A stretch of 61,931 nt of DNA, filler included, from Hausera hauseri (taxonomy: Eukaryota): NCBI GenBank assembly GCA_046269625.1. It is 10 parts of 10 records of this genome, joined end to end, with 100 filler letters (N's around TTAATTAATTAA, not from the genome) between each part and the next. Parts side by side here need not be neighbours in the genome. Positions count along the whole stretch, not along the records: positions 1 to 4,528 come from JBJURY010540675.1; 9 more parts are not named here. One strand, given 5' to 3'. Numbering within the stretch: the stretch's first letter is position 1; every line of letters begins with the position of its first letter. The notes beneath the pieces are model-generated. The model made no database searches and was not told the DNA's origin. It saw only the letters and a program-made list of their open reading frames with translations. The translations under genes were made by a program, and so were the position numbers. Positions 1-61,931 of this stretch are shown here, one piece after another.

Positions 1-2
1 TT

Positions 3-248
3 AAAGGAGGGGGATGTGAGGAGGAATTTAAACGAATATTAATGTTTAAATTCAATTCAAAGTCAATTCAATAAATAACCAATATAAAGTCGAGAAATTC
101 AAAAAAAGGGATGAAAATAAGACTCATTTAATTAGTAAACGAGATAATTGTTATACCAACTTTTATAATAAATTTCTAATGCATAATTCAATCTTACAAT
201 CATTGAATGTCGTTGAGGTCGGAATAGTAAATACGCGATTTTCTAACA
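3..248 (+). mobile_element. Polypurine tract (3-14) plus 3' LTR (15-248, TGT...ACA) of a Ty3/Gypsy element, abutting the pol 5' region of an oppositely oriented element
   Basis: AAAGGAGGGGGA directly followed by TGTGAGGAGG...TTCTAACA; aligns over its whole length with 14144-14384, which follows an integrase C-terminus. Confidence 0.85.
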
Positions 249-1010
249 CTGCCGATGTCATTATCATTTAAAGCTATAATATCTCGATATTTGCGGAATA
301 ATTGCAGTAATTTTTTCAATTCAAATGGGGTTAAATCACCGACTTTAAATTTGATATTTTCATTTTCTACTAAGAATGTTGCTGCGCATAACTTAACTGG
401 TTGTAATTTTCCTAAATTGAGGTTTTGCCATAGTTTGATTGTCTTTTATTAATATTTTCTATTGGTAATTCTAAACTTTGTACTCCTTTTGATACGAATA
501 AGGGATATTATAAAATCTTATATTTTTCATTGTTATATAAGTTCGGTTCAAACACACAAGATTGCTCATGATATTGCGGCTGTATTCTTAACATCACCAT
601 CACTTGTTGTTGTTGTTTTATGATAACATCATGAGTTAGAGTCATACTGATATCCTCAATTGGCAAGTTGTTTAGTGTGTATCTAAGAATCTTGGTTGAT
701 AAATCTATTGAGAGTCCTAAAATATGTGACAGTACATCCATTCCTATCATCAGAGGTACTGGCAGTATTTTATTGTCTGCCACAAATAAAGTGATGGTGT
801 TTAAATTACCATCAATTTTTATTTTGATATATATTTTTCCTAGAAATTGTACTTGAGTGGAATTTGCTGCTTCTATTACTATATTACTCGGCATGATTAC
901 TCCTTTTTGATCGTCCGTTAGGTACGAATGTCGAATCATTGACACTTATGCGCCTGTATCTATTAGTGCATAATATTTAATCCATTAAATCGTACACGGA
1001 TATAGGGGTT
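249..1010 (-). pseudogene. Retroviral-type aspartic protease and pre-RT spacer of an env-bearing Gypsy element
   Basis: PYIRVRFNG..(frameshift)..YALIDTGA*VSMI at ~940-1010; IEAANSTQVQFLG and LMIGMDVL in ORF 508-945; LLQLFRKYRDIIALNDNDIG pre-RT motif cut by the LTR at 248. Confidence 0.85.
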
Positions 1011-1429
1011 ATTTCCCGTTGTAATGATGGTTTGGGTCATAAAAATGAATTTTGTATTATTCCTTCGGGCATCCGTGGTATTATATTGTCGAAGTACGTT
1101 TGGTGTGTATGTTGTACTTGATAAGCAGGTGCATTCACCCAAAGCTCTGGCCATAGAAAGATTGTTTATGGATGTGACCTTCATTTCTCTATTATCAGGG
1201 TATTCCAGGAATTCATCAATAGGTTCGGGTTTATACTATGTTGGTGTTTCTGGCTTGGAGTGTTGTCGAGCTTTCTTCCTCAATAATTTATATTTAACCA
1301 GGTATTCTTCTGCTGTTAATTTAATAAAGGCTAGTAACTGTTGCTCCAATTCTGGGGCTAGATGCGGTTCTTTTCTTAATTTATCAAGTTCCTTCGCATG
1401 CCAATACATCAATACTGATGTATAATTTG

Positions 1430-3232
1430 CAGCATAATTTGCCATGTACAACCACGTACTTTCTTTATATTTCTTGCAGCTCCTATTTGTCTTAAAATGA
1501 CCATTATTGTGGTAATTATAACATATATTCCGAAAACTCCTGATATAACTTGGCCAAAAATAAGGAATTTATTTTACAAATTATAAAGGACCTTTTTATT
1601 TGTTCTTTCTAAATGATCAATTGGCAATAACATTCCATAATTAGGTATACCATCTGATCCTTTCGTAACAGTATATACAAATTCCGTGATGACTTTTTCT
1701 AGGATATTCTGAAATAACACTTGATTTCTTACCGCTTCCAGGTCTGTCAAGGAAGTTCTCTATTTACTTTAAACTTCATCCCTTTATCCAATGGTAATAG
1801 TCCAATAGTCTGAGGTATGTTCATCACTGTTGGTTGGCGTGTTTTAGTGCATCTTCCATCGTTAAGTTTGAAGGCTGGATAAAAGTCTTTATAACATGGC
1901 GCAAAGCTGATTTCAGTAGGTAACAATAAATCTCGAGTAATAGGGTCCACATATCCCATTTTAATTATGTTTTTGTCGTTGTATTGGACCATTAATTCGT
2001 TCGTGCAATTTGCTTTCGGAGATGTTACTGGCGTTACCTTTTTCGGTGGGCATTGGTATACATGGTGTATTTCACATTGTACTCTACCAAATGTTCCAGG
2101 GCGATATCCCATAATTAAGGCAATATATTCGGGGAACTCTCTAACTAGTACCACGTCGTTTTGGTTCAATTTTTGAGTGATTTTACAATCTCTCAGTACC
2201 ATCATATTATAAAATTTAACTAAATTCATTTTTGATGTTTGATAGATATAGTCTATCTTATTATTCGTATATAGGTACCACTATATATCTTCAGTTGGCA
2301 AATTTTCTGTATTTGCCAGAGTTACCTTTGTTACGAATAGATCTTCATAAGATGCCAAATAAACTGCATTCGATCCACAAGTTGATACTGCTCTTTTACG
2401 TGCCAGTACGATTCCGTCTTTGCCACTGGATGACATTAAAACTTTTAGGGAAATGATCTGTCTTAAGGTTCGTGGGGTAGGCAAACTTACATTATAGTTA
2501 TGTTCAGTTTCTTGATATTCGTCGTCATAATATAAATCACCTTGTATTTTGTACATAGATACCTGTTTAAGGAAGGCTAATGGACATATTATGACCGTTT
2601 TTTTCCAAATTAGGGTGGATTCTCCTAAGGTATATACTCCACTAGAATATGTACAGGATGGTGCGGTGAACATTTTTCCTGTTATTGAGTAGAAATTTAC
2701 TTTATATTACTTTATGGTGACGGTATAATCTTCTATTTGTACTACAGCGGATATTTTTTTGTCCACTTATCATCATACTTTCTCCTTTACAGGCTCCGCC
2801 ACATCCAGACCATATTTTTCCGGCTGTAACTATACGTGAATACACTCGTTTTCCTATGCCTGCCTGTAGTGGCTGTTGAAGGCCTACATGAATTGAGTCT
2901 GTGGATTTTCTACAATTTTCGGCTGTTATTGTCACGGGTTTAGGAAGTCCTGATGGAATAATTACTGAGTTCCACAAATTATGACCGCAGTTATAGGCGA
3001 ATATAACTTTATTAACTTGACATTCCTTTACTTGAACTTGTTGATAACTGATTCTTTGATACAAGTTATAATTGTAAGGACCTTCCTTCTTTACTGATAT
3101 CGGATTTGCGTTCTGACATTTGCTGGCTGTTATTTCTGGTTTGGAGCAATCATAAGCTTCTAACGCTTTCGTAGTATTTAGGCTACTAACGGCTATTAAA
3201 TATAATAATAGATGAATAATTTGTACAACCCA
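1430..3232 (-). pseudogene. env: Envelope glycoprotein, chuvirus/herpes gB-like class III fusion type, frameshifted
   Basis: Hydrophobic leader then LEAYDC, ECQVNKVIFAYNCG, GACKG, GTFGRVQCEIHHVYQC, CTNELMV..GYVDPITR, and a C-terminal TM (KFLIF/GQVISGVFGIYVIITTIMVIL) near 1500-1580; collinear with 4629-6429. Confidence 0.8.
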
Positions 3233-3280
3233 ATCTGATACGTTGGTATCTTTGGGGTATATTAACGTAGTGGGGTTAAC

Positions 3281-3646
3281 TTTCTTGAGGATTTCGTCCC
3301 AACCACCTTGTTTGGTTACCCAATCTCTCGTTAGCTTATCCATATGATGGGCTGGGTCCCTTATTATATGGTGTAACTTGGTGTCGACTTCCGTCTGGTT
3401 TTTGAAGCTGACCACTAATCCTAATGCCATCAACAACCAATTTAGGTCACATTCCTTTAACAATCGTATCAATGCTTTATTTAAACCTCCTTTCGGTTTA
3501 TATTTCTGTAATCTCGTAAATTGCGATGAGAAATTTGTAGCAGTTTCTATTATGGACTGCAATGAAATTGTGGAAATTGTTGGTATCTTTTTGAGTTGAT
3601 TTGATTTAGCTTTCTTGATTAATTGTTCCAAAAGTTCATGAGTCGT
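3281..3646 (-). CDS. Bcl-2-family-like domain inside ORF 2702-3859, in frame with the env leader
   Basis: BH2-like DWVTKQGGWDEI (3290-3325), BH1-like LLKECDLNWLLMAL (NW at 3437-3442, canonical GR missing), BH1-BH2 spacing of ~40 aa, followed by a hydrophobic tail. Confidence 0.7.
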
Positions 3647-3859
3647 CAGTGTTACTTTTGGTATATTTATTTCGCTCTGATTTGATATTCCAAGAGCAGG
3701 ATTTTGTGTTTGTTCATTCTCGTAATCAATAATGGTAAATTGTTGGAAATTATCGTATAATATATATTCTAATGTTATCCATTGTTCCTTACGTTTTCGT
3801 GACAAGGATCTTTTTTCTTTGCCTTTCCAGCTTTTCTTCGGGATTTTCTTCATCATCAA

Positions 3860-4528
3860 TTATTGGGTTAAAATCGCATTTTCGTGGTCTTCCTCCCTTT
3901 TTCTTAGTGCCAAATTCCATGATAATCTGATGAATCCTTCCGGTACGGAGTCCATAATCTACAACATAATCATTGTCAACGGCTAAACTGCCATAAACAT
4001 CAGTTTAGCTATTATATTAATTTCTAAATCTAATTCAACTAATACCTTAATTCGAAGATCTGTGAATTTAGTGAACATTCCTGCTGTTACTTCGATTATT
4101 TGTTCCCACTTATTTATTTTGATCTCTATATTTATAATATATGGTTGTTTTCGGCTGTTTTCGTCTTAGGTCTCTTCCTAGAGATTTTAGTAACTTTCGT
4201 GCAGCTGAAAAGAAGAATACATCATCTTTTGTTAGTGGCAATAGTAATGACGCACATTCTATTCGATTAGTTAATGGTAGTGACTCATATTGTTTTAAGG
4301 CACTCCATACTTCATTAGGCGCTGAATCAGCGATTTGTAATTTAGCTTTAATTATTTCAGTTACTGATTCTGGAGGTTCGCCGTATACTATAAAACCTGG
4401 TGGTATATTCACCTACGGCATATTTTTTGGGTTCTCCATTGGCAATAGTGTAGTTTCAGGATACTGGATCAAATCCAGTGCAAGTATCAGTTCATCGTTT
4501 TCTAAGATTTCGAACACTTCGTCTTCAT
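3860..4528 (-). pseudogene. Unknown upstream part of the same polyprotein
   Basis: ORF 4110-4412 and the 3860-4109 interval, which reads in the frame of ORF 2702-3859 apart from three TAG/TAA stops. Confidence 0.5.
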
Positions 4529-4628
4529 NNNNNNNNNNNNNNNNNNNNNNNNNNNNNNNNNNNNNNNNNNNNTTAATTAATTAANNNNNNNNNNNNNNNN
4601 NNNNNNNNNNNNNNNNNNNNNNNNNNNN
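4529..4628. other. Artificial contig-joining spacer N44-TTAATTAATTAA-N44 (also at 9601-9700, 13744-13843, 29836-29935, 34845-34944, 39115-39214, 43805-43904, 53159-53258, 57398-57497)
   Basis: Identical 100-nt spacer occurs nine times; TTAATTAATTAA gives stops in all six frames. Confidence 0.98.
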
Positions 4629-6429
4629 AAGCAAATAGGTGCTGTTACCGTCTATGACTGCGATAAGTTTAAACTAGGACAGAAGTGCTCTCGAATGGAT
4701 TTAGAAGTATGTGAGGACGCCAGACCACACAAATTGGAAACGAGAGAAAAGTTATTTCCTGTACCAATAACAAGAATTAATATCATAGGACGGAATGGAA
4801 TGTATGTTAAGACGATCTTGTAGCATTTTCCATTGTGGATTAATGCATGGACATTAGTCAATAATCAAACCAACGACTCCTCTAATTCCAATGAATTTTG
4901 AACGCCATCATTGAAAACAGGCCAAGGAAACCGGAAGATTAAAATGGGATAGTATGGAACTAGAGATGCAACCCGGAAAAATAATCAGATTATATAAAGT
5001 AGTGGTTGGAAGGCTAGAGATGCATAATGGACATTGCAACGGAACAGAATATGACACTGGAAAAGGATTAGAAGCAAACGTAGTAGTCGTAGATTTCTAT
5101 GAATCAGAGATGCGAGTACAGAAAGTAATGTTCAGCAGCGTTACCAAGCTATATGCAGAAAATCAAGTGTCATTTACAAGACGGGACGTGTGCTTTTAGA
5201 AGTTCTGTTATAATATGGGTCCTTCCTCTGGAAGAAACTGTAACTTTATCAAAATTAAGGAATTGAAATTTAACGAAACTACCGGAAAACGATATATAGA
5301 TAAATCAGACACCAACTCAAGGACACTCGAGGTTGTAGGAGAGCACTCTACACCTACTATATTAATCTCTGACCAGTATGGGCTAAAATTCATCAAGAAA
5401 GAAATGATCTCTAGCTGTGAAGTGGTGATGTTGGCCACCAATTATGAATCATTTTTCGTCGCCGAGACGAAAATAAATGCGAAAACTTACAAGTTAGAAA
5501 CAGGACATTCGGATTGAAGATTACCTGAAAAACCGAGACGATTACCTTTATTAAAAGGACAAGTTGGAATACCCGAATTATACCACAAAATGATAACAAA
5601 TGATTGTAAATTAGATATGGGAATCATGAGGACAAAACTAGCTCTTATCTATACTAACCCCGAGTTAGCCTCGCCAATAATTCCCATGAGAGAAGGAATC
5701 TTCGGTCGAGTTACCGGTGAAGTTATATTGACTTATAAATGTGAGAGAAGAGACGTACCAATCAACGTTGAAGAAAACATTGTATACAAGAACTTCCCGT
5801 TATTTACCAGAATATTCCAAGATTAGCCACGCCGCTTACTAGTGTTGTTAGACAATGCAACTTAACCAACAATGCTTACAGATTGTAAAGCAAGTTTAAG
5901 AGAACCCATGTTTAGGCGTAGCGAAACAGACTGGGTTAGTTTGCTAAGTGGAGATATTACTGCCGCTCCAAATAAATAAACTGGAACAAATCTTGCAAAA
6001 GGGATTACTGACGATAAATTTCAAGATACCTTATCTAAAGGCATATATAGACATAAGGAAACTGAAGCTTTCAGACAATTTCTCGCTTTTCCGAGACAAC
6101 GCATGCATGAATTAAATCGAGCCATGGACTCCGTAGTAGATGATACTCGATATCAAGCTAAATGGGAATCACTGTTTTGTGTAAATCATTTCCGGCGAGT
6201 AACCACAGAAATACTTTACAAAATTTGGGGAAGATTTTTGATTTTTGAACAAGCCGCATCTGGATTTTTATCAATATATTTCCTAATACAAATGATTAAG
6301 GCCGTCATTCAAGCAGTAATAAATGGCTACGAAATATTTACATTGACCGGATTTTCATGTAAAATACTGACTGCAATAATTACACCTTTTGGAAATTTCT
6401 TAAAAGCATACGAAGAGAATAGATGGTAA
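4629..6429 (+). pseudogene. env: Second chuvirus/gB-like env glycoprotein, frameshifted
   Basis: AVTVYDCDK at contig start, IFHCG, GHCNGTEY, GIFGRVTGEVILTYKC, TM WGRFLIFEQAASGFLSIYFLIQMIKAVI. Confidence 0.8.
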
Positions 6430-7081
6430 TCAGGCATAGAACGTCATGTCGGTTATCATAATCGTAAACGAAAAGGAAGGCTTATGTTCTTGTACAAGCG
6501 GAAATTTACAAAACCTAATACTCGAAGAAATAATTCAGATGATGACGAGCCTAAGGACGGAGAAATACGCCCAAGAACAGACAGACATAAGATGTATTTC
6601 GTCATTAAAGCACCATTGCCTATGCTACCCCCTATTGCTCCAGTCTATGAAGACTGTGACAAGCGATCAATGAGCTTATATCAGACAGAAATCTAGAAAA
6701 GGGCAATTAGTTTAGAAGACCCATATGAAGGAACAAAACGTTACGGAGTCCTACGGAAAATGTGTTATCGACAGCCTCTCGACGATCCCAGAATATTGTA
6801 TTCCCCGAGAGAACCACGGAATATAGAGATTAGGTCACATGTCTGGGAAAATCCAAGGTTAAAAGCCTTCCGGAATATAGAACCCCACACTAACAATCGA
6901 GAACCATTAATTAGTACTCATGAAACTGAAGAATTGAACATGGAAAATAATGAATTATATCCAAACGGAGAATTAATACAATTGTCGGAAAATATAGCAT
7001 CCTTTCCAGAAATCCGAATAAACGGACGAATAAATTAAACTCCCAAAAGTTGCATCAAACTGTTTTGGAACAGTAATAGAA

Positions 7082-9600
7082 GGGCGACCCTTCGCCAAAG
7101 TTATTGAAGACTGGGAAGTTTATGCATTAATCGGTACAGTTTCCGAGATGTCTTACATTAAAAAGGATTCAATACCTCAAACGTTGAGAAGACAATTATA
7201 CCCACCATCTACAAAGGATCCATGAAATAAAGGAGCTTTTGGCCAAATGTCGAAACCCATGTTTAAATGGAATCAAGAAGTTCAAATAGTGGGACAGTTT
7301 TTCCACCATGAATTTGCATTTATGGAACAATTAACTAACGATGTAGTTTTAGGATGTAATCTACTCAAAAGACTGCCAAATATAGCAATTGACTTGCAAA
7401 CAGGAAAATTAATATAAATCAGACCAAATAAAGGCGTAAAAACGCTAAGGATAGAAAATTTGGAGAAGTGTGGATACCAGTAGATGAAAATATTCCACCA
7501 AGAACAGATATAATAATCTACGCGCAGATTCAATAAGATGACGATCAACCGGTATATTTCGAACCAAAGGAGACATTAAATCCGAATATAATACTTAGTA
7601 ACATACTGACAATAGTATACTCCGGTCGTGTGCCATCAGTAAGAGGCTTTAGATAGACTCTCAGGAGCAAAGTGGTTTAGTACTCTGGATTTACAATCAG
7701 GGTATCGGCAAGTAGAAATCGAAGACGAAGACCAATATAAAACAGCATTCAAAACACACGATGGTGTTTATAAATCCAACGTCATGCCGTTTGATATTAC
7801 TACCGGATCGGCCATATTTACGAGGATGATGAACAAAATGTTATTGGGGTTAGATCATGCTTTTGCATATTTATATGATGTAATGATAGTGTCAAGAAGG
7901 GAAGAGGAACACCTAAAGTATATTGAACACACACTGATGAGACTGGAACAGGCCGGATTGAAGTTAAGTCCAAAGAAATGCAAATGGGCTCAAAACGCAG
8001 TATCCTGCCTTGGCCATATAGTTGGAGAAGGAGGATCAAAACCAGATAAATCGTTATTAAACAAAATATCGGGTTGCATGGAACCACAAAATCAGAAAGA
8101 GTTAAGGCATTGGCTAGGACTCTGCGGATATTATGACAATTATGTACCAGACAATTCGAAAATAAACGCACCATTATACCGTCTACTTAAAAAAGGAATT
8201 AAATGAAAATGGACAGATGACGAACAGAAAGCTTTTGACGAAATGAAGAAGATATTAAAGAGTGAACGAGTTTTACGATACCCAGACTTTAACCTACCCT
8301 TTATAATCAAGACAGATGCCAGCAAAGAAGGTATTGGGTATGAATTAGCACAGAAAAGAGAAGGTGAAGAATTAGAACATCCATTTGCTTATAGAGGACG
8401 GTCCTGGAAAAAGGCCAAGAAAAACTATTCTGTCACCGAATTAGAAACTTTAGCCGTAAAAAAGGCGCTTCGACATTTCAACGTTTATGTGTGTGGGCAG
8501 AAAATCATAATTGTTACTGATCATAAAGCCGTCACTACCCCAAAAGTACGAGCAAATAATCCAACATGCAGACTTAACAGATGGATAGAAGAAATCTCTA
8601 GATATGATATCGAATTTCAGTATAAGCCAGCAAATAAACATGTACACGCCGATTCGCTATCAAGATTAAAGATTAAAACAAGTGCAATCACTGTAATGAA
8701 GAAAAGTCAGCTTGAAGAAATAATAGATTGCCAACGCGCCTTAACGATGGATAAAGCGATTAAAATCTCAACCGAACAAAGGAAGGATAGAATTATCCAG
8801 CAGAATATAGGATTTGCTGAGAAGTACATAGTACCAAAAGGACGACAATTAAAGAAACATCTACGTGGACATGGACACAAATATTGCGTTCTGAACAAGG
8901 GCCCAGAAAACTTTCTATATTATGATCGAAAAGGAAGAAAACTGATAGTTATTCCGAAAAATTTACGAACTGAAATTTTAATGTCAGAACATGATTGATA
9001 TTCGGCAGGACTCATGTCCTGTAAGAAAACATTAGACAGAATATTGAACAAATATTTTGGGCCCAGCATTTATATTGATGTAAAGAATTGGGTAAATGCT
9101 TGTGAAGTATGTGCGACCAAGCAAAAGAAAACGAAAAAGTACATGGCAAACTGAAACCAGTCGACGTGCCGGACATACCCATGCAGGCCATATCAATGGA
9201 TATCGTAGGACTATTACATACGACCCATGAGAATAATAAATATATCTTAACTTGTATTGATCGGCTAACTCATTTTGTTGAGTTGATAGCGCTAATTGAT
9301 CAAAAAGCAGAAACCTTGGCTAAAGCTGTAGTTAGAAGAATCATTTGCCGATATGGACTGCAGACCAAATATTGACAGATCGAGGAAGAAATTTTACCAT
9401 TGAACTATTTGATAATATTAGCAAAATATTTGAAATCGAAAGGTTAATTACAACTGCGTATCATTCTCGGTGTAATGGAATGGTTGAACGAACGAATGCA
9501 ACTGTCATACGCATACTATCAATCGTAGTAGCTAAGGACCAAAAAGATTGAGACGAATTTTTAGGAGGAACTCAATTTGCAATTAATACCACTCCGCATC
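7082..9600 (+). pseudogene. pol: Ty3/Gypsy pol (protease-RT-RNase H-integrase), degraded, truncated at contig end
   Basis: RPFAKV..YALIGTVS (decayed DTGS), WFSTLDLQSGY, KTAF, MPF, YLYD (YLDD), IKTDAS, NYSVTELE, TDHK, HVHADSLSR, SMDIVG, ILTDRG, CNGMVER. Confidence 0.95.
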
Positions 9601-9700
9601 NNNNNNNNNNNNNNNNNNNNNNNNNNNNNNNNNNNNNNNNNNNNTTAATTAATTAANNNNNNNNNNNNNNNNNNNNNNNNNNNNNNNNNNNNNNNNNNNN

Positions 9701-12285
9701 AAACTGTTACTCAGTATTCGTATGCCTTATCGGAGCTAGTAAAATATTATGCTAATACTGTTAAGACTCAGATCTTAATTAGAAAATCCAATGCAAAGGA
9801 AGACGAATAAAAGTTGAAACAGACATTCACTTATTCACCCAATTGTTAAAGGTGTCAAAAAAACATTAAAACAGATTTAAAAAAAAAATGTTTAATATTC
9901 AACGAGGTAATACGAGGCACAGAACTTCGAAGCTCATGTGAGCTCCTACAGAGACGAACGATCATCAAAATCTAATCAGAAGTTTACCCCAACGTATTAC
10001 TGAAACTTTCTAACGATTATAATATCAAACAGTCATATAATAAATATGTAAGCACAAAGTTCCAGATCTTATGCACATNNNNNNNNNNCAGTGTTAAAGT
10101 TTGCATTGCCTGGGGTATCTGAGTACCCCTAACAGAGTTTAACCGTTAATAATCAACAATATCAAATTAAACCCCAGCAAAATCAAAATAATTATAACGA
10201 TTTGAATGCTTCGTACCAAAAGGGTAATAATTCTGGTAAAAAACCATAAAAATAGTAATAGCCCATCTAATCAATATCAGCAAAAAGGTCAGGATATTAA
10301 CAGAAATGGTACACCCATAGTCTGTAAAAAGTGCGAACTAACAAGCTATAACTCCATAAATTGTATGACATCTGTAGACCAACTTGCAAGCATAAAACAA
10401 GAAAAAAGTGTGAATTTATCATACATTCATGAAACTTTAGATGTAAAGCTAAAATTAGACAGATTACCACAAATAGTAAAAGAATAATTCATTAACCAAG
10501 CTGTTAACGAAAGCAGAGAAGTGGATGACATGTTAAAAAGATATACCGGAAAATATGAACCCCGTGCATCATCTATGATAGAAGACGATTATATTGATGA
10601 GTTCGTTACAAATAGTATAATGTTAACAACGAGAAAAAGAGCATTAGATAAGATAATGAAAAGAATACCATTAACACCATCCGAGGATCTGCTACTTAAA
10701 GCAATGTCCATTGGATCAGAATCAAAATGGGATAGTTATGGTAATTATGAAACTAATGTTTATGAAAATAATCTGACTAATTTATTATCCCCACCTTCAC
10801 AATTCGATGAAAATTGTAAGGAAAAAGAAGAGCCAGATAAAGAACCAATAGCAGTCATAGATTTAGATAAATCCACGGATGAAGAATCTGAAAAATAACC
10901 TCATATTGATGAAGAATCGGATAAATCTATCCGGATAACGAAAGTAGAAATCATACGTAAACTAATGGATGTAACAGACATAACTGATCCTATTAAACCA
11001 ATAGTAGTAAATAAACCAAGTCCTCAAAAGGTAACGAAATCCGATAGTGAAAAATTTCTAACTTCGGTTCACCAAAAGAAAGCCAAAAAGATAAGTAAAG
11101 TAAAACAACTATTACTTACCGAAGCGGATAGAGAAGGAAAATATATAGCCCAAAATATCAAACAAGATACTAAAAATATCCTAACTGACGAAATACCTTC
11201 TTACGCTAAGGATTTACTTGAAATTAGCTAGTTGTAATGTCTGAACAATTAAATGATCCAAAAGCATTAAAACAATCGGAAGTCTTTAAAAACTTATTAA
11301 CAGCATTAAACCAAGTTCATAAGAAGCGATATAAGCAACAATGTTTGAACATAGAAAATATCATTGATGAAATCTTAGGAAGAACTAAAAAGATAGATGA
11401 AGAACAAATCAACAAGAATCCAGTTGACATAATAAATCTAACTGTACATTCCCCAGAGATTCAATTAGATATAAACCAAATTTTAAGCAAAGCTAAAAAT
11501 ATAGACATGAAAAAAATGACAAATGTCGAACAATTACAAAATCTTTTGTAAGTATTAGAAAATTATCTGAAACGAAAAGGAAAAATACCTTTTCTAGAAC
11601 GAAAAAACATACAAAGTGTAATAAGAGGTCTCTAAAAAAATTATAGATTTCCAACTCAAGAATCAATCTGTAGTAGAGATTTACTTCGATATATACAAAA
11701 TAATTCAAATGAAACTCTCTAGACAAGAAAAAATGAGATGGACAGAGCGAAAAAATCAAGTTGCTCAAACCATGGAATTCCCAAAATAAGTAAAATAAGT
11801 TTAAAGATACTTTCTCTGAAATGGATCGAGCTAAGATCGATTCTATTGAAAATTTTCTAGACAAAATTGATGATACTCTTAAACTAATGGCTGAAGTCGA
11901 AAAGCTGAAAGAAAAACTTGAAAGTAAAATCTTAAGGCAAATTGATAAAATCAAGGTTAATAAGCATTTGAAAACTTTAAATAATTTGAAACCCTTCTTC
12001 ACTGAACTTGATAAGAATAAACTTAAGAAAATAGAAGAATGGTATAAAGATGCTACCACAGACCAGTATGCATCACAAGAAAATCTTGGCGATATAGATG
12101 ATATTGATCGAGAAGAACTTGATAATATAGAAGAAATAAATAATGACGACGATCTCGAGTTAGCTGAAAGAGATGTCGAAGAGACTCTACAACAGTATGA
12201 AGAAATCTGTAACGAACCCTTACCTGCTCAAATAATTCGAGATGAATATTTAATAAATAAACTAAAATCAGATATAACTATATAA
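9701..12285 (+). pseudogene. gag: Gag C-terminal part with decayed zinc knuckle, followed by a long charged/coiled-coil extension
   Basis: TVTQYSYALSELVK capsid-like motif at the contig start; CKKCELTSYNSINC (10323-10364, CX2CX4[H>Y]X4C); consecutive same-strand K/E/D/N-rich ORFs to 12285. Confidence 0.6.
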
Positions 12286-13843
12286 CCCACGTTTGGCCAA
12301 AAGTATTAGATGAACAAGTATCGAATTGTTTAGAAGTCAAAATGGATTTAAAAATGGTAAAGCATAAAATTCCTGAGCTCATTACCCTTGTTAGGGGTGT
12401 AAAGGTTTTAGTAACGTGTAGGTTGATTTCGAAGTGCATATATATTCATTTTATATACTTATAAGGTTAAATTCATAACATAAACTATATTTTTAATATA
12501 ACATCTGAATGCAGTAAGATCATTTGGCGATTGGGTAGTCATCATTACCTGCGCCTCTAATTCTTGTACCTCTATTTTACGGAGTAATCTTTAATTTCGC
12601 TTAATGAGAAAGGTCCCTTTCAAGGTAATGATATTCATCATGGTTATATACAACATTTCTCTCATGATTGTTATTCTCTCTTTCATAATTGTTATCCTCT
12701 ATTATAAATGTCCTCGTCCTCGAAATACTCCAACGCTTTGTGATTTGATTTATGTAATGAAAATTGATCTTACAAATGTATTTCTACCCCTTAACACGCT
12801 AATAATTGTACCATTAGCTTGCGAAAGTAATGTATATTATGGAATGCTGGTTCTCCTCTATACTTGATTGAATTTTACTCTAACGATGAACCAATCATTA
12901 TAATCAAGTTTTTGATTATATTCTTCTATATGGACTGTGCATATATCATTCGTAGGGTCTCAATTTTATAACCCGATATCTAATTACCGATAAAAATAAT
13001 AATTGGGTCATAACTTGACCATTCCCATCCGCTATGATAGTTATTTTTATGCTGCTCCACATGAATTGTAATTGTTGTAGACTATTCAGTTGTATTAAAA
13101 ATATTTACATTTCCTATTTTTAGCGGAAGTTATAATTTTATAATTAGGATGCTAGAATACCAGATCTATATCGGAGACAATCCTTTAAATATTGTAACCT
13201 GTTATAGTATTATTATCGTTTACTAGAAGAAATACAATTTCATATAACATGTTCGTCACCATCAGGTACAATTATTAAGTTCGTGCAGAAATTATTAAAC
13301 CTAAATTTTACTTTATAACCATTTGCAAGTTTATTAATACTTAGTACCATCCCTTTCTAAATTGCATCGCAACTATTTCATCTTGTATATTTGATATGAG
13401 GTGTTACTGAACTCAATTTTGACTATGAAGCAAGTCATTTATTCGAATATATCGTTTAAATAAACCCAACAAAATATCTTTTAGGTTCGTCGATCTAAAG
13501 CTTCCATAACATCATTGGGTGTCTAGTTATCAGTGGCAATGTTCATTTTCTGTAAAATTTAGGTCATGTACGTAAAGATGAGATACTGACACTTTGTATT
13601 TGTCGTAATCCATAATTTGTATAATATTAGCCCGATCGAAATTGTGATTGCGTCTTACTAGTTATCGGTATTTTTAATAATCTCTGTACTTCCTTCATTT
13701 CGAGTACGAATTGGTCTGTCTGTCGGAATAATTCTACAGGTGANNNNNNNNNNNNNNNNNNNNNNNNNNNNNNNNNNNNNNNNNNNNTTAATTAATTAAN
13801 NNNNNNNNNNNNNNNNNNNNNNNNNNNNNNNNNNNNNNNNNNN

Positions 13844-14384
13844 AACAACAGGGAAGAACCCAGCAGAAATAATATTTTGAAGAACAATACATAGAGAGAG
13901 ATGACATGGACAGAAGAAAACAATAGAATCAACGAGGAGCAACGACCCAGAATGGATACCAGCAAAATGGGTATTCCAGGTCGGAGAAAGCGTATTAATA
14001 TAGAGAAAATCAGGAGCAAAAGATAAAGACAAATATGAAAGGCCGTACGAAGTCATCGAGAGAAAACATGACCGATGATATGTACTGCAACACGCGGACG
14101 GCAGAACCCTGGAAAGAAATGTGGAAAAACGGCCAAAATTCTTAAAGGAAGGGGATATGAGGAGGAATTGAAACGGATATTAACGTTTAAATTTAATTAA
14201 AAGATAATTCAATAAACAGCTAACAGAAAGTCAGGAAATTCAGAAAAGGAAAATAAGCCTCATTTCCCGAGTGAAGGAGATAAGTGTTATATAAACTTTT
14301 ATAATAAATCTCTTATGGATAATTCTATCTTACAATCATCGAGTGATGTTGAGGTCGGCACGGTAGAGACACGATCTACTAACA
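13844..14384 (+). mobile_element. 3' end of a Gypsy element: integrase GPY/F tail, PPT (14144-14155) and 3' LTR (14156-14384)
   Basis: FQVGESVLI*RKSGAKDKDKYERPYEVIERKHDR*Y..RNVEK, then AAAGGAAGGGGA and an LTR homologous to 15-248 ending CTAACA. Confidence 0.85.
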
Positions 14385-14447
14385 GTCACAATATCCAGAC
14401 CAGATCGAATTGCCTATCTGATCTGATCTGACACCATCGAACGTGTT

Positions 14448-17400
14448 TTATTTCAACCTCCAATGACCATACGCCCAACCCTTATTTTGCCCAACCCACT
14501 TTCGCTTATCATCGTTAAATAACAGAGAATTTCGCACTAGTTATTGTATACAGCTGGTGTTAAATTGGTCGGTTGATCGTTTGAGACACAACAGCCACTG
14601 ATTTTCCTCCTGTTGTTGCTGTTTCATACGGCGATAATCACCGTGGTCAATTTCCGTCTGTCTCAACTGGACTCCTTTTACTCGAATTTTCGGTCCACAG
14701 TCCGTCAGAAGACTGTAGTACTTTGGGCGTAGGAATATCCATTCCCGGTACCGGACATGACCTTCACTTTCATCCTTAAAGCAGCCGGTTTTATTGGTGA
14801 TCGCGCTGCTGTACAACGGATGATCCGCTGAGTAGTTTGATATGTCCAGTAATCCATCTGACTGCATTTGCTACAGTAGCTGTTCGTGATTGACGTTTTT
14901 CAGACGCAGGAAAAAACTGTATCACCGGCAATTATGTCAATATTGCAGCTGTCAAACATTTGCCGGTAACGTGCCAAATCCCGATACTGCAGCTCATACA
15001 CCCGTAACTTGCTCAGGTCCAATACCACTTATCCGATGTAACTTGACCGGTGCAGAACGACGTCTTCCATGTTTAACAGCACTTCAACCAATCCATCGGC
15101 AATGTGCATTGACCGCCGAAACTGTGCCTTGCTGGTATATGTAACCAGCCGCTTTTCCGAGTTACATAGGCGCACATTGAACCGCTTTTTCGGATTCTCC
15201 ACTGCTTTTCCGTACAGAGAATTGTTTTGCCGATTGTAGTAGTCCTTTTCGAACTTTGTACAAGCTGCGGCTCGTTTCTCCGAATTTCCATCTATGTACG
15301 CCTTGAATATGCGCGCCTGAGCAAATCGGATTGCACTATGCAGCTGCGTGACGCGTACAACGAGCTGCATGTAGAACTGTAGCAGACGCCAATGGACCAC
15401 GTAATTCAGCTTTGATTCATGCGACATGAGCAGTTTCTTCACTTTTGAGCCTGGCGGACATTGGTTAAATGGTGCGACCGTAAATTGTCTAAAACGTCAT
15501 GCAGCTCATCTGGTATCTCGAGATCGACCTCCATCAGGTATCCGACTGAGACTGTCATGTCTGCTCATGGTAGGTTTGTCATTATGTCATCCAGATCTTG
15601 CTGTCGACTACCCATTCAAGTGAACCGTACGGCAAGGGTTGCGAAAGCGCCCAGCCGTACAGGTTATTAATATCAATGTGCAGCAGTGATGTGATATCGG
15701 TACCACTGACCTGATGCTTGTTGACAAATGTCATGCCAACATCAAACATTCGGTACATTTCCGGGTCTTGCAGCAGCTCAATGTCTTGATCCAGTGACAT
15801 CAGAGCTGACGCCCAACTCATTCTCGGTATGGAATAAAAGTTGAGTGGCTCAAACCTATCATTCGCCAGCACTTTGGTCCAAAATGCTTCGAACACGTCG
15901 GATAATAAATACACGCCCAGTGTGAGGTACTGGACATGTAATCTAACATGTTTCTACAGCCCAGTTCTATCCAAGATTCTTATGCTCTCCGATATTCATC
16001 TTCTGCGATACCTGTCCATCGCGGCAGTAATTCCTCTGTTATCCAGAGTCGCTCATATGATGTTGCAAAGTCATATGGAAATATGCATTTGCTGTGTGCA
16101 ATATGTGTGGGGAACTACGTTGAGGTTACTCGCACATCCGGCAAGGCATTTGCCAGCTTCGCCAGTGATTCATTGAGAAATTGCAATGAATCAAGGAAGC
16201 GTACCTGGAACCGGTTTATGCGTGCTAACAGGGACAAGTATTTCTCCATTGTTGTTGGGATTATGGACAGTTCCCAGTTCGGAAATCCGTTGATAGCCCA
16301 TTTGAGTATATGGTGACAATCATAACCTCCGGAAATTATGAAAGACCACCCGAAGGAATGGTCGCACTCGCCCTGCTAAATTGCATGAATTTCATATTGC
16401 TCCCAAGTATTGATCGGCGCAATCGTCGTGATCCGGCACGAGCCGTTCCTGTGCATCAAACGGTATTATTTTGTGGCACAGATAGCATTCATCGGTAAGA
16501 GCGAAAAGCAACGGTTGATATTTGTCTGCCAAAATCAATGGCTTATTCCAATTGTTGTGATACCACGGCGCGATTTCCGTTTCCACTATGGTTTCCAACT
16601 GTTGCAGGAAATCACGTACACGTTTCCAACCATTGAAAACGTAATACTGTGGTTTTCCGGCGGCTTTTATTGGAACAACCAACCTACCGACGGCGATTGG
16701 AATGTGCTTTTCATCGTATACGTTGGGCCGCGATAGGATTGACTCGATATCAGCATATACCGCATATGCCGAACTGTCTGTTTTTGGCCAGTCACTGAAT
16801 CTCAGCTTCTTTTTGACTGGCATGACGTACATTGTTGTCCTTGATGAATTTTGTCTGCACAGCGCCACATATTTTTCCCCATGTCGTTTTTGACCTGAAA
16901 CCTTGCAGACATGTAGGGCACCATTTACAATTTATACACTTTTTGATGAATTGGTGGTGATCATTATTCAGCAGTCTGTCCAAATTGGTTACTGCCACAT
17001 AGTGAAATTTATCTGCTTGCCGCAACAGCAACAAATTTACCGAGCGCCCATTCGGGTTCCGACTGCGATAAATTATATCCATGCGTGGGTTTTTGTATAT
17101 CTCTTTGTTTGCTGGTATTTCTACGATTATGTTGTACCGGAACACGTTGATTGCCAGTATCGGATTACGCCGTTTTGAGTTTTATCTGCATCCAACACTC
17201 GCCGTAGTCCAATTCTGAGAAATGCTTACTGCTATGCTTGGGACAATTTGCATGATGTCCGGACACTTGATCATATTTCAATATAGCCAGAATGCTGTAA
17301 ATAAAGCAGTATTTGTCGTTAGTATTTTGTACATTCACTACTGCCAGAGACTGCTTCAAGAATGCAGGTGTCGGTATGAATTAACGTCCAGACAGGTAAA

Positions 17401-18259
17401 TCATGTCACTCGTCTTGGTCAGAATAAAGCCGAAAGTGACAATCTTTACAATTCGCCAACCACTGCCCTTTTCGGTGTAGTTGGAGATTTTTTCATCAAG
17501 CTTTTCGCTTACATCGGCAATAAAATTCTCAAAGTATGATACGGCTCGATGTGACAGGTACCATTGTTTCCTGTCACCCTGCAGATTTTCAAATTTTGCA
17601 AGTGCATAATATTGCACTTTGCAGTGGTGTTTTTGTTGGAATTAGGACACCTCTGATTCCAACCTATTACGCACATTAGCGGCTACATCCTTCAATTGCG
17701 TTGCTGTTTTCGCCGACATGTCCACATTCATATCCACGTACGATCTGTTCAGGTCGTACTTGACAGTAATGAGCGATTTACGTTCCTGCTGCTGCTGCTG
17801 CTGCTGCTGCTATTTCTGAATTCTGTTATTTTGAAAGTATTCGTCAAGGCTTGCTGATGCTTGACGTTTCTTGTTGATTCTTGCTGCATCCATTAATACT
17901 TCCTTTTTGGACCTCTGAAACTGGTTCAAGTGGTCCTTGTGAATGTTGTAGAATTGTTCATAGTTGGTTTCATCAACTATAGAACAACCGGGACAAACGT
18001 AGGCCCGTTTACCGTGCACCGTTGTGGCGCCATAGTACTGCTCCATTACACCATGGCAACTATCAGCGTCATGCATTCTACTACTACTATAGTATCGCGG
18101 GTATGTAGGACAATACACAATCATCATCTTCTTGGACCGCGTGAACGGACCGAGATGATGCTTGTGCATCTCATAAAAGTCGGTGTACGGGCATGTGTTT
18201 TGAATATAAAACACGGGACACAGGTACGTGTCCTTGGCCACTGAATAATATTTGGCCAT
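14448..18259 (-). pseudogene. polB: Polinton/Maverick-type protein-primed DNA polymerase B with N-terminal zinc fingers and an EndoVII-like insert
   Basis: NVQNTNDKYCFIYSILA, HYVAVTNLDRLL, VYADIES, DINNLYGWALSQPLPYG, NNSLYGKAVEN, decayed AGDT[DS], GCFKDE, LRPKYYS, C-terminal DDKR..AYGH ending at 14448. Confidence 0.92.
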
Positions 18260-18910
18260 TTCCTTGTGGCATTACCCACCCTCATGTATGCGGGAGAGTC
18301 AATACATGGAATATTGCAAACATTTCTGAATGATAAACAAATTAAAGTAAATGTTAAACTAAGAACAAATAAAAATGTATTAATTATAAATAAATAAATT
18401 TAATTACAATACACCATAATTTATTCCCCTTACTGCAGTCTCAGGCGTAGCTTAAATCGGCTATAAACGTTCATCAACATTACTACTACTACTCTAAATC
18501 AAATGGAAGAGTATAATGAAAGTGAAATTCAGAGATTGACCGATGTCATTTTGACCGGATATGTGTTTGATGTAAAGTTTTTGTGAGCTTACAGAAACGA
18601 GAATAATTAGCAGGCGAAAGTATATTGAATTGATAGTCAAATCTATCTTCGTAAAACGTATCGGGGATGAAATGAAACGAGAACGACAACAACAATGACG
18701 TATTAATTTCCTCATTGGAATTGTATTTTCTGCTTCGCTTTGTATTGTAATGAAAAAGTTGACTGACCGTATTTAATTACAAATATGTATTATTTTGCTA
18801 TGTTTGATTTTGTGAATCAATATAATTTATTTCACGTCTTTATTGTTGTTGTTGTTGTTGTTACATTTCAATATAAATACTTGCGCTTCTTTATGGTATC
18901 ATATTACTAC

Positions 18911-19347
18911 ATGTCCAGTTTAACAGAACTCATTCGTTTATATCACTCGTTCGACGGCCTCCAGAGTAATTTTTACAATCTTGATCGACCTTTACATGAT
19001 GCACGATACTGTTCTCCTGAAAGGTACTCTGACGTGATGAGGAGAATTGGAAGGTACGAGAATCTTATCTACAACATATAAAGCAGGTTGCTAGTGACAT
19101 GGATATGATATTCGGTCAGTTGTTTCGCACCTATCGGAAATTGGCGGATTACTATGCTTTGGATGGAAATCCATGTCAAATACGGTTTTAAGAAGATTTT
19201 GTCAAAGGTGATTACATTCCAACGTGGCAGTCAGCAGATCGGATTTGTTTCAAGCAACATTACAATGTAACTAATTCCCATGGACTCGTTCATTCGCCTA
19301 CGGAATTGGTTAACCCACGTGGTTTGTGTGCTCCTAACATTCATTAA
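18911..19347 (+). pseudogene. Small orphan accessory gene inside the Polinton
   Basis: MSSLTELIRLYHSF.. continues through a frameshift to ..RGLCAPNIH*; no recognisable motif. Confidence 0.3.
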
Positions 19348-19957
19348 AAACGATTTACTTGTTGTTGTTGTGGTACAGAACAAAGGGAAATAAATGTTCG
19401 ATTCAGACTTGATTTGTCAGTATACCTGGTTGTTATAGCTAGCCAGACAGCTGTGGTCCGACCATGAGTCATTAATGAAAATTAATAATAAGAAGAAAAA
19501 TTATTAAAATATTAAAATTAATAATAAAATAGTATGAAAAAAATTATTAAGACAAAAAAACTAACATTCACTGGGCGATCCAACTTCGGTTGTCGCAAAT
19601 TTTTGAAATGATGATAAACTAAGTGCCATGGTATTGTATATGTTAGTGTGTGTGTGTAGTGGTCATAATTTATTGACACACACTGTTGATTTTGAAAAGT
19701 GCTTCCAAAAAGCAACACAGTCTCGACATCAAATGTCCAATATTTCAGGATTGAACTTTAGAGTAAAGAGCGAACAAATCATGAGAAATAATATGATATT
19801 TTCATTAATGTGAGATAAAAAATTTTTCCGACTCAACTCGTTTCGGTGAGTTCGAATATGCAGGTGTCCGGAGCTGGGTCAGTCCAATTTTTTCCGACTC
19901 TACTCGTTGCTGTGAGTCCGAATATGCTCGTGGTAATTTGTGCGATCGGTTGTAAGC

Positions 19958-20573
19958 GTCATCGTCGTCGTCATACAAAATAAAATTCACGATTTGTACA
20001 AAAAACGAACGCATTTACAATGATAATGATTTTAACTTTTTAACAATGCGTTTTTCAATTGCATTTTTCACCCGAATCCGTTGAACTGATAGTGAGGTGG
20101 TTAAAATATAAAATTTTCCCCAACTTATGGGCAATATATGAGACCCATTTTTATCACCGGCAGACTTGAACATGGGAAAATTTTACCCGACGGAAATTTT
20201 CCCAACCGGTTTTCTCCATGTTGCCTTGGTCAGACGAAACCGTGTCCATTCGACTTGCCAACACCAATTTTACCTCTGTACAAAATTTCGGTATACCACA
20301 AACATGTGTTGCGTTACTAGTTGCACATTGTCCGTTTTCTTCTTCCACCTCCTGTGCCGCTTCTCGGCGCTGTTAACTTTTGTTTGCCTTGTTCGACTCG
20401 ATCAATTGGTTTCAGTTCAAAGTCCATTGCCCGACCTTCTTCTTTCCCCGGGAGGGGGTCTCCGACCATCAGACATGAAATGCTCAGAATAGCGAGATAG
20501 GTAGGAAAACTGGTTCTCAGCTCGATCTGAGCACTTTTTGGGAAGTGGGCTGAAGCCTACAATTCTACCTACT
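19958..20573. repeat. Polinton terminal (TIR) region ending ...TTCTACCTACT (reverse complement AGTAGGTAGAA)
   Basis: About 600 bp homologous to 57757-58410 and 58440-58993; all three end at the same CTACCTACT; AGT-type termini are typical of Polintons; lies outward of the PolB gene. Confidence 0.75.
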
Positions 20574-21887
20574 TATTTGACCGCAAAATTAAATTGTGCT
20601 TATATTGGCGAACATGGATTAAAGCCGGGATGCGAAAATTTATTTTGTTCATTGGATTGTTTTTTATTAATATATGTCGGACATGTGTGATTCATTTTCG
20701 TCAAAATAGCAATCTTAGTATTGGTTAAAGTAGTAATTTTACTGATTTAATACAGAGTACTAAGCAATTTGATCCGTGTTCTGACTGGCATTTATATTTC
20801 TTAATCAGAGAACTATTTTTCAGAAAACAAGATCTCAGAGGTGAGGTGAAAATTTTATTTCCCAAATGATAAATTGATTTCAGAGGAGAATGTTTCATAA
20901 ACGAATGACAGTAATTTTCTTCAACCTTTGCACCAGATGAAAAACATGGATGATTAGTTTGGATGTAATGTATGTAGTACTTCGTTGGTGAAACGGTTTA
21001 GTTAGTAGATAAAGGAAAATATTTTCTGAGCAGACAAACAAAAGCCCGGCCCGAAGTAGCAACGGGCGCAAAGACCAAAACGGTGGCGGATGGCCAGAAA
21101 ACATGATTACGCCCGAAACCGCAACACCGCACGTAGTATGTTTGTTATGGTCAATTAAAATTGACATGTTAAAATAAATATCGGATTGAAGACAAGATTC
21201 CAAAATGGTAATGTCAAAAAATCAAATTAAATATTGCAAAACGAAATCGTGTAATTTTTTAGAACAGTATACAAAAGTCAAAATGGCAGAAAATGCACGT
21301 GTGTACAACAATTATCATTAATGCCATTATAAATTTCGCAGCGTCTTTCTGAATATTTAAACAAAAATAAAAAAATCATGTGGGGTTAAGACGGCGATAG
21401 TATGCCCTCCCTTCAACATTTCGTTTTCTATTTATAGTTAATAAGTGGACTTGTCTTCACCGAAAATCATCCGAATGTTACCACTGTACGAAACGCTGCA
21501 AATGTTCAAATAATGTTCTTCGCTAAACGTCTGCGGTGATAATAACAACGCAATGGCAACGGCTTGTTCGACATTTCGATTGCGAGAAACTTGAAATCCT
21601 CCAAAACATCACTGTTGTCAGTGATGTTTTTCTTTATCCAAACGACGGGTTTGTGGAGTCAACGCCTAACGTAAAGATGTTTCCACGGTTTTAAGACATT
21701 AATAAATGATTTTATCGAGATTACTCCGCATTTGATTAGTTGATTTTTACAACGGAGGAGAGGATTGAAATAGACATTGGCATCAAAACGACTCGACTGA
21801 ATTCGATCGATAAATTTGGTACGTAAACGCTGACAATTTTTGAAGATCGATCTTTCAGTGTTTGCTAAAAAATAACCTGAAGAAAAT

Positions 21888-22512
21888 TTAGCATTTTATG
21901 GGGAATGAATTGTCTGATATTGCAGCAAAGTCAGTGTCGGATTTCTGTACAGAATGATCGTAGTGACTTGTGTTGTTGTTGTTTTCACTTTCGGTATTTA
22001 AGATTTCGAGAGACTGATTCGTAGAAATGGGTGAGGAGAAGGTATTTTGCATTTCGCTTGTTGTATCGATGGTTAGGTTTTTGTTGTTTTCGGTGCCTGT
22101 TCTTTTCGGCCTTGGACGATAACGGTAATCAGGATGTTCTTCCATATGCTGTTTACTGAGTCGTGATTGTTCTTCATAATGCAGCCGTTTTTCTACCGTC
22201 GACATAGATTTCCATTTTTTTGCCTTCAGAAATTTTACTTCTCTTCTCACGAGACCAGACCATAAATGCATTCATTGGTCGTTTGTCGTGATTTTCGCGA
22301 ATCCGTCCATTCATTTCACCTGGTCTGTTTGTTCTAATTATGCGTGTATTGAGTAGAGACAATGGTTCAGATTTCAATGATTTATTAACAGATACGTCTA
22401 GCGACATCGCATTTTCTCGATCATTGGACTTCATTGAGCAATTCGAATTGGTCGTTTGTGGAGTCGCATTGCGGATAACGTAATTCGGCACTGACAAACC
22501 CGGTCCAGTCAT
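21888..22512 (-). pseudogene. SoxD: SoxD (Sox5/6-like) HMG-box fragment with internal deletion and frameshift
   Basis: [20 protein letters not shown] and [40 protein letters not shown]; the PDMHNSNISKILG segment is absent. Confidence 0.9.
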
Positions 22513-23169
22513 ATTTGGCAGAATCGAATTAAATGTTTAGATTGATTCCGGAAATTGCATTATTATTGTTGGTGTTTTGAGCGAACTGCTGATACCAGAG
22601 ATAGAACTGAGTAAGAATTTCTGGATTGAAATGACTACTGGACATTATCTTATTCAAGACGCAACGATTTTCTGTTCGTGTTTGATGGTAGGTTTTTTTT
22701 GTCAATTTTGTCTTTATTGATTATTAAAACAATCATAATAAATACATTTAGTCAAAAAGCTATATAATAGCTTAATAACCGTTGTACGAAGAGCGGTAAA
22801 CAAACTGCGTTCGGGAGCGTGCATTATAAAACATCTGAGGTGTACGATATGAGAAATATAAATTTATGAATGCTAAAGAAAATAGTTTGAATCAATATGA
22901 TTGTCAACTAAGAGCAACCACTAATGACCATGTACTTGATTTCAGTGATGGTAAGGCACCAGTTGATGTTTCCCTTGATGGTCCACGATAATTATTCATC
23001 AGCGGTTCTGATTCTGAAAATGTTTGTCGTGAACTGATAGAACCGGTGTTCTTTATGAATTTTTGATTTGTCACCATATTGGAATATTCAAACTATTCTT
23101 ATTTGAGGATACTGTTCTTGGAATTTACAGTTGGTGTCAGCCGGTATTTATGACGTTTATCTTTACTTT

Positions 23170-24330
23170 GGACGTTTATGCACAACATCAAGCATTGCGA
23201 TCAAAAGATGATTTGATTGAAATCATCCACTTGATCTGAATGCCTTGAAGGAATTGTTGTCGAAGAAATTTACATTTTTGCTGAAAAAGGACAAAATGTC
23301 TGGTGCCAGTGTTTGCATTTTCACGGCACAATGTCATTTTCCAACAGTAAGCAGTCACCAGAATGTGCTGAAAGCACTGATGTTTCAGTTGGATGCTGCT
23401 TTGTCAACAACTGCAGCACAAAAAAAACGGACTGCTATTTCTTTACAACATGACGGAATCGTTGTATTCAAATCTTGACGTTCAGCCGAATTTTAAAATT
23501 CTCAATTTGCTTAAGGGAGCTTATTCGGCAAAACTAACTAAAGTAATTATTTATACACCACCACTGTGGTTTCGTGCATCTTTCAATCTTCGACTTTTTG
23601 TCAAGGAAAAGTTGCAAAATCGAATTTTTATCGTAACATCAATGGATTCATTACATCAGCATGTGACAAAAGATATTTTGCCTCCGAATCTTGGCGGTAG
23701 CAATAACCACTGCCATAGTCAGTGGCAAAGAAAGGCATTCTTATTGATGGGATATTATGAATCGATGCATCCTTCCGCACTTTACGGTCATCAGACTAAT
23801 GGACTTTCACAGCCGCTCAAAACTCTACCGAAAATCAATAACGTTACCGGCAATAATTCATTCGTTGGTACGAATCGTAACTGTGGTGCGTTGAAATCTG
23901 AAGAAGACGATACAAGTGATTGGGATTTTACAACTGTCAACGGGAGTTTGACTGACACTTCATCAAAAACGAAGGAATTGTCTCCTCAGTCCAATTGTAG
24001 TGCTGTGCCTGCATTCGGCCGGAATCAAGTCAAAAATCACATCGACATCCGGAATCGTTAGTTTGGATCAGAACATGTGTCCAGCAACTTACGAGATCGA
24101 TCCACCAAACCTAGCAAATAACATCGGTATTGATTTGTATCCGTCAGTCGATATTTCATTGCACAATGATCAAAACAACAATTCAGCAAATGAAAACAGT
24201 GACTGTGATATGCTTTCGATCAGTAGTTGGGAGTTAAATTTGGAACAAAGTGGTGATAAAGATAATGAAGATGACTGTCAGATTATAAAAACAATGGAGG
24301 CACCGAAATATCACGATAATATATTCCACC
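23170..24330 (+). pseudogene. PTPN9: PTPN9 (PTP-MEG2)-like N-terminal Sec14/CRAL-TRIO domain and linker; phosphatase domain absent
   Basis: ELLSKKFTFL, LKALMFQLDAAL, QKNGLLFLYNM, KILNLLKGAYSAKLTKVIIYTPPLWFRA, LFVKEKLQNRI, LPPNLGG; frameshift in an A-run at ~23420. Confidence 0.85.
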
Positions 24331-24334
24331 TTCT

Positions 24335-26760
24335 CAATCGATCTCAGTTTTCCAAGTCAAGTGAAGTCAGTCAGAAATCCGAAGTTCGGACGTTATCGGC
24401 TGTTACGTCAGTTTCTTTGCAATCCGGATGCAAAACATTGGTAAATCATCGAAAATCGCTGTATTGCTCAAAAAATGTACCGAGGAAAACACGAAATGCG
24501 TTTTGCAAAATAATCAAAAATATAAGTTGTCACAACATGGATTAGTGAAAAGCATGCAAATTGCAAAAATAACGCGATTCGTTCTGCGTCAAATTAAAAC
24601 TGAAGCAATTCAAGACGAAGTTGCAGCACCAACGGAAGAGAATCTCAAAGAATTTTTACCGAAAAATCTTACATATAAAGTCTTTCAAAGCTCTAAACGC
24701 AAAGTGGGCCCGGTTAAATCTAAAAAGTTGTTGAATTGCTTACGTCAGATGCTTCTAAACGATTCAAAGTAGTCAAATATTTTGCATTGATCTGCAAATC
24801 TGCAGACAAACCCGGTCCGGTTGAATTCATGAAAATTTGGCAATTGTGCGTAATATTAGAAGAATGCGTCTTTCGGAACTGTAATCATACAATTAACGAT
24901 GTTTACATGTCTCGGATAAAAGAACTGTCAGATTTCTTCAAAAAACAAGTTGACAATCAATTATCATTTAACTTCTTTCAACAGAAAATTCTGCCATCAA
25001 ATGTAGCGGTAATGTCCAAAAAGGATTTAAAAAAAATTACTGCAGTTCGGCTTCACCGATTAACGACGTTTCACCTAACAATTCGGAGACAAAATTGTAA
25101 CAGCTTTGTCTAAAAAGGGAATATTTAATGTATTACGAGACACAACATATCTTCACTGACAGCATTTGTATGATATCAGCTGTAAAATATGTAACCTTGG
25201 TTCCAAAATGACATCAACTGATAAAAATGGCTGCCTTTAATTAAAAGAAATTGGCAACAACAGTAGTCAGACAAGCGACGAATTCAATGTCAGCAGTTCG
25301 GTTAAAACTCCTGATATGTCTGTCGATATGAATATCTGCTCAACACCATCAGGTGACGGTACGAATAAACAGGATTCATGTGAACCGGTTAATGTTACAA
25401 ACAATATCGTTGATTCATCTGTGTCTGCTTTACTAAATTCTGGTGTTCCAACAAAGACCAAAAAGAAGATGACATCCATCTGGGAAGGTGATATAAATGA
25501 TGAGGACATAGGAACAGTAAAGTGCAAGTAATATCTCATTTCACTAGTGTTACTTGGTGAGTCTGGGGACGAATCGAATGCCATGGTAGAAGATGGAGAT
25601 GAATTACGGGACTCAATAAATCTCAAGTATAATTTGATGGACAAAATCACAATATTTGGACGCATCAAGTTACCCGTTGTTCAAGATTATTTGACAAAAC
25701 TGAAAAAGCGTATCAATAAAGAAATTATTTTGCGACTTCATCCGTCAGATTTGAAAGGTCGCACGATGTATCTTTTGTTATTCCAGTATCTTTACACTCA
25801 TGACAGATGTGGTGTTGTAAATGAGAAAAAGATGGGCCTTAAAGATTGTTACATTTATCCTCTTAATGCTCCCTCTTCAATACATCCGCTTTTCTTACCT
25901 TTTGTAGGTCCAGGATTAGAGAGGCGTAGGCCGCATTTATTACTCCTTATTATCATTCGAACGCCATTGGATAGGCTCAACTATTTGCCAATATCACCAA
26001 AATACGACCAGAATCATGAGATAGCAAGTAAACACGGAATCAATTTAGAGAAAACTGTACACTTCGCTTTGTCAAGCGGCAAAGATTCTGATAATAATAA
26101 TGTTAAACGTCCAGAAGTTATTCTTGATCAGGTATTCAATTGTTCCAATAAGTTGAAAGAAGTTAAAATTCAAAGAGAATGTCATGATACTGATAGGGAA
26201 TTAGTAGAATTTGAATTCTTGGAACAAACTGCTAACGTTTAAATTAGTAGTACTGCTAGTTCAATTGCTTTGTTCGACGAAGAAACGTTAAGAGAAAAGT
26301 ACCAAAAAATAAAAAGTATGCCTCTACCTGAAACATTCTTATAAAAGAAATATTCGGATTCCATAATCAACAAACGTGAAGTTTCAAAATTTATTACAAC
26401 GGGAAGTAATGTGTTTATTCACGTAAATTCTTTGTGCAATGAGGAAGCATTTGAATTATCAAATGAACAAGATGAGGAAGAAAATAATGATGATGATGAT
26501 GATTACGATGAAGCTGTTGATGCAAATGTGAGCAGTTTGTCAACAAGACTTAGTGAATATTACGAAGACTCATTATCGATTGACCATAACTCAGAGTAAT
26601 TCCAAGAGCTCGATTTTACCACGGAAAATATCTAAAGAAAATAGTCGGCAGGAAACACAGAATTCTTGTAACAGTGGTGACGAAGTCATTGATTGGCCCA
26701 ATGAGAGTCCGTTTGAACTGAATAGAACCACAGTAAAAGATATGTGGACGTTTAATAACG
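24335..26760 (+). pseudogene. PHF3: PHF3/DIDO1-like fragment (TFIIS-M and SPOC domains)
   Basis: TFIIS-M-like LEECVFRNCNHTINDVYMSRIK; DTTYLH*QHLYDISCKIC at ~25140 (cf. DTTSQHRAHLFDLNCKIC); SPOC IWEGDI..ITIFGRI..YLYTHDRCGVV..KDCYIYPL..PFVGPGLE..PHLLL. Confidence 0.85.
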
Positions 26761-26785
26761 ATGAGTAAACATTTAAATTAAACTC

Positions 26786-27782
26786 ATGCAAATCTGCGAA
26801 GAGTCCAGCGAGGCACTCAACATATTTCCATTACCATCAGGCTTATGCAGAAATGCTAGTCTATACGGATACTTAATTCCTGTCGAACATGTTTTGGGGA
26901 AAAGTGTTATTGCAGTGGATGAGACAACCACTCATGGACGCAAATGCTATAAACCAACGATTAGACATGGTTGAATTTTTGGTATCGGATAACAGTGTGC
27001 GACTTAATCTTTATGATAACCATTTAAGGAGAATTCTCGACTTGCAAAGAATAATTAAACATCTGAATAGAAAAGACGCAACGTTGCAGGATCTATTCAA
27101 ATTATATTTGTCTTTGAAACAGATCAACGAGATATATCATTTACTGGATGGACATCAAGGCCAATATAAGCATGTTATTGAATCTGAATTTTCAGCCACG
27201 AAGGAACTTTGAGAATCAACAGATAATTTCGTTTCTATGATTGAATCAACTATAGATTTTGATGCCATAAAGGGAAATATGGAATATAGAATAAAGGCAG
27301 ATATTGATGAAAATCTTCACGAACGTAGCTCACAAATTTCCGTTTTGACTGTACAATTGGAAAAGGAATTTTTCAAAGTTGCCAGACAAATCGGCATTGA
27401 ACCGAAAAAGCAAGTTAAATTGGAATCATCGAAAAATTTGGTTATTACATGAGAGTTCCGCGCAAAGATGAAACAATTTTGCGAGATCAAAAAAATCTCA
27501 ATGTTATCGAAACACTAAAGGATGATGTGAAGTTCCATTCTCAAAAAATGGCAAATCTGAATGAAACGTATTTGAAATACTTGTCAGATTATGGTGAATA
27601 TCAAAAGAGTATTGTTGATCAGATAATGCGTATTTCAAACGAATATTCTGCTTCCATATACAGAGTAAGCTTATTGATTGCCAAATTGGACGTGTTTTGC
27701 AGCCTTGTAGTTTCTGCTTTATCTGCTCCAGATACCTATGTGCGACCGTCCGTTAAAGCTGACGAACCCCGATTCATTAAAC
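26786..27782 (+). pseudogene. MSH2: MSH2 central fragment (core/clamp domains), ATPase domain missing
   Basis: ALNIF..SLYG..LNSCRT..QWMRQPLMD..INQRLDMVE, LQDLFKLY, MIESTID, VKLES, AKLDV..APDTYVRP; several frameshifts and stops. Confidence 0.92.
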
Positions 27783-29835
27783 GTTTCAGTCAGTATGTTA
27801 TCTACAAAACACCTCGCAGTAAAACAGGTAAGAATTCGGTTACCCCGAAATCTGGACCCGCAGTGGCAAAGCTGAGGTCCCGGCCGCCCACTGCACCATT
27901 GGGTTGGATGGCACCGTTCATTGCCGCCCCACAACACGCCCCCGGACATATCACCTCCCTATTCCATCTTTTTTTAAATAACAAATATATTCATACATAC
28001 ACAGCATTATATTTACACACTTCGGCCATTCACAACTTCATCTCTACCTTACTCCACTTTCCTGACTTCTACCTCACATACAATGGATCTGTAATGTCTT
28101 TCGCTAAACCCCTCCAACCTTCTACAACTTGTGTCTGTATTACATTCACTTCGGTTTCCGTGGTGGCATGGATTCATCACCCACAATTGATACCACGGAC
28201 AAACTCACCAAACCACAGATCCCTATCATACATTTACCGAAACAAAGCGCTTCAAACACTCTTACACAACACACCCTCCTCACTCATTCACCCTGCACCG
28301 AATACTTCCTCGACAACCAAAACTTTACTTAAACATGGCTAAAACTGCACCAGTTTTGGCTCCAATCACAAAATGTCGTCGACTCTTTATCCTAAGCCAA
28401 CAGCCTCTTTTTCCACTTACCAGCTTCCATCAAAACTAAAATTACCAATATCATCGATATCCTTCATCACACTGACCCATATACTCAACTTTATAATGCC
28501 ATTCTCAAGCTTACTGAGCCTTCAATCTATTCAATCATTTAAAGATTCTTCAACGATAACGCCATGGACCTTCAGAAGCCTTCTGAATTCTTACGCACAT
28601 CCTTGTCTCAACTTAATACCTCTGAGCATAGTCCAGAACTTATTCATCGTATTTCTTAAATGTATTGTCCCTTCAAGTAAGAGTTTGGCTAACCGTAGTC
28701 GAAGACTGCAAAGCTCTAGACAAGCTAGCCGAACTGGCAGACAAAGGTTACGAAGTACTGCACTCACACACAGCACAAACTATCTCTGCGGCATTAACAA
28801 CAGACCAACAACAACAAAATGCAATGCTGCAGCAACAAATTGCGCAATTATGCACGGAAAATGAAATGTTACAAAGGACAATAAACACTATAAACGAAAA
28901 ATTAAACGAATTAGCGCTGCCTCGACGAGGTTTTTCTAGGCCTGCTTCCCCTAATTTATTTAATCAACGTCAAAGACGGTCGCCTTCGGAGCGCGGTCAT
29001 TAATTGGCTATTATCATAGCAAATTTGGTAACAATGCTCAAAAATGCTGCATCGGTTGTAAAATCGGTTGTAATCTTAATCAAATAAGCAGCATTTCGGT
29101 GACTGCCCCGACGATCGCCTCCAGCAAGTCAATACTGAAAAGAAACGACTTTTGATTTAAATTATTTTTATAATCATAAATTATACAGAAATTTTTACTA
29201 CGGTGACAAATACGATATTGCCAACTGCGTGGCACCTATTACTGATACTACAGCTGTCAACACCATCTTCAACACAAACGTGCTCCATCAAATACCACCC
29301 AGTCGTAACACCTTGTCTATAACTAATACTTCAACTGCATCAAGTCACGATGCATCGACACCATCTAACAACTTTTCATCGTTGCTTTCTGATCTACAGC
29401 AATACATTTCGTCTTCCTGCACGAGTCTGTTACAGAAGGACAAATCATTCGTAGTACCTCAATCCACTTTCCATCACATAGTAACAACACATCAGAGACC
29501 AATACGTCAAAAGGTCCGTCCGATATCGCCTCGTCGCAGAGAGGCAGTGGAGGCTGAGTTTCTCAAACTGGAAAAATCAGGAATAATTAGAAGATCAAAG
29601 TCCCCGTGGTCTTCACCACTACATGTGGTTCCAAAAAAGATGGTACCTTTCGCCCATGCGGTGATTACCGCCAACTCAACACTATAACAACAATGGATGC
29701 CTACCCTCTACCATTAATCAGTGATATCCTTCAGAGGCTTCATGGTGCGACCATCTTTTCCTGCATTAATTTGCACAAAGCATACCACCAAATTCCTGTT
29801 GCCCCAGCAGACTTTCCGAAAACGGCTGTCATTAC
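27783..29835 (+). mobile_element. Ty3/Gypsy element: possible PBS (~27837), gag and start of RT; protease not visible
   Basis: Gag DPYTQLYNAILK..QKPSEFLR..LDKLAELADK; YYHSKFGNNAQKC knuckle at ~29010; SGIIRRSKSPWSSPLHVVPKK, RPCGDYRQLN, DAYPLP, KAYHQIPV. Confidence 0.9.
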
Positions 29836-30340
29836 NNNNNNNNNNNNNNNNNNNNNNNNNNNNNNNNNNNNNNNNNNNNTTAATTAATTAANNNNNNNNN
29901 NNNNNNNNNNNNNNNNNNNNNNNNNNNNNNNNNNNTATAAAATACAGGCAGCACATACGGGTAATTTACTATATATGTAATATGCTGGTAATATAGATAA
30001 TTAAGCTGAATTATAGGTAATATATGTCCTACCAAGGTAATGCAACTAATCAGTGCATTAATGAATACTCTCTTCAATACAATGCATCAATACACTAATC
30101 AATACATTATATATTTTGGTCCTATTTGATTAACTCTATAAACTTATATACTTAAGCCTATATACCTATTTAGCTAACTTTATATACCTATATAGTTAAT
30201 CCTATACATGTATTTAGTTTACTCTATTCACTTACATAGCTAACCCTATTTGACTTTCTAACCATATACCATAGAGTGTATCACTTGAAAGGGTTAGGTA
30301 TAAACAAAAGTGCAAAACATTGCATTATCATGTTTAAAAT

Positions 30341-30715
30341 ATGCAAAATCAAGTTGAACGTATGTATCCAGAACAATTTACAAGGAATATTGAATATTTC
30401 GAAACTATACTCCAAGCACCGAAACGACTCAGTTGGAAACTCATTCACATGCTGCCATGTCATGTAATTGATGATTATATTCAAATTATGGAAAACATCA
30501 CGAATGTTAATATAAGTGTCAATGTCGACAAAATCAGAAAGTTCAATGGTGTATTGACTAAAATGGAACATGCCAAATCAAAACAAAAGAAGAAAGATGT
30601 TTTACTCAAGAATTTTCCCACTTCTGAAGGAACAAATGGGACAAGTCAATACAATGGAAATAAATTTATATGGGTAACATTAAGACTAATAGTGCCCTGG
30701 TTTCAGAAACCTTGA
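30341..30715 (+). CDS. Small basic protein resembling a conserved Polinton/Maverick small ORF
   Basis: Intact 124-aa ORF; pattern RN..L.APK..LI..LP..VI..I..NI..NI.V..KIRK..L..KK..LL matches a small Maverick protein as I recall it; same contig as PolB. Confidence 0.5.
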   Translation: MQNQVERMYPEQFTRNIEYFETILQAPKRLSWKLIHMLPCHVIDDYIQIMENITNVNISVNVDKIRKFNGVLTKMEHAKSKQKKKDVLLKNFPTSEGTNGTSQYNGNKFIWVTLRLIVPWFQKP

Positions 30716-31000
30716 ACCAGAATTATAAATATGTGCATATGAATATGGCAGATTAATACCAAAGGACATTGTGCTTATAAAGTTTTGAGCATTGTAATGT
30801 TGTTATGAAATAAATGTTATTATTGACGCAGTGGTTTATTGATTATTGGTAATATTAACCCTTACTTATTCCACAATACGTGAGGAAGAACACAACACGA
30901 TTTTTCAAAATAACTGTGTATTAACATAACAATCACAACACTTGAATAACATCTTCAATGATAATATCATCATCACTGTTTTCATCACAGTCCGTATGAA

Positions 31001-31230
31001 TTATCGCTGTGAACACCTATGCGATATATATATCACTTGGCTATTGTCATCTTGGACAATGGCATAATTACATTCTGTCCTGCAAACTGGACAAGTATTG
31101 TTGTATCGCATCAAAGTTTTGAGGCAATCAATGCAGAATATATGATCTTTACATGTTGCTAATCTTGCATTGAAACGGTTCCTCTCCTCTAGACAAATTG
31201 CACACGTACTGTTTGTTTTGGAAAAATGAC
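31001..31230 (-). pseudogene. C3HC4 RING-finger gene (missing from the ORF track; start codon lost)
   Basis: Manual translation: CAICLEERNRFNARLATCKDHIFCIDCLKTLMRYNNTCPVCR (31082-31204). Confidence 0.85.
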
Positions 31231-32351
31231 ACAGTAATACAAGTATTGATGTGCAGTATTGGTTTATTTATAAGCATATTTGAATACAGTATTGATTAGT
31301 ATTTCGAGTAATGCATTGACTTATTGATTAGTGTATTCAGGAGTGTATTGATTTATTGATTAGAATAGTAATTAGTGCATTGATTAGAATATTGATTAGA
31401 GTATTGATTAGTACATTGATGAGTGTATTGATACACTGTATTGATTAGTTTCACATGCATTGCTTTGATAGGACATATGTTACTTATATTTCACTTTCAT
31501 TAGCTATATTATCAGCATATAGTACGCGCCGTTTACCCATTATGCATATATTACCAGTATATTTCCTAAGGTATTGATGAGTGAATTGACTTATACCATA
31601 TATTACTGTATCCCATATAATTATCTAGAAGATACATTACCCAATTGATATCAATATTATACATATCGCCTACGTATTACACATATCACTTATATATTAT
31701 CTATGTGCTACCTGCATTTTATACCCATATTATCTACATTTTTCCCATACAATTCCTATATCACATACATACTCTCAATGCATTAACCGCATATTACTCA
31801 TATTAGCTAAAATATTACTTGTATTTTACACATTTGCACACATACATAGGCATATCTGAGTTGTACATTTTCCCCAAGTAAGTTGCATTTTACATACACT
31901 CACACAGGCAAACACACAGACATATATCTGAGCTATACCCTTTCTCAAGTTAGTTGCACTTTACATGCACAGACATGCACATGCACACTATATATCTTAA
32001 TCATTAATTTCTCAAGTTACTCACATTTTACCCTCCCTCACACACAAAACACCCACTCAAACATACAGACATATATCATAGCCAATTCATTTCCCAAGTT
32101 ACTTCATTATACCCGCGCACACATGCACACTATAGAAGTGTTTAGCGTTATGCAAAATTTATATTGTTATGAAATAAATATGTTATGAAATTAGTTGGTT
32201 TATCCTATATAGTAGTTATTTAGTTTTACTTGGCCTTATCCTATATCCCACATTACTTGATCAAAAACTCGAGACAATTATTACAAAAAAAATTTATTGT
32301 TATAAAAATACAACACATGTCTAATAAGTACAACAACAACAATGTTTATAT

Positions 32352-34844
32352 TTACATTAGTGCAGCATGTCCATGAGGCAATGTACTGATTCCATCTTCA
32401 AGAATTTGCCTTTCATCATCGAACCAATCGAGGCTTTTCTTCCGCAGAGCAACCGTGGCAATCTGATGTTCCCGGGACTGGATCCTCTTCATTTCGCTGA
32501 CTATGTGAGTTTGTTCCCGCCACACTCTCTCAAAATCTGCAAAGCTTATGTCTTTAGCTAATGCGGCCTTTTGAACTCCCTGGGCTCGCTTCTTTGCCTG
32601 ACCACCTACATCAATGGCGAACATTTTTGATTTCAACGCCACGAAACGAGTGATGATCTTCCCATTCACTTCGTCTTTAAACTTCCCGAGGACCTTCTTG
32701 TTGGCGGTTGAATAATTTGGATGATCCTTCGGATAGTCCGAGGTATCCATATACTGCACCAATTTTGCAAACTTTTCAAAGATATCATCTGTGTGGATCT
32801 GGTACATGAAACTGTCCGGGTCCATGTACATTAGCTGGAGCTACTTGAATGTGGGGACCATGATGTTGTAATAAAAGTCATACATCAAGGTCTTGGATAG
32901 ATCCAATATGGACATGCCCACATATATAGGCTTGTTGAACTCAAGTGATATCTTGAGCATATGGATGCTCACCAGGTTCTCCGTGTAGATTGTGCTGCTG
33001 TGGAATTTGGACATAGCGATGAGTTTCTTTGCCCTCTTCCAGTCACATACCAGCTCGATATTTATCCGGTTGCGGATGTTCTCCATAGTTTTTCCAAAGA
33101 CCGAGTTGTTATACAACTTCAATCGGTCATTTTCAAACTCGCTTTTGGCATTGGTCCTCAACTGGGTATTAAGGTCTAGGTATGGATTCAGCCATTTGGA
33201 CTGGCTGAACTGCAGGGCCCGATGAATCTTGATGACTCGGAGTCCATTTTGGATAGCCTGTTGGAGATTTATGTAATGGGCTGCATACCTCTCCCTGTTT
33301 TCGAGGTGACAGAGCAGCTTCTTACACTTGCCATTTGGTGGCTTCTTGCTCTCCGGGAGAAAAGGCATCTGCTCATGCCTTGTGTCGATGCTATGTGGGT
33401 ATTCCACGTCCACCTCCGGAATATAGCCCGTATCTCCATTGGGATCCATACCTTCAATATCCGGGTCTTGCGGCTGCTCCATCCATTGAAAGTTATCATA
33501 GGGCAATAGGTTGCTCATTGATCATCCATACAGATTGTTGGCATACGGGTATTATATATGAGGATTCCTGAAATGTATCATAATCTGCCATGTATTTGTT
33601 GTTGGCCTCACTGTACTTGTGAATGGCCTGGCAGATTCCACCCCTGATGCTCCTGTCAATCATAAGGACCATATTGTAATCCTTCAAGATTTTGTGCATA
33701 GTTGCCCAACTCATTCCTGAACCTGTAAAGAAATGGGCTGGATCTAACTTGTGGCTCTTAAGATCACATTCGGGAAGCTTTCGAAGACATCAGTAAGCAA
33801 CAGCACATCTGTGAGGAGCTAGATATCACTGTATTCCCCTATTGTCCTGTACTGGAAGGTATTACTGTATGACAACTGACTATAGAAGTCCTTTTTGGCC
33901 GGTAATGCATCTTCATCCAGTGCTTTCAATGACGTTATATAGTCATAGGGGAACACTCCTTTCCGATTCACCAGATCAAATGTATCCGGGAAGAACCTCT
34001 TCGTCTCCTTGAGCTCATCAACCGGAAGGTTCTTCACGAGGCTGTCCAGTAACGAGTTCATGAAGCGGAAGCTTTCGATAAAGGGAAGTCTAATACGGCC
34101 CACATGCTTTGTGAAGTTGATGTACTTCTGTTCACTATTTGGAATCACATCAATGTTCCTCTCAATATTACCAAATTCTCGAACAATGAAGTGGGAGTCG
34201 TATCCACTAAGATTGTGGAATATCACGAGAACATATGTACATCTCTTGCAGCGTATGTTGCAATTGTTGCACACTGCTCCTCGGTATATTCCTGTAAAAT
34301 GGCAGTGATCCCTGACTTTGTGATTGTCCCATGTGAATGGCTTTCTGCATAAGTAGAATGTTGATGCTTTGCGCCATTCACATTTTTCTTTCTGTGACAA
34401 CACCATGTGGCGCTTATGCTTCTGCAACATGTCTTAAAGTTTTTGGGCATACTGTTCCATATACTGCTTAATGTGTGCTGCTGCATTTACAGCCCTGTAT
34501 AGATATGGCAATTTGCACCTTCTGCATCTCCTGGAACTCTTTGAATTCCAGGTAATCTTCCTTGGTGAATTCTGCTACGATGCAATAGTAGGTCTTGTGC
34601 TCCTCCAGCTTTTCTGCAGCTGTGTTTCCATTAAATTGGTAAAGCATCTTTTGCATATTTCCAGCCTTGATTTATGCTTGGATATTTGGGATCCTACGAG
34701 GCGCTCAAAATTCTTGACCCACATTAAATGCCTCTTTTCTCCATCACCCAGCAGGAGCAGATCCCTATGATCCTCCAATTTCTCCTTGCACACATGTAAG
34801 GGATAAAATTTGTCCTCCTCCAATCCGAAGATGTTGATGGAGAT
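32352..34844 (-). pseudogene. polB: Second Polinton-type protein-primed DNA polymerase B with EndoVII-like domain
   Basis: VRDHCHFTGIYRGAVCNNCN, FHNLSGYDSHF, RKGVFPYDY, IRGGICQ, KLYNNSVFGKTMENIR, KPIYVG, YMDPDS (YxDTDS), GKFKDE, TLPHGH. Confidence 0.95.
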
Positions 34845-35402
34845 NNNNNNNNNNNNNNNNNNNNNNNNNNNNNNNNNNNNNNNNNNNNTTAATTAATTAA
34901 NNNNNNNNNNNNNNNNNNNNNNNNNNNNNNNNNNNNNNNNNNNNGCCCATAAGCGGGCCCCGATCTCCCGCTTTGAGAATCGTGTCATTAGTCTGTAAAA
35001 TATTTACAATGACCCATGAATAGCCACGGCTTCGAGCTTGTCAAAAAGCAACAAAAAGACCAATTATCATCAGATTTCATCGATTGCGTCAGGTAATCAA
35101 AATCTCAAATCTTATCTTTTAAATTTGGCTCATTTGTACGCATCTTTTTGTCTTGTAATGAAAGAAACTCCTTCGAAGACGATTGCTGACATTATTTCCC
35201 ATCTCAATCTATATGCTAAGGATGAAAATTCTCGAAAAGATGTCCTCGAAAATTCCATTTCTTCCGAAGTTATTGAAAGCAATCAATCAAGTATTCAGTA
35301 TCAAAAAGAAGTCGAAAACACACAAAACGGTGTTTCTCACCTGAAAACGTCAGTGTAAACTCTGATGGAATACGTTACGCAGTTGCAGAAATACAAAGAA
35401 AA

Positions 35403-35760
35403 TAACAACGACGCCACGTCAATCAAATACAATCCAAAGCTGACCATTTAGAATGGCGATATATTGAATTAATCTCACTAATTCAGGAAGTGGAGAAAAT
35501 TGTCGATTTCATAAAACAAGCTAAAATGAACGCGCTCGCGAAATATGAAATGATGTCGAATTAATAACAGCAAAATTAGAAGAGCAGTTAAAACCCAAAT
35601 GTTCGACTCTCATGAACCAACGAAATCTTTTGGCTGGAGAGGCGGATATGCTGGACTCGTTGTTGCAACATGTTAAACAAACCCTTACTCAATACAACAA
35701 GGCCAAATTGATTGCTAAATCAGCCAACATACCTGTGCACCGGTCTTATAGAAACTCGCC
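35403..35760 (+). pseudogene. TRIM37: TRIM37 coiled-coil fragment
   Basis: IELISLIQEVEKIVDFIKQAK/NERAREI*NDVELITAKLEEQLKPKCSTLMNQRNLLAGEADMLDSLLQHV parallels TRIM37 [54 protein letters not shown]. Confidence 0.8.
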
Positions 35761-35930
35761 AATCACAATCGTTGTCATAAAAATGTTATCAAATCTGTGC
35801 TGGTCATGTTGATGAAATCTGGCGTAGTGTTCTTTGTTACCTATCGGGTGAGAAACTTCGAGCTTATCGAAAACAAAATGTACATTTGTATATTATGTTT
35901 TAATTAATATTAGTTTCAATGACATAAGCA

Positions 35931-37085
35931 ATGAGTTTTCGTTCCATCCTGAAAATAAGGTATTTGAAAATGAGTCAGAACGAAGATCCTTCAAAACTAA
36001 ATTTATTGAAGTCACAACAGTTGCAGAAACACCAAAATATGATATTTCACAGTAATCCTTCACAGGAAAATGCTCCCGTCTACGGACACTTGGTGACTGC
36101 AGATCAACTGACTCAGTTCAATCAACAAAATTTATATGGTGTTACTGATTCATCCACTGGTAAATTGTCAGATGCCAACATCTCAGAATACATAAACATC
36201 CCTCATTCAAAAAACTATATCTGTGTTAGAGAAACTTCCATTTCGTCATCAGAATCATCAAAACTTCAGTCTACTGTGCCTTATTATGAATATCCTGCTT
36301 TTCGGTACTCTCTCACCGACAAAGTAACGTACACTCCACAGAATCTCAAATCCAACAACAGCTGCAGAAACGAAAACGCTGTATATGAAAATGCATCCAA
36401 ATTCAGTAGTTACAGCTCCAGTCAAACAGGATGGTCTCGATTCGTTACAAAATTATCATCGGAACTTATTACAACATATAAACACATAAATGAGATATAT
36501 TACAAAAAGAAAAGAAATCGCGACCCAGTAGACATGAATGACAGCAAAAGAGACAAGAAACCAACACGTATCGACCAAAATCTCAGCTATGTATCAGATA
36601 AATCCGGTGGTAAACACGCCCATCACAATTCTCAATATTATCAAAATACCGGTCATCATCATCACCATTACCATTACCATCAGAATAAACAGTCTCAAGG
36701 CAATGCGGTTCCTTCGTTTGACAAAAATATTCTGGATTCATCCTACGAATATTTTGTGAAGCCGGGAGAAATTTGGAAGAATCGGTATCTAATAAAATGT
36801 CTTATTGGTACTGGCTCATTTGGACAGGTTGTCAAAGCGAAAGATCTTAAAACTCAGGAGTGTGTAGCAATTAAAATGATTAAAAATAAACGCAATTTCG
36901 TCGAACAGGCTCATATAGAAACTGAACTCCTGAAGGAAATGGGAAAATATCAGGAAATATATCAAATGGCCCAAGAGTGGGGCGCAAATTATATTGTAAA
37001 TCTGAAAACATTTTTGTACGTCATTCTTATCTTTGTTTGGTATTCGAACTCCTTACAAACAGTTTGTATTGTTTTAATGAAATAA
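35931..37085 (+). pseudogene. DYRK1A: DYRK1/minibrain N-terminus and kinase N-lobe, truncated
   Basis: KLSSELITTYKHINEIYYKKK, YEYFVKPGEIWKNRY, IGTGSFGQVVKA, VAIKMIKNK, QAHIE; after a frameshift YLCLVFELL, then similarity stops at ~37070. Confidence 0.92.
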
Positions 37086-37255
37086 GAAAAGAATCTTGCG
37101 ATTGGAATTTGAAAATTTTTTTAGCCATTTTGATTTATGAATTTTGATTTTGTATATCGCAATATTGGATTTCTATTTTAGATTTTATATTTGTTTGGAT
37201 TTCTATCTTTGATTATTTTCCTGCTTTACCAACAGATATTTATAGCAGCTTAACA

Positions 37256-39114
37256 GATGCATACCCTTTACCATTAATTAAGGATAACCTGCACCGGCTC
37301 AATTCCACTACAGTATATTCAACCATAGATTTAGCCAAGGGATATCATCAAATTCCTGTTTCACCCGAGGACATTGAGAAGACTGCCGTTACGACACCTT
37401 TCGGCCTCCATGAATACATTTATATGCCTTTTGGTTTACGCAACGCTGCGCAGACTTGCCAACGTCACATCGATTCTATCCTCTCGGATTTCACTTTCGC
37501 GCATCCATATATCGACGATACCTTGATTGCTTTGTCTTCGACCAAACAGCATGAGGAACACCTTCGTTCCATTTTCCAATGACTTAACCACCATAATTTG
37601 CAAATTAATTTTACAAAATGTCACTTCTTCCAAAAGTGTATTAACTTTCTCGGACACCTCATTTCGGCAAATGGTCATTCTCCTCAGCCAGAACGTGTTG
37701 AAGCATGTACAACTACCCCGAATAACAACAGAATTGAGGATCTTTTTGGGAACTCTGACTTCGTTCGCAAGTATGTGCCGTTCTGCTCTGAACTTACAGC
37801 ACCATTTTTTCACTTAAACGGCGGCAAAAAACATCTGCCAATCCAGTAGATACCTGATCTGGTTGATAAGTTTGATAAGCTACGCGAAGGAATTAAGACA
37901 GTCGACATTTTCGCTTTCCCCAAGCCTGATGCAGAACTCATCCTTACTACAGACGCTTCAACCACAGCGGTAGGTGCTGTGCTTCACCAAATACACAAAG
38001 GAGAAAATCAACCACTAGAATTTTTCTCTCGTAAGCTAACATCCCGTGAAACTCGATATTCAACGTTCGATCGAGAATTATTGGCCATAGTTCTTGCTTT
38101 AAAGCATTTCTTCCACCTACTTGTCGCTCACCGTTTTACCATACAGACAGATCACAAGTCCTTGCTAAACATCATGACTATGAAACATCCTTCCTCACGC
38201 CAAGAACGACAGATATCATATCTGTCGACATTTAACTTTGACATTAAACATATTAACGTGGTTAATAATTTGGTTGCAGATTTCCTATCTAGGACGGTTG
38301 GATCGATTAATTTTTCACCAATTTTCTCTCAAGTACAACTCTAACAGAACCAGCCACCTCAGGACATACTTAATTCTTTTAAGTATTGTACAATTGTAGA
38401 CGGCGTGGCTTTAGACACTCCCAAACCAAGTCATTCCGTAATAATTCTCGCACCACCTTTACAACGGCAAGTGTTCAACAGTATACATTCACTACACCAT
38501 CCTGGTGCTAAGGCAACTTTCCGCTTACCCCACCGGCAAGTAATATGGTCGACTATGCGTTCCGATGTGCAAGCGTAGGATCAGGAGTGCGCGGCCTGCC
38601 AGAAATTTAAAACTACCAAACATTTGAAGCCACCACTATATCATTTCCCTTTCACATCACGTTTCGAGTCTGTTCATGTTAATCTTGTTGGCCCTCTTCC
38701 TCCTGACAACAGTCATCAGTTCGTTTTGTCCACGATGGATCGTTCCTCACGTGGGCCAGAAGCTGTCCCCCTACGGAGCACTAATACGGACACAATAGCA
38801 GATGTTTTCATACGCACTTGGATCAGCAGATTTGGATTCCCTAGATTCATTATTACGGACCAAGGTACTCAGTTTGAGTCCAATTTGTTTAAATGTCTCG
38901 TTAACCGATTAGGAATCAGCAATATACACACATCACCGTATCACCCTTAATAGAATGGTCTTTTAGAGAGATTCTACAGAACACTAAAAACGTTACTGAG
39001 AATCCTCGCGGAATCCAATAGCAGTTGGACTACTCTTCGTCCGTTGGTTCTTCTAGGTTGGCGTAACACCCTTTCTACTTCTACTGGTTGTTCACCTACA
39101 GAAGCCCCCTTCGG
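37256..39114 (+). pseudogene. pol: Ty3/Gypsy pol fragment (RT-RNase H-integrase), same clade as 27783-29835
   Basis: DAYPLP, DLAKGYHQIPV, MPFGLRNAAQT, PYIDD, TTDAS, RYSTFDRELLA, TDHK, HHPG, VNLVGPLP, ITDQGTQFES, NGLLER. Confidence 0.95.
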
Positions 39115-39809
39115 NNNNNNNNNNNNNNNNNNNNNNNNNNNNNNNNNNNNNNNNNNNNTTAATTAATTAANNNNNNNNNNNNNNNNNNNNNNNNNNNNNN
39201 NNNNNNNNNNNNNNGCCAAGATTTTCTGTCTTTGTTGTTGTTCCCAGGCAATGGCAGGGAAACCTGCCAGCTAATGGGCAGAGGATTTGAATGGTCCCCA
39301 ATTGAGTCGTGGATCACTTCTAGGAAGTCAAACATTGCACTATAGCCTGGAGGACCTCTGTCCACCTCCTAGACACCACTGGGACAGCAGGAAAGCTCAG
39401 CTACCCTCCTCCATAGTCCTAATTTGGACTGCAACAGCCCTTCTCAGGGCTCACCCAGAAGATCTGACGCTCGGTGACATGGAGATCAATCAAATAACAA
39501 TAAATAACAATGCCGTGAAACTATATAAAATACAGCCAAACACCAAGAGGCTGAGAGATGATTGGTGGTTCTGTAATACGTCTAAGTGTGTAATGAATGC
39601 TGAAAACGATTAACATAAATAAGATTAAGAATCTTGAGGATCATTGACTTTGATGATGGAGAAAGCCCAGGGCTGGTCAAGCCATTTGTCTTGTATCTCA
39701 TTAACGTCTATTGATGTCAGCGCGTTAGTTTCATCCTCACTTATCCGCCTACAGTATCTTCGTCAGTGTACACTGTCATCGCCAGGAGTATCTAACTGTG
39801 ACACTTTGT

Positions 39810-39940
39810 ATCTACCTCAGCTTAAATTGACTTCCAGGTCAGTGTTAATATCTCTTTCAGCGTAAACTGACTTTCAGGTCAGTGTTAGTTTATCCCTCAG
39901 TGTAAAGTGAGTGTTAGGTCAGTTTTAGTATCTCCCGCCA
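39810..39940. repeat. About three degenerate ~40-bp tandem repeats downstream of the Gypsy pol
   Basis: Unit like TATCTCTCAGCGTAAACTGACTTTCAGGTCAGTGTTAG repeated three times. Confidence 0.7.
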
Positions 39941-39959
39941 TATGAACTGACTGTCAATG

Positions 39960-42900
39960 TTAGTTTTCCTCCAACATGTGTCTCACTTGCTTGGTGGACA
40001 AAGTACAAAGGTCAGCTTCCTCAAAGATACTTTCAATAGCTAATGTTAATTGTTTAACATCTGGCTCAATGCCCTGATTATGCAGACGAGCATTTCTCAT
40101 ACCCATTTCTGTGATCAACATATTTCTTAGGCGCATAATGTCATTTTCATTAGCATCTGGTACTTCTTTTATTTCCATCAGATCATTGGCCTGCGCTTTT
40201 TTCTTTCTTTTCTGTCGCAACGTTGCCTGTCGTGCTGGTTTTGATCATGGTAGCGAGTCAGCTGAGGTACTAGAATCTCTAAGTCGTTTCCATCTGCGAA
40301 TCATTTCATCTGTATCAACTAAGTGGAATCCGATGCATTTCTCTCATCACTTTCGCTTTCAACCATTTGAGATTGTTCATTTTCTTGAGCCTGCTGTTGC
40401 AACTGACGTTCGCGATACACCAACCTTTTCTTGCGTTCTAACAATGGCATATCAGAGTCATCTGATGAACTACTTAGCTCAACTCTTCGACTATTACATT
40501 GTTGTCTCCTAGCTTCTTCAAACTTCCTTTTAGCCGCAGCTCTAGTGTTCTGGTATGGGGCATCCGTTTCTGTTTGCTGTCATGGATTATTGCTATTAGA
40601 CTCATTGTCTGTTCTACACGTCCCTTGTCTCGTACTCTTTGGTAAAATAAGCGGGGGCGTACACACTTCATATCTTGTATCACTCTCAGACGTATCGGAT
40701 AATTCCGTTCGATCTGTGTCCCTAGATTCTTCCGAGTTCCTGTTCTCAGGGGGTACAACATAACTGGATCGTCTAACCATACCTGTCGTATCTGGTAGCT
40801 GTTCGGTAGGAAACGACCTATCATCTCGTCTTAACTGCGACGTTGTAACTCTTGCTGTTTGTCCTGTGAGTTGATTGGAGATGCGATAGGATATAGGACC
40901 TAACTTTTCAATGATGGTATATCCTGTAATCCATCTATTTTGCATTTTCGAACTTCGGTGATGCTGTCTGTAACAAACTTTATCGCCAATTTTGAACTCT
41001 TGATGCACAGCAGTGTTATCAGTTCTTTTCTTGCGCACTTGGAATGACTTAGGTATTGGTGAAAATCATCTCCATGGTATCGAAGTCGTGGTCGAACTAG
41101 CAAGTCTACTGGAAGAATAGGATCTCTACCGAAGATCATTTCAAAAGGTGAGAATTTTCTACTTCCGTTTTCCATCATTCGCAACGTCATGGCAGCTTGA
41201 TTCAAATATAAGTCCCATTCAGCTAACTGATCCTTCGCATATTTCGTTATGACGTCATAAATGACCTTGTGCTGGCGTTCGTTAACACCATTAGCACCTG
41301 GATTATAATATGAAGTAGTTATATGCTTTATATGTAACTCCTTCAACGTTTCCTTCATTGCTCTGTTTACGAACTCTGTGCCGTTGTCAGTAATGATTTC
41401 CAAAGGGCAACCAAAAACAGGTATAAACTTTTCCAGTAGAACATCAATAATGTTCTCAGCAGCTTTATTGGGTAACGGATGCAGTTCTGGCCAGCAGCTA
41501 TAAATGTCGACGATGTGAAGAATATAGACATTCCCGGATGCAGTCAACGGATGTGGTCCGGACAGGTCTAAACTGACTTTCTCAAAAGGGAAATGAGCCT
41601 GTGTGGGTTCCTGCATAGGATGTCGTAGTATGTCCATATTTCTCAAACGACATGGCTGACAATTCATAACATATTCTGCAATAGCTTTCTGCACGTTTGG
41701 CCAATAATATTTCCTGTTTATCATCGTAAACGTGCGGGCGCGTCCAAGGTGTCCTAAGTTGTCATGAAATTGAGTCAACCACTTATGCGTCATATGACTA
41801 GGAATGCATAGCTGAAATGTGACTTCACCGCTCAATCTGTACAAAACGTTATCATCCAGGATATACTTTTTCCACTTAGAAGAGCTGCCATTTACTTCCG
41901 ATTTCAAATCACTGATAATTTGACGAAAGTCAGCATCTTTTTCTTGCTCATCCTTCATGCCTATAACTTCTATATCACTTGGCTCTGATTCAAGGTTACT
42001 GTATGTTTCGGACTGCTGTGGTTCCATCGCATTGATGACAGAAACTTGGAGGGTATAATCATCAATGTCGGGTATTTCATCTTTACTTTCTGGCTCGATT
42101 TCTAACTGATCTTTCACAGGCATACGGGAAAGCACATCAGCGACTGTGTTTTCCGGACCTGGTATGTATTCGATTTGCATATTGTAACCTTGCAAATTCA
42201 AGACCCACGGTTGAATTCTTCGATTTTGCACATCCGATCGCATCATCGCTTTTAGAGGCATATGATCAGTTTTGATCTTGAACTGACTGTTATGCAGGTA
42301 AAAATGGAGTTTTTGAAGTGCAAAGTGAATAGCGTAAGCTTCTTTTTCAGTAACAGACCACTTCTTTTGGGATTTTGTGAGCCTGTGGGATAAGAAGTAT
42401 ATGGGTTTCTCCTTGATCTCAGTCGTGCCTGTTTCCGTTAATTGCTCTTCTTCCTGGACGAGGACTGCTCCTATAGCATAGTCTGATGCGTCTGTATACA
42501 GAACATATGGCTTGTTTGGATTCGGATATGCAAGCATCGGGACTATGGAGAGGCTAGTCTTCAAATAATCGAAAGCTTTCTGACAAGTTTCATCCCACTG
42601 AAAACGGGCGAATTTCCTCGTTAGCGCAACTATTGGTTCTGCTATTGCTGAGCAATTTTGGGATAAAGCGTCTATAATATCCACATGTTACCAAGAATCC
42701 GCGAACTTCTCTAGTGTTCTTTGGTACACCCATCGATCTAATTGCCTGAACTTTTTCTGAGTCCGCCTTGATGCCTTGTTTCGTAATAACAAATCCCAGA
42801 TATTTAGTCTCTTGTCTCAGAAATTCACACTTGCTGAGCTTCAGACGAACCTTGTGCTGGCGTAACCTGTCGAAAACAGTTTCAATATGCTGCAGATGGT

Positions 42901-43804
42901 CTACAATATCTCCCTTGGTGAAAATCAGAATGCCATCGATGTTTGCCAACGCAAAAGTTTGCAACCCTTCCAATACTTGACTCAACAAAGACATATACGT
43001 TGCCGGTGATCCTTTTAAACCAAACGGCATAACATTCCAGGCATAAAGACCAGAGTGAGTGCAAAAAGCACTTTTCTGTTTCGCCTCTGGCATCATGGGA
43101 ATACACCAGAATCCGGAGCGAGCATCTAACGTAGTGAAATACGTTGATCCACTGAGAACTCCTAGAATGTCATCGATTAACGGAAGAGGAAAACTCACAT
43201 TTGTCGTAATCGCGTTCAAAGAGTGATAATCGACACAAAAGTGGTGCGTACCATCTTTCTTAGAAACAATGACCACCGGAAATGACCATTCAGAACGTGT
43301 CGCTCAATTATTCCTGCCTGTAGCATTTCTTCGACCGCCTTCTCAACAATATCTCAGTTTCCTAATGGTGTGCGATATGGTTGGAGACTAATGGGTGGAT
43401 GATCTCCTGTATCAATCGACATTTCAACCGTTTGCGTTCTCCCTAATTCCATGTCAGATAAAGCAAACACATCTTGATGTTCGACCACAAAGTTCTCAAT
43501 TGTTGTCTTATGTTCAGAATCGACCTTTAATGTGGCTAACAAGTTTGCTATGCGTTCCTCAGGATTTGTGCACGCTGCAATCTCAGTGTATGCTTTTCGT
43601 TTCCACGCTCCTTCTCTAATGTATTTAAGGACTTGGTGTCTATGGCGGTAACGTTGTTCTCGTGTGTCAACGGAAGTCGAATGGTTATCAGCTATCAGAG
43701 CATCATCAATGTGTATACCATCTTGATTACAGTCCCTAGGAGTGTTTGGCTTGGCTGATTTAGCAATAATGCATCCTTTCTTTAACTTTATCATTTTGCC
43801 AGTA
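39960..43804 (-). pseudogene. pol: Ty3/Gypsy pol (RT-RNase H-integrase) with a long C-terminal tail ending in a DEK-C-like motif
   Basis: FCVDYHSLN, LDARSGFW, MPFGL, NIDG (decayed YIDD), YTDASD, TDH, HDNLGH..CQPC, DLSGP, TDNG, NGVNER; FKIGDKV..LGPISY; terminal PDVKQLTLAIESIFEEADLCTLSTKQVRHMLEE. Confidence 0.93.
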
Positions 43805-44734
43805 NNNNNNNNNNNNNNNNNNNNNNNNNNNNNNNNNNNNNNNNNNNNTTAATTAATTAANNNNNNNNNNNNNNNNNNNNNNNNNNNNNNNNNNNNNNNN
43901 NNNNGCTGAACGACGTTGAATCACAACTGTACGCAGCCACGCGCCACCTGCACCCTCTGCCGGCCAACACTGACGTGATCGAAATCCTGGACTCGCCACC
44001 GGCCTCGCCCCTGGAGCCCCAGTTGACCGATTATCAATCTTGAAATCAGTGAAAAGCAGAAGTTCTTCTTCTTTTTTTTCTTTTTTCTTAGTCAGAAATG
44101 ACAAAGACTCCTTGGGATTTTTACTACAACGGTTTGACTAATTTTTTTTTACTTTATTAGTAATTTATTTACTTTTACTTTTTAAAATCAAGAGATTAAC
44201 TGATTGACACTGATTTTAAGGCTGCAGCAGTGTTTTTTACTAACTTTAAACTTTTCCTACAAAGATTTGTATTGCTTTTTTGTTTTTTACTGTTACTCTT
44301 TTAATCGAGCTTTAACTAATTTTAAGGCTGCAGTAGTTGTCTTTACTGACTTTTAACTTTTCTTTACTTTTCAATAAAAGTTGATACTGATTTTGTATTT
44401 TTGTCATCAACTATATGAATTACGGGTTAGGTCCCATGGCCTGAGTGTTTCGTCGTGGTTGAACACGTACATCTTAGACAACAAATTTGGTCAGCGGAGA
44501 TTTAACAGGTACATTATCAAAGTGCACAACTAGCAGTCCCGTAGACGGCGTGGTCTGACAGTGCAATGGCCATTTATTACAGTGACTTTTATAACAACAT
44601 ACATCATAGGAGGTGACACCAGTGGTGGAGCGTGGAATTTTTTTAAAGTGTTAGCACATTATATTATTTGTCCAATGTCTCTACTCACTACTGTTTACCC
44701 ATAGATCAAGGCATTAAGGAAAGTTTTAACTAGA

Positions 44735-45024
44735 AAAGGTAAGATAAGATAAAGATAAGGTTGAAAAATAGGCAGTATTGCCTTTTTCTGCTATGGGGGT
44801 AGATTTGTCCTAGAATTTTTTCCTGGACAGCGGCCGTTAGGCCTACTCTTTTTCGATTTCCAGATGCCAAGGGATTTTTAACGTGTACGACGATGTACAT
44901 GAACATCCGATCTCACTACCAAGAGATCGGGGAAATTTATTACTAGAAGATCCAGGAGAAACAAATTCCCCAAGTGCTTCAACCGAGATTCGAACCCCGT
45001 ACCTCTAGCACTTGAGGCGAACGA
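44735..45024 (-). mobile_element. Probable tRNA-derived SINE, 5' truncated
   Basis: B-box GGTTCGAATC on the minus strand (~44985-44998) and a short-repeat tail (AAGAT)n at 44737-44760. Confidence 0.5.
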
Positions 45025-45901
45025 AAGAACATATTTCCAAAGCTTTCACCAGGATATGAAGTTATTTATTTATATTACTTAAATTAAGAAATAGTTTACC
45101 TCTGTACTCGTCTGGTCTAAAGTTCTTGAAGGAAGTAGTGACTACGTAGCTCCTATGGAGCCGAATAGAAACAACACTTTCGCCTCAAGATAATTTTTAA
45201 ACGCGGCAAGAATGCGAATTTCACATCCGTTCGTCTGAACTATGACCTGTAATCATTTCTCAAGTTGCTAACATTGGCATCGACTATCCGCGGTAATTTC
45301 AAAAGAAACACGTCACGAGAATACCCGATCATCACATCAATCCCCCGCAGCACCACCACGGCCACGTTAGCAAGGACAACCTGTGCTAATGTTGCGGTAT
45401 GGGCGAGGGGGAAAATGCTAACAAAGGCTAACAGCATTGCATTTTCCCTTTTGCAATGGAGACCTATTGGATATAAGATTCTCGTCGCTTACAAGATTTT
45501 TAAATTTCGTTTTTAAAATGTTACATTATATATTATATTCCATTTTTTTTTTCATTTTGTAAGCATCGCTAACTCAGTGGAACATGGGGGCCCCGCCAAT
45601 GATGGTGAGGTGTTCAGAGACCTCTAAGTTTTCTTGAGACTTATGATGTGGGTATGTTGTTTCTCACCAAGGTAATAATTCCACCTTTGTGACAGGCTCT
45701 GTCTTGTCTGAAGCATTCGGTGTTGAAAATAATTCACGTATTTCTATAGCAAATTTTTGCACACGTAGCGACTTATTTTTAAAATAGACTATACTAATGA
45801 TGTAACATATATAAGATTTTTCACTAAGAGTGAGTGGGAAAATTTTAAAAGAGGTTGATATCACACAACCAAGAAAAAGTAAGACAAGTGTTGCATCAGG
45901 G

Positions 45902-46490
45902 CAGTGGCGTGCGGTGACTTTCTTCGTTGGGGACTAGCTTCCATGCTACTTTAAGAGGCCTTTAAAAAAGTATTTTTGATATGATGTGTAGAATGTATCT
46001 TAACAAAGAAAATTTCACCGTGACAAAGTACATAGTGTGACTATCTCAAATGATTCAATTTGACATTAAAAATCAAATAAACATACAAACAATGATAAAA
46101 ATGAACACAGCTTCCAACAAACAATTAAACAGAAAAACTATTTTTAAAAGGCTATGAAAACATTGACTTTTGTTTGTGCGTTAATGCTGTCCTCATGTCT
46201 CCTTTCTGAATGAATTTTTCAATGACAACGTCATAAAAAGACCATAGACTTCGCAGTTCATATAGGAGGTCTTTTTCAATTGATAGCAGGGAAAGACTAG
46301 ACAAATTGTCCGCGCTCTGTATGTTACACATATACATCTTTATACGTTTCAAAAAAGAGAAAGTGTGTTCTATAGTGAACATGCTCACTGGTATTGATGA
46401 TACCAAACAATATAATTTATATGTTTCTAGATACACTTCATCTGCTAGTTATGTTTCTTTCAGGAACTTCATTATTCTGTTATGGAGATG
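45902..46490 (-). mobile_element. hAT transposon 3' remnant (dimerisation domain and terminus)
   Basis: IPVSMFTIEHTFSFLKRIKMYMCN..LSSLSLLSIEKD in ORF 46152-46436; terminus CAGTGGCGTGCGGTGA at 45902. Confidence 0.8.
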
Positions 46491-46650
46491 ACTAAAAACC
46501 CTGGTAAAGAAGAAAAAGAAGGCGTTGTTCACTATGTGCCGCGGCCGTCACTCTCAGTGCTGGCAGGCTTTTTCTAGCTTTCATTATGTTGTGGCCTATA
46601 TGCTTTTTGAAGGCAAGCTTTGCAGGCCAAGATATTTCAAACAAATAGAT

Positions 46651-46651
<1 letters not shown>

Positions 46652-46694
<43 letters not shown>
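46652..46694. repeat. (CA)n microsatellite
   Basis: About 21 perfect CA units. Confidence 0.98.
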
Positions 46695-46696
<2 letters not shown>

Positions 46697-46704
46697 ACAC
46701 ATGG

Positions 46705-48053
46705 TGTAAATATATTGTGATAGAAAGTGGAATGAGACTTTAAACATAACGAAACTACTGGAACAATCTAGACAACAGGTCATAAACAACTACGCATATC
46801 CAAATTTAGTTCAGCAAAATGAAATTCACGAGCGGAAAGAGAAACGGAAAGAAAGCGTACAGAGACAGGAGTTGCTTGCTGACTTTCGACACAGAAAGAG
46901 GTGTTAACGACGAGATTGTTATCTCTCAGTGATTTCACATTGAATATCGAAGTTTATGTTTGATGTGGAAAAGGTATCCACTAAAGTTAATTCGTTGTGA
47001 TAAATATTTTGAAGAATTCAGTGAAGAATTTATCGTGTAAAGTATCGATAAAATGAAATAATTATTTGATTGAAGTATTCATCGATGAGCAATGTTCAAG
47101 TTGTCCTTCAAGGCTGTTGTTTGGTTGTAATTTCAAAGTCAGCTATGAAGTAGTTGATTCAAAGAATCAACTGGAGTTAATGTGTCAAGAAATCATCTTG
47201 AATTGTGTCTAATGCCATTTGCTGAAGTAAATTATTCTTGAGAAGCTCATTGCTGTGTAAAGTTATAAATTAAGATTTCTAAGGACATCAGTGTTGAAGT
47301 ATGATTTCAGCAAGTCGCAGAAAAACGTGAGAACAGTTTTGCTTATTATATAAACAGTAGAGGAATTAAAGTGGTCAGAGAATTAGTAATTTACCAATCC
47401 ACATTCAAGTTACAAAGAAGATTATATGGGCACAAAATTTAGCAAAAAGACTGTAACGAGACGTGGTGAAAGCAAGTGAAAATAACTATTGAGTTGTCGA
47501 TATCAAGTTACTTGTTGATATATTTTAGACAATATTTGTATTTTGATACATAATGCGACTGATGCAGTTGCCTGCGGAAGTGTATACTGCCACTCACATA
47601 GACAAGAACATGTAAGATTGCATTCATCTTTATTAACTCATCTGACATGGCTGTATATACGTTGGATAAAGTTAACTGTTATTTACTTTGAACCTAGCTT
47701 GAGTTCTTAGTACGAACTCCATATCTGTGAGAGTATATGCTTGATCATCGTGAGTGTGGTACTAATACGAAACATGTGTACATACTAACGATCGACGATG
47801 GCCAAGAGAGAGATCATAAAGTGTCCATAAAAAAACCACTCCCATAGCATTGTGCGTGCCGTAGGGGGATGAAGTGTTAGTGCCTTCATTTTTCTAGGCT
47901 TCGGCTTTGTGATTAGGGACGCCACAATATTTCATGCCGCATTTATTTCCCAGATTTTACACTCGTATCCATTTCAGGTGTGAACCTGAGGTCCTGTGTC
48001 TGGATTTGAACCCGCGCCACTTGACTCAGCATCCGAATGCAAGTGTCCATACA
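46705..48053 (+). mobile_element. Putative long 5' LTR of the PARG-bearing element (contains a SINE insertion)
   Basis: Non-coding block beginning TGTAAATA and ending CCATACA, upstream of gag; no second copy in the window to confirm it. Confidence 0.4.
47830..48040 (-). mobile_element. tRNA-derived SINE with an 11-bp target-site duplication
   Basis: AAGTGTCCATA at 47819-47829 and 48041-48051; B-box GGTTCAAATCC and terminal T-run on the minus strand. Confidence 0.7.
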
Positions 48054-48428
48054 ATAATAATAATAATAATAAAACTGAGAGACTATATTGGGCTATCACA
48101 CTCTTTAAAACCATCTGATGCCATTGACTGGCCAGGATTTTTTTCCCTCACGATTAAGCAGATGATCAAGTAGAACAGAAAATGAGTGATTGACAGTCAG
48201 GTGACAATAATTATTATTACAGGCATATTTAGAAGTTGGAGACAACAAGTTTTCACCAAGATTGAAATCGACTACAGGTTAAAGCAAAGACAACTGTACA
48301 TTGTCGAGATTTTGTTTTTACTAATATCATAGTGGTTAGATAAAATAATAAGTACGGCAATGTGAACAGAAAAAGTAGTTACCCTTTCTCAAAGCCAATA
48401 GGACACCATTGTAACTGATTATACAGCC

Positions 48429-49420
48429 ATGAAACAAATGTATGAGGAAATGAAAATAATAGTCGAACAACTGCAAAAACAACAAGCAACAATAAGAGAA
48501 TCTAGAGGAGCGAGATCAGGACTCGGAAATACTATTCCAGTTAAGAATGCACTGGAGAAAATTGAAATTATGATTACTAAAATCGATATGAATACCCGTC
48601 ATCAAAACGTCCGTACCTTCATCTAACGATTGACAGGAAAAGATTCCAAACAGTATAAGACCTGGATTTCTCAGGTCGAGAAATATGCGCATCTTCTTAA
48701 GTGGCCGTCAGAAGACAAAAACGAACTTGCTTACATGACTTCTGATGGCCTAGCGAACGTTTTTATCAGACGTAGATTTTGTTCCCAGCCTATAGAAACT
48801 TGGGATGAATTCAAGAGAACTTTGACACACAGATATGCGGAAGTGGCAGACATGCAATATGCAGCTGAAGCGATGAAGAAGATACATCAAGAAAAAGGGG
48901 AATTAGTACAATTTTACCGCACAGAATGTTGAATTTGGCTGAAGACACTTACGCTGGACAAAAGATTTATTCTGAAGAGAGGCAAACTTCTCGTTCCGAC
49001 CTTCATAGATGGATTAAGGAATATCAAACTTGAAATCAAACTCATAAAGGAAGAGCCAACAACGATCCAAGCAGCAATTCCAACAGCTATTGTTGAGAAG
49101 AACTTTAACAAAAGAATCACAATGAGCCTCGGTAGAGATCAGTATGAAGCACGAGAGGAAGAAATTATGGAAATAAATTAATGCAGACCAAGATTTCAAA
49201 ATAGACATTACGAAAGCTACAGATTTAGACACAGAGATGTCGTACATAAGAAGACCGTCCATGAAGTTGAAAGTAAACTGAAATGTTATGGTTGTGTAAA
49301 GAAGGACACTTCATCAAAGAGTGTAGAAATAAAAAACGCAGAACATATGAAAAAAGTCAAGAGTATGTTTCAAATGTGGCAAAGCTGGACATTTTGCAAG
49401 AATATGCAGAACAAGAACCA
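48429..49420 (+). pseudogene. gag: Retrotransposon gag with two CCHC knuckles
   Basis: YKTWISQVEKYA..TWDEFKRTLTHRY..IHQEKGELVQFY, TFIDGL; CYGC/KEGHFIKEC (49284-49324) and CFKCGKAGHFARIC (49366-49407). Confidence 0.9.
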
Positions 49421-50449
49421 ATGTGAACAGAAATGAAGCCAGATACCAATAAAAGTCCTGTTCAGCAATAGGCTCGGTGAGGAACAGGGATACAATTGGA
49501 ACCACTCAAAGTATGATAAATAAAAAAAATAAATTGTCCATACACCTTGAGGTGCGTAGGGGCGTGGTTTCAAGGGCCCCACTAAAACTCACAACAGATG
49601 GCCAGTCCAAAAGTATGATAAGAAAAACTTAATCTCAGCAAAGAAACAGCAAAACCACAGACAAATCCGGATTGACGAGCGTAGCAGAAAAATCAAGAAG
49701 ATTTAACGAATGCAACAAGTATAAATAACCTGAATGATGTATTCCGTAACTCAGAACTACCAGACCCCACATGTCATTGAACAAAGAACATATAAGTCAA
49801 GTTATGAAGTGGAACAGCAACACCAAAGAAGAAAAGTTCAGAACCAAACCCAAACACCCACCCCAACCCAGAGCTTTTTGCAAGACCAAAACCCAGTCAA
49901 ATCCATCCCAATCCAAGTACTAGTCAGTCCCTCCCACCCACAATAACACAGAGGTAACCCACAAATAGAAAGCTAATACAAAGAACGAGACCAAGAAAAA
50001 ACCAACGGAGTCGCCATAGAGAAAATGTATTACAGGACATCCGAGAAAGATTATGGGAACAGATACGAAGGAATGGGATACCATTCGTAGCAAATGAAGC
50101 ACAAAGAAACATGAAGACTATAGGACGAACGGTATGCCAAGACCACCATGGAAAACTAGAGTTAACCATAAGACTTCCAACGCTCACCATAGAGATTACA
50201 GAAGCGTTCATAACGACATGCAGACAGATATGCCATACAACCCGAAGAATAAGTTATTAGATCCGAAAAGATGGCAATCCCCGTGAATGTGGGACCCAAG
50301 CTTCAATATGGGGACAGGGATGCATCAAAGCTTTCACAGCCAGCCTCCAGTCAACAAGGTGAATGCGTCCATCTGCACAAGTCAAGAAGGATGACCAAGC
50401 GCCTGCTGCCAAGAGAAGACAACTCGCAGTTACAGAGGCATAAATCCAT

Positions 50450-51600
50450 CCATCTATACCAAGATAAAAGTTTGAAGCTCTTCACAAGTTCTTCGAGAGA
50501 AACAAGCAAGATACAATTATAAAAAAAAAATTCTTTCAGAAAACTCTCCCAAATATTCCGAAATTGGCTCTCCAATTACCAGAACATTGTCTAAAAGCTT
50601 TCCCGATTCTAAAACAACACACCAATATGAAAATCACTTTGAGTCAGCAACAGGTTGCATGTCTTTTTAGCAAGTGCATTCGTATGCACATTCCCTAAAC
50701 ATAACTACAGACCGAATTATCGGCGACTACCAGAAATTAATTTTGTGAACATGAACAGGGGTCAACATGTTGAACAGAAAATAGAAAAGCTCTAGTGCAT
50801 TATCAACAATTTTCAAAGAGTAACTACTGATATGCCGAATCGAGCAGTGACATACGCGCGTCAGAAAGTATCAAAAGGCGAATTCCAAACCAAGACAAGT
50901 AAGACGTTCACTAAACTCCAGATGTCAACAGAGGGAACTATTGAAGATCAAGGGAGAGGAATGCTACAAGAGAACTTTACGAACAAAAATATAGGTGGAA
51001 GTATACTTGGACACGGTATACCACAAGAAGAGATTTGCCTTTTGATCTGTCCTTAGATGATTTTGCACGACTGTTCACAGAATCATTGACAGAGAGTGAT
51101 GTCCGTATCACAACAGGATGCGAACGCTTCAACAATTGCGAGGGATACTCGAATATGTTCAAGTTTAAAGGCAATTATGAAGACACAACAGAACGAGATG
51201 ACCAAGGTAAAAGATACACCGAAGTAGTAGCTATGGATGCACTATTTATTAAAGATTTTAAGACCCAATTTAAGAAAGATAGCGTTCTTAGAGAACTGTA
51301 TAAAGCTTACTGTGCGTTTAAAGGAATGAACAAATCAGCAGTGTGTACAGGAAATTGGGGTTGTGGTGCATTCAGAGGTGACAAACAATTAAAAGCTAGC
51401 AATTAGTTAATGTCACCGAGCGCAGCAGGTAGTGACACTTATCTCACATTCGGCGGTGCTAAATTCAACGACGCATTACGACAGTTACACAATATCCTCA
51501 TAGAAGGAAAAGTGAATATACAAAGGCCTTACCCATGATTGAAACCTATAACAAACATCTGCGTTACGTAGCAGTTAACCAAGAATCTTTATTCCACTTC
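50450..51600 (+). pseudogene. PARG: Poly(ADP-ribose) glycohydrolase catalytic domain, downstream of gag
   Basis: TLPNIPKLALQLP, ITLSQQQVACL/LASAFVCTFP, EINF, EKL*CI, GTIED, NFTNKNIGGSILGHGIPQEEI (QEE 51024-51032), GCERFN, EVVAMDAL, RELYKAY, TGNWGCGAFRGDKQLK. Confidence 0.93.
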
Positions 51601-52151
51601 ATCATCAAGAATATAGAAAGACAACGCAAGAAAAACTTGAACATCCAAGAAATGAGGTCCGATCGTGATGTAGTAGAAACCAGAAATACTGAGTCACTGA
51701 GAAGCCTACAACATGTCGAGATGCAGGTAAATGAACAAGAATCCACATTAGACAGAATGATGAAAGCAGACACGTCTATGGAAGCAGCAGCAGTTGAAGA
51801 AGTCACGACACGGAAGAACGATATAAAGCCGAAATACAGATAATGGAATTACGAGTGAAAGATCTTAACGATGAAATCAATATATACAAAGACAAGTGCG
51901 AAGATGCAGCAGCAACGAATTTATGTTTAGCTAACGAATTAAAACAAGAGCAAGAAGATAAAAAGCAAACCAAAGAACTCAGTGAGACATTACAAAGAAA
52001 AATATGTACATTACAAAGCCAAATAAAGCAGATTGAAACACAAGACTTGAAAAGCAACGAAGTTGAAAGAGAACTCAAAAATGTGGATGCAGAATTAATC
52101 AACGAACAACACAGTCACTTGAAAAATAGTGACGCGTCAGGATTGCCCTGA
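51600..52151 (+). pseudogene. Coiled-coil continuation after PARG
   Basis: E/K/Q-rich heptad-like ORFs 51535-51843 and 51843-52151. Confidence 0.55.
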
Positions 52152-52529
52152 TTAGTCATTCTCGCACTCATCGTTCCATTTCTCCCGCCCTTCCTACTTC
52201 TAGTGACTATCCCTCATGATTTCATTGACTCCTTGGTGAAGAACATGGTCATCATCTGTTAGGTGGACGAACAACATTAGTTATTATACTGTATTAGCTC
52301 TATCCCTCTTGTCCGTGGCACACACTGATGTTATATTACATAGGTTTATAGGACAACGACCATCGTAATGACGGAGGTCATGGTTGTGACAAAAGAAATT
52401 CTCTGGCTTCACCCGCCGGCCTATAATCATGTTTGCATTTTCAGTGACTTCATGAGCATACCAACAAACATCGAGACTGGTGTTGTGCGCTGCGGTGGTT
52501 CACCTCTTTCATGTGGTCAGCGCCTGGTA

Positions 52530-52870
52530 GTTTGGCTTTCATTTTTTTCGCGTGGGTACGCAGGGTTGGCAGGTAACGAACGGGCTGACAAGAAAAGCAG
52601 CAATTTCATAGGAAGGAGCAATGGATCGCTTTGGCGTCAATTCTGCCTTAGGAATATTGGTAGCACAGAGGGGTCAAACATCACACACATACTCTATGAA
52701 CATGTTAATGGAGCTTGGCGTGAGGAGAGGAGAGGCCAGGCGAGAGTATTTCGCTGGTGAATAGAGAAGGGTGGTGAACCAGCACGAGAGGTTAACATGA
52801 ATACTCTGGAGCTTCTGCTGGGCCGAAAATCGTAGCACCTACGGACGTGTCCAGCGTGCAGTGATGATGA
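52530..52870 (+). mobile_element. Non-LTR retrotransposon RNase H / 3' end remnant
   Basis: GYAGLAGNERADK resembles the GHxGxxGNExAD RNase H motif of LINEs. Confidence 0.5.
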
Positions 52871-53603
52871 CACTACTAACTTTTGTTTGTTTGGCATTCG
52901 GACAGGTCCACCTGTTTTCCTTCCCGAAGAGCAGACGGGTACTAGGCACGTGACAAGGCTTATCATCGTGGCGTCCGATTCCATGCGTTGCGCAGCCTTT
53001 TTGAGTGCACCCTTCAGCTGGGGCTCCACATTTTTTTTTTTTGCTTTGCCATTAGTGTTTAAGGACCCGTGCAGCCGTCTTCGGCACAGTCTAGGCTTTT
53101 TTAATTGAACCTCCACCATAAGATAGGGACAATCGGTAGGAGCGGCCAAGGGTATCTCNNNNNNNNNNNNNNNNNNNNNNNNNNNNNNNNNNNNNNNNNN
53201 NNTTAATTAATTAANNNNNNNNNNNNNNNNNNNNNNNNNNNNNNNNNNNNNNNNNNNNGTCGCTATTTTTAGCCGCATACGGGAGATTGGGAGATTGAGC
53301 GAAGTACCCGTGACCAGGGTAAACTGCTTTTTTCACCTATAAAACTCCATGTATAACCCGGTCGGAGTTGCGTTAGTTTGAATGGATGTACTGTTTCGTC
53401 TTGATATGTTAATAATTAGTTTTAACTAAAGACTTGGTGACACAGGAGGTTTCGTATTCTGGTGCCAATCGATGGAAGAAACAATTTCTTTGATATCAAC
53501 AAGTTAGCAGCGGGTTTTCCCGTTTTCTTAATTCTTTAATCACTTATGAAAGAAGTTACCAAGGGAAACCATGTATGCTAGACGTTCCTTAAATTTCTAT
53601 ATA

Positions 53604-54841
53604 CAGCGTGCGTCATACGTTTTCATACAAAGTTTGTTTGTATTCCAAAGATAACGCAGAGTTGGCTGCATGCCAAATTTGCATGCAATAATACTATTGG
53701 AGATTGGTGTGTACAAATATATTAAAGATTTGTTGTTTTCATTTTTAGTTGCGAAATGGCATCGATAGAGAGGTGCTGTAATGGAGTTGGTAAATCTTGG
53801 ATATTCAGTTTCACATATTTTAAGTTGTTGATGCCTGATGGTTATGAAGGTGATTTCATCTACCGCGCTATCAGACATGATACGGAGATTTTAGGTATTG
53901 CTGATAACAAGCGCAGTGGCCGCCTACGTTGTATCCGTACAAAACAATTGATCCGAAATGTGAAGTCGCGAATAGCACGTCAGCCACGTTGTTCTGAGAA
54001 AGTTGGCTACAAATGTGTGTATCGGAATGAACAATGCGGCGTGTTCTCCAAAAGGGCCTTCGCTTGATTCCACTTAAAATGGGAAAACGTCAATTTCTCA
54101 GTGACCAAAAAAGGAGAAATGTCAAGCATTGATTGATCGGTTCATAGATAACATTGTGGACAGCATACATTTTTCGGATGAGAAACTTTTCAACGTGGAA
54201 GTCAAATAAAAATATGAGAGTTTATGGTAAGTGTTAAGGCGTTGCCTGAATGTGCTAACAAAATTCTGCGTACCTCCCACCCAGCATCAGTAAGACATCG
54301 CTGGTGTCTGTCAATCAAAGTGTCAAACTCCGCCAAGACAATTACATAAGTGATATACTCATACCTCATCTATTACCTCTTGGTGCAACTATGTTCTCCA
54401 GTCGACCATGGTGGCTCCAGCAGGATTCGGTGCCAAAGCCAAACGTACTCAGTCATGGTGTCGCGATTATTTATCCGGATTCATTACATCTGTTGAATGG
54501 CCTTCTTCTTCCCCCGATTTGTGTCCTTTAGATTACTTTGTATGGTCCAGGCTATAGCAGATGGCTTGTGCTAAAAACCACAAAAGCTTGCCAGCGCTAA
54601 AACGTTCCCTTCTAAAGACATGGCAGGAGTTACCTATGGACGAAGTGCGTGTTGCGATACACGACTGGAAAGACAGGCTGAGGGCATGTGTCCGAGCTAG
54701 ATGCAATCATTTTGAAAAATAACTAGAGTTTTACATAAGGTACTTTATATGGTGTCATTTCATGTATTATTTTCGTTAGCTAATATAATTTGTGTAAAAT
54801 GTGGTGACATTTTGATGTATGAGAACTTATGATGCACGCTG
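53604..54841 (+). mobile_element. Full-length Tc1/mariner-superfamily element (probably maT/DD37D type) with decayed transposase
   Basis: 26-bp TIRs CAGCGTGCGTCATACGTTTTCATACA / TGTATGAGAACTTATGATGCACGCTG, each flanked by TA; RSGRLR, FSDEKLF, QQDSVP, WPSSSPDLCPLDY. Confidence 0.93.
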
Positions 54842-55044
54842 TAAATGTCGTTTGATTTCAATGTAAGACTTGCAAAACGCAGATTTTGCGCTGGATTCAA
54901 ATGTGCCAACTATTTTTGCCATTATTGAGAAATTTTGTATTATCAGTACTTCCAGCATAAGTGGTTCTCCAACATGAGACCACTGAATATATGCAGTCTT
55001 TCGTGTTTATGTATGACAAATCACTTATACAGAAAGTGTCGTAA

Positions 55045-55127
55045 TACTTGATGTAGGGGATCAGGTGCTGGTACGGAGGGAATGCGGAACAAAGGAGAAA
55101 GACAAATACGAAGGTTTCTACGACGTT
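55045..55127 (+). pseudogene. Short integrase GPY/F-tail fragment, inverted relative to the adjacent pol
   Basis: VGDQVLVRRECGTKEKDKYEGFYDV, homologous to 13975-14055. Confidence 0.6.
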
Positions 55128-57397
55128 TATCCTTCGAGTCTTGCTTTTCTGCATTTTGGCGTCGTCATGTTGCTGGAGACATTGGCTGCATGTTTCGCAA
55201 CTCGTGCGAGATAGCATATCTGTGTTCGCATGATCTGTGCCTTTTCTGTACTCCAGGTTGATGTCTAGACTGGATAGGTAGTTGATCCACGTCTGAAATT
55301 GGGCTGTTATTGGCTTTTTTATCTTTACCATGAACGTTATCGCTTTGTGGTCCGTTCTTAATGTGAACTGTTTTTCGTATAGGTAATGGTTGAAATGTTG
55401 ACAGAAATAATTCATGGCCAGTAGTTCCTTCCGAGTTATACAATATCCTTTTTTATGGTTGTTCGTTGTGTGTGATGCGTACGCAATCACTCTCTTGCGC
55501 CACAAACTATCCTTCTGTGACAGTACCGCTCCAATTGTGTCGAAGCTTGCGTCCGTATCGAGGATACATTACCTGCTGAAGTCAGGGACACCTAGTATTG
55601 GCGGTGTGGCTAAGGCTCTTTTCATTGACTCGAAAGCCTCGTTATATTGCTCTGTCCATATCAGTTTCTTGTTATTCAATCCGCATACTTGCTCCAATGT
55701 CTTGGCCTTTGTTGCGTAACCTTGTATAAATCTTCTGTAATAGTTGCAGATCCCTAAGAAGCTTCTCGAATTCTTGACACATTTTGGTTTCTTATAGGAC
55801 TTAATTGCTTCCATTTTTGATAAATTTGTCTGTATCCCCTTGTCATTCACTATGTGCCCTAAAATTTTTACATCCTTCTTAAGTATGTGACATTTCTCTG
55901 GGTATATTCTGAGACCTGATTGCGTGATCCTCTGCAATACCTTTTCTAGTATCCTATAATGCTCTTCTAGAGTCTTAGAGATGATTAGTATATCATCTAG
56001 GTATAGCACGTTTTGTTCAATATCCCCTAGAACTTTATTCATTAGTTCCTGTAAGGTTCCCATGGCTGCTGCTATACCAAATGTCATCCTGTTGAAACAG
56101 ACCTGTCCTAATTTGGTTGAAAATGCCGTCTTCAATTTGGAGTCCTCCTCTAACTCGACTTGATAGTATTCATTCCCTAAGTCGATTGACGTGAAAAACG
56201 TGGTCCCGTATAACCTGTCCAATATTTCTACCACATTAGGCATGGGGAAGGCCTGCCGTTCCGTTATAAGATTCAGCTGTCTGAAGTCCAGGCATATTCT
56301 GACATCGTTCTTGTCTTTCTTCCATACTCATATCATTGGTGTATTCCATGCTGCGTTACATGGCTTGATAATGTTGTTTTCCCATAGGTTTCGGATGGTC
56401 TCGTCGATCTTTTTCTTTAGGTTTACTAGTTGCCTGTGAGGTTTGATATTAATCGGCACTCCTGTCGTGTCTATTCGGTGTTTGATGAGAGATGTGCATC
56501 CTATGCCCCACTTGTCGGCCATGAATTCTACTGGGTATTTTTGTATAATGTTGAGTAGCTCTTTGTTGTCACTCACCTGAAGAGCTTCCTTCGCACTTTT
56601 GTCTCGTTCTTGGTTAATCACCTTACGGCCGAACTTGTCTTCCAGGTTGCATATATCTTGATGTAATATCTCTGTTTCCATGCGCTTCCATCCAAGTTCT
56701 ATTCCGAATGCATTTTGCAGGTCCACACCACATTTTATTTCTGGGCGTAATTCCGACACTACCAGAAATGTCACACGTCTCCTTAGACCCTTGATTTATA
56801 CGTCTGTTGTAAGTGTGCCCAGGCAATCTAAGGGGCTATTATTGTCACATCGTAGTGTGGTATCTGATTTCTCTATGTGTGTGTGTTTGCAAGTTTATCC
56901 ACGATCTTCTTGCTTAAAACGTTTACCTTGGCCCCCGTGTCCAATAAGCAATCTTCCCATCGGTCTTGTATCTTTAATTTGATTGCTGGTCGTCCATTAA
57001 ACTTCCTGTATGATACCCGTTCGACATACAATTCGTCTAGCGTGAAGATCTGCGCATCGTTCTCACTTTCCTCCATTCCGTTGATGGATACATCCTGAAA
57101 ATTTGCCGTTTTCATAAATTTCCGTACTTTTTCCTTTGTCCTTTTATCCATCATCATATCTCCGTGTCTCCTTCTTCTTGATCCGTCTATACTGTTTGAT
57201 ATACTACTACTATTATACATAACGATCTTTTGGGAACCTGAATCTATTGTAGTGCCCCGATTTGCTCCACTTATATCGAGGCTCTGCCTTTTGGGACAAC
57301 TGACTCCTGTTCCGATTCTGTTTCTTCTTCGTCTAAGTTTGCGACAAACCCCCGTCTTCTGTTTAGATTATCCCTGTACTTTCTTTTCACTTTGTAT
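55120..57397 (-). pseudogene. pol: Ty3/Gypsy gag end-protease-RT-RNase H
   Basis: CLLDTGAKVNV, CLDFRQLN, SIDLGNEYYQV, KTAFST, LYLDDIL, DTDAS, YCITRKELLA, RTDHKA, HANTDMLSR. Confidence 0.95.
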
Positions 57398-57756
57398 NNN
57401 NNNNNNNNNNNNNNNNNNNNNNNNNNNNNNNNNNNNNNNNNTTAATTAATTAANNNNNNNNNNNNNNNNNNNNNNNNNNNNNNNNNNNNNNNNNNNNCAA
57501 GTCTCGAAAAAGTAATTTGTAATTTACAAATTTTTAAGGATGTTTTGAAAACTTTGTATTATCTCTCACCTACAACAATCTCTACATTGAAAGAGAAAAG
57601 CCGACATAACAAAATCATTTTTATTATTAAATACAATCCTATAGCGTTACTAAAAGCTGAATATTATCTTACAAATCATGAATAAAATGTGACTTTTCAT
57701 CACAATCATTCTCCTTGTGAGTTGTGAGTAGTAGTAGTAGTAATTAATCATGAGCT

Positions 57757-58993
57757 CGTCGTCATCGTACACGACTTTTTACAAAACAAAACGAGATTTT
57801 GACATTTTAACAATGCGTTTTTTCGGTTCGTTCGTTCGTCCGTCCGTCCGTTCGTTCGTTAGTTCGGTTGCACATTTTTAACACACCCCGATCCATTGGT
57901 CTGATCGTTAGGCGGCTATATAAAATGCTCAACTACTGATGGGCTGCGTGCTCAACCCATTTCCACAACCAGCAGACTTGAACAATGGGAAATTTTTAGA
58001 ATTTGAAATTTCCCCATCAATTTTTCCCAATGTTCCCATGGTCAGACAACGTTAAAATTGTGTGCGCATTCAATTCCCCGACATTGATTTGACATTTGCA
58101 CCGAATATTGCGCAATTCATAACTCGTGTCTCGTTTCTCATAAAATATTTCCTGTTTTGCTTCTTTTGCTTCTAGTGTTGCCCAGTAAAATTTTGGACTC
58201 TTGCCGCACCTGAAAAATTTTCTCCATTCATCGAGCTCTACCGATTTCCATCGGTGACATGTGCAACATGTGACATGTGCTTCCGGCTGGGGTGTCTCCG
58301 ACCGCAAAACATGAAATGCTCAGAATTGCGAGATAGGTGTGGGAAACTAGGTTCAAGGTCCATCTGAGCACTTTTTGGGAAGTGAGGACGAAATAACACT
58401 TCTACCTACTACACTGATTTTGACTTTAACATTGCGTTTTTTCGATGATGATGAGTTTGACTTTTTAACAATGCCTTCGTTCTTTCGTTCGATTGCATTT
58501 TTCATCTCGATCCATTGGTTTGATCGTGAGGTGACTATAATATGAAATTTTCTCCATCTTATGGGCAATGTATTAGACCAATTTCCATCACCGGCAGAGT
58601 TGAACATGGCGAAATTTTACCCCTTTGAAAATTTTCCATCGAATTTTTCCCATGTTTCCATGGTCTGACCGACTTGCAACAGTGTCCAATGCAATCGCCG
58701 ATATCGATTTATCCCTTGTACACATTTTCTCAGTGCTAGCATTTCCTGTTTTGCTTCTTTCTCTTGTAGCACTTCTCCCTTACATTTTTCGTATACCCAA
58801 CCTATATTAAATTTTGCTCACCTCGTCATGGGCTATCGAAATCACATGGTTCAAAGTCCATTGCTCGACATCCTTTTCGGCCAGGAGGTCATCCGAAATT
58901 TTTAGTGAAATATTCAGAGTATCCAATCAGGTGGAGAAAACTGGTCGACGGACCAATCAGAGAAGTGATGCAGAACGCTCACTTCTACCTACT
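57757..58993. repeat. Two tandem, diverged copies of the Polinton terminal region (57757-58410 and 58440-58993)
   Basis: Shared blocks with 19958-20573 (TTTTAACAATGC, GCAGACTTGAACA, CCATGGTC, GAAATGCTCAGA) and the common end TTCTACCTACT. Confidence 0.75.
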
Positions 58994-59270
58994 TGTATTT
59001 CTTGTCGAAAGAGTAAAATTCAGAAAAGAAATACAACATGTAGCTTGTTTTTCATGAGCGGAGATTGCGTGTTTATGGCCCATTTGTCGGGCGTATTTAA
59101 GTCATTGGTAACAATTTCAAATATTTAAATAAATTAAATATTGGACATTCTACATAAATATGAGACATATTATTACATAGATTTCGAAACGAATACCCTT
59201 TGGGATTATTTCGTTTGAAAAAATATTCTGAATACACGACATATTCGGGAGAGCAATAGGGAAATCTTAT

Positions 59271-59646
59271 AAGGAACACTCAAGAACTGTAACAAATCAA
59301 ATTGACTGAAACTTTGCCAAAATGTTCATTGTGATTGATTAAAAGTATGACAAAATTTTTTATCAGCGGTAATTCATTTGATTAACAGAAAATTTTAATT
59401 GAGACATTATAATATTTTTAATATTGACTAAATTTTGATCAACAAATCCTTTCCGAAGCCACAAATATTTACTAAACTTTTTGTAAAGCGTTCGGTAGCT
59501 TCTTGGACAAATTTTAATAAAAATTTGTGGCTTCAATTACCGTGAATTACCGCAGCTAAATTTTGGCCATATTTTTAATAAATCACAATGAATGTTGTAG
59601 CACACTTTCAGTCAATTTGGTTTGTCACAGTTTTTGAGTGTTCCTT
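59271..59646. mobile_element. Foldback MITE with ~105-bp imperfect TIRs
   Basis: AAGGAACACTCAAGAACTGTAACAAATCAAATTGACTGAAA... mirrored by ...TTTCAGTCAATTTGGTTTGTCACAGTTTTTGAGTGTTCCTT; inner palindrome GAAGCCACAAAT/ATTTGTGGCTTC. Confidence 0.85.
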
Positions 59647-61931
59647 GTCAGATGTTCGTACATGGAATCATTTGGATAATATTACTTATCATCATTAAAA
59701 TTATACCATTTTGTGGCAACATTCCCGGTGCTGTAATGGAAATTGAGTTTTATTGTTTATGAATACTCCATAAATATTGTCTTTCGAAATCTCCAGCTAG
59801 TTTAGCCACTTTTTATAAAATCTTGTTTATTTTTCGGATGAGTTCTAAAGATACCTACATTTTTCTTTTTTCACTGAACAGTTTTTACGTTTCATTTGTG
59901 TACTTTTAAGAGGGGCATGAGACCGTTACATCTAGCATGTCACAATGGCAATCAAGAAGCTGTTAATTGGCTGGCAAGGTTTGTTGGGTGTGCAGTTGAT
60001 GCGAAAAGCATAGTTAGTGATATCGATTGAATCGGTAGTTATTAAGTTTAGGACGGTCGAATACCAGCGGACTTTGCGAAAGGAAAAGATTTTACAGCTT
60101 GTATCAGAATTCTGGAACAGGAACAGGTAACAGATGACTAATTTTTTGTTCAGGATCATTATTAATCTTAATTGTACGTGTTTAAATTATTAGTAACAAT
60201 TTTAAAAAAGTTTCTTTTCCTTGGATTAAGAATAAAGTGCATCCGAGTTTCTTGATTGTTCTAGGTATCGCGACGAAACACTGTATAATAATACATAACA
60301 TTTTTATAGCGTGGGGAAATCCCAGGAGTGTAAACTTCATAGTATTTTTATAGCATTTTCCTCATCGTATATTACAGAATGACGGTTTAGTACAACATTT
60401 GATATACGGTCACAAAACGTAACAGTCTGGAACATTTATATTAACAACATTACAGATAGATATTAAAAACTTGTGGAATTTCATTAATTTTAATAAAACA
60501 AACTAGGCCAATTTAATTTTGTTTTACTCATTTCATCTGCTTATCCGTTATCTTTACCGCTGATGCAGCAATTTTTGTTCGATTTAATGTATCAGCCTTA
60601 ATTCGTCACGTTTTGCCACCTTCTTTTTCGAACAACCAACAACTTCATTCAATGCTGATTTGAACTGTTGTNNNNNNNNNNTCATTCAATTCCCCTCAGT
60701 TGAAGATTTCAACAGCATCAGAAGCAACGATAGCAAACGAGGCAGCAATGGACTTTGAAAAATGACGGAACTACATTTGAATTAAATGAGTGTCTAATTT
60801 TTAATAAAATTTAATAAATATTAGACAATGTTAGACTATATATTGCCTGACTTCCTTAAATATTATACAGCATTAGACTGCACACTGCTCTATTTACTCT
60901 CCGTAATTTGTTAATTAAGCTTTATATATTGAATTTATAGTACAATGAAAAAGTTGTAGAAAGTTTTTTCAAAACGAGGTTTTTCAAGGTCATTCAATAT
61001 TATTTTTGATCTTGTCCCGCACGCTAGGGCGGTAATTTGACCGTCTGTTTAAATTTTCGTGCATATTTCTCCCTAAAGCGTCCAGAGAGGGGCGAAACGG
61101 GCATGTACTTTCTAGTTATATTCCCTTCCACTAGATCGTGTCAAAGTTCAGTCGAGTCAGTCACTTCTGTCGACTCAGCACAGCTCCAAACTCGTGCGAG
61201 ATAGTGTCGAATCATTCTGCCGCTCGTAACGAACGAATACGATATTTTTTTTCCGTGTTCGACTTGAAAAATGTAAGTAAATATTTCCTTATTTTTCGCT
61301 AGTATTTCGCAGTTGTATGAATTTCACTGTTCTCTAGATTGTGTGTAAGACATTTTCTCTGCATTTCTTACCGCGTTCTATTATATTTGTATTAAAAGTT
61401 ACTCTTGAGTTGTTGTCTCGTTCAGGGATCGAGTGTACAGGACTGATGGAGTGCTTTGTCTCTATGCCAATGTAAACTATTCTAGTTTTGTTTTAGCCAG
61501 CTTTTCTTCGATTTCTTTTTCTATAATAGGCTACTCATTTTAGAGTTAGTTAAGAGATCTGATTTTTTTTATATTATGACTTTGACAGACGCTTAAGTAG
61601 ATGTTTTTCAGCCTGATGTGTGTCTACAGTATTTTTAACGTTACTGCCTGACCGGACGTGATGCGTAGGGATCAGGATCAGGTGGATTTGTACCGTTGAT
61701 GCCTGACTGAGTTTAATTAACACGATTGGCTTAAAAAATGTCATTAGATTAGAGAAACTGGCTGAGTAAATATTGAAGGTGACGACAAGGGTGAGAGACA
61801 TTCGTCCTACATACAGACTATTTTATTATTCGATTTTCACTTATTCCTAATTAATTCTGATAATCGGCGCAGTAGTGTTTTTCCTGCTGTTACTAGAATT
61901 GAATGATTAACCAATTAGTTCAGTTTCCTAG

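Follow-up and report, generated by a model that had tools for sequence, protein, structure and literature searches.

The locus in contig 1

The window, that is the whole stretch of 61,931 nucleotides of Hausera hauseri DNA that we analyzed, consists of 10 contigs joined by N spacers. It is AT-rich and packed with decayed mobile elements and gene fragments. The locus described here is contig 1 (positions 1–4528). Very probably it carries the truncated and decayed remains of one copy from a high-copy LTR retrotransposon family whose env precedes the protease. The family is likely Ty3/gypsy and Burro-like, and it likely encodes one long polyprotein with likely SUMO-like and Bcl-2-like cargo domains. 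The copy is read on the minus strand, so that higher coordinates lie upstream.

The env region (1430–3163) encodes a class III (gB/chuvirus-type) fusion glycoprotein, interrupted by stops at 2707–2709, 2281–2283 and 1574–1576 and by frame breaks near 2758, 1752 and 1430. Its three pieces match PF24664 (Monjiviricetes_fusion; E 4.2e-10, 4.7e-18 and 7.2e-9), which we take to be a class III fusogen family. A search for protein relatives (to 3436 residues) returned P0001 only. The env of the window is 56–87% identical to P0001, whose own env matches PF24664 at E 1.9e-63. Seven of the eight cysteines in env domains I–II of P0001 are kept in the window copy.

Two hydrophobic helices accompany env. 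The first (3164–3241; core 3185–3241, Kyte-Doolittle 1.75) is the predicted internal signal peptide of env and may in addition anchor the tail of the Bcl-2-like domain described below. Ahead of the env start, positions −3 and −1 are small residues, the pattern that the signal peptidase cleavage rule describes. The second (1493–1567, Kyte-Doolittle 2.53) is the predicted membrane anchor of env.

Downstream follows a hydrophilic coding linker (1008–1430), which we predict to be the cytoplasmic tail of env plus a spacer. It carries one stop (1236–1238). Across 966–1430 (155 codons) the best frame has this one stop, compared to 10 and 16 in the others, and none of 2000 mononucleotide shuffles has so few. 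The linker has no Pfam match, and no repeat of it elsewhere in the window scores better than E 0.097. The first strand of the protease (981–1007) sits in the linker frame.

The aspartic protease itself (721–1007) has a frame break near 980, the motif ALIDTGA at 949–969 and a stop at 946–948. It matches PF13975 (E 9.9e-5) and PF00077 (E 0.0022), both under the Pfam curated cut-offs. The spacer between protease and reverse transcriptase (249–720, cut at 249) contains what we take to be a pre-RT motif. These ~150 codons have no Pfam match at E 10. The dUTPase-like domain that occupies this position in Burro is thus unseen by Pfam here (the Burro paper used HHpred). Reverse transcriptase is absent from contig 1, which is cut after the protease.

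A preliminary description of this locus had read env, its transmembrane segment, a linker of ~150 amino acids and an ALIDTGA protease in this order on the minus strand, with no LTR between env and protease. PF24664, hydropathy and PF13975/PF00077 bear the order out, the class III fusogen agrees with the class III-type family matched, and no LTR was found in the interval, where the linker is coding-like and free of repeats. That the parts follow one another directly holds for order and spacing. It does not hold for an open frame, because stops and frame breaks interrupt the copy. The limits of the region as first drawn are real ones: position 3232 marks where the first helix begins, and 249 the edge of an inserted LTR. 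They stop short, however, of the likely Bcl-2-like and SUMO-like domains just upstream of env.

The insertion occupies positions 1–248 (plus strand), after the protease, and consists of a polypurine tract (1–14) and the short 3' LTR (15–248, TG..CA) of a different LTR element in opposite orientation. An 80% copy at 14142–14384 in contig 4 ends at the same base and has, by eye, an integrase-like tail just before it. Hence another element has inserted after the protease, the opposite way round and at a later time, and has cut the contig 1 copy; we base this on the polypurine tract, the LTR ends and the copy in contig 4. The LTR at 15–248 is therefore no boundary between env and protease. We reject a nested insertion between the two, since the one LTR detected sits beyond the protease and comes from a different element. 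The stretches 1–248 and 13844–14384 outline a compact LTR element with a short LTR (~234 bp) and a polypurine tract directly after the integrase tail. That both contigs carry a copy suggests a common source genome for contigs 1 and 4.

Domains upstream of env

The region 3272–3661, directly ahead of the first helix and with a GGWD motif at its end (3287–3322), is likely a Bcl-2-like helical domain. It shares an ORF (2705–3859) with the start of env and is 70% identical to P0001. The sequence signals for the assignment are weak. PF00452 scores E 0.13 and 0.089, below the curated cut-off. TIGR00865 (bcl-2), also below its curated cut-off at E 0.0069, is the only NCBIfam match across all 1963 residues of P0001 and falls on the GGWD region; the window ORF itself has no TIGR00865 match. 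In a profile search against the PDB, 49 of 55 rows are Mcl-1/A1 (best E 0.12), and the three best rows are designed thioredoxins (E 0.003–0.07). On this stretch of P0001, four further Pfam families reach equal or nearly equal scores.

Structure prediction gave two AlphaFold models of the domain, both poor, with mean pLDDT of 49.9 and 37.7. A Foldseek search with the first model has no match at E 0.001. Among the matches listed, 40 of 42 are Bcl-2-family chains (GIV66 presumably being one), but with E of at least 1.1 and TM-scores of at most 0.30, and the PDB is rich in Mcl-1 entries. VIA-align places no Bcl-2 chain among its best 50 rows (best Z 6.5), and Atlas returns one unnamed row at 0.77. 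With phmmer, P0001 finds nothing in the PDB at E 1.

Further upstream, beyond a charged linker (3662–3890; frame break near 3830; 48–55% identical to P0001), lies a likely ubiquitin/SUMO-like domain (3891–4153), frame-broken near 4004 and 68–74% identical to P0001 1024–1112. Searching Atlas with P0001 1022–1112 gives PF11976 at 0.85 (rank 5) and PF00240 at 0.83 (ranks 21 and 27), both leads only, as unnamed rows at 0.85–0.86 rank above them. The two halves of the domain in the window, taken alone, have no Pfam match. Both the Bcl-2-like and the SUMO-like domain are ~70% identical between the window and P0001, a conservation on par with that of env. The last stretch (4158–4528), which is cut by the contig end, has an unassigned fold and is 53% identical to P0001 937–1021; 4113–4412 has no Pfam match. 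No gag was found in the window copy, where contig 1 ends at 4528.

An intact relative

P0001 is one unbroken ORF of 1963 residues and is collinear with contig 1 from 4526 to 1430. It holds the Bcl-2-like and SUMO-like regions and env in a single ORF, with ~1350 residues preceding env in the same frame. Thus both P0001 and the window ORF at 2705–3859 show env in frame with upstream domains. Two hydrophobic helices only are found in P0001, at 1336–1359 and 1904–1935. The protein ends just past the env anchor and before the linker, and so gives no view of a fusion between env and protease. Apart from env it has no Pfam match, and neither gag nor BIR, ankyrin or MATH was detected; the ORF may start after gag. 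No related loci occur among the viral contigs or the metagenome contigs searched.

Two stretches of the P0001 N-terminal part deserve mention. Residues 1–310 form a long Arg/Ser/Asn-rich low-complexity region without a gag match, possibly the nucleocapsid-like tail of an unseen gag. Around residues 370–480 the protein resembles, by eye, what is presumably a DEDDh-type exonuclease with degenerate catalytic residues, although Pfam and NCBIfam return no match there. Such a domain would be cargo beyond that listed for Burro in the available text of PMC6431247.

Decay of the contig 1 copy

In addition to the three stops in env, the one in the linker and the one in the protease, the copy has frame breaks along its entire length (near 4155, 4004, 3830, 2758, 1752, 1430, 980 and 480). 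We compared it to the public run X1, in which 0.26 of the sampled words are present and which may not be independent of the source of the window. No RNA run is listed as carrying window words. At 80% likeness, 17,062 X1 contigs fall on contig 1 and cover 30 of 30 bins. Their summed depth is 139,000–213,000 on the LTR (1–248) compared to 1,000–30,000 inside.

Among the matches listed (40 of 955 and 40 of 118), X1 differs from the window at three of the five stops (946–948, 1574–1576 and 2281–2283) and has indels at four of the frame breaks (near 1420, 2753, 3830 and 4155); the other two stops fall outside these matches. These differences point to decay of the contig 1 copy. The X1 contigs also tile the junction downstream of env. 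Records 6 and 7 span the step from env anchor to linker, and records 2–5 cover the linker up to the protease motif. Judged by net length, env and linker would stay in a common frame in record 6 but not in record 7. Position 969, inside the protease motif, is bridged by no listed X1 record, and 26 contigs have loose ends there.

A second family with env before pol

Contig 2 (4629–9600, plus strand) carries env, linker, a protease-like stretch, reverse transcriptase, RNase H and integrase in this order. Its env (4629–6426) matches PF24664 at E 2.9e-33. Read in the frame of env, the 203 codons of the linker (6427–7035) contain two stops, and one of 2000 shuffles has as few. The frame shifts between the linker and the protease-like stretch (7034–7420), which is assigned by eye and has no Pfam match. 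A gypsy-type pol with the order PR-RT-RH-IN is completed by reverse transcriptase (7643–8203; RVT_1, E 1.2e-24), RNase H (8207–8995; RT_RNaseH_2, E 1.3e-32) and integrase (from about 9130; rve, E 0.0017). The env of contig 2 is 24% identical to P0001 and hence marks a separate family. For a tree of reverse transcriptases contig 2 is a better handle than contig 1.

The preliminary description had also proposed a lineage with the order gag, env, pol, probably expressed as one polyprotein. Such a lineage, with env before pol and likely a single polyprotein, is supported by the same order in contig 2, the X1 tiling and the in-frame upstream fusion in P0001. Gag was found neither in the window copy nor in P0001, and a single frame from env to protease is not seen in an intact copy.

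Other features of the window

Contig 5 holds a decayed protein-primed DNA polymerase B and endonuclease VII (32355–34433; PF03175, PF02945). By eye, fragments at 14544–17181 in contig 4 are similar to these, and both may derive from Polinton-like or related elements. Contig 4 also contains clustered host-like genes that are partly broken and seem to lack introns (21891–28339: HMG box, CRAL-TRIO, TFIIS_M with SPOC, MutS), followed by a gypsy-like gag/protease region; the genes are possibly captured or retrocopied. In contig 8 a PARG catalytic domain (50945–51403; PF05028, E 5.3e-37) lies near a retrotransposon gag fragment (48627–48929) and is possibly cargo of a mobile element. Contig 7 has a fairly well preserved gypsy-type pol (40903–43803, minus strand; RNase H, H2C2, rve). 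An imperfect inverted repeat of ~390 bp (67.5%) occupies 59264–59653, and 20014–20573 and 57795–58729 have repeats in common.

Comparison with known elements

The arrangement in contig 1 resembles that of Burro, a giant gypsy-like element of planarians. As described in the available text of PMC6431247, Burro elements exceed 30 kb, have long LTRs and encode PF11976, BCL2, env, protease, a dUTPase-like domain and reverse transcriptase, with env in frame between gag and pol. The same text cites Grohme 2018 and Jurka 2007 for Burro/GYPSM1. Burro/GYPSM1 (PMC6431247) and contig 1 are alike in the order of a SUMO-like and a BCL2-like domain, both likely in contig 1, an env related to mononegavirus fusion proteins, a protease, a spacer and reverse transcriptase, ahead of which contig 1 is cut. 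In contig 1 and P0001, as in Burro, env is fused in frame to the upstream domains. The decay of contig 1 into fragments with stops and frameshifts is also what PMC6431247 describes for Dugesia japonica. In contrast to Burro, BIR, ankyrin, MATH, Smc and gag have no match in the window fragment or P0001, both of which are partial; one Burro-like element in PMC6431247 is likewise described as missing MATH from ORF1. The likeness to Burro is one of description and does not come from a sequence tool.

A second group for comparison is the GAG-ENV-POL "ancient errantiviruses" with gB-type env, which PMC13524379, in the portion available, reports from Nematoda, Bryozoa and Platyhelminthes, including six elements from Schmidtea, one with 215 copies. 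That paper cites Sacco et al. 2022 for these elements, treats GAG, ENV and POL as three ORFs, with gaps of up to 2000 nt allowed between ENV and POL in its search, and finds that the elements are not monophyletic. In its main text "apoptosis" has 0 occurrences, and none of the passages listed with "bcl" concerns Bcl-2. Contig 1 is like this group in that env lies ahead of pol and a gB-type env sits between two hydrophobic helices. By eye, the eight env cysteines of P0001 are in register with six Schmidtea "C1a" rows, and not with ten bryozoan rows, in supplement 2 of PMC13524379. The elements listed in that paper are intact, whereas the contig 1 copy is broken.

The mentions of BURRO1 and BURRO4 in the available text of PMC8532177 concern silenced transposons only. 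The contig 1 family shares a trait with elements that are not gypsy-type, namely a chuvirus/gB-like glycoprotein in an LTR retrotransposon.

In BEL/Pao elements env normally lies 3' of pol. Anakin-type BEL/Pao elements carry a chuvirus glycoprotein (Dezordi 2020, as cited in PMC13524379), and their pol is BEL/Pao rather than gypsy-type.

Env before pol had been presented as a departure from the usual order. The novelty implied there falls, as the order is already in PMC6431247 (2019) and in PMC13524379. The contig 1 family is likely a new family of published layout, with both the env-first order and the cassette in print; hence its novelty is low. From its sequence the family likely works like Burro, and it likely belongs to Burro proper.

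Alternative explanations

The same order of domains could be distributed over separate ORFs. ORF1 would then end after the env tail, for example at the stop 1236–1238, and pol would be made by read-through, by frameshift or from a separate message. P0001 does end right after the env anchor, although its end may be either a stop or a contig end. The stop 1236–1238 may be shared with X1, as it is not among the differences in the 40 of 118 X1 matches listed; however, linker sequence both before and after this stop is coding, and the linker frame carries the first strand of the protease. The frame change of contig 2 just before the protease and the three ORFs of PMC13524379, with gaps up to 2000 nt, fit separate ORFs, while the available text of PMC6431247 puts env in frame between gag and pol. 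If a stop or frameshift in the linker is shared, pol would be made at a lower level by recoding. On balance we regard a single frame as probable and separate env and pol ORFs as somewhat unlikely.

It is improbable, though less so than a chance arrangement, that the element is a GAG-ENV-POL element of another, non-Burro lineage whose upstream domains merely resemble Bcl-2 and SUMO. Every Bcl-2 and SUMO signal is weak, Burro was compared by description and not by tool, and the first 900 residues of P0001 show none of the Burro BIR, ankyrin or MATH domains in Pfam; GAG-ENV-POL elements, moreover, are not one lineage according to PMC13524379. Yet the two weak calls fall in exactly the order published ahead of env (PMC6431247, available text), TIGR00865 picks out the GGWD region and nothing else in the 1963 residues, and env resembles the Schmidtea rows of PMC13524379 by eye. 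Chance adjacency, in which nesting or misassembly brought the pol of one element next to the 3' env of another or to a mononegavirus-like endogenous glycoprotein, is largely refuted and very unlikely indeed. The contig is short, nesting does occur (the LTR at 15–248), PF24664 is a family of RNA-virus glycoproteins and no listed X1 piece runs from env to protease. But the interval between env and protease has no LTR, repeat or non-coding gap, X1 contigs with a summed depth in the thousands tile the junction, P0001 joins env to 1350 residues upstream of it, and the same order recurs in the contig 2 family despite an env only 24% identical.

A possible mechanism

Bcl-2 domains as a rule carry a membrane anchor at their end. 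The first helix sits where this anchor would be and thus may serve both roles. From the topology we infer the following course for the polyprotein. The N-terminal part would be made in the cytosol, until the first helix routes env into the ER. Signal peptidase would cut the first helix and leave a membrane-anchored Bcl-2-like product. Env would fold in the ER lumen, and the second helix would stop transfer. The linker, the protease and the rest of Pol would return to the cytosol on the env tail, from which the protease of the element would free them.

Our tentative proposal, which we put forward as a doubtful but not far-fetched one, is a composite. The first helix would do double duty, anchoring the tail of a captured Bcl-2 and serving env as its signal peptide. 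Signal peptidase would split the polyprotein into a Gag-side half that ends in the anchored Bcl-2 and an Env-Pol half, and Pol would enter particles on the env tail rather than as Gag-Pol. The family, without detectable BIR, ankyrin and MATH, might represent a sister lineage of Burro with a simpler make-up, and its host might lie outside the planarian families with reported Burro. Among the titles and abstract beginnings searched, none treats a dual-use helix or the packaging of Pol on an env tail; Grohme 2018, Lee 2026 and the figure supplements of PMC13524379 may cover them.

Implications

The main gain is the extension of a known group by one or two families. Of use beyond that are a second and third divergent family with env-first order within a single window, together with P0001, an intact relative that fixes the layout as Bcl-2-like domain, helix, env, helix. 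Env would give cell-to-cell infectivity, and the Bcl-2-like domain would likely delay the death of the producing cell. For Burro1, a captured BIR domain reportedly protects stem cells of planarians (Lee et al. 2026, as cited in the available text of PMC13465017), which raises the question of a similar role for the Bcl-2-like domain. A further question is the route of Pol into the particle, given that a membrane-spanning env stands between it and Gag. With env and pol in one frame, cleavage would place Gag and Pol on separate products, and packaging of Pol would then depend on the env tail or on some other contact. If true, packaging of Pol on the env tail would be a route unlike that of other LTR elements.

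Follow-up and report, generated by a model that had tools for sequence, protein, structure and literature searches.

Dead Fragments of Probable Burro-Type Gypsy Elements and an Apparently Separate gag–PARG Sequence in the Genome Assembly of Hausera hauseri

Introduction

Ten contigs of the Hausera hauseri assembly (GCA_046269625.1), joined end to end, raise the question of whether their Ty3/Gypsy sequences belong to one kind of element. A preliminary description had united them in a single strategy: giant, possibly infectious Gypsy elements, in which the gag-to-protease interval serves as a cargo bay for modules suppressing cell death, with a DEK-C-like integrase tail and mosaics of host genes as further products. 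We analyzed the whole stretch (61,931 nucleotides, filler included; hereafter the window), in particular positions 249 to 52,151.

According to our reading, to which we assign a probability of about 0.78, contigs 1 and 2 carry dead Burro-type fragments, contig 8 results from a separate capture of PARG mRNA, contig 7 contains an ordinary Gypsy pol, and contig 3 has no gag or pol family match. The core of the proposed synthesis is already known as the Burro type; the single strategy for all contigs is unsupported and very unlikely.

Composition of the Window

The window was cut by 9 artificial spacers (N44 + 12 nt + N44) into 10 unlinked contigs of 4.0–16.0 kb, two of which contain 10-N scaffold gaps; contig 1 measures 4.5 kb and contig 2, 5.0 kb. 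Since the spacers split the window into such short contigs, no "giant" element was observed: the longest run of retroelement sequence was below 5 kb. Intact polyproteins were not observed either, translation revealing stops and frameshifts in every copy. The caution that the contigs are unlinked and may hold several unrelated families was well founded: four long RT pieces had 26–34% identity in all six pairs, and the cargo was found in different families. RTs as unrelated as these argue against a single strategy.

The CpG dinucleotide was depleted in contigs 5, 7, and 8 (0.53, 0.78, and 0.77, respectively; intervals exclude 1) and not depleted in contigs 2, 3, 4, 6, and 10. A split into two genomes is not clean because contigs 1 and 9 are borderline (0.87). 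PARG, DEK-C, and the long extension possibly lie in different genomes.

Fusogen-Bearing Contigs 1 and 2

The order ubiquitin-like domain, Bcl-2-like domain, fusogen, and protease was encoded on the minus strand of contig 1, where neither gag nor RT was present. In an intact relative, P0001 (1,963 aa, encoded on a 7.6-kb contig and ending after env), a single reading frame spans the block of ubiquitin-like, Bcl-2-like, and env domains. The ubiquitin/SUMO-like domain of contig 1 (3890..4153, minus strand, ends approximate), frameshifted and with a C-terminal di-glycine, has 74% identity to residues 1024–1112 of P0001; PF11976 was found for these residues at Atlas rank 4 (score 0.84, lead level only). 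Neither of the two ubiquitin-like pieces of contig 1 had a ubiquitin-family Pfam match at E ≤ 1.

At about 3274..3655 (minus strand) lay a putative helical domain of the Bcl-2 kind, containing a W-x4-GGW motif similar to BH2. The Pfam Bcl-2 profile matched it at positions 56–100 of 100 (E 0.13, 13 bits against a cut-off of 31), and its top Atlas matches were BID, Bcl-2L15, and Bcl-2L14 (scores of 0.85–0.88, lead level only). It demonstrated 69% identity with P0001, including the BH2-like motif. The canonical BH1 motif, NWGR, was absent from both contig 1 and P0001, and the Bcl-2 fold found no confirmation in structure models or solved structures. The Bcl-2-like domain of the preliminary description is thus retained as a weakly supported candidate: its position, the Pfam match below the cut-off, and the Atlas lead suggest it, and the missing BH1 and unconfirmed fold do not. 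The lack of BH1, together with nearest Atlas clusters that are BID-like and Bcl-2L14/15-like, also counts against the single death-suppressing strategy, even though the latter holds for the Bcl-2-like and env block.

The Bcl-2-like domain was separated from the fusogen by a hydrophobic helix (3185..3241, minus strand; Kyte–Doolittle 19-mer maximum of 1.75), 81% identical to P0001; we infer that this helix acts as a membrane anchor and internal signal sequence. The class III fusogen of the gB type, Monjiviricetes-like (1430..3163, minus strand), was interrupted by frameshifts and stops, matched Pfam Monjiviricetes_fusion (PF24664) with E 4e-10 and 1e-15, and had a C-terminal transmembrane helix at about 1493–1549 (minus strand; hydropathy 2.53). 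Its identity to P0001 was 60% in the ectodomain and 87% near the membrane anchor, with 14 of 15 cysteines in common. An aspartic protease with an in-frame stop was encoded at 721..1008 (minus strand; gag-asp_proteas E 1.9e-4, RVP E 1.2e-3); the former match scores under the curated Pfam cut-off. The translated protease-to-RT spacer (249..720, minus strand) is of a suitable size for dUTPase and, by eye only, is possibly a degenerate dUTPase-like stretch; Pfam found no dUTPase family there at E ≤ 1. Contig 1 is interrupted before RT by a repeat (1–248) that is 80% identical to contig 4.

The domains were better conserved between contig 1 and P0001 than the linkers: 74%, 69%, and 60% (ectodomain) versus 43% and 49% in two flanking stretches. 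The Bcl-2-like domain might have been kept for a non-apoptotic job, such as an anchor or signal for env or inhibition of innate immunity, and several poxvirus Bcl-2 folds do inhibit innate-immune signalling. This explanation, which we regard as tentative, agrees with the absence of NWGR from both sequences and with the fact that conservation is highest (81–87%) in the hydrophobic helix and in the parts next to env. It is opposed by the retention of the BH2-like motif and of 69% identity over the domain, and also by the fact that Burro, as described in PMC6431247, carries a BIR domain as well and therefore points to apoptosis control.

A second class III fusogen (4629..6426, plus strand), beginning at the contig edge, was found in contig 2; it matched Monjiviricetes_fusion (PF24664) with E 2e-7 and 3e-19 and had a transmembrane helix at about 6265–6321 (plus strand; hydropathy 1.93). 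Its identity was 24% to the P0001 fusogen (585 columns, E 1e-27) and 24–27% to that of contig 1. It was followed by pol (7031..9600, plus strand) consisting of RT without its N-terminus, RNase H, and an integrase cut at the contig end (RVT_1 E 1e-24, RT_RNaseH_2 E 1e-32, rve E 5e-6). No protease was matched by Pfam at E ≤ 1 in this contig; a degenerate one was seen by eye only. A class III fusogen upstream of pol, reported previously for two contigs, is therefore confirmed, before protease in contig 1 and before RT, RNase H, and integrase in contig 2.

According to Arkhipova and Yushenova (2019, PMC6431247), the gag-to-protease interval of the giant Burro polyprotein contains domains resembling Ubi2/SUMO (family PF11976), BCL2, and mononegavirus env, and a dUTPase-like domain separates protease from RT. 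The domain order of contig 1, in which the ubiquitin-like and Bcl-2-like domains are candidates, is the same as that of Burro/GYPSM1 from dugesiid planarians; the architecture thus matches an already published family, which tells against the synthesis of the preliminary description and bears out the comparison with planarian Burro that it had suggested. The Burro trait of env upstream of protease/RT was found in both contigs, and the gag side lies beyond the contig ends. Decaying Burro fragments were noted from Dugesia japonica in the same source, and contigs 1 and 2 likewise contain stops and frameshifts. Burro is a single polyprotein of ~4,900–5,100 aa, with a total length above 25–30 kb including LTRs, and also has a gag with 2–3 knuckles and MATH, BIR, ankyrin, and Smc domains (PMC6431247); gag, MATH, BIR, ankyrin, LTRs, and a 25–30 kb length are not visible on the short contigs 1 and 2. 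Pfam found no gag, MATH, BIR, or ankyrin in the 1,340 residues upstream of env in P0001, so the upstream cargo may differ from that of Burro.

GAG-ENV-POL errantiviruses with ENV of the HSV/gB type, reported from Platyhelminthes, Nematoda, and Bryozoa (PMC13524379), share with contigs 1 and 2 a class III env before Ty3/Gypsy pol. Six such Schmidtea elements are 14.5–18.0 kb in length with 1 to 215 copies (supplement of PMC13524379), and their env rows are colinear, by eye only, with both fusogens of the window. Those errantiviruses are intact and often multi-copy, whereas the window copies are dead, with stops and frameshifts throughout in place of intact gag, env, and pol frames. Neither Burro nor Bcl nor PARG is mentioned in the main text of PMC13524379. 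Judging from domain order and the by-eye env comparison, contigs 1 and 2 probably contain fragments of dead GAG-ENV-POL Ty3/Gypsy elements of the Burro type.

An active element of this type would encode one long polyprotein. Gag and accessory domains would come first, followed by the ubiquitin-like and Bcl-2-like domains, the hydrophobic helix, and the membrane-anchored class III fusogen, with protease, RT, RNase H, and integrase at the end. The hydrophobic helix would anchor the Bcl-2-like domain and, at the same time, serve as the signal threading the fusogen into the ER. The polyprotein would probably be cut at the ubiquitin-like di-glycine, by signal peptidase, and by the element's own protease. 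The fusogen could then carry particles from cell to cell, while the membrane-anchored Bcl-2 fold may damp a host death or immune pathway. Burro was already proposed to be an integrated provirus meddling with apoptosis and ubiquitination (PMC6431247). The provirus and anti-death interpretation of the preliminary description thus fits contigs 1 and 2, where it repeats a published proposal, but its extension to PARG, DEK-C, and the long extension is not supported.

Contigs 7 and 3

Pfam identified an ordinary Gypsy pol with RT, RNase H, integrase, and an SH3-like tail in contig 7 (40583..43303, minus strand), where no env was seen. Its integrase tail is related to that of P0147, a short-gag Gypsy element of the mollusc Lottia gigantea, for which no DEK-C-like match was reported. 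A partial DEK-C-like helix pair (39966..40055, minus strand; Pfam DEK_C E 5.7e-5) scored 23.4 bits against a cut-off of 24.8 and covered profile positions 4–33, i.e., 30 of 54. It is out of frame with the integrase and ends where a 40-bp tandem array (39808–39936) begins. The full three-helix DEK-C domain was not found in contig 7 at the curated Pfam score. Of the claimed DEK-C-like integrase tail, there remains a partial match near the integrase, below the threshold, incomplete, and in another frame; apart from this marginal remnant, the pol of contig 7 is an ordinary Gypsy one. The position of the remnant after integrase, and not before protease, is a further argument against a common cargo bay, as is its sub-threshold score.

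The "long post-gag extension" was taken to be that of contig 3, where a long, broken, Lys/Glu/Asp-rich coding-like stretch (10206..12285, plus strand) follows one degenerate knuckle-like motif. A gag family was found by Pfam in none of three read-through frames, the gag profile gave no match, no pol family was present, and there was no match to P0001. No gag is thus detectable before the long coding-like stretch.

The gag and PARG Sequences of Contig 8 and the Gene Mosaics

A Ty3/Gypsy gag of a short-gag family with two CCHC knuckles was encoded in contig 8 (48540..49446, plus strand; Ty3_capsid E 5.5e-6, zf-CCHC E 4.8e-6, gag profile E 1e-52). Its nearest named relatives belong to short-gag Gypsy elements of molluscs—Bradybaena similaris (P0130) and Lottia gigantea (P0135)—with 31–34% identity. 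All 38 aligned relatives are 252–428 aa in length; being short and free-standing, they argue against cargo between gag and protease.

Downstream of gag, where ~680 nt of unassignable sequence separate the last knuckle from the start of PARG homology, there was a near-complete intronless catalytic PARG, its frame interrupted by two or more frameshifts and by several stops (50127..51687, plus strand; extent from Pfam and the profile). PARG_cat_N and PARG_cat_C (50468–51403) matched with E from 4e-14 to 5e-37, both above the Pfam cut-offs. Canonical PARG has a helical and macrodomain catalytic region with the GGG-x-QEE signature; in contig 8, the catalytic QEE is kept and neighbouring conserved positions are partly changed. 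A coiled-coil coding stretch with generic coiled-coil matches only (51798..52148, plus strand) follows. A coding-strand A>T skew of 0.16–0.42 runs from gag through the coiled coil and then ends.

Contig 8 PARG has 54–56% identity with Bradybaena and Arion and 31–35% with trematodes. In a tree built without any labelled triclad PARG, it grouped with Arion, Bradybaena, and Candidula (support of 86) inside a set with a support of 99, and a clade with trematodes was rejected (p-AU 0.0096). Its end branch was 0.72 versus 0.10–0.24 in its land-snail neighbours. The sample may include a second genome, that of a gastropod, as the source of contig 8.

We failed to find a protease, RT, env, or LTR pair in contig 8 (Pfam, LTR-pair search), 3' element sequence beyond PARG and the coiled coil, or a poly(A) tract after PARG. 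The PARG cargo of the preliminary description thus stands as a real PARG downstream of gag, but its place in a gag-to-protease interval is not confirmed. The protein searches covered proteins of ≤2,000 aa in one case and the best 150 of 1,014 matches from 50% cluster representatives in the other. Gag and PARG occurred together in none of the 144 newly retrieved relatives (53 match gag and 91 match PARG; unlike contig 8, the 53 gag relatives lack PARG), and no gag family was present in PARG-bearing proteins among the 120 PARG matches listed. The single strategy can point to PARG after gag on the same strand, to the unbroken coding skew, and to the retained QEE; a contig without protease, RT, env, and LTR pair, a gag of a short-gag family, and the absence of a fused relative from the 144 retrieved and 120 listed speak against it. 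PARG, DEK-C, and the long extension are of different families; a single damaged copy of each was present, and none could be placed between gag and protease, which leaves the strategy claimed for them without support.

Baculoviruses encode PARG, so in both cases PARG is carried by a parasitic genome. The baculovirus PARG, however, is a stand-alone gene of a large DNA virus, while the contig 8 copy, which is broken and lies behind gag, is closely related to the cellular PARG of gastropods. The Burro description (PMC6431247) does not mention PARG. The gag–PARG piece might be the sole candidate novelty among the claimed cargo.

Gene mosaics were found in two other contigs. In contig 4 (21500..27800, both strands; Pfam, translation), broken intronless pieces of Tam41, Sox HMG, CRAL-TRIO, TFIIS_M/SPOC, and MSH2 abut a Gypsy element with tiny spacers between the genes; a search for an MSH2 relative found none. 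In contig 6 (35928..37082, plus strand; Pfam), an intronless N-terminal part of DYRK1 (DYRK1A match E 1e-21) passes directly into Gypsy RT. The Gypsy elements ending both mosaics are related (64% over 45 RT residues). Host-gene pieces abutting Gypsy sequence in these two contigs count in favor of the single strategy. LTR-mediated mRNA capture, in which intronless host pieces, sometimes of several genes, are joined to LTR-element sequence, is described across animals (PMC5131818); contigs 4, 6, and 8 resemble such retrocopies in having intronless host sequence beside LTR-element sequence, but show neither flanking LTR segments nor junction microhomology; in contig 8, gag lies on the 5' side.

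We also weighed an explanation without any capture: PARG as a retrocopy beside a gag remnant or a short-read misjoin, and the gene blocks as decayed DNA of an animal with a compact genome. The short contigs, two with 10-N scaffold gaps, the signs of more than one genome (PARG tree, CpG), and the closely packed genes of contig 4, which occupy both strands and in this differ from one captured transcript, are in its favor. The ends of PARG show no poly(A) tract or skew break, though, and each mosaic runs straight into a Gypsy element, the two elements being related; we consider this explanation unlikely. In the preferred reading of contig 8, a short-gag Gypsy element would have acquired a copy of a spliced PARG mRNA of the land-snail type, with RT template switching as the most likely mechanism. 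The product would be one gag–PARG–coiled-coil chimera, since decayed, in an event separate from contigs 1 and 2.

It is distinctly unlikely that contig 8 represents a real, formerly selected gag–PARG fusion of a gastropod Gypsy lineage, a PAR-removing counter-defence independent of Burro. The near-complete intronless catalytic domain on the strand of gag, the continuous skew, and the missing poly(A) would suit such a fusion, and the long branch (0.72) could mean a long life inside the element; the latter is also expected from decay, and the copy is single, with several lesions, separated from the last knuckle by the ~680 nt, and without a fused relative in either search. There is only a slight chance that a full catalytic PARG fused to gag was maintained by selection, in multiple copies of a Gypsy lineage, to counter PARP-mediated restriction or death; such a module in Gypsy was not found in print.

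An accident and a once-functional fusion are equally compatible with the continuous skew, the lack of poly(A), and the QEE that is still present. If contig 8 shares the flatworm-like genome of contigs 1 and 4, its PARG would have crossed phyla from a land snail.

Make-Up of the Window

Nine identical artificial spacers split the window (61,931 bases) into 10 contigs of 4.0–16.0 kb. The span formerly read as one set of giant, virus-like Gypsy elements (249–52151) traverses eight of these contigs; every retroelement piece in the window is shorter than 5 kb and interrupted by stops or frameshifts, so no element of giant length is seen here. All 246 stop-to-stop frames of at least 65 aa, plus 12 chosen frames in which X stood for stops, were scanned against Pfam. 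Rfam gave no match at the gathering score, and nine proteins compared with PHROGs yielded nothing meaningful.

The four long reverse transcriptase (RT) pieces (contigs 2, 6, 7, and 9) had 26–34% identity in all six pairs. Judged by these values, the Gypsy elements of the window are not one family; the preliminary description had allowed for several unrelated families. RT was absent from contigs 1 and 8, the two with notable cargo, which prevents the cargo from being placed on a tree of RT. The observed/expected CpG ratio was depleted in contigs 5, 7, and 8 (0.53–0.78) versus contigs 2, 3, 4, 6, and 10 (0.95–1.11), with contigs 1 and 9 borderline; this split suggests a methylated and an unmethylated genome within one assembly. 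Shared repeats connected contigs 1, 4, 6, and 10 only. Our overall explanation, to which we assign a probability of about 0.78, is that contigs 1 and 2 hold fragments of the type of Burro (the giant Gypsy element of dugesiid planarians), contig 8 records a separate gag–PARG event, and contigs 7 and 3 are other sequences.

Burro-Type Fragments

In coding order on the minus strand, contig 1 began with a helical stretch and the ubiquitin-like domain; an acidic linker separated the latter from the Bcl-2-like domain, behind which came a hydrophobic helix. Next was a class III fusogen (Pfam Monjiviricetes_fusion, E 4e-10 and 1e-15) bearing a transmembrane helix, then a linker and an aspartic protease (Pfam, E 2e-4). 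The approach to RT came last and was truncated by a repeat. A search of proteins of 675–2,000 aa provided one relative among 3,041 candidates, P0001, with 67% identity over 374 columns. This protein of 1,963 aa is unbroken and covers contig 1 from its start through the end of env. Identity was 74% in the ubiquitin-like domain, 69% in the Bcl-2-like domain, 81% in the hydrophobic helix, and 60% in the fusogen ectodomain (14 of 15 cysteines in common), rising to 87% near the anchor, against 43% and 49% in the two flanking stretches; these values are a protein contrast of two sequences, not a dN/dS test. Since the domains are conserved above the flanking stretches, the comparison argues that the block has been kept by selection and is not a one-off accident.

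Contig 2 opened with the N-terminal end of another fusogen (Pfam, E 2e-7 and 3e-19), 24% identical to that of P0001 over 585 columns. It was followed by a protease-like stretch, recognized by eye only, and by RT, RNase H, and integrase (Pfam). Thus, a class III fusogen does precede pol twice, as was proposed: upstream of the protease in contig 1 and upstream of RT, RNase H, and integrase in contig 2.

Regarding the Bcl-2-like domain of contig 1, the Pfam Bcl-2 profile matched its C-terminal half only, with an E value of 0.13, far below the cut-off. In the Atlas, BID, Bcl-2L15, and Bcl-2L14 clusters came on top (0.85–0.88), which is lead level only. BH1 NWGR and BH2 are the motifs that we take to mark Bcl-2 proteins; a BH2-like motif was found in both contig 1 and P0001, while BH1 NWGR was absent from both. 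The predicted structures were unusable (mean pLDDT of 49 alone and 41 with P0001), and in a wide fold search with the first model the 50 matches listed were helical bundles of a generic kind, none of them a Bcl-2 chain. The sequence search of solved structures revealed no Bcl-2, ubiquitin, or fusogen match. For the ubiquitin-like domain, PF11976 stood at rank 4 in the Atlas with a score of 0.84, also lead level. Both assignments are strengthened by positions exactly as published for Burro. The Bcl-2 identity claimed earlier is of moderate strength, and the ubiquitin-like identity is a lead.

According to PMC6431247, planarian Burro encodes a polyprotein of 4,873 to 5,140 aa with gag, several accessory domains, Ubi2/SUMO-like (PF11976) and BCL2-like domains, an env matching mononegavirus fusion glycoproteins between BCL2 and the protease, and a dUTPase-like domain upstream of RT. 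The order ubiquitin-like, Bcl-2-like, env, protease is that of contig 1. The same text proposes Burro as integrated proviruses that meddle with apoptosis and ubiquitination, and describes decaying fragments in Dugesia japonica. In PMC8532177, BURRO1 is described as abundant, active, and PIWI-controlled. GAG-ENV-POL elements with gB-type env are reported from Platyhelminthes, Nematoda, and Bryozoa in PMC13524379; its supplement lists six such elements of 14.5–18.0 kb in Schmidtea mediterranea (45, 215, 3, 8, 1, and 1 copies), whose size leads us to infer that they are Burro. The S. mediterranea env rows of that source (PMC13524379) are colinear with both window fusogens in a comparison by eye only.

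Contigs 1 and 2 are two divergent, dead Burro-type fragments, the architecture of which, like the provirus/apoptosis idea, is already in print. Because that architecture is published, the strongest part of the preliminary description coincides with a described family. A literature search by title and abstract, with most subscription journals outside it, found Bcl-2 together with a gypsy env in PMC6431247 only. The alternative of one strategy, in which all modules share a gag-to-protease cargo bay, is improbable: the env/Bcl-2-like block, already published (PMC6431247), speaks for it, and its extension to PARG, DEK-C, and a post-gag extension is not supported. What the block contributes is an independent sign of constraint across lineages with env 24–60% identical. 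The window fragments support the 2019 proposal (PMC6431247) and do not exceed it.

Alongside what is observed (the order of the domains, their linkage in a single frame of P0001, and their degree of conservation), we infer how Burro-type elements might work. The modules would be made as a single polyprotein, and the helix behind the Bcl-2-like domain would both anchor that domain and guide the fusogen into the ER. The parts would be freed by cleavage at the di-glycine of the ubiquitin-like domain, by signal peptidase, and by the protease that the element encodes. The fusogen could then allow movement between cells, and the Bcl-2 fold could dampen death or immune signalling.

In residues 360–810 of P0001, upstream of the portion present in the window, an Arg/Ser-rich region is followed by what look to the eye like two degenerate exonuclease stretches of DEDD/REX4 type and one cupin-like stretch, with no Pfam match at E ≤ 1. 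If these are true domains, what Burro-type elements carry ahead of the ubiquitin-like domain differs among lineages.

Gag and PARG in Contig 8

A Ty3-type gag with two knuckles was encoded in contig 8 upstream of PARG, and a coiled-coil stretch downstream. PARG homology extended from ~50127 to 51687 (gastropod PARG profile), with both catalytic Pfam domains above cut-offs. The PARG was intronless over 368 aligned residues and retained the QEE signature; its frame is broken, with two or more frameshifts as well as several stops. As the coding-strand excess of A over T was unbroken from gag through the coiled coil and no poly(A) tract followed PARG, it is plausible that the three once formed a continuous frame. 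Neither protease, RT, nor env (Pfam), nor an LTR pair, was found in contig 8, so that a "gag-to-protease cargo bay" is unobserved for PARG; the PARG itself, behind gag, is real. A by-eye protease candidate right after the knuckles was dropped, with no Pfam protease at E ≤ 1.

A non-LTR-type RNase H remnant, seen by eye and giving no Pfam match, ends the gag–PARG–coiled-coil stretch (52344–52757, plus strand). Upstream of gag lie a hAT transposase dimerisation remnant (46155–46448, minus strand, E 1e-4) and a (CA)21 microsatellite (46652–46694).

A query of 1,200 residues (gag and part of PARG) was compared with 1.84 billion representatives, and the 150 best of 1,014 matches were examined. None of the 144 new proteins among the matches listed combined gag and PARG (53 gag, 91 PARG), and a gag family was absent from the 120 listed of 123 PARG matches. 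A stand-alone gag–PARG module maintained by selection is unlikely, and a multi-copy counter-defence module even more so. Gag relatives (38 aligned) were 252 to 428 aa long, the closest named ones among the matches listed being from Bradybaena and Lottia. One of the relatives also matched the integrase tail of contig 7; the contig 8 gag thus belongs among elements like that of contig 7 and has no evident tie to Burro.

Identity of the PARG was 54–56% with proteins of Bradybaena and Arion and 31–35% with trematode ones. In a quick tree (36 rows) it joined land snails and a slug (support of 86, unstarred), while its placement in one clade with three PARGs of trematodes was rejected (p-AU 0.0096); these were quick trees of hand-picked rows (52 of 120; 35 rows) that did not include a labelled triclad PARG. 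Read most simply, contig 8 is gastropod DNA, which may stem from a second genome in the sample, and a host mRNA was copied there into a Gypsy element. Such copying into LTR elements is a described process (PMC5131818). No retroelement PARG was found by title and abstract; most subscription journals fell outside that search, as did the Burro discovery paper, in which further domains may be listed.

As a lead, only the gag–PARG chimera merits a census of genomes. If it proved multi-copy and selected, an ADP-ribosylation-reversing enzyme would be common to retroelements and large DNA viruses. This would speak for restriction of invertebrate retrotransposons by PARPs and make it testable. A second meeting place of PARG and Gypsy sequence is P0128, a Lamellibrachia satsuma gene model, probably merged, in which PARG starts with an integrase fragment (40% over 60 aa to contig 6).

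Contigs 7 and 3

Contig 7 carries a Gypsy pol of ordinary type. The match to DEK-C was below the Pfam cut-off, covered 30 of 54 positions in a frame differing from that of integrase, and ended where a 40-bp tandem array begins. It lies outside the gag–protease interval and may be what is left of a chromatin-binding tail, or a chance match. An apparent DEK-C continuation in another frame was discarded as translated tandem repeat. No retroelement DEK-C was found in a title and abstract search with most subscription journals outside it. The "long post-gag extension" is, at best guess, contig 3, where one degenerate knuckle-like motif was present; no gag or pol match was found there with Pfam, the gag profile, or PHROGs.

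Gene Mosaics and Other Observations

Pieces of Tam41, Sox, CRAL-TRIO, TFIIS_M/SPOC, MSH2, and DYRK1, all of them broken and free of introns, were present in contigs 4 and 6 (21500–27800 and 35020–37082), where they run straight into two related Gypsy elements. These blocks were gene-dense. Their divergent proteins, together with an MSH2 piece lacking word-sharing relatives among 630 candidates, suggest a fast-evolving, poorly sampled animal. LTR-element capture is possible; the genes of contig 4 lie on both strands, which counts against it. Nothing connects the mosaics with the env-bearing elements; they may have arisen by capture, as decayed compact-genome DNA, or by misassembly.

Two interrupted genes for a protein-primed DNA polymerase B of Maverick/adintovirus-like type (Pfam DNA_pol_B_2, Endonuclease_7) were located at 14544–17181 and 32355–34433, both on the minus strand. 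A RING finger (31004–31267) lies near the second. Beside the first is a Cys/His/Tyr-rich frame of 153 aa (17813–18271, minus strand) without a Pfam match, by eye like small viral non-structural proteins. A 390-bp imperfect palindrome with 68% self-match (59264–59653) is possibly a miniature inverted-repeat element.

Follow-up and report, generated by a model that had tools for sequence, protein, structure and literature searches.

A degenerate Bcl-2-like domain before the envelope glycoprotein in a decayed, very probably Burro-like retroelement fragment of Hausera hauseri

The closest described counterparts of the locus reported here are the Burro elements of planarians. In the sections of PMC6431247 considered here, their polyproteins carry a SUMO-like motif before BCL-2 and hold the envelope glycoprotein (Env) in frame between BCL2 and the protease, the Env matches mononegavirus glycoproteins, and the BCL2-like motif is credited to Grohme et al. 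2018. The protective cargo of Burro1, which protects stem cells, is an IAP region (BIR and RING), according to the part of PMC13465017 considered. The first-pass annotation of the present locus had mentioned anti-apoptotic cargo in an element of this kind; such cargo is indeed reported for Burro1, but it is the IAP region and not the BCL2-like one (PMC13465017, same part). A functional test of the BCL2-like domain was not found in the literature searched; Lee et al. 2026, Grohme et al. 2018 and the supplements may cover one. GAG-ENV-POL errantiviruses with an HSV/gB-type Env are also described from Platyhelminthes, Nematoda and Bryozoa in the portion considered of PMC13524379, whose main text there contains none of the terms 'Bcl', 'Burro' and 'apopto' and leaves cargo untreated, and the portion considered of PMC8532177 adds nothing further on the BCL2-like domain. 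Since planarian Burro is already described with BCL2, Env and PR in this in-frame order (PMC6431247, sections as above), the fusion as a headline, which had been put forward as potentially novel, is not new.

The window analysed here is a stretch of 61,931 nucleotides of joined contigs from the Hausera hauseri assembly GCA_046269625.1, and the element lies on its first contig (1-4528), which ends at a 100-base N/stop-linker spacer (4529-4628), with N runs at the same spacing through the window. DNA from 4629 onward was considered as neighbouring sequence and rejected, because this spacer separates joined contigs. Read along its minus strand, the contig holds in turn a helical region, a ubiquitin-like region, the Bcl-2-like domain and a hydrophobic segment, after which come Env, including its transmembrane segment, the protease and the protease-RT linker. 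The helical region (4166-4373), 5' of the ubiquitin-like region, aligns by tblastn with P0002, the closest protein, and has no Pfam match. The ubiquitin-like region (3895-4150) is split by a frameshift and corresponds to P0002 aa ~1025-1110; a ubiquitin-like profile match was obtained on P0002 aa 990-1094 (domain E 0.004) and a weak Pfam ubiquitin match in the relative P0006 (E 0.031), and neither Pfam nor the profile gave a ubiquitin match on the window pieces of 3895-4150. A GRP(R/K) motif, which we take to be AT-hook-like, lies before the Bcl-2-like domain at window ~3878-3898 (minus strand) and is also present in P0004, P0006, P0024 and P0028, where it precedes either that domain or the signal peptide.

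The Bcl-2-like helical domain itself (3275-3661; aa 67-195 of the frame described below) is degenerate and was recognised by the family profile and by the leave-out profile, with a Pfam match below the cut-off. It is followed by a hydrophobic segment with a likely signal-peptidase site (3164-3241), the former from hydropathy and the latter by eye, and by an Env glycoprotein of the chuvirus/gB type (PF24664, 1430-3163), which has been disrupted by frameshifts, by stops and by the loss of 7 codons and whose transmembrane segment is placed by hydropathy at about 1493-1549. Pfam PF24664 (Monjiviricetes_fusion) matches aa 215-361 of the frame at E 4.2e-10, with a second window match at E 1.1e-15, and the Env of P0002 at E 1.9e-63.

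Beyond Env, an aspartic protease (DTG) and the spacer after it, both broken, occupy 502-969 (minus strand), as seen in translation and in tblastn matches to P0024 (E 5e-12) and to P0041 (E 2.6e-11). Burro elements have a dUTPase-like domain between protease and RT; the spacer would suit such a domain in size and resembles that of relatives, with no Pfam match on the pieces scanned. The protease-RT linker (251-472, minus strand) matches P0024 aa 1314-1390, 5' of the P0024 RT at 1449; no LTR, gag or RT catalytic domain of the Env-bearing element was found on contig 1-4528. The linker is interrupted by a polypurine tract and TG...CA LTR of another element (1-248, plus strand), apparently nested in the opposite orientation; a second polypurine tract with a 234-base LTR copy, at 14142-14384 (plus strand), is about 80% alike and ends at the same CA.

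Other parts of the window hold further elements and gene pieces. A second decayed element of the same env-before-pol clade, on its own contig (4629-9600, plus strand), has Env (PF24664), a protease-like region, RT, RNase H and integrase; its Env is about 23% identical to that of P0002, and its contig does not extend over what precedes Env. At 10206-12282 (plus strand), a cysteine cluster is followed by broken frames rich in coiled coil, which have no significant Pfam match and may represent the Gag side of a large element. Pieces of a type B DNA polymerase and of endonuclease VII, likewise decayed, at 15032-18271 and 32355-34433 (minus strand), have a Pfam basis at 32844-34433 and were read by eye only at 15032-18271; they are presumably Polinton- or adintovirus-like. 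Frameshifted host-gene pieces at 21891-28339, seemingly intronless within 7 kb (HMG box, CRAL-TRIO, TFIIS-M/SPOC and MSH2), could be processed pseudogenes or else cargo picked up by retro-transduction. The N-terminal piece of a kinase, with a histidine tract (35928-37082, plus strand) and, as we take it, DYRK1-like, lies directly 5' of a Gypsy RT, and a decayed, seemingly intronless PARG piece lies at 50945-51403 (plus strand).

The Bcl-2-like domain and the start of Env share a stop-free frame of 385 codons (P0001, 2702-3859). This frame is uninterrupted, as the first-pass annotation had it, on the minus strand, the plus strand being closed, and the features quoted from it (LLKECDLNWLLMAL, DWVTKQGGWDEI, the hydrophobic stretch and the Env start) are all present. 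Bounded by frameshifts, it is part of a longer retroelement polyprotein and shares 67% identity over 374 columns with aa 1132-1505 of P0002, a protein of 1963 aa that aligns along window 4526-1430 (tblastn). The frame was considered as a gene of its own and rejected, because frameshifts relative to P0002 lie near both of its ends (about 3830 and about 2749) and Env continues to about 1430. Over 3097 nt there are nine breaks relative to P0002, five frameshifts and four stops, and a conserved Env motif has been lost with the 7 codons deleted where Env begins. The copy in the window is a dead, decayed retroelement fragment and does nothing itself. That the host kept the frame open as a domesticated Bcl-2-Env gene was considered, since the frame is the longest break-free stretch and its indels relative to P0002 are in frame. 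We reject this reading as highly improbable, because a break-free stretch of this length is within chance for nine breaks in 3097 nt (P = 0.205), in-frame indels also occur outside the frame, the Env motif is deleted and the BH1 basic residue is missing in the window copy alone.

The first-pass annotation had looked to sister copies for the same segment, and these do hold it. A total of 15,312 contigs of run X1, which may be the source of the window, map onto 1-4528 and cover 30 of 30 bins, including the Bcl-2-like part, so the element is a multi-copy family whose copies carry the Bcl-2-like segment. The 40 listed of 596 differences in these copies do not take in the BH1 codon. The summed depth of the first two bins is more than 4 times that of any other bin, in support of assigning 1-248 to another element.

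The Bcl-2 likeness is faint in any single sequence. Whole-ORF searches of Pfam and PDB sequences listed no Bcl-2, no homologs of frame region 60-240 were found among 388 candidates, ESM Atlas gave no usable match with either the window segment or aa 440-810 of P0006, and a JGI metagenome scan gave 82 pattern matches with none confirmed. The window segment alone matched Pfam Bcl-2 (PF00452) at E 0.14, the only family listed. A homolog search with P0002 aa 937-1456 against 1.84 billion representatives returned 47 matches, mostly on Env, and 25 of these, picked mainly for sequence before Env, were scanned with Pfam. Six of the 25 gave weak Bcl-2 matches just 5' of Env (E 7.7e-5 to 0.2); the PF00452 gathering score of 31.4 bits was reached by no member, the best relative scoring 23.6 and the window 13.1. 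Of the 22 relatives whose sequence extends 100 aa or more 5' of Env, 7 carry the segment, P0002 included, and the other 15 lack the domain.

When the eight segments were aligned, Bcl-2 was listed for all eight and no other family was common to two. The profile of this family matched Bcl-xL at E 4.7e-6, about helices 4-8, a value that is partly circular because six of the eight rows had been picked for their Bcl-2 matches; 59 of 60 among the listed matches to solved structures are Bcl-xL or Bcl-2. A leave-out control profile was therefore built from those six rows alone, excluding the window, P0002 and the hydrophobic tail. It ranked the frame first of 1127 window ORFs (E 0.0061, the next being 1.2), found P0002 at E 3.2e-7 among stored proteins, and gave the real segment 16.0 bits, the highest score in 995 reported of 1000 shuffles being 9.0 and that of the reversed segment 3.1. 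A profile search of longer proteins returned P0002 and P0007 alone among 7998 scored. The Pfam check proposed in the first-pass annotation thus failed on the whole ORF and was marginal on the segment, but the family profile did reach Bcl-xL. The domain is almost certainly of Bcl-2 ancestry, as judged from the family and not from the window sequence alone, and the Pfam, family-profile and leave-out results together support the original proposal that a Ty3/Gypsy-type element has a domain derived from Bcl-2 joined in frame to its envelope, on the N-terminal side.

Predicted structures were poor, with AlphaFold pLDDT of 38.5 and 42.3 (pTM 0.28 for the latter), a single-sequence run being among them. 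Foldseek on a low-confidence model placed Bcl-2 family members at ranks 1-6 (E 1.2-3.1, not significant) and, in BFVD, BALF1 at rank 1 (E 0.77), presumably a herpesviral Bcl-2 homolog, with no Foldseek match below E 0.77. VIA-align on a low-confidence model gave generic helical rows and no Bcl-2 chain among the 50 matches listed, which is no evidence against the fold. Chance likeness, in which an amphipathic helical linker happens to contain GGW, would fit this VIA-align outcome and the failure of single-sequence searches, but it is largely refuted and barely credible given that Bcl-2 is the sole family common to eight segments, the leave-out and shuffle controls, and the independent report of a BCL2 motif at the same position in Burro (PMC6431247, in the sections considered).

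Among the BH motifs, the BH2 motif W-x4-GGW (3299-3322, minus strand) is real as first described: its final Gly-Trp is invariant in all eight rows, it aligns with the BH2 of Bcl-xL, and the pattern W-x(3-5)-GGW occurs once in the 1127 window ORFs. The earlier BH1 assignment did not survive. The 'NW' that had been read as BH1 is out of register and was rejected, the NWGR of Bcl-xL aligning through the family profile with D-L-N-W (3437-3448, minus strand), and the missing GR, which had been attributed to a deletion or divergence, needs no two-residue deletion in that alignment. Both BH1 Trp and BH1 Gly are absent from all seven sequences that reach these columns, which makes the loss of NWG, on the aligned sequences, a family trait; of the NW and GGW conservation expected in relatives, that of the last Gly-Trp of GGW held and that of the BH1 Trp did not. 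The column of the BH1 Arg holds Arg or Lys in 6 of 6 relatives and Trp in the window, the sole exception.

In the portions considered of PMC9027176 and bioRxiv 10.64898/2026.06.23.733989, BH1 Gly and Arg are important for BH3 binding. The former reports that the BH1 basic residue pairs with the BH3 Asp and that a poxviral Bcl-2 with SPGR for NWGR does still bind Puma BH3, if about 250-fold more weakly, and the latter that Bcl-xL G138A impairs Bax binding and keeps BAD binding. A narrow, non-canonical groove is possible in the present domain, which, with the BH1 basic residue kept and the Gly absent, might bind a narrow set of host pro-death Bcl-2 proteins.

The hydrophobic stretch after the domain (aa 207-225, Kyte-Doolittle 1.75) comes after BH2 in the window; at the threshold used, it does so in all full relatives but P0007 (5 of 6). 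In most relatives, carriers and non-carriers of the Bcl-2-like domain alike, it ends about 6-10 residues 5' of the Env start, and proteins that have just a short leader before Env, among them P0005, P0031 and P0033, contain it too; by eye it is therefore likely to be the internal signal peptide of Env. The segment would send Env into the ER lumen, where signal peptidase would cut it free; the ubiquitin-like and Bcl-2-like part would then stay facing the cytosol, held in the membrane by its C-terminal end, as cellular Bcl-2 proteins are. The 'fusion' would thus be split after synthesis, and the Env transmembrane segment would return the protease and Pol to the cytosol. We predict with good confidence that the domain is cytosolic and tail-anchored by the Env signal peptide, and not displayed on the ectodomain. 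Separately, the C-terminal parts of P0024, P0026 and P0041 contain extra hydrophobic segments after integrase, which suggest a second membrane protein at the polyprotein end.

Relatives with gag-env or env-PR-RT-RH-IN in one ORF are P0004, P0006, P0012, P0024, P0026 and P0041, the last labelled as a bacterial MAG, likely through contamination. In the compact carrier P0006, the whole stretch from Gag to Env takes up about 810 aa. Pfam matches to MATH, BIR, ankyrin and SMC-like domains are absent from P0006 and from P0002, which starts after Gag, and no BIR and RING were found by Pfam on contig 1-4528, in P0002 or in P0006. By eye, P0002 aa ~350-470 and ~650-790 resemble two degenerate DEDDh (REX4/ISG20-type) exonuclease domains around a cupin-like region; whole-protein Pfam and PDB searches show nothing there. 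Three features of Burro were found in the present element: a BCL2-like domain before Env, a mononegavirus-like Env, and Env in frame between gag and pol, the last seen in Env followed by protease on one strand, in a frameshifted copy with Gag off the contig, and in the single-ORF relatives P0012, P0024, P0026 and P0041. We conclude, by comparison with published descriptions of Burro, that the polyprotein would work like that of Burro, and the element is very probably a member of a Burro-like clade.

An Env tree of 27 rows, from which P0046 was dropped as too short and 20 short-leader or fragment matches were left out, places the 7 carriers with 10 non-carriers in one moderately supported 17-row group (support 89/90), requires 4 changes for the carrier pattern and shows the window/P0002 Env as a long branch among relatives. 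This pattern bears on whether the domain is a captured passenger, functionless and decaying in all lineages. Its patchy presence (7 of 22 relatives, with 4 changes on the tree) and the very weak family scores speak for such a passenger. We nevertheless consider this improbable, because BH2 and the helix pattern survive between families that are merely 11-21% identical to the window, and because the identity of the domain to P0002 (68-74%) equals that of Env (73%). The upstream linker is 50% identical to P0002 and the 13-aa linker after the domain 92%, so conservation relative to P0002 is not confined to the domain.

The reading that we favour is that the fragment is what is left of a Burro-like Ty3/Gypsy element of gag-env-pol order, with a degenerate Bcl-2-like domain before the envelope in its polyprotein; in intact elements this domain is predicted to be cytosolic and probably to dampen host cell death. 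This anti-death role is predicted from ancestry, from conservation and from the tested IAP cargo of Burro1, and is on balance the better-supported role, though weakened by the BH1 Gly being absent from all seven sequences. The main rival to it is that the domain has Bcl-2 ancestry and is now non-apoptotic, serving either as an innate-signalling antagonist or as a scaffold, anchored in the budding membrane, that links Env with the Gag side of the polyprotein. The Bcl-2-fold poxvirus proteins A52, B14 and K7 are antagonists of the former kind. The structural Trp and Gly of BH2 are kept, none of the seven sequences retains the groove signature of BH1, no BH3 Gly-Asp pair is seen by eye, and the position before the hydrophobic segment is fixed in all carriers, all of which would suit such a role. 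We consider it unlikely, as the domain is dispensable for assembly given the 15 of 22 relatives that lack it, the BH1 basic residue that is the partner of the BH3 Asp (PMC9027176, portion considered) is kept in 6 of 6 relatives, and Burro1 has another, tested anti-death module (PMC13465017, part considered).

Returning to the anti-death role, a broader proposal can be made tentatively. The captured Bcl-2 fold may be an old, working part of a wide gag-env-pol clade, including compact elements and perhaps non-planarian hosts, that uses the Env signal peptide as its own tail anchor, such that a single cut would release both the fusion protein and a death blocker bound to the membrane, whose groove would differ from that of any described Bcl-2. 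If true, a reverse-transcribing element would here encode a working mimic of Bcl-2, and if the domain blocks death, elements of this kind would possess two independent anti-apoptotic modules (IAP and Bcl-2), as in large DNA viruses.

Compared with cellular Bcl-2 family members (Bcl-xL, PF00452) and the viral mimics KsBcl-2 and ORFV125 (PMC9027176, portion considered), the domain shares the helix 4-8 core by profile, BH2, a putative C-terminal hydrophobic anchor and, in relatives, a basic residue in the BH1 Arg column; unlike them, it has no NWGR, falls below the Pfam cut-off, is part of a polyprotein and shares its anchor with the Env signal peptide. The element resembles the GAG-ENV-POL errantiviruses of PMC13524379 in having a chuvirus-like Env before pol, and six Schmidtea Env domains in the part of its supplement considered resemble the window relatives by eye. 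The B-IAP of Burro1 (Lee et al. 2026, as reported in the part of PMC13465017 considered) is likewise anti-death cargo in a Burro-type element, BIR and RING acting there on caspase-mediated apoptosis. With the planarian giant Ty3/Gypsy elements Burro1-4/GYPSM1 the present element shares the in-frame order of BCL2-like domain, Env and protease, preceded by a putative ubiquitin/SUMO-like region; those elements span 25-30 kb with MATH, BIR and ankyrin, whereas the present one is known from a 4.5-kb contig. Present results add to these systems seven further database proteins with the domain, in families that outside the nearest one are 11-21% identical, a set that shows what stays (BH2, the BH1 basic residue) and what goes (the BH1 Trp and Gly), together with a compact carrier, P0006, in which no BIR or MATH cargo was detected, and a predicted topology.

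Follow-up and report, generated by a model that had tools for sequence, protein, structure and literature searches.

The second of the ten contigs in the analysed window raises the question of whether an envelope gene (env) placed ahead of pol is the genuine layout of a retroelement, or whether two unrelated pieces were brought together by insertion or assembly. The window, the whole stretch of 61,931 nucleotides, is a collage of ten contigs of 4-16 kb separated by N44-linker-N44 spacers; contig 2 occupies positions 4629-9600 and belongs entirely to the element. Its best explanation, with a probability of about 0.85, is that a Ty3/gypsy-type LTR retroelement left a dead copy in an animal genome and that contig 2 is an internal fragment of this copy; the element would be of the GAG-ENV-POL, Burro-like kind and its family an abundant one. 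Sox, DYRK, MSH2-like and PARG gene fragments on other contigs of the window show that the host is an animal.

Pfam and tblastn place on the plus strand of contig 2 a gB-type fusion glycoprotein (PF24664), followed by protease (PR), reverse transcriptase (RT), RNase H (RH) and integrase (IN), the pol order being that of Ty3/gypsy elements (Metaviridae); features are listed in Table 1. This agrees with an earlier sequence-only reading, whose four glycoprotein motifs were all found on this strand, and whose placement of the contig start in the env signal-cleavage region was borne out by alignment of 4638-4750 with the first env residues of relatives. The other end of the contig lies inside the integrase core. 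The same reading described "linker ORFs" followed by a "full" pol; the order holds, but the linker is the env frame continued to 7038, with no separate genes, and pol has a cut integrase and lacks about 165-175 residues near 7615-7643, between the post-PR segment and RT, including the RT N-terminus. Contig 2 is a decayed, dead copy, with many stops, about six frame breaks (near 4750 (4745-4753), 7040-7080, 7445, 7620-7640, 9140 and 9365) and this deletion before RT; the catalytic motifs of both PR and RT (near 7124 and near 7865) are degraded. Because of the decay and the deletion, its pol is complete in order and incomplete in length. Base composition is even over env, linker and pol.

Table 1. 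Features of contig 2 and of the companion element on contig 1 (window coordinates).
Feature	Position	Strand	Basis and remarks
End of internal signal region and first env residues	4629..4750	+	tblastn to first env residues of P0001, P0285, L001; aligned part 4638-4750; frame break near 4745-4753
gB-type (class III) fusion glycoprotein ectodomain and membrane anchor	4753..6429	+	PF24664; 10 in-frame stops
Hydrophobic stretches	6253..6390	+	main membrane anchor 6253-6324, weaker second stretch 6334-6390; Kyte-Doolittle windows
Spacer in env frame (cytoplasmic tail / env-PR linker)	6430..7038	+	matches no known family; open frame
Retropepsin remnant	7082..7441	+	tblastn to PR of P0001, P0151, P0155, L002; degraded catalytic motif near 7124; frame break separates linker from PR
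Start of post-PR segment of relatives (dUTPase-like position in Burro; likeness positional only)	7447..7617	+	tblastn to P0001 1202-1250, P0285 2275-2319, L001 1959-2012; truncated by deletion
Reverse transcriptase without N-terminus	7643..8023	+	RVT_1 profile positions 56-205 of 205; degraded catalytic motif near 7865
RNase H	8210..8605	+	RT_RNaseH_2 7e-32, RT_RNaseH 5.5e-27
Integrase zinc finger and core	8951..9600	+	Integrase_H2C2, rve, tblastn; frame breaks near 9140 and 9365; core truncated by contig end
Companion element, contig 1	245..4526	-	upstream region, possible Bcl-2-like helices, internal signal, env, linker, PR, pre-RT stretch

Among the pol domains, RVT_1 (E 3e-24) and Integrase_H2C2 (E 1.4e-10) were recognized by Pfam, while rve, split by a frame break, scored below the Pfam cut-off (E 5.4e-6). 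The protease was not detected in the Pfam scan and was identified by tblastn to the PR of relatives (E 7e-8 to 2e-6). No Pfam scan named a dUTPase, either in the post-PR remnant of contig 2 or in the relatives. All of the best 120 of 337 pol matches, found among proteins of 607-2000 aa, carry gypsy-type domain sets and are 36-44% identical to contig 2.

The glycoprotein is of the gB/class III type: its match to Monjiviricetes_fusion (PF24664; E 2.4e-28) scores 98.9 bits versus a cut-off of 27, and 11 of the 14 cysteine columns conserved in five relatives are kept. All Foldseek matches listed for the env model are class III fusogens (herpesvirus gB, GP64, Dhori virus glycoprotein), with weak scores (best E 4e-4, TM about 0.1) obtained from a low-confidence model (pLDDT 58). 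The env profile found no fusogen among PDB sequences, its matches there being weak ones to retropepsins that come from the downstream part of the relatives. A word-indexed env search of proteins of 892-2545 aa retained none of 4560 candidates, and the env pattern was confirmed in none of 13 matching viral contigs and in 2 of 153 matching metagenome contigs.

Env ends near 6429 and PR starts near 7082, on the same strand and within 2 kb; about 300 codons separate the env anchor motif from PR, compared with 129-389 in relatives. The linker continues the env frame: its 202 codons contain one internal stop where 13.8 would be expected, an openness reached by none of 5000 shuffles. It matches no Pfam family and none of the fetched proteins. 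Since the linker is open and shares the env frame, env and pol appear to have once formed one polyprotein and not a nested insertion.

The sequence-only reading had already argued against chance nesting, and on this point it is upheld. That a chuvirus-like glycoprotein was inserted by chance upstream of an unrelated gypsy pol, or that another element left its 3' env there, is very improbable and already largely refuted by the open in-frame linker, by the lack of either an LTR or gag between env and PR (the repeat search of contig 2 yielded just short two-copy matches, and no LTR-like repeat at the junction), by the grouping of its env with polyprotein envs and not with stand-alone glycoproteins, and by the fact that env and pol lead independently to the same set of relatives. 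Such nesting could draw on the weak placement of pol in trees, on further places in the window where gypsy pol is fused to pieces unrelated to it, and on the pol-alone search, where none of the best 120 of 337 matches (607-2000 aa) has env in the same protein, a count limited as evidence because this size range excludes most whole polyproteins.

A chimeric contig assembled from two repeat families would be a different kind of accident, and we rate it lowest of all. The assembly is fragmented and the family highly repeated; still, a chimera is not expected to hold a frame over 200 codons, nor to match the order and spacing of intact relatives. The search of sequencing runs for contig 2 gave one run with a match (X1), and no RNA run was listed. 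In X1, contig 2 is matched by 16,038 contigs, 659 of them at no less than 99% and 5458 below 90%, a depth that is not a copy number, in a run that is possibly the source of the window itself. Coverage is continuous (30 of 30 bins), and 1% of these contigs continue into unlike sequence. Joints connect env to linker and linker to PR, but the whole junction is spanned by no piece among the contigs listed.

One feature of the junction bears on how env and pol were expressed. Env and linker share one frame in the contig 2 copy, and the frame changes between linker and PR, a place where ten relatives are unbroken. One alternative keeps env-before-pol as genuine but takes env (plus linker) and pol to be separate ORFs, joined at about 7040 by a programmed frameshift or expressed from separate transcripts. 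Three ORFs are described for such elements in the consulted part of PMC13524379, and some relatives are stored as env-PR pieces. We regard this arrangement as unlikely: ten relatives run from env to RT without a break, and decay suffices for the linker-PR break because contig 2 has about five other breaks inside domains.

A full HMMER search with env against 1.84 billion representatives gave 205 matches; 16 of the best 150 were scanned, followed by 13 more proteins. Nine of the ten best env matches have a retropepsin downstream of env within one ORF, scoring below cut-off in one of them; the tenth ends with env. In ten relatives env-PR-RT-RH is encoded without interruption by a single ORF (1251-4844 aa): P0001, P0003, P0007, P0015, P0024, P0151, P0285, P0287 and two metagenome loci, L001 and L002. 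P0285 (3735 aa), a cluster member of P0155, has the order capsid-CCHC-env-PR-RT-RH-IN and is colinear with contig 2 over 4641-9599; L002 (3703 aa) comprises gag, two zinc knuckles, a ubiquitin-like domain, env, PR, RT, RH and IN. P0155 was found by the pol-alone search (second in its listing) and ranks first when 127 sequences are scored for pol, whether by RT-RH-IN or by IN alone. The six best matches to the integrase part of contig 2 are all env-pol elements; two other env-pol relatives, P0015 and P0024, fall outside the 15 best. Gag lies upstream of env in P0010, P0285 and L002. The opposite order occurs in P0019, where a related glycoprotein follows RT-RH. Identity of contig 2 to the unnamed polyproteins P0001, P0003, P0151, P0285 and P0287 and the loci L001 and L002 is just 25-30% in env and 36-45% in pol; none of the ten best env matches exceeds 30%, and no RT-RH match exceeds 44%. 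The entry of P0001 as a hypothetical protein of a Flavobacteriaceae MAG most likely reflects animal contamination of the bin.

The sequence-only reading had proposed two families with the same order, the other being on contig 1. The two families are indeed distinct, as their envs are 21% identical over 615 columns and blastn finds no match between them; contig 1, however, shows env-PR and a pre-RT stretch, without RT-RH-IN. Its closest relative, P0016, is 33-87% identical by segment. The possible Bcl-2-like region of contig 1 has no Pfam match, and a profile search ranks Bcl-xL first (E 0.08). A fold model tried on this region was too poor to serve as a Bcl-2 test (pLDDT 43); what it matched were generic helical hairpins, none with a Z of 8. 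Bcl-2 matches in relatives are weak (E 0.00096 in P0004, 0.055 in P0131), and a ubiquitin match in part of L002 has E 0.00014.

The further claim of an old, diversified clade is supported here for env, and the pol trees do not settle it. In a quick, midpoint-rooted env tree (43 of 92 rows used), contigs 1 and 2 fall in a clade of 18 retroelement envs with SH-aLRT 100, apart from the remaining 25 glycoproteins, mostly stand-alone ones of about 650 aa. Pol of contig 2 is a long branch that joins the env-pol group in three trees (SH-aLRT 91 in one, support of 74/54 and 90/85 in the others); an alternative placement is not rejected in the 74/54 tree (p-AU 0.19), and two further pol trees do not resolve its position. 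The pol trees used the 120 matches thinned to 15, with further long or short rows dropped in the later ones, and consist of sequences other than named reference clades. Pol support across the five trees is therefore weak or model-dependent. A single env acquisition is plausible and no more, because the pol placement of contig 2 is unstable and contig 1 is without RT; GAG-ENV-POL elements are, moreover, reported as non-monophyletic in PMC13524379.

The novelty implied by the "non-canonical order" of the sequence-only reading is not supported. For planarian Burro elements, the consulted part of PMC6431247 describes a single ORF with gag-Ubl-BCL2-env-PR-RT-RH-IN, and so has the same order, an env in frame and the neighbour of Bcl-2-like type. 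Contig 2 is thus a divergent, decayed further member of an already described element type. With Burro / GYPSM1 it shares a Mononegavirus-type env directly before PR-RT-RH-IN, probably in frame and in one polyprotein (a frame break separates linker and PR in the contig 2 copy), as well as a segment between PR and RT; decayed copies occur there too, as far as that part of PMC6431247 describes them. Ubiquitin-like and BCL2-like domains upstream of env are a likeness of the relatives L002, P0131 and P0004 (weak matches). The giant size of Burro (over 30 kb) and its BIR, MATH and gag lie beyond the 5-kb contig 2, in a comparison made by the description in that source and not by sequence.

Likewise, the "errantiviruses" of GAG-ENV-POL order and HSV/gB type in PMC13524379 share with contig 2 a gB-type env upstream of a Ty3/gypsy pol. 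According to the consulted part of that paper, such elements are known in Nematoda, Bryozoa and Platyhelminthes (Sacco et al. 2022 is cited for the nematode ones) and are non-monophyletic in its pol tree; its supplementary file 1 has 10 bryozoan and 9 flatworm rows of them. The main text, as consulted, covers intact copies and is without the words polyprotein, Burro and Bcl; a text search of the supplement, figures being outside it, gave no match to the element names. Chuvirus G and Anakin, the latter being Bel/Pao elements that carry a chuvirus glycoprotein, have the glycoprotein superfamily PF24664 in common with contig 2, by the consulted parts of PMC12440569 and PMC13524379, whereas the env of contig 2 lies outside the stand-alone glycoprotein group of about 650 aa and its pol matches proteins of gypsy type. 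Troyka, taken up as a lead from the consulted part of PMC12440569, proved to be background only, with no bearing on the contig 2 element.

From the architecture of the relatives we infer how a working element may operate. A single ORF, seen in relatives and in contig 2 from env onward only, would encode Gag, accessory domains, Env and Pol. An internal signal sequence would thread the Env ectodomain into the ER, and a signal peptidase cut just before the first Env motif would release the Gag side. The Env membrane anchor would then halt transfer, leaving linker, PR, RT, RH and IN cytosolic and still joined to the tail of Env; the protease would later release Pol. Hydrophobic segments before env in 12 of 16 relatives and after env in 14 of 16 fit an internal signal ahead of a lumenal ectodomain, with an anchor that keeps Pol cytosolic. 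The second hydrophobic stretch of contig 2 (6334-6390), if it crosses the membrane, would put PR on the wrong side. One polyprotein predicts Gag, Env and Pol in equal amounts, which would need neither splicing nor a programmed frameshift, and packaging of Pol into budding particles by way of the Env tail. The class III fusogen could then mediate particle entry into neighbouring or germline cells.

The env-first layout is unusual yet already published; contig 2 adds to it a very divergent family, the second in the same genome, and its relatives provide evidence for env and pol as one polyprotein. The significance would be greater with a host outside flatworms, nematodes and bryozoans. A more far-reaching interpretation, which we consider possible but doubtful, places contig 2 in a deep, previously unsampled lineage whose elements encode gag, env and pol as a single polyprotein and which expanded to many copies in an animal belonging to none of the three published phyla. 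With contig 1 and the unnamed relatives it would then make up one old, widespread group of Burro-like polyproteins in which Pol is tethered to the Env tail and integrase is followed by a second, unclassified protein with a membrane anchor.

Several features of the relatives lie beyond the reach of contig 2. P0001, P0003, P0151, P0285, P0287, L001 and L002 resemble it in being colinear over env-PR-RT-RH-IN in one ORF; several of them differ from it in having additional protease-like repeats and, beyond IN, a membrane-anchored tail. Eight polyproteins, these seven and P0015, have a region past integrase with hydrophobic segments at both bounds (about 8970-10282 in L001, about 9900-11208 in L002), which by its sequence may resemble a second membrane-anchored protein. 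A further copy of such a region precedes the last protease of L001. The L002 tail matches no Pfam family and no PDB sequence, and a tail of this kind is not mentioned in the consulted parts of PMC6431247 and PMC13524379. Two to six protease-like repeats per polyprotein were seen in P0151, P0006, P0003, L001 and L002. A separate downstream ORF at L002 12085-13473 has a weak RNase_T exonuclease match (E 0.0011), and the apparent start of a similar ORF was found at L001 10617-11216.

Other contigs of the window contain retroelement-like and cellular pieces of their own. At 21888-29835, apparently intron-free, frameshifted cellular gene pieces (Sox HMG, CRAL-TRIO, TFIIS_M plus SPOC, MutS-like) are directly followed by a gypsy-like RT; they are possibly a cluster of retrocopies or captured genes, and the MSH2-like label of the MutS piece is our reading of a MutS_IV match. 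An apparently intron-free DYRK1-like fragment, with matches of 34-38% that are equal across several phyla, adjoins gypsy RT-RH-IN at 35928-39097. Decayed pieces of protein-primed type B DNA polymerase, Maverick/Polinton-like, lie at 32355-34433 (Pfam DNA_pol_B_2 matches) and 15032-17181 (judged by eye). Finally, a PARG macrodomain fragment (50945-51406, E 5e-37) is situated amid retroelement-like pieces.

What the first reader, a model, noticed from the sequence alone, without database searches (positions are those of the whole stretch)
48429..52151. Retrotransposon gag extended by a poly(ADP-ribose) glycohydrolase domain
Seen: gag capsid, two CCHC knuckles, a P/Q/T-rich linker, ~380 codons covering the PARG helical and macrodomain parts (GGS-x7-QEE, TGNWGCGAF) and then a coiled coil. 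All are on one strand, intronless, with uniform A-rich composition and no visible insertion boundary. Known: PARG (GGG-x6-8-QEE) reverses PARP signalling, which acts in DNA-break repair, antiviral defence and parthanatos; some viruses carry ADP-ribosyl hydrolases, but this is not standard LTR-element cargo. Inference: the element captured host PARG as part of Gag, to counter ADP-ribosylation defence or manage PAR at integration breaks. This copy is dead, and its pol is not on the contig.
Basis: partly seen in the sequence, partly recalled or inferred. Interest (0 to 1): 0.86.

Follow-up and report, generated by a model that had tools for sequence, protein, structure and literature searches.

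The report
Dead gag plus snail PARG retrocopy
A broken retrotransposon gag remnant sits directly upstream of a broken, intronless copy of a land-snail-type host PARG gene, and it looks like a one-off dead chimeric retrocopy rather than a working element that carries PARG as cargo.

Summary
On the + strand, 48402-52151 carries a gag-like region (weak Pfam match), two CCHC knuckles (one intact, one split by a frameshift), about 1 kb of unassignable A/C-rich sequence, a PARG catalytic domain (PARG_cat_N and PARG_cat_C, E down to 5e-37, GGS-x7-QEE, TGNWGCGAF) and a helical K/E-rich tail. Everything is broken by stops and frameshifts.

The PARG part is of host origin. It is sister to PARGs of stylommatophoran land snails (UFBoot 98) and is contiguous where cellular PARG genes are split by introns. 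It has lost 9 of 48 universally invariant residues, which fits about 0.05-0.1 neutral substitutions per site after inactivation.

I found no LTRs, no pol, no poly(A) or target-site duplication, and no second copy in any collection I could reach. No gag domain occurs in about 270 related PARG proteins. A TAA stop follows the second knuckle, so a single Gag-PARG reading frame is not shown.

Best reading: a dead chimeric retrocopy of host PARG joined to an LTR-element gag by reverse-transcriptase template switching, a known process called LTR-mediated retroposition. A functional, amplifying Gag-PARG element is not excluded, because the source genome could not be searched, but nothing supports it. 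Interest is low to moderate.

The parts
48402..49294 (+). Gag-like (capsid-type) region in one reading frame, with an ATG at 48429 and in-frame stops at 48624, 48930 and 49179
   Evidence: Searches give the frames and stops; piece 48627-48929 matches Retrotrans_gag (E 1e-3) and Ty3_capsid (E 5e-3), both below the Pfam cut-offs. One search places the motif TWDEFK at 48798-48815. No PDB sequence hit. The AF2 model is all-helical but has pLDDT 51.
49284..49324 (+). First CCHC zinc knuckle (CYGC ... EGHFIKEC), split by a frameshift
   Evidence: CYGC is in frame 2 and EGHFIKEC is in frame 1; weak zf-CCHC_2 match (E 0.075).
49366..49407 (+). Second CCHC zinc knuckle (CFKCGKAGHFARIC), intact. Its frame closes with a TAA at 49450-49452.
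   Evidence: zf-CCHC E 2e-7, 31.2 bits, above the cut-off. Searches give the sequence and the stop.
49453..50461 (+). Unassigned A/C-rich 'linker' that translates as Q/T/P-rich. It holds the A-run ATAAATAAAAAAAATAAATT at 49517-49536 and a possible decayed PARG accessory region at about 50167-50259 (MPYN at 50230-50241).
   Evidence: open frames no longer than chance (p = 0.21); no Pfam hit; a weak collinear match to the mollusc PARG accessory region, not significant (p = 0.06-0.08). One search gives the sequence.
50462..50792 (+). PARG helical domain (PARG_cat_N), with a frameshift near 50660-50677 and a TAG stop at 50793
   Evidence: E 4.3e-14 and 1.2e-6; tblastn and HMM alignments, HMM positions 218-327.
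50796..51523 (+). PARG macrodomain (PARG_cat_C). The catalytic loop reads ENFTNKNIGGSILGHGIPQEE (50970-51032) and TGNWGCGAF lies at 51347-51373. There is a frameshift near 51054-51065, a TAG stop at 51404 and a frameshift near 51523.
   Evidence: E 3e-13 and 5.3e-37. One search gives the alignment; human PARG structures at E 7e-27. One search lists the invariant residues that are lost. One search gives the motif coordinates.
51526..52151 (+). C-terminal tail. The first ~45 codons resemble the PARG C-terminal helices (LFHFI at 51589-51603). About 165 K/E/Q-rich codons that look like coiled coil follow. There is a frameshift near 51800-51840 and a TGA stop at 52149-52151. The A-rich block ends here.
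   Evidence: weak HMM match to positions 562-663. Taxilin and CENP-Q weak hits; open-frame length p = 0.008; the cumulative A-T maximum is at 52142.

Best explanation
The locus is a dead chimeric retrocopy. A cDNA of the host's own PARG mRNA was joined, in sense orientation, to the 5' part (gag and nucleocapsid) of an LTR-type retrotransposon. The host is a gastropod close to stylommatophoran land snails.

The most likely mechanism is template switching by reverse transcriptase between the element's RNA and a co-packaged host mRNA. This is LTR-mediated retroposition, the same process that made gag-onc retroviruses and the Drosophila, zebrafish and maize chimeras. The host cDNA takes the place of pol.

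Shown:
- The PARG is of host origin and intronless.
- Gag and PARG lie on one strand inside one A-rich block.
- There is no poly(A) or target-site duplication.
- Gag and PARG are broken to a similar degree.

Inferred:
- The template-switch mechanism.
- That the chimera has been neutral since about the time it integrated. Since then it has accumulated roughly 0.05-0.1 substitutions per site, several stops and frameshifts, and loss of catalytic-loop residues.
- That it has no present function.
For: - Host origin. In maximum-likelihood trees the X-joined PARG translation is sister to Bradybaena and Candidula (Stylommatophora). Support is SH-aLRT 97 in the quick tree and UFBoot 98 / SH-aLRT 94 in the careful tree. 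It sits inside Heterobranchia, and the rest of the tree follows mollusc taxonomy.
- RNA intermediate. PARG homology runs without gaps through 50462-51526. In two metagenomic eukaryote loci the same region is split into at least 5-6 exons of 30-60 residues.
- Not a LINE-type processed pseudogene as it now stands. There is no poly(A) tail and no flanking direct repeats. The A-rich block stops within 10 nt of the last stop codon, with no 3' UTR.
- Physical association. The parts lie on the same strand, and the A-over-T excess is continuous across 48.2-52.15 kb. Base use at all three codon positions is nearly identical in gag and PARG. Break counts are similar: 3 stops and 2 frameshifts in about 350 gag codons, against 2 stops and 2-3 frameshifts in about 350 PARG codons.
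- Neutral decay. 9 of 48 columns that are invariant in 64 other metazoan PARGs are changed, whereas real PARGs keep 92-100%. A simulation at K of about 0.08-0.1 reproduces about 17-20% changed residues and 3-4 expected stops, against 2 observed.
- Precedent. Tan et al. 2016 (PMC5131818) describe retrocopies in animals that replace part of the internal ORFs of LTR retrotransposons. These are often partial copies without poly(A) or target-site duplication.
Against: - No LTR, primer-binding site, polypurine tract or pol remnant was found in the piece. The defining return to element sequence on the 3' side is not shown. Only 1 kb lies downstream, and its composition is different (GC 0.46-0.50).
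- The gag identification is sub-threshold. No relative of this gag was found anywhere.
- The 1-kb linker and the 165-codon tail are unexplained.
- Junction microsimilarity cannot be checked without the parental sequences.
- Chance juxtaposition in a transposon-rich region is possible. A hAT remnant lies 2 kb upstream.
Confidence: 0.5

Rival explanations
1. Two unrelated events. An ordinary processed pseudogene of host PARG, made by LINE machinery, landed by chance beside or inside an already dead gag fragment in a transposon-rich region. Its 3' UTR and poly(A) were later lost to a deletion or to the insertion that now starts at about 52152.
For: - A TAA stop closes the knuckle frame at 49450, and an A-run at 49517-49536 is followed by a GC-rich stretch that could mark a boundary.
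- The distance from there to the first PARG match fits the ~290-residue N-terminal region of snail PARGs, so a nearly full-length cDNA could start near 49540-49740.
- The neighbourhood holds other transposon debris.
- Composition changes sharply at 52142-52151.
Against: - No poly(A) tail and no target-site duplication.
- Same strand and direct adjacency to a gag remnant is unlikely by chance.
- Break density is equal in gag and PARG, whereas an older gag should be more broken.
- The A-excess is continuous across the supposed boundary.
- The N-terminal PARG homology needed for a full-length cDNA is not significant.
Confidence: 0.2
2. This is a decayed member of a family of non-autonomous LTR elements that carried PARG as selected cargo, either fused to or downstream of Gag. 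The PARG would remove poly(ADP-ribose) laid down by host PARPs during defence or at integration breaks.
For: - The architecture is gag, then nucleocapsid, then host enzyme in sense orientation, in one A-rich block, with pol absent.
- The tail ORFs are longer than chance, which suggests extra coding sequence beyond a normal PARG.
- LTR elements are known to acquire enzymatic ORFs (bdelloid dUTPase, GDSL lipase and DEDDy exonuclease ORF3s; PMC5408684).
- Chimeric retrocopies can be remobilised as non-autonomous elements (PMC5131818).
Against: - No second copy and no LTRs were found.
- No gag, CCHC or RT domain occurs in the 10 best PARG representatives, in the 120 best relatives of Physella PARG (precomputed Pfam column) or in the 30 longest PARG relatives.
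- No similarity was found between the gag, linker or tail pieces and the 286 proteins collected by then.
- After correcting for decay, the PARG is about 65% identical to Bradybaena PARG. That is what the host gene of a somewhat more distant snail would give, so long independent evolution inside an element need not be assumed.
- Four full-text literature searches returned no listed title reporting a PARG-carrying retroelement; only the listed hits were looked at.
- These negatives are weak, because the source genome was not searchable.
Confidence: 0.15
3. A decayed host gene. It would have been a PARG retrogene or paralogue that recruited a domesticated gag-derived N-terminal part, and was later pseudogenised.
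For: - PARG duplicates exist in gastropods: two in Bradybaena, and two lineages in Nucella and Babylonia.
- PARG occurs fused to other domains (kinase, PARP, TRIM) in gene models.
Against: - No gag-PARG protein occurs among the relatives examined.
- The locus sits among transposon remnants.
- Nothing suggests regulatory or intron structure.
Confidence: 0.05

Closest known systems
LTR-mediated retroposition chimeras (Tan et al. 2016, Genome Res, PMC5131818). Earlier cases are yeast Ty1-mRNA chimeras, maize Bs1 and human HERV-K/FAM8A1, as cited there.
   Same: An intronless host-gene copy lies in sense orientation inside or next to LTR-retrotransposon internal sequence. It replaces part of the element's ORFs and has no poly(A) or target-site duplication of its own.
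   Different: Only the 5' (gag) side of the element is seen. No LTRs or 3' element sequence are on the contig. Junction microsimilarity is untestable. The locus is old and decayed, whereas the published cases are young. The host gene captured, PARG, turned up in none of the retrocopy or transposon papers listed by four full-text searches.
Acutely transforming retroviruses with gag-onc fusions (established knowledge; the capture mechanism is cited in PMC5131818)
   Same: Gag is retained at the 5' end, a host cDNA follows in the same orientation, pol is missing, and the product is replication-defective.
   Different: A fused reading frame is not shown here: a stop follows the knuckles and 1 kb of unassigned sequence intervenes. 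There is no evidence of selection, spread or a helper element.
LTR retrotransposons with acquired enzymatic ORFs (bdelloid rotifer dUTPase, GDSL esterase and DEDDy exonuclease ORF3; Rodriguez et al. 2017, PMC5408684)
   Same: A host-type enzyme domain is associated with a gag-bearing retroelement.
   Different: Those are multi-copy families that keep pol and LTRs, and the extra ORF lies after pol. Here there is one dead copy, no pol, and the enzyme lies after gag.
Canonical metazoan PARG (Pfam PF20811 and PF05028; human PARG structures such as 4a0d and 6oak)
   Same: Both catalytic subdomains are present in order. The QEE and TGNWGCGAF motifs are kept. Identity to Bradybaena similaris PARG is 53%.
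   Different: It is intronless, broken by stops and frameshifts, and has lost 9 universally invariant residues (including GGG to GGS and D to N in the loop). The N-terminal region is not recognisable, and the C-terminal tail is about 130 residues longer than in snail PARGs.

Membership tests
PARG (poly(ADP-ribose) glycohydrolase, PF20811 + PF05028) | Sequence homology to both catalytic subdomains, in order | tested here: met
   PARG_cat_N 4e-14 and PARG_cat_C 5e-37, all above the cut-offs. HMM positions 218-579; human PARG structures at 7e-27.
PARG (poly(ADP-ribose) glycohydrolase, PF20811 + PF05028) | Catalytic signature GGG-x6-8-QEE with the preceding D-F-A-N | tested here: not met
   The window reads E-N-F-T-N-K-N-I-G-G-S-ILGHGIP-QEE. 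D to N, A to T and G to S fall in columns that are invariant in 64 other PARGs. QEE is kept.
PARG (poly(ADP-ribose) glycohydrolase, PF20811 + PF05028) | Diphosphate-binding loop (TGNWGCGAFxGD) | tested here: met
   TGNWGCGAFRGD starts at 51347.
PARG (poly(ADP-ribose) glycohydrolase, PF20811 + PF05028) | Uninterrupted reading frame or an expressible protein | tested here: not met
   Stops at 50793 and 51404, and frameshifts near 50665, 51060 and 51523.
PARG (poly(ADP-ribose) glycohydrolase, PF20811 + PF05028) | PAR-hydrolysing activity | not testable with these tools
   This needs a biochemical assay. The present copy cannot encode a full protein.
LTR retrotransposon (Ty3/gypsy- or BEL-like) | Gag with a capsid-type domain | tested here: inconclusive
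   Retrotrans_gag E 1e-3 (19.7 bits against a 24.1 cut-off) and Ty3_capsid E 5e-3. No PDB hit. The AF2 model is of low confidence.
LTR retrotransposon (Ty3/gypsy- or BEL-like) | Nucleocapsid CCHC zinc knuckle(s) downstream of the capsid | tested here: met
   One intact knuckle (zf-CCHC 2e-7) and one split by a frameshift.
LTR retrotransposon (Ty3/gypsy- or BEL-like) | Long terminal repeats flanking the internal region | tested here: not met
   No direct repeat links the 4.5 kb upstream to the 1 kb downstream. A 3' LTR could lie beyond the contig end.
LTR retrotransposon (Ty3/gypsy- or BEL-like) | Pol (protease, RT, RNase H, integrase) | tested here: not met
   No Pfam hit in the pieces between or after gag and PARG. 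An RNase H-like motif seen by eye at 52400-52620 has no tool support.
LTR retrotransposon (Ty3/gypsy- or BEL-like) | Repeated in the genome | not testable with these tools
   The source genome is in no collection on hand.
LTR-mediated chimeric retrocopy (Tan et al. 2016) | Intronless copy of a host gene | tested here: met
   Host placement in the trees. The homology is contiguous where cellular PARG genes have at least 5-6 exons.
LTR-mediated chimeric retrocopy (Tan et al. 2016) | Retrocopy flanked on both sides by parts of one LTR retrotransposon, replacing internal ORF sequence | tested here: inconclusive
   The 5' side is gag and nucleocapsid on the same strand. The 3' side has only 1 kb, of different composition, with no recognised element domain.
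LTR-mediated chimeric retrocopy (Tan et al. 2016) | Microsimilarity at the switch points | not testable with these tools
   This needs the parental PARG mRNA and an autonomous copy of the element.
LTR-mediated chimeric retrocopy (Tan et al. 2016) | No poly(A) tail or target-site duplication belonging to the retrocopy itself | tested here: met
LINE-type processed pseudogene | 3' poly(A) tail and flanking target-site duplication | tested here: not met
   There is no A-tract after 52151 and no flanking direct repeats. The 3' end may have been lost secondarily.

The most novel reading that the evidence does not exclude
This could be a fossil of a family of non-autonomous snail LTR elements in which pol was replaced by a host-derived PARG carrying an added coiled-coil tail. 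The PARG would be expressed with or after Gag and packaged into particles to strip poly(ADP-ribose) from element or host proteins. That would counter PARP-based restriction or tune PARP signalling at integration breaks.
Probability: 0.12. Interest if true: 0.8.

Novelty: new member of a known kind. Interest (0 to 1): 0.3.

Why it matters
If it is the one-off chimera that I think it is, it adds a mollusc example to LTR-mediated retroposition, which has been documented mainly in insects, vertebrates, yeast and plants. It also shows how a retroelement can place a complete host enzyme domain behind gag, which is the raw material for cargo acquisition.

It would matter much more if intact, multi-copy gag-PARG elements exist in the source snail. 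Retroelements carrying an eraser of poly(ADP-ribose) would be a new form of counter-defence, parallel to the macrodomains of RNA viruses. Their existence would also imply that PARP activity restricts retrotransposition in molluscs. The present data cannot decide this, because the genome itself could not be searched.

Tried and rejected
Searches that found nothing useful:
- Other copies. The search for homologous proteins with the PARG piece gave a best hit of 53% identity and no self-hit; with the gag piece it gave nothing. Metagenome scans with gag found nothing. Metagenome scans with PARG found only distant or intron-bearing PARGs. Viral contig scans found nothing.
I could not fetch a snail PARG gene or check whether the paralogue P0188 is itself a retrocopy.
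- LTRs were sought with the repeat finder and with a sensitive blastn of the flanks. Only chance matches of 23 nt or less turned up. There are no tRNA genes and no Rfam families.
- Gag fold. The single-sequence AF2 model had pLDDT 51, so I ran no fold search. The PDB sequence search gave only noise.

Tests that did not reach significance:
- PARG homology upstream of 50462. The global HMM, a mollusc accessory-region HMM and low-stringency tblastn gave only a weak collinear match at 50167-50259. The chain score has p = 0.06 against shuffles. I treat it as suggestive only.
- I first read the stop just before KFEALH as a simple W-to-stop change. The codon is TAA, so I dropped that reading.
- Synonymous-site A-richness as a sign of long residence in an element. 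Gag and PARG have near-identical codon-position composition. Without the host's codon usage this does not discriminate, so I did not use it.
- The RNase H reading of 52344-52757 has no Pfam or PDB support.

Rejected:
- A human or vertebrate source. The nearest relatives are gastropods.
- Long functional evolution of PARG inside an element. The long terminal branch (1.1-1.36) is explained by about 20% neutral residue change hitting invariant columns.
Full report
**What is there.** The piece 43905-53158 is AT-rich eukaryotic DNA with no N. On the + strand, 48402-52151 is a block with a strong A-over-T excess. The cumulative A-T curve rises steadily from about 48.2-48.4 kb to a maximum at 52142 and then falls. 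GC jumps from about 0.38 to 0.46-0.50 downstream. No long ORF spans the block; it is cut into stop-to-stop pieces in all three frames.

**Gag part.** 48402-49294 stays in one frame with three in-frame stops (TAA 48624, TGA 48930, TAA 49179).
- The piece 48627-48929 matches Pfam Retrotrans_gag (E 1e-3, 19.7 bits against a 24.1 cut-off) and Ty3_capsid (E 5e-3).
- Two CX2CX4HX4C knuckles follow. The first is split by a frameshift (CYGC 49284-49295, EGHFIKEC 49301-49324).
- The second is intact (CFKCGKAGHFARIC 49366-49407; zf-CCHC E 2e-7, above the cut-off).
- The frame of the second knuckle closes with a TAA at 49450. An A-run, ATAAATAAAAAAAATAAATT, lies at 49517-49536 and is followed by a GC-rich stretch.
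- The gag call therefore rests on sub-threshold capsid matches plus a correctly placed pair of knuckles. No relative of this gag was found in the protein database, in metagenome or viral contigs, or in the PDB. A single-sequence AF2 model was all-helical but too poor to use (pLDDT 51).

**PARG part.**
- Pfam finds PARG_cat_N in 50468-50695 (4e-14) and 50643-50792 (1e-6). It finds PARG_cat_C in 50796-51053 (3e-13) and 50945-51403 (5e-37).
- tblastn with gastropod PARGs covers 50456-51526 in three collinear segments. Identity to Bradybaena similaris is 50-57%.
- An HMM built from 58 full-length PARGs covers model positions 218-579. It continues weakly into the C-terminal helices up to about 51790.
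- Breaks in this part: frameshifts near 50665, 51060 and 51523, and stops at 50793 and 51404.
TGNWGCGAF lies at 51347-51373. Human PARG structures match at 7e-27.

**The two unassigned stretches.**
- The 1-kb linker (49453-50461; A 40%, C 23%, T 17%) has no Pfam hit, and its open frames are no longer than chance. A weak match to the conserved accessory region that precedes PARG_cat_N in molluscs sits at the expected collinear place. It covers 50167-50259 and includes MPYN, as in land-snail PARGs. It is not significant (chain score p = 0.06, single hit p = 0.08).
- The tail (51527-52148) has open frames of 126 and 117 codons. The 117-codon frame is the one tested against dinucleotide shuffles, and it is longer than they give (p = 0.008). 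The tail also gives weak hits to coiled-coil families. It is about 130 residues longer than the 65-80-residue tails of the Bradybaena and Candidula PARGs.

**Where the PARG came from.** A full scan of 1.84 billion representative proteins returned ordinary PARGs. The best by identity are gastropods (Physella 66%, Elysia 62% over the best-conserved 112 residues).

For the trees I joined the window's pieces with X at every break, inside scripts only. No mended or consensus sequence was made.
- A 65-taxon tree recovers mollusc taxonomy and puts the window's PARG sister to the stylommatophoran land snails Bradybaena and Candidula (SH-aLRT 97; taxonomy).
- A careful 33-taxon tree gives the same place, with UFBoot 98 and SH-aLRT 94.
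- The source is therefore a gastropod near Stylommatophora, not a vertebrate and not human, and the PARG is of the host's own kind.

The homology is contiguous here. In two metagenomic eukaryote loci the same region is split into at least 5-6 exons of 30-60 residues, separated by stretches of about 240-750 nt that I take for introns. The copy therefore passed through RNA.

**How decayed is it?** At 48 alignment columns that are invariant in all 64 other metazoan PARGs, the window keeps 39 (81%). Nine real PARGs tested the same way keep 92-100%. The nine losses include D to N, A to T, G to S and F to L in the catalytic loop.

A simple mutation simulation on the in-frame codons shows that 0.08-0.1 substitutions per site gives 17-20% changed residues and 3-4 expected stops. 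Two stops are observed, which is compatible.

Dividing the 53% identity to Bradybaena by the retained fraction gives about 65%. That lies between Bradybaena-Candidula (75%) and Bradybaena-Physella (59%). This is what the host gene of a somewhat more distant land snail or slug would show. The long terminal branch (1.1-1.36) therefore needs no long independent history. A normal host PARG sequence followed by modest neutral decay is enough.

**Is it an element carrying PARG?** I found none of the evidence that would show it.
- There are no LTRs or other long direct repeats between the 4.5 kb upstream and the 1 kb downstream, no tRNA-like primer site, and no pol domain.
- There is no second copy. 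The best protein in the 84-268-residue range is 53% identical and there is no self-hit, so the source genome is not in that database. Metagenome and viral scans gave nothing close.
- None of the 10 best representative PARGs has a gag, CCHC, RT or integrase domain.
- The same holds for the 120 best relatives of Physella PARG, by their precomputed Pfam domains, and for the 30 longest PARG relatives.
- The gag, linker and tail pieces resemble none of the 286 proteins collected by then.
- Four full-text literature searches found no report of a PARG-bearing retroelement.
- These negatives are limited.

**Best explanation.** The features match LTR-mediated retroposition as described by Tan et al. 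2016 (PMC5131818). In that process, reverse transcriptase in the particle switches from the element's RNA to a co-packaged host mRNA. The product is a chimera in which host cDNA replaces part of the element's internal ORFs. Such copies are often partial, lack a poly(A) tail and target-site duplication, and are flanked by element sequence.

Here the 5' flank (gag and nucleocapsid), the orientation, the absence of poly(A) and target-site duplication, the end of the A-rich block at the last stop codon and the equal break density in gag and PARG all fit. The 3' return to the element is not seen. Only 1 kb is available, its composition is different, and an RNase H-like motif seen by eye there has no tool support. 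I put this reading at about 0.5.

**Rivals.**
- Chance juxtaposition of a LINE-type processed pseudogene with an old gag remnant: 0.2. It is favoured by the stop and A-run after the knuckles and by the transposon-rich setting, with a hAT remnant at 46155-46436 on the minus strand. It is disfavoured by the lack of poly(A) and target-site duplication and by the same-strand adjacency.
It uses the same capture step but adds amplification and selection, and there is no evidence for either.
- A decayed host gag-PARG fusion gene: 0.05.

**Comparison with known things.** As a sequence, the PARG part belongs to the PARG family by homology. It fails the GGG signature and the intact-ORF criteria, so it is a PARG pseudogene. 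The gag part is retroelement-like but cannot be placed in a clade.

As a locus it is closest to LTR-retrocopy chimeras and, by architecture, to gag-onc retroviruses. It differs from the multi-copy LTR elements with acquired enzymatic ORFs, such as the bdelloid ORF3s (PMC5408684). Those keep pol and LTRs.

**Verdict.**
Host PARG joined to a retroelement gag is plausible. A Gag-PARG fusion protein, an element family and a counter-defence role are not shown.
- Novelty: a new member of a known kind.
- Interest: 0.3. The more novel reading keeps a probability of roughly 0.12, and one BLAST of the source genome would settle it.

Noticed in passing
window 46155-46436, minus strand: Remnant of a hAT-transposase C-terminal dimerisation domain (Pfam PF05699, E 1.8e-4, just above the cut-off). 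It shows that the neighbourhood is transposon debris.
   Followed up: partly
window 52344-52757, + strand: By eye this is an RNase H-type motif pair (IFSDFMS... and GYAGLAGNERAD), as in LINE, retroviral or cellular RNase H. It has no Pfam or PDB support. The region has GC 0.46-0.50, unlike the A-rich block upstream. It could be a 5'-truncated LINE or, less likely, the element's own pol.
   Followed up: partly
window 46652-46694 and 48053-48072: A perfect (CA)21 microsatellite and a short (AAT)6-7 run.
   Followed up: no
window 44209-44256 and 44315-44362: Two 48-nt direct repeats, 85% identical and 106 nt apart, near the left end of the piece. Origin unknown.
   Followed up: no
Proteins P0001, P0188, P0223 and one member of alignment A2: PARG occurs in unusual gene models in public proteomes: a tandem double PARG in Macrostomum lignano (1500 aa), kinase plus PARG in Bradybaena similaris, PARP plus PARG in Potamilus streckersoni, and B-box/TRIM coiled coil plus PARG in one representative. 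Some may be merged gene models.
   Followed up: no
Tree: Gastropods repeatedly carry two PARG paralogues: Nucella and Babylonia share an old duplication, and Bradybaena has a recent one.
   Followed up: no
Loci L007 and L008 (marine metagenome contigs): These are fragments of intron-rich PARG genes from unidentified eukaryotes, 50-75% identical per exon to snail PARG. I used them only to show the exon structure.
   Followed up: partly
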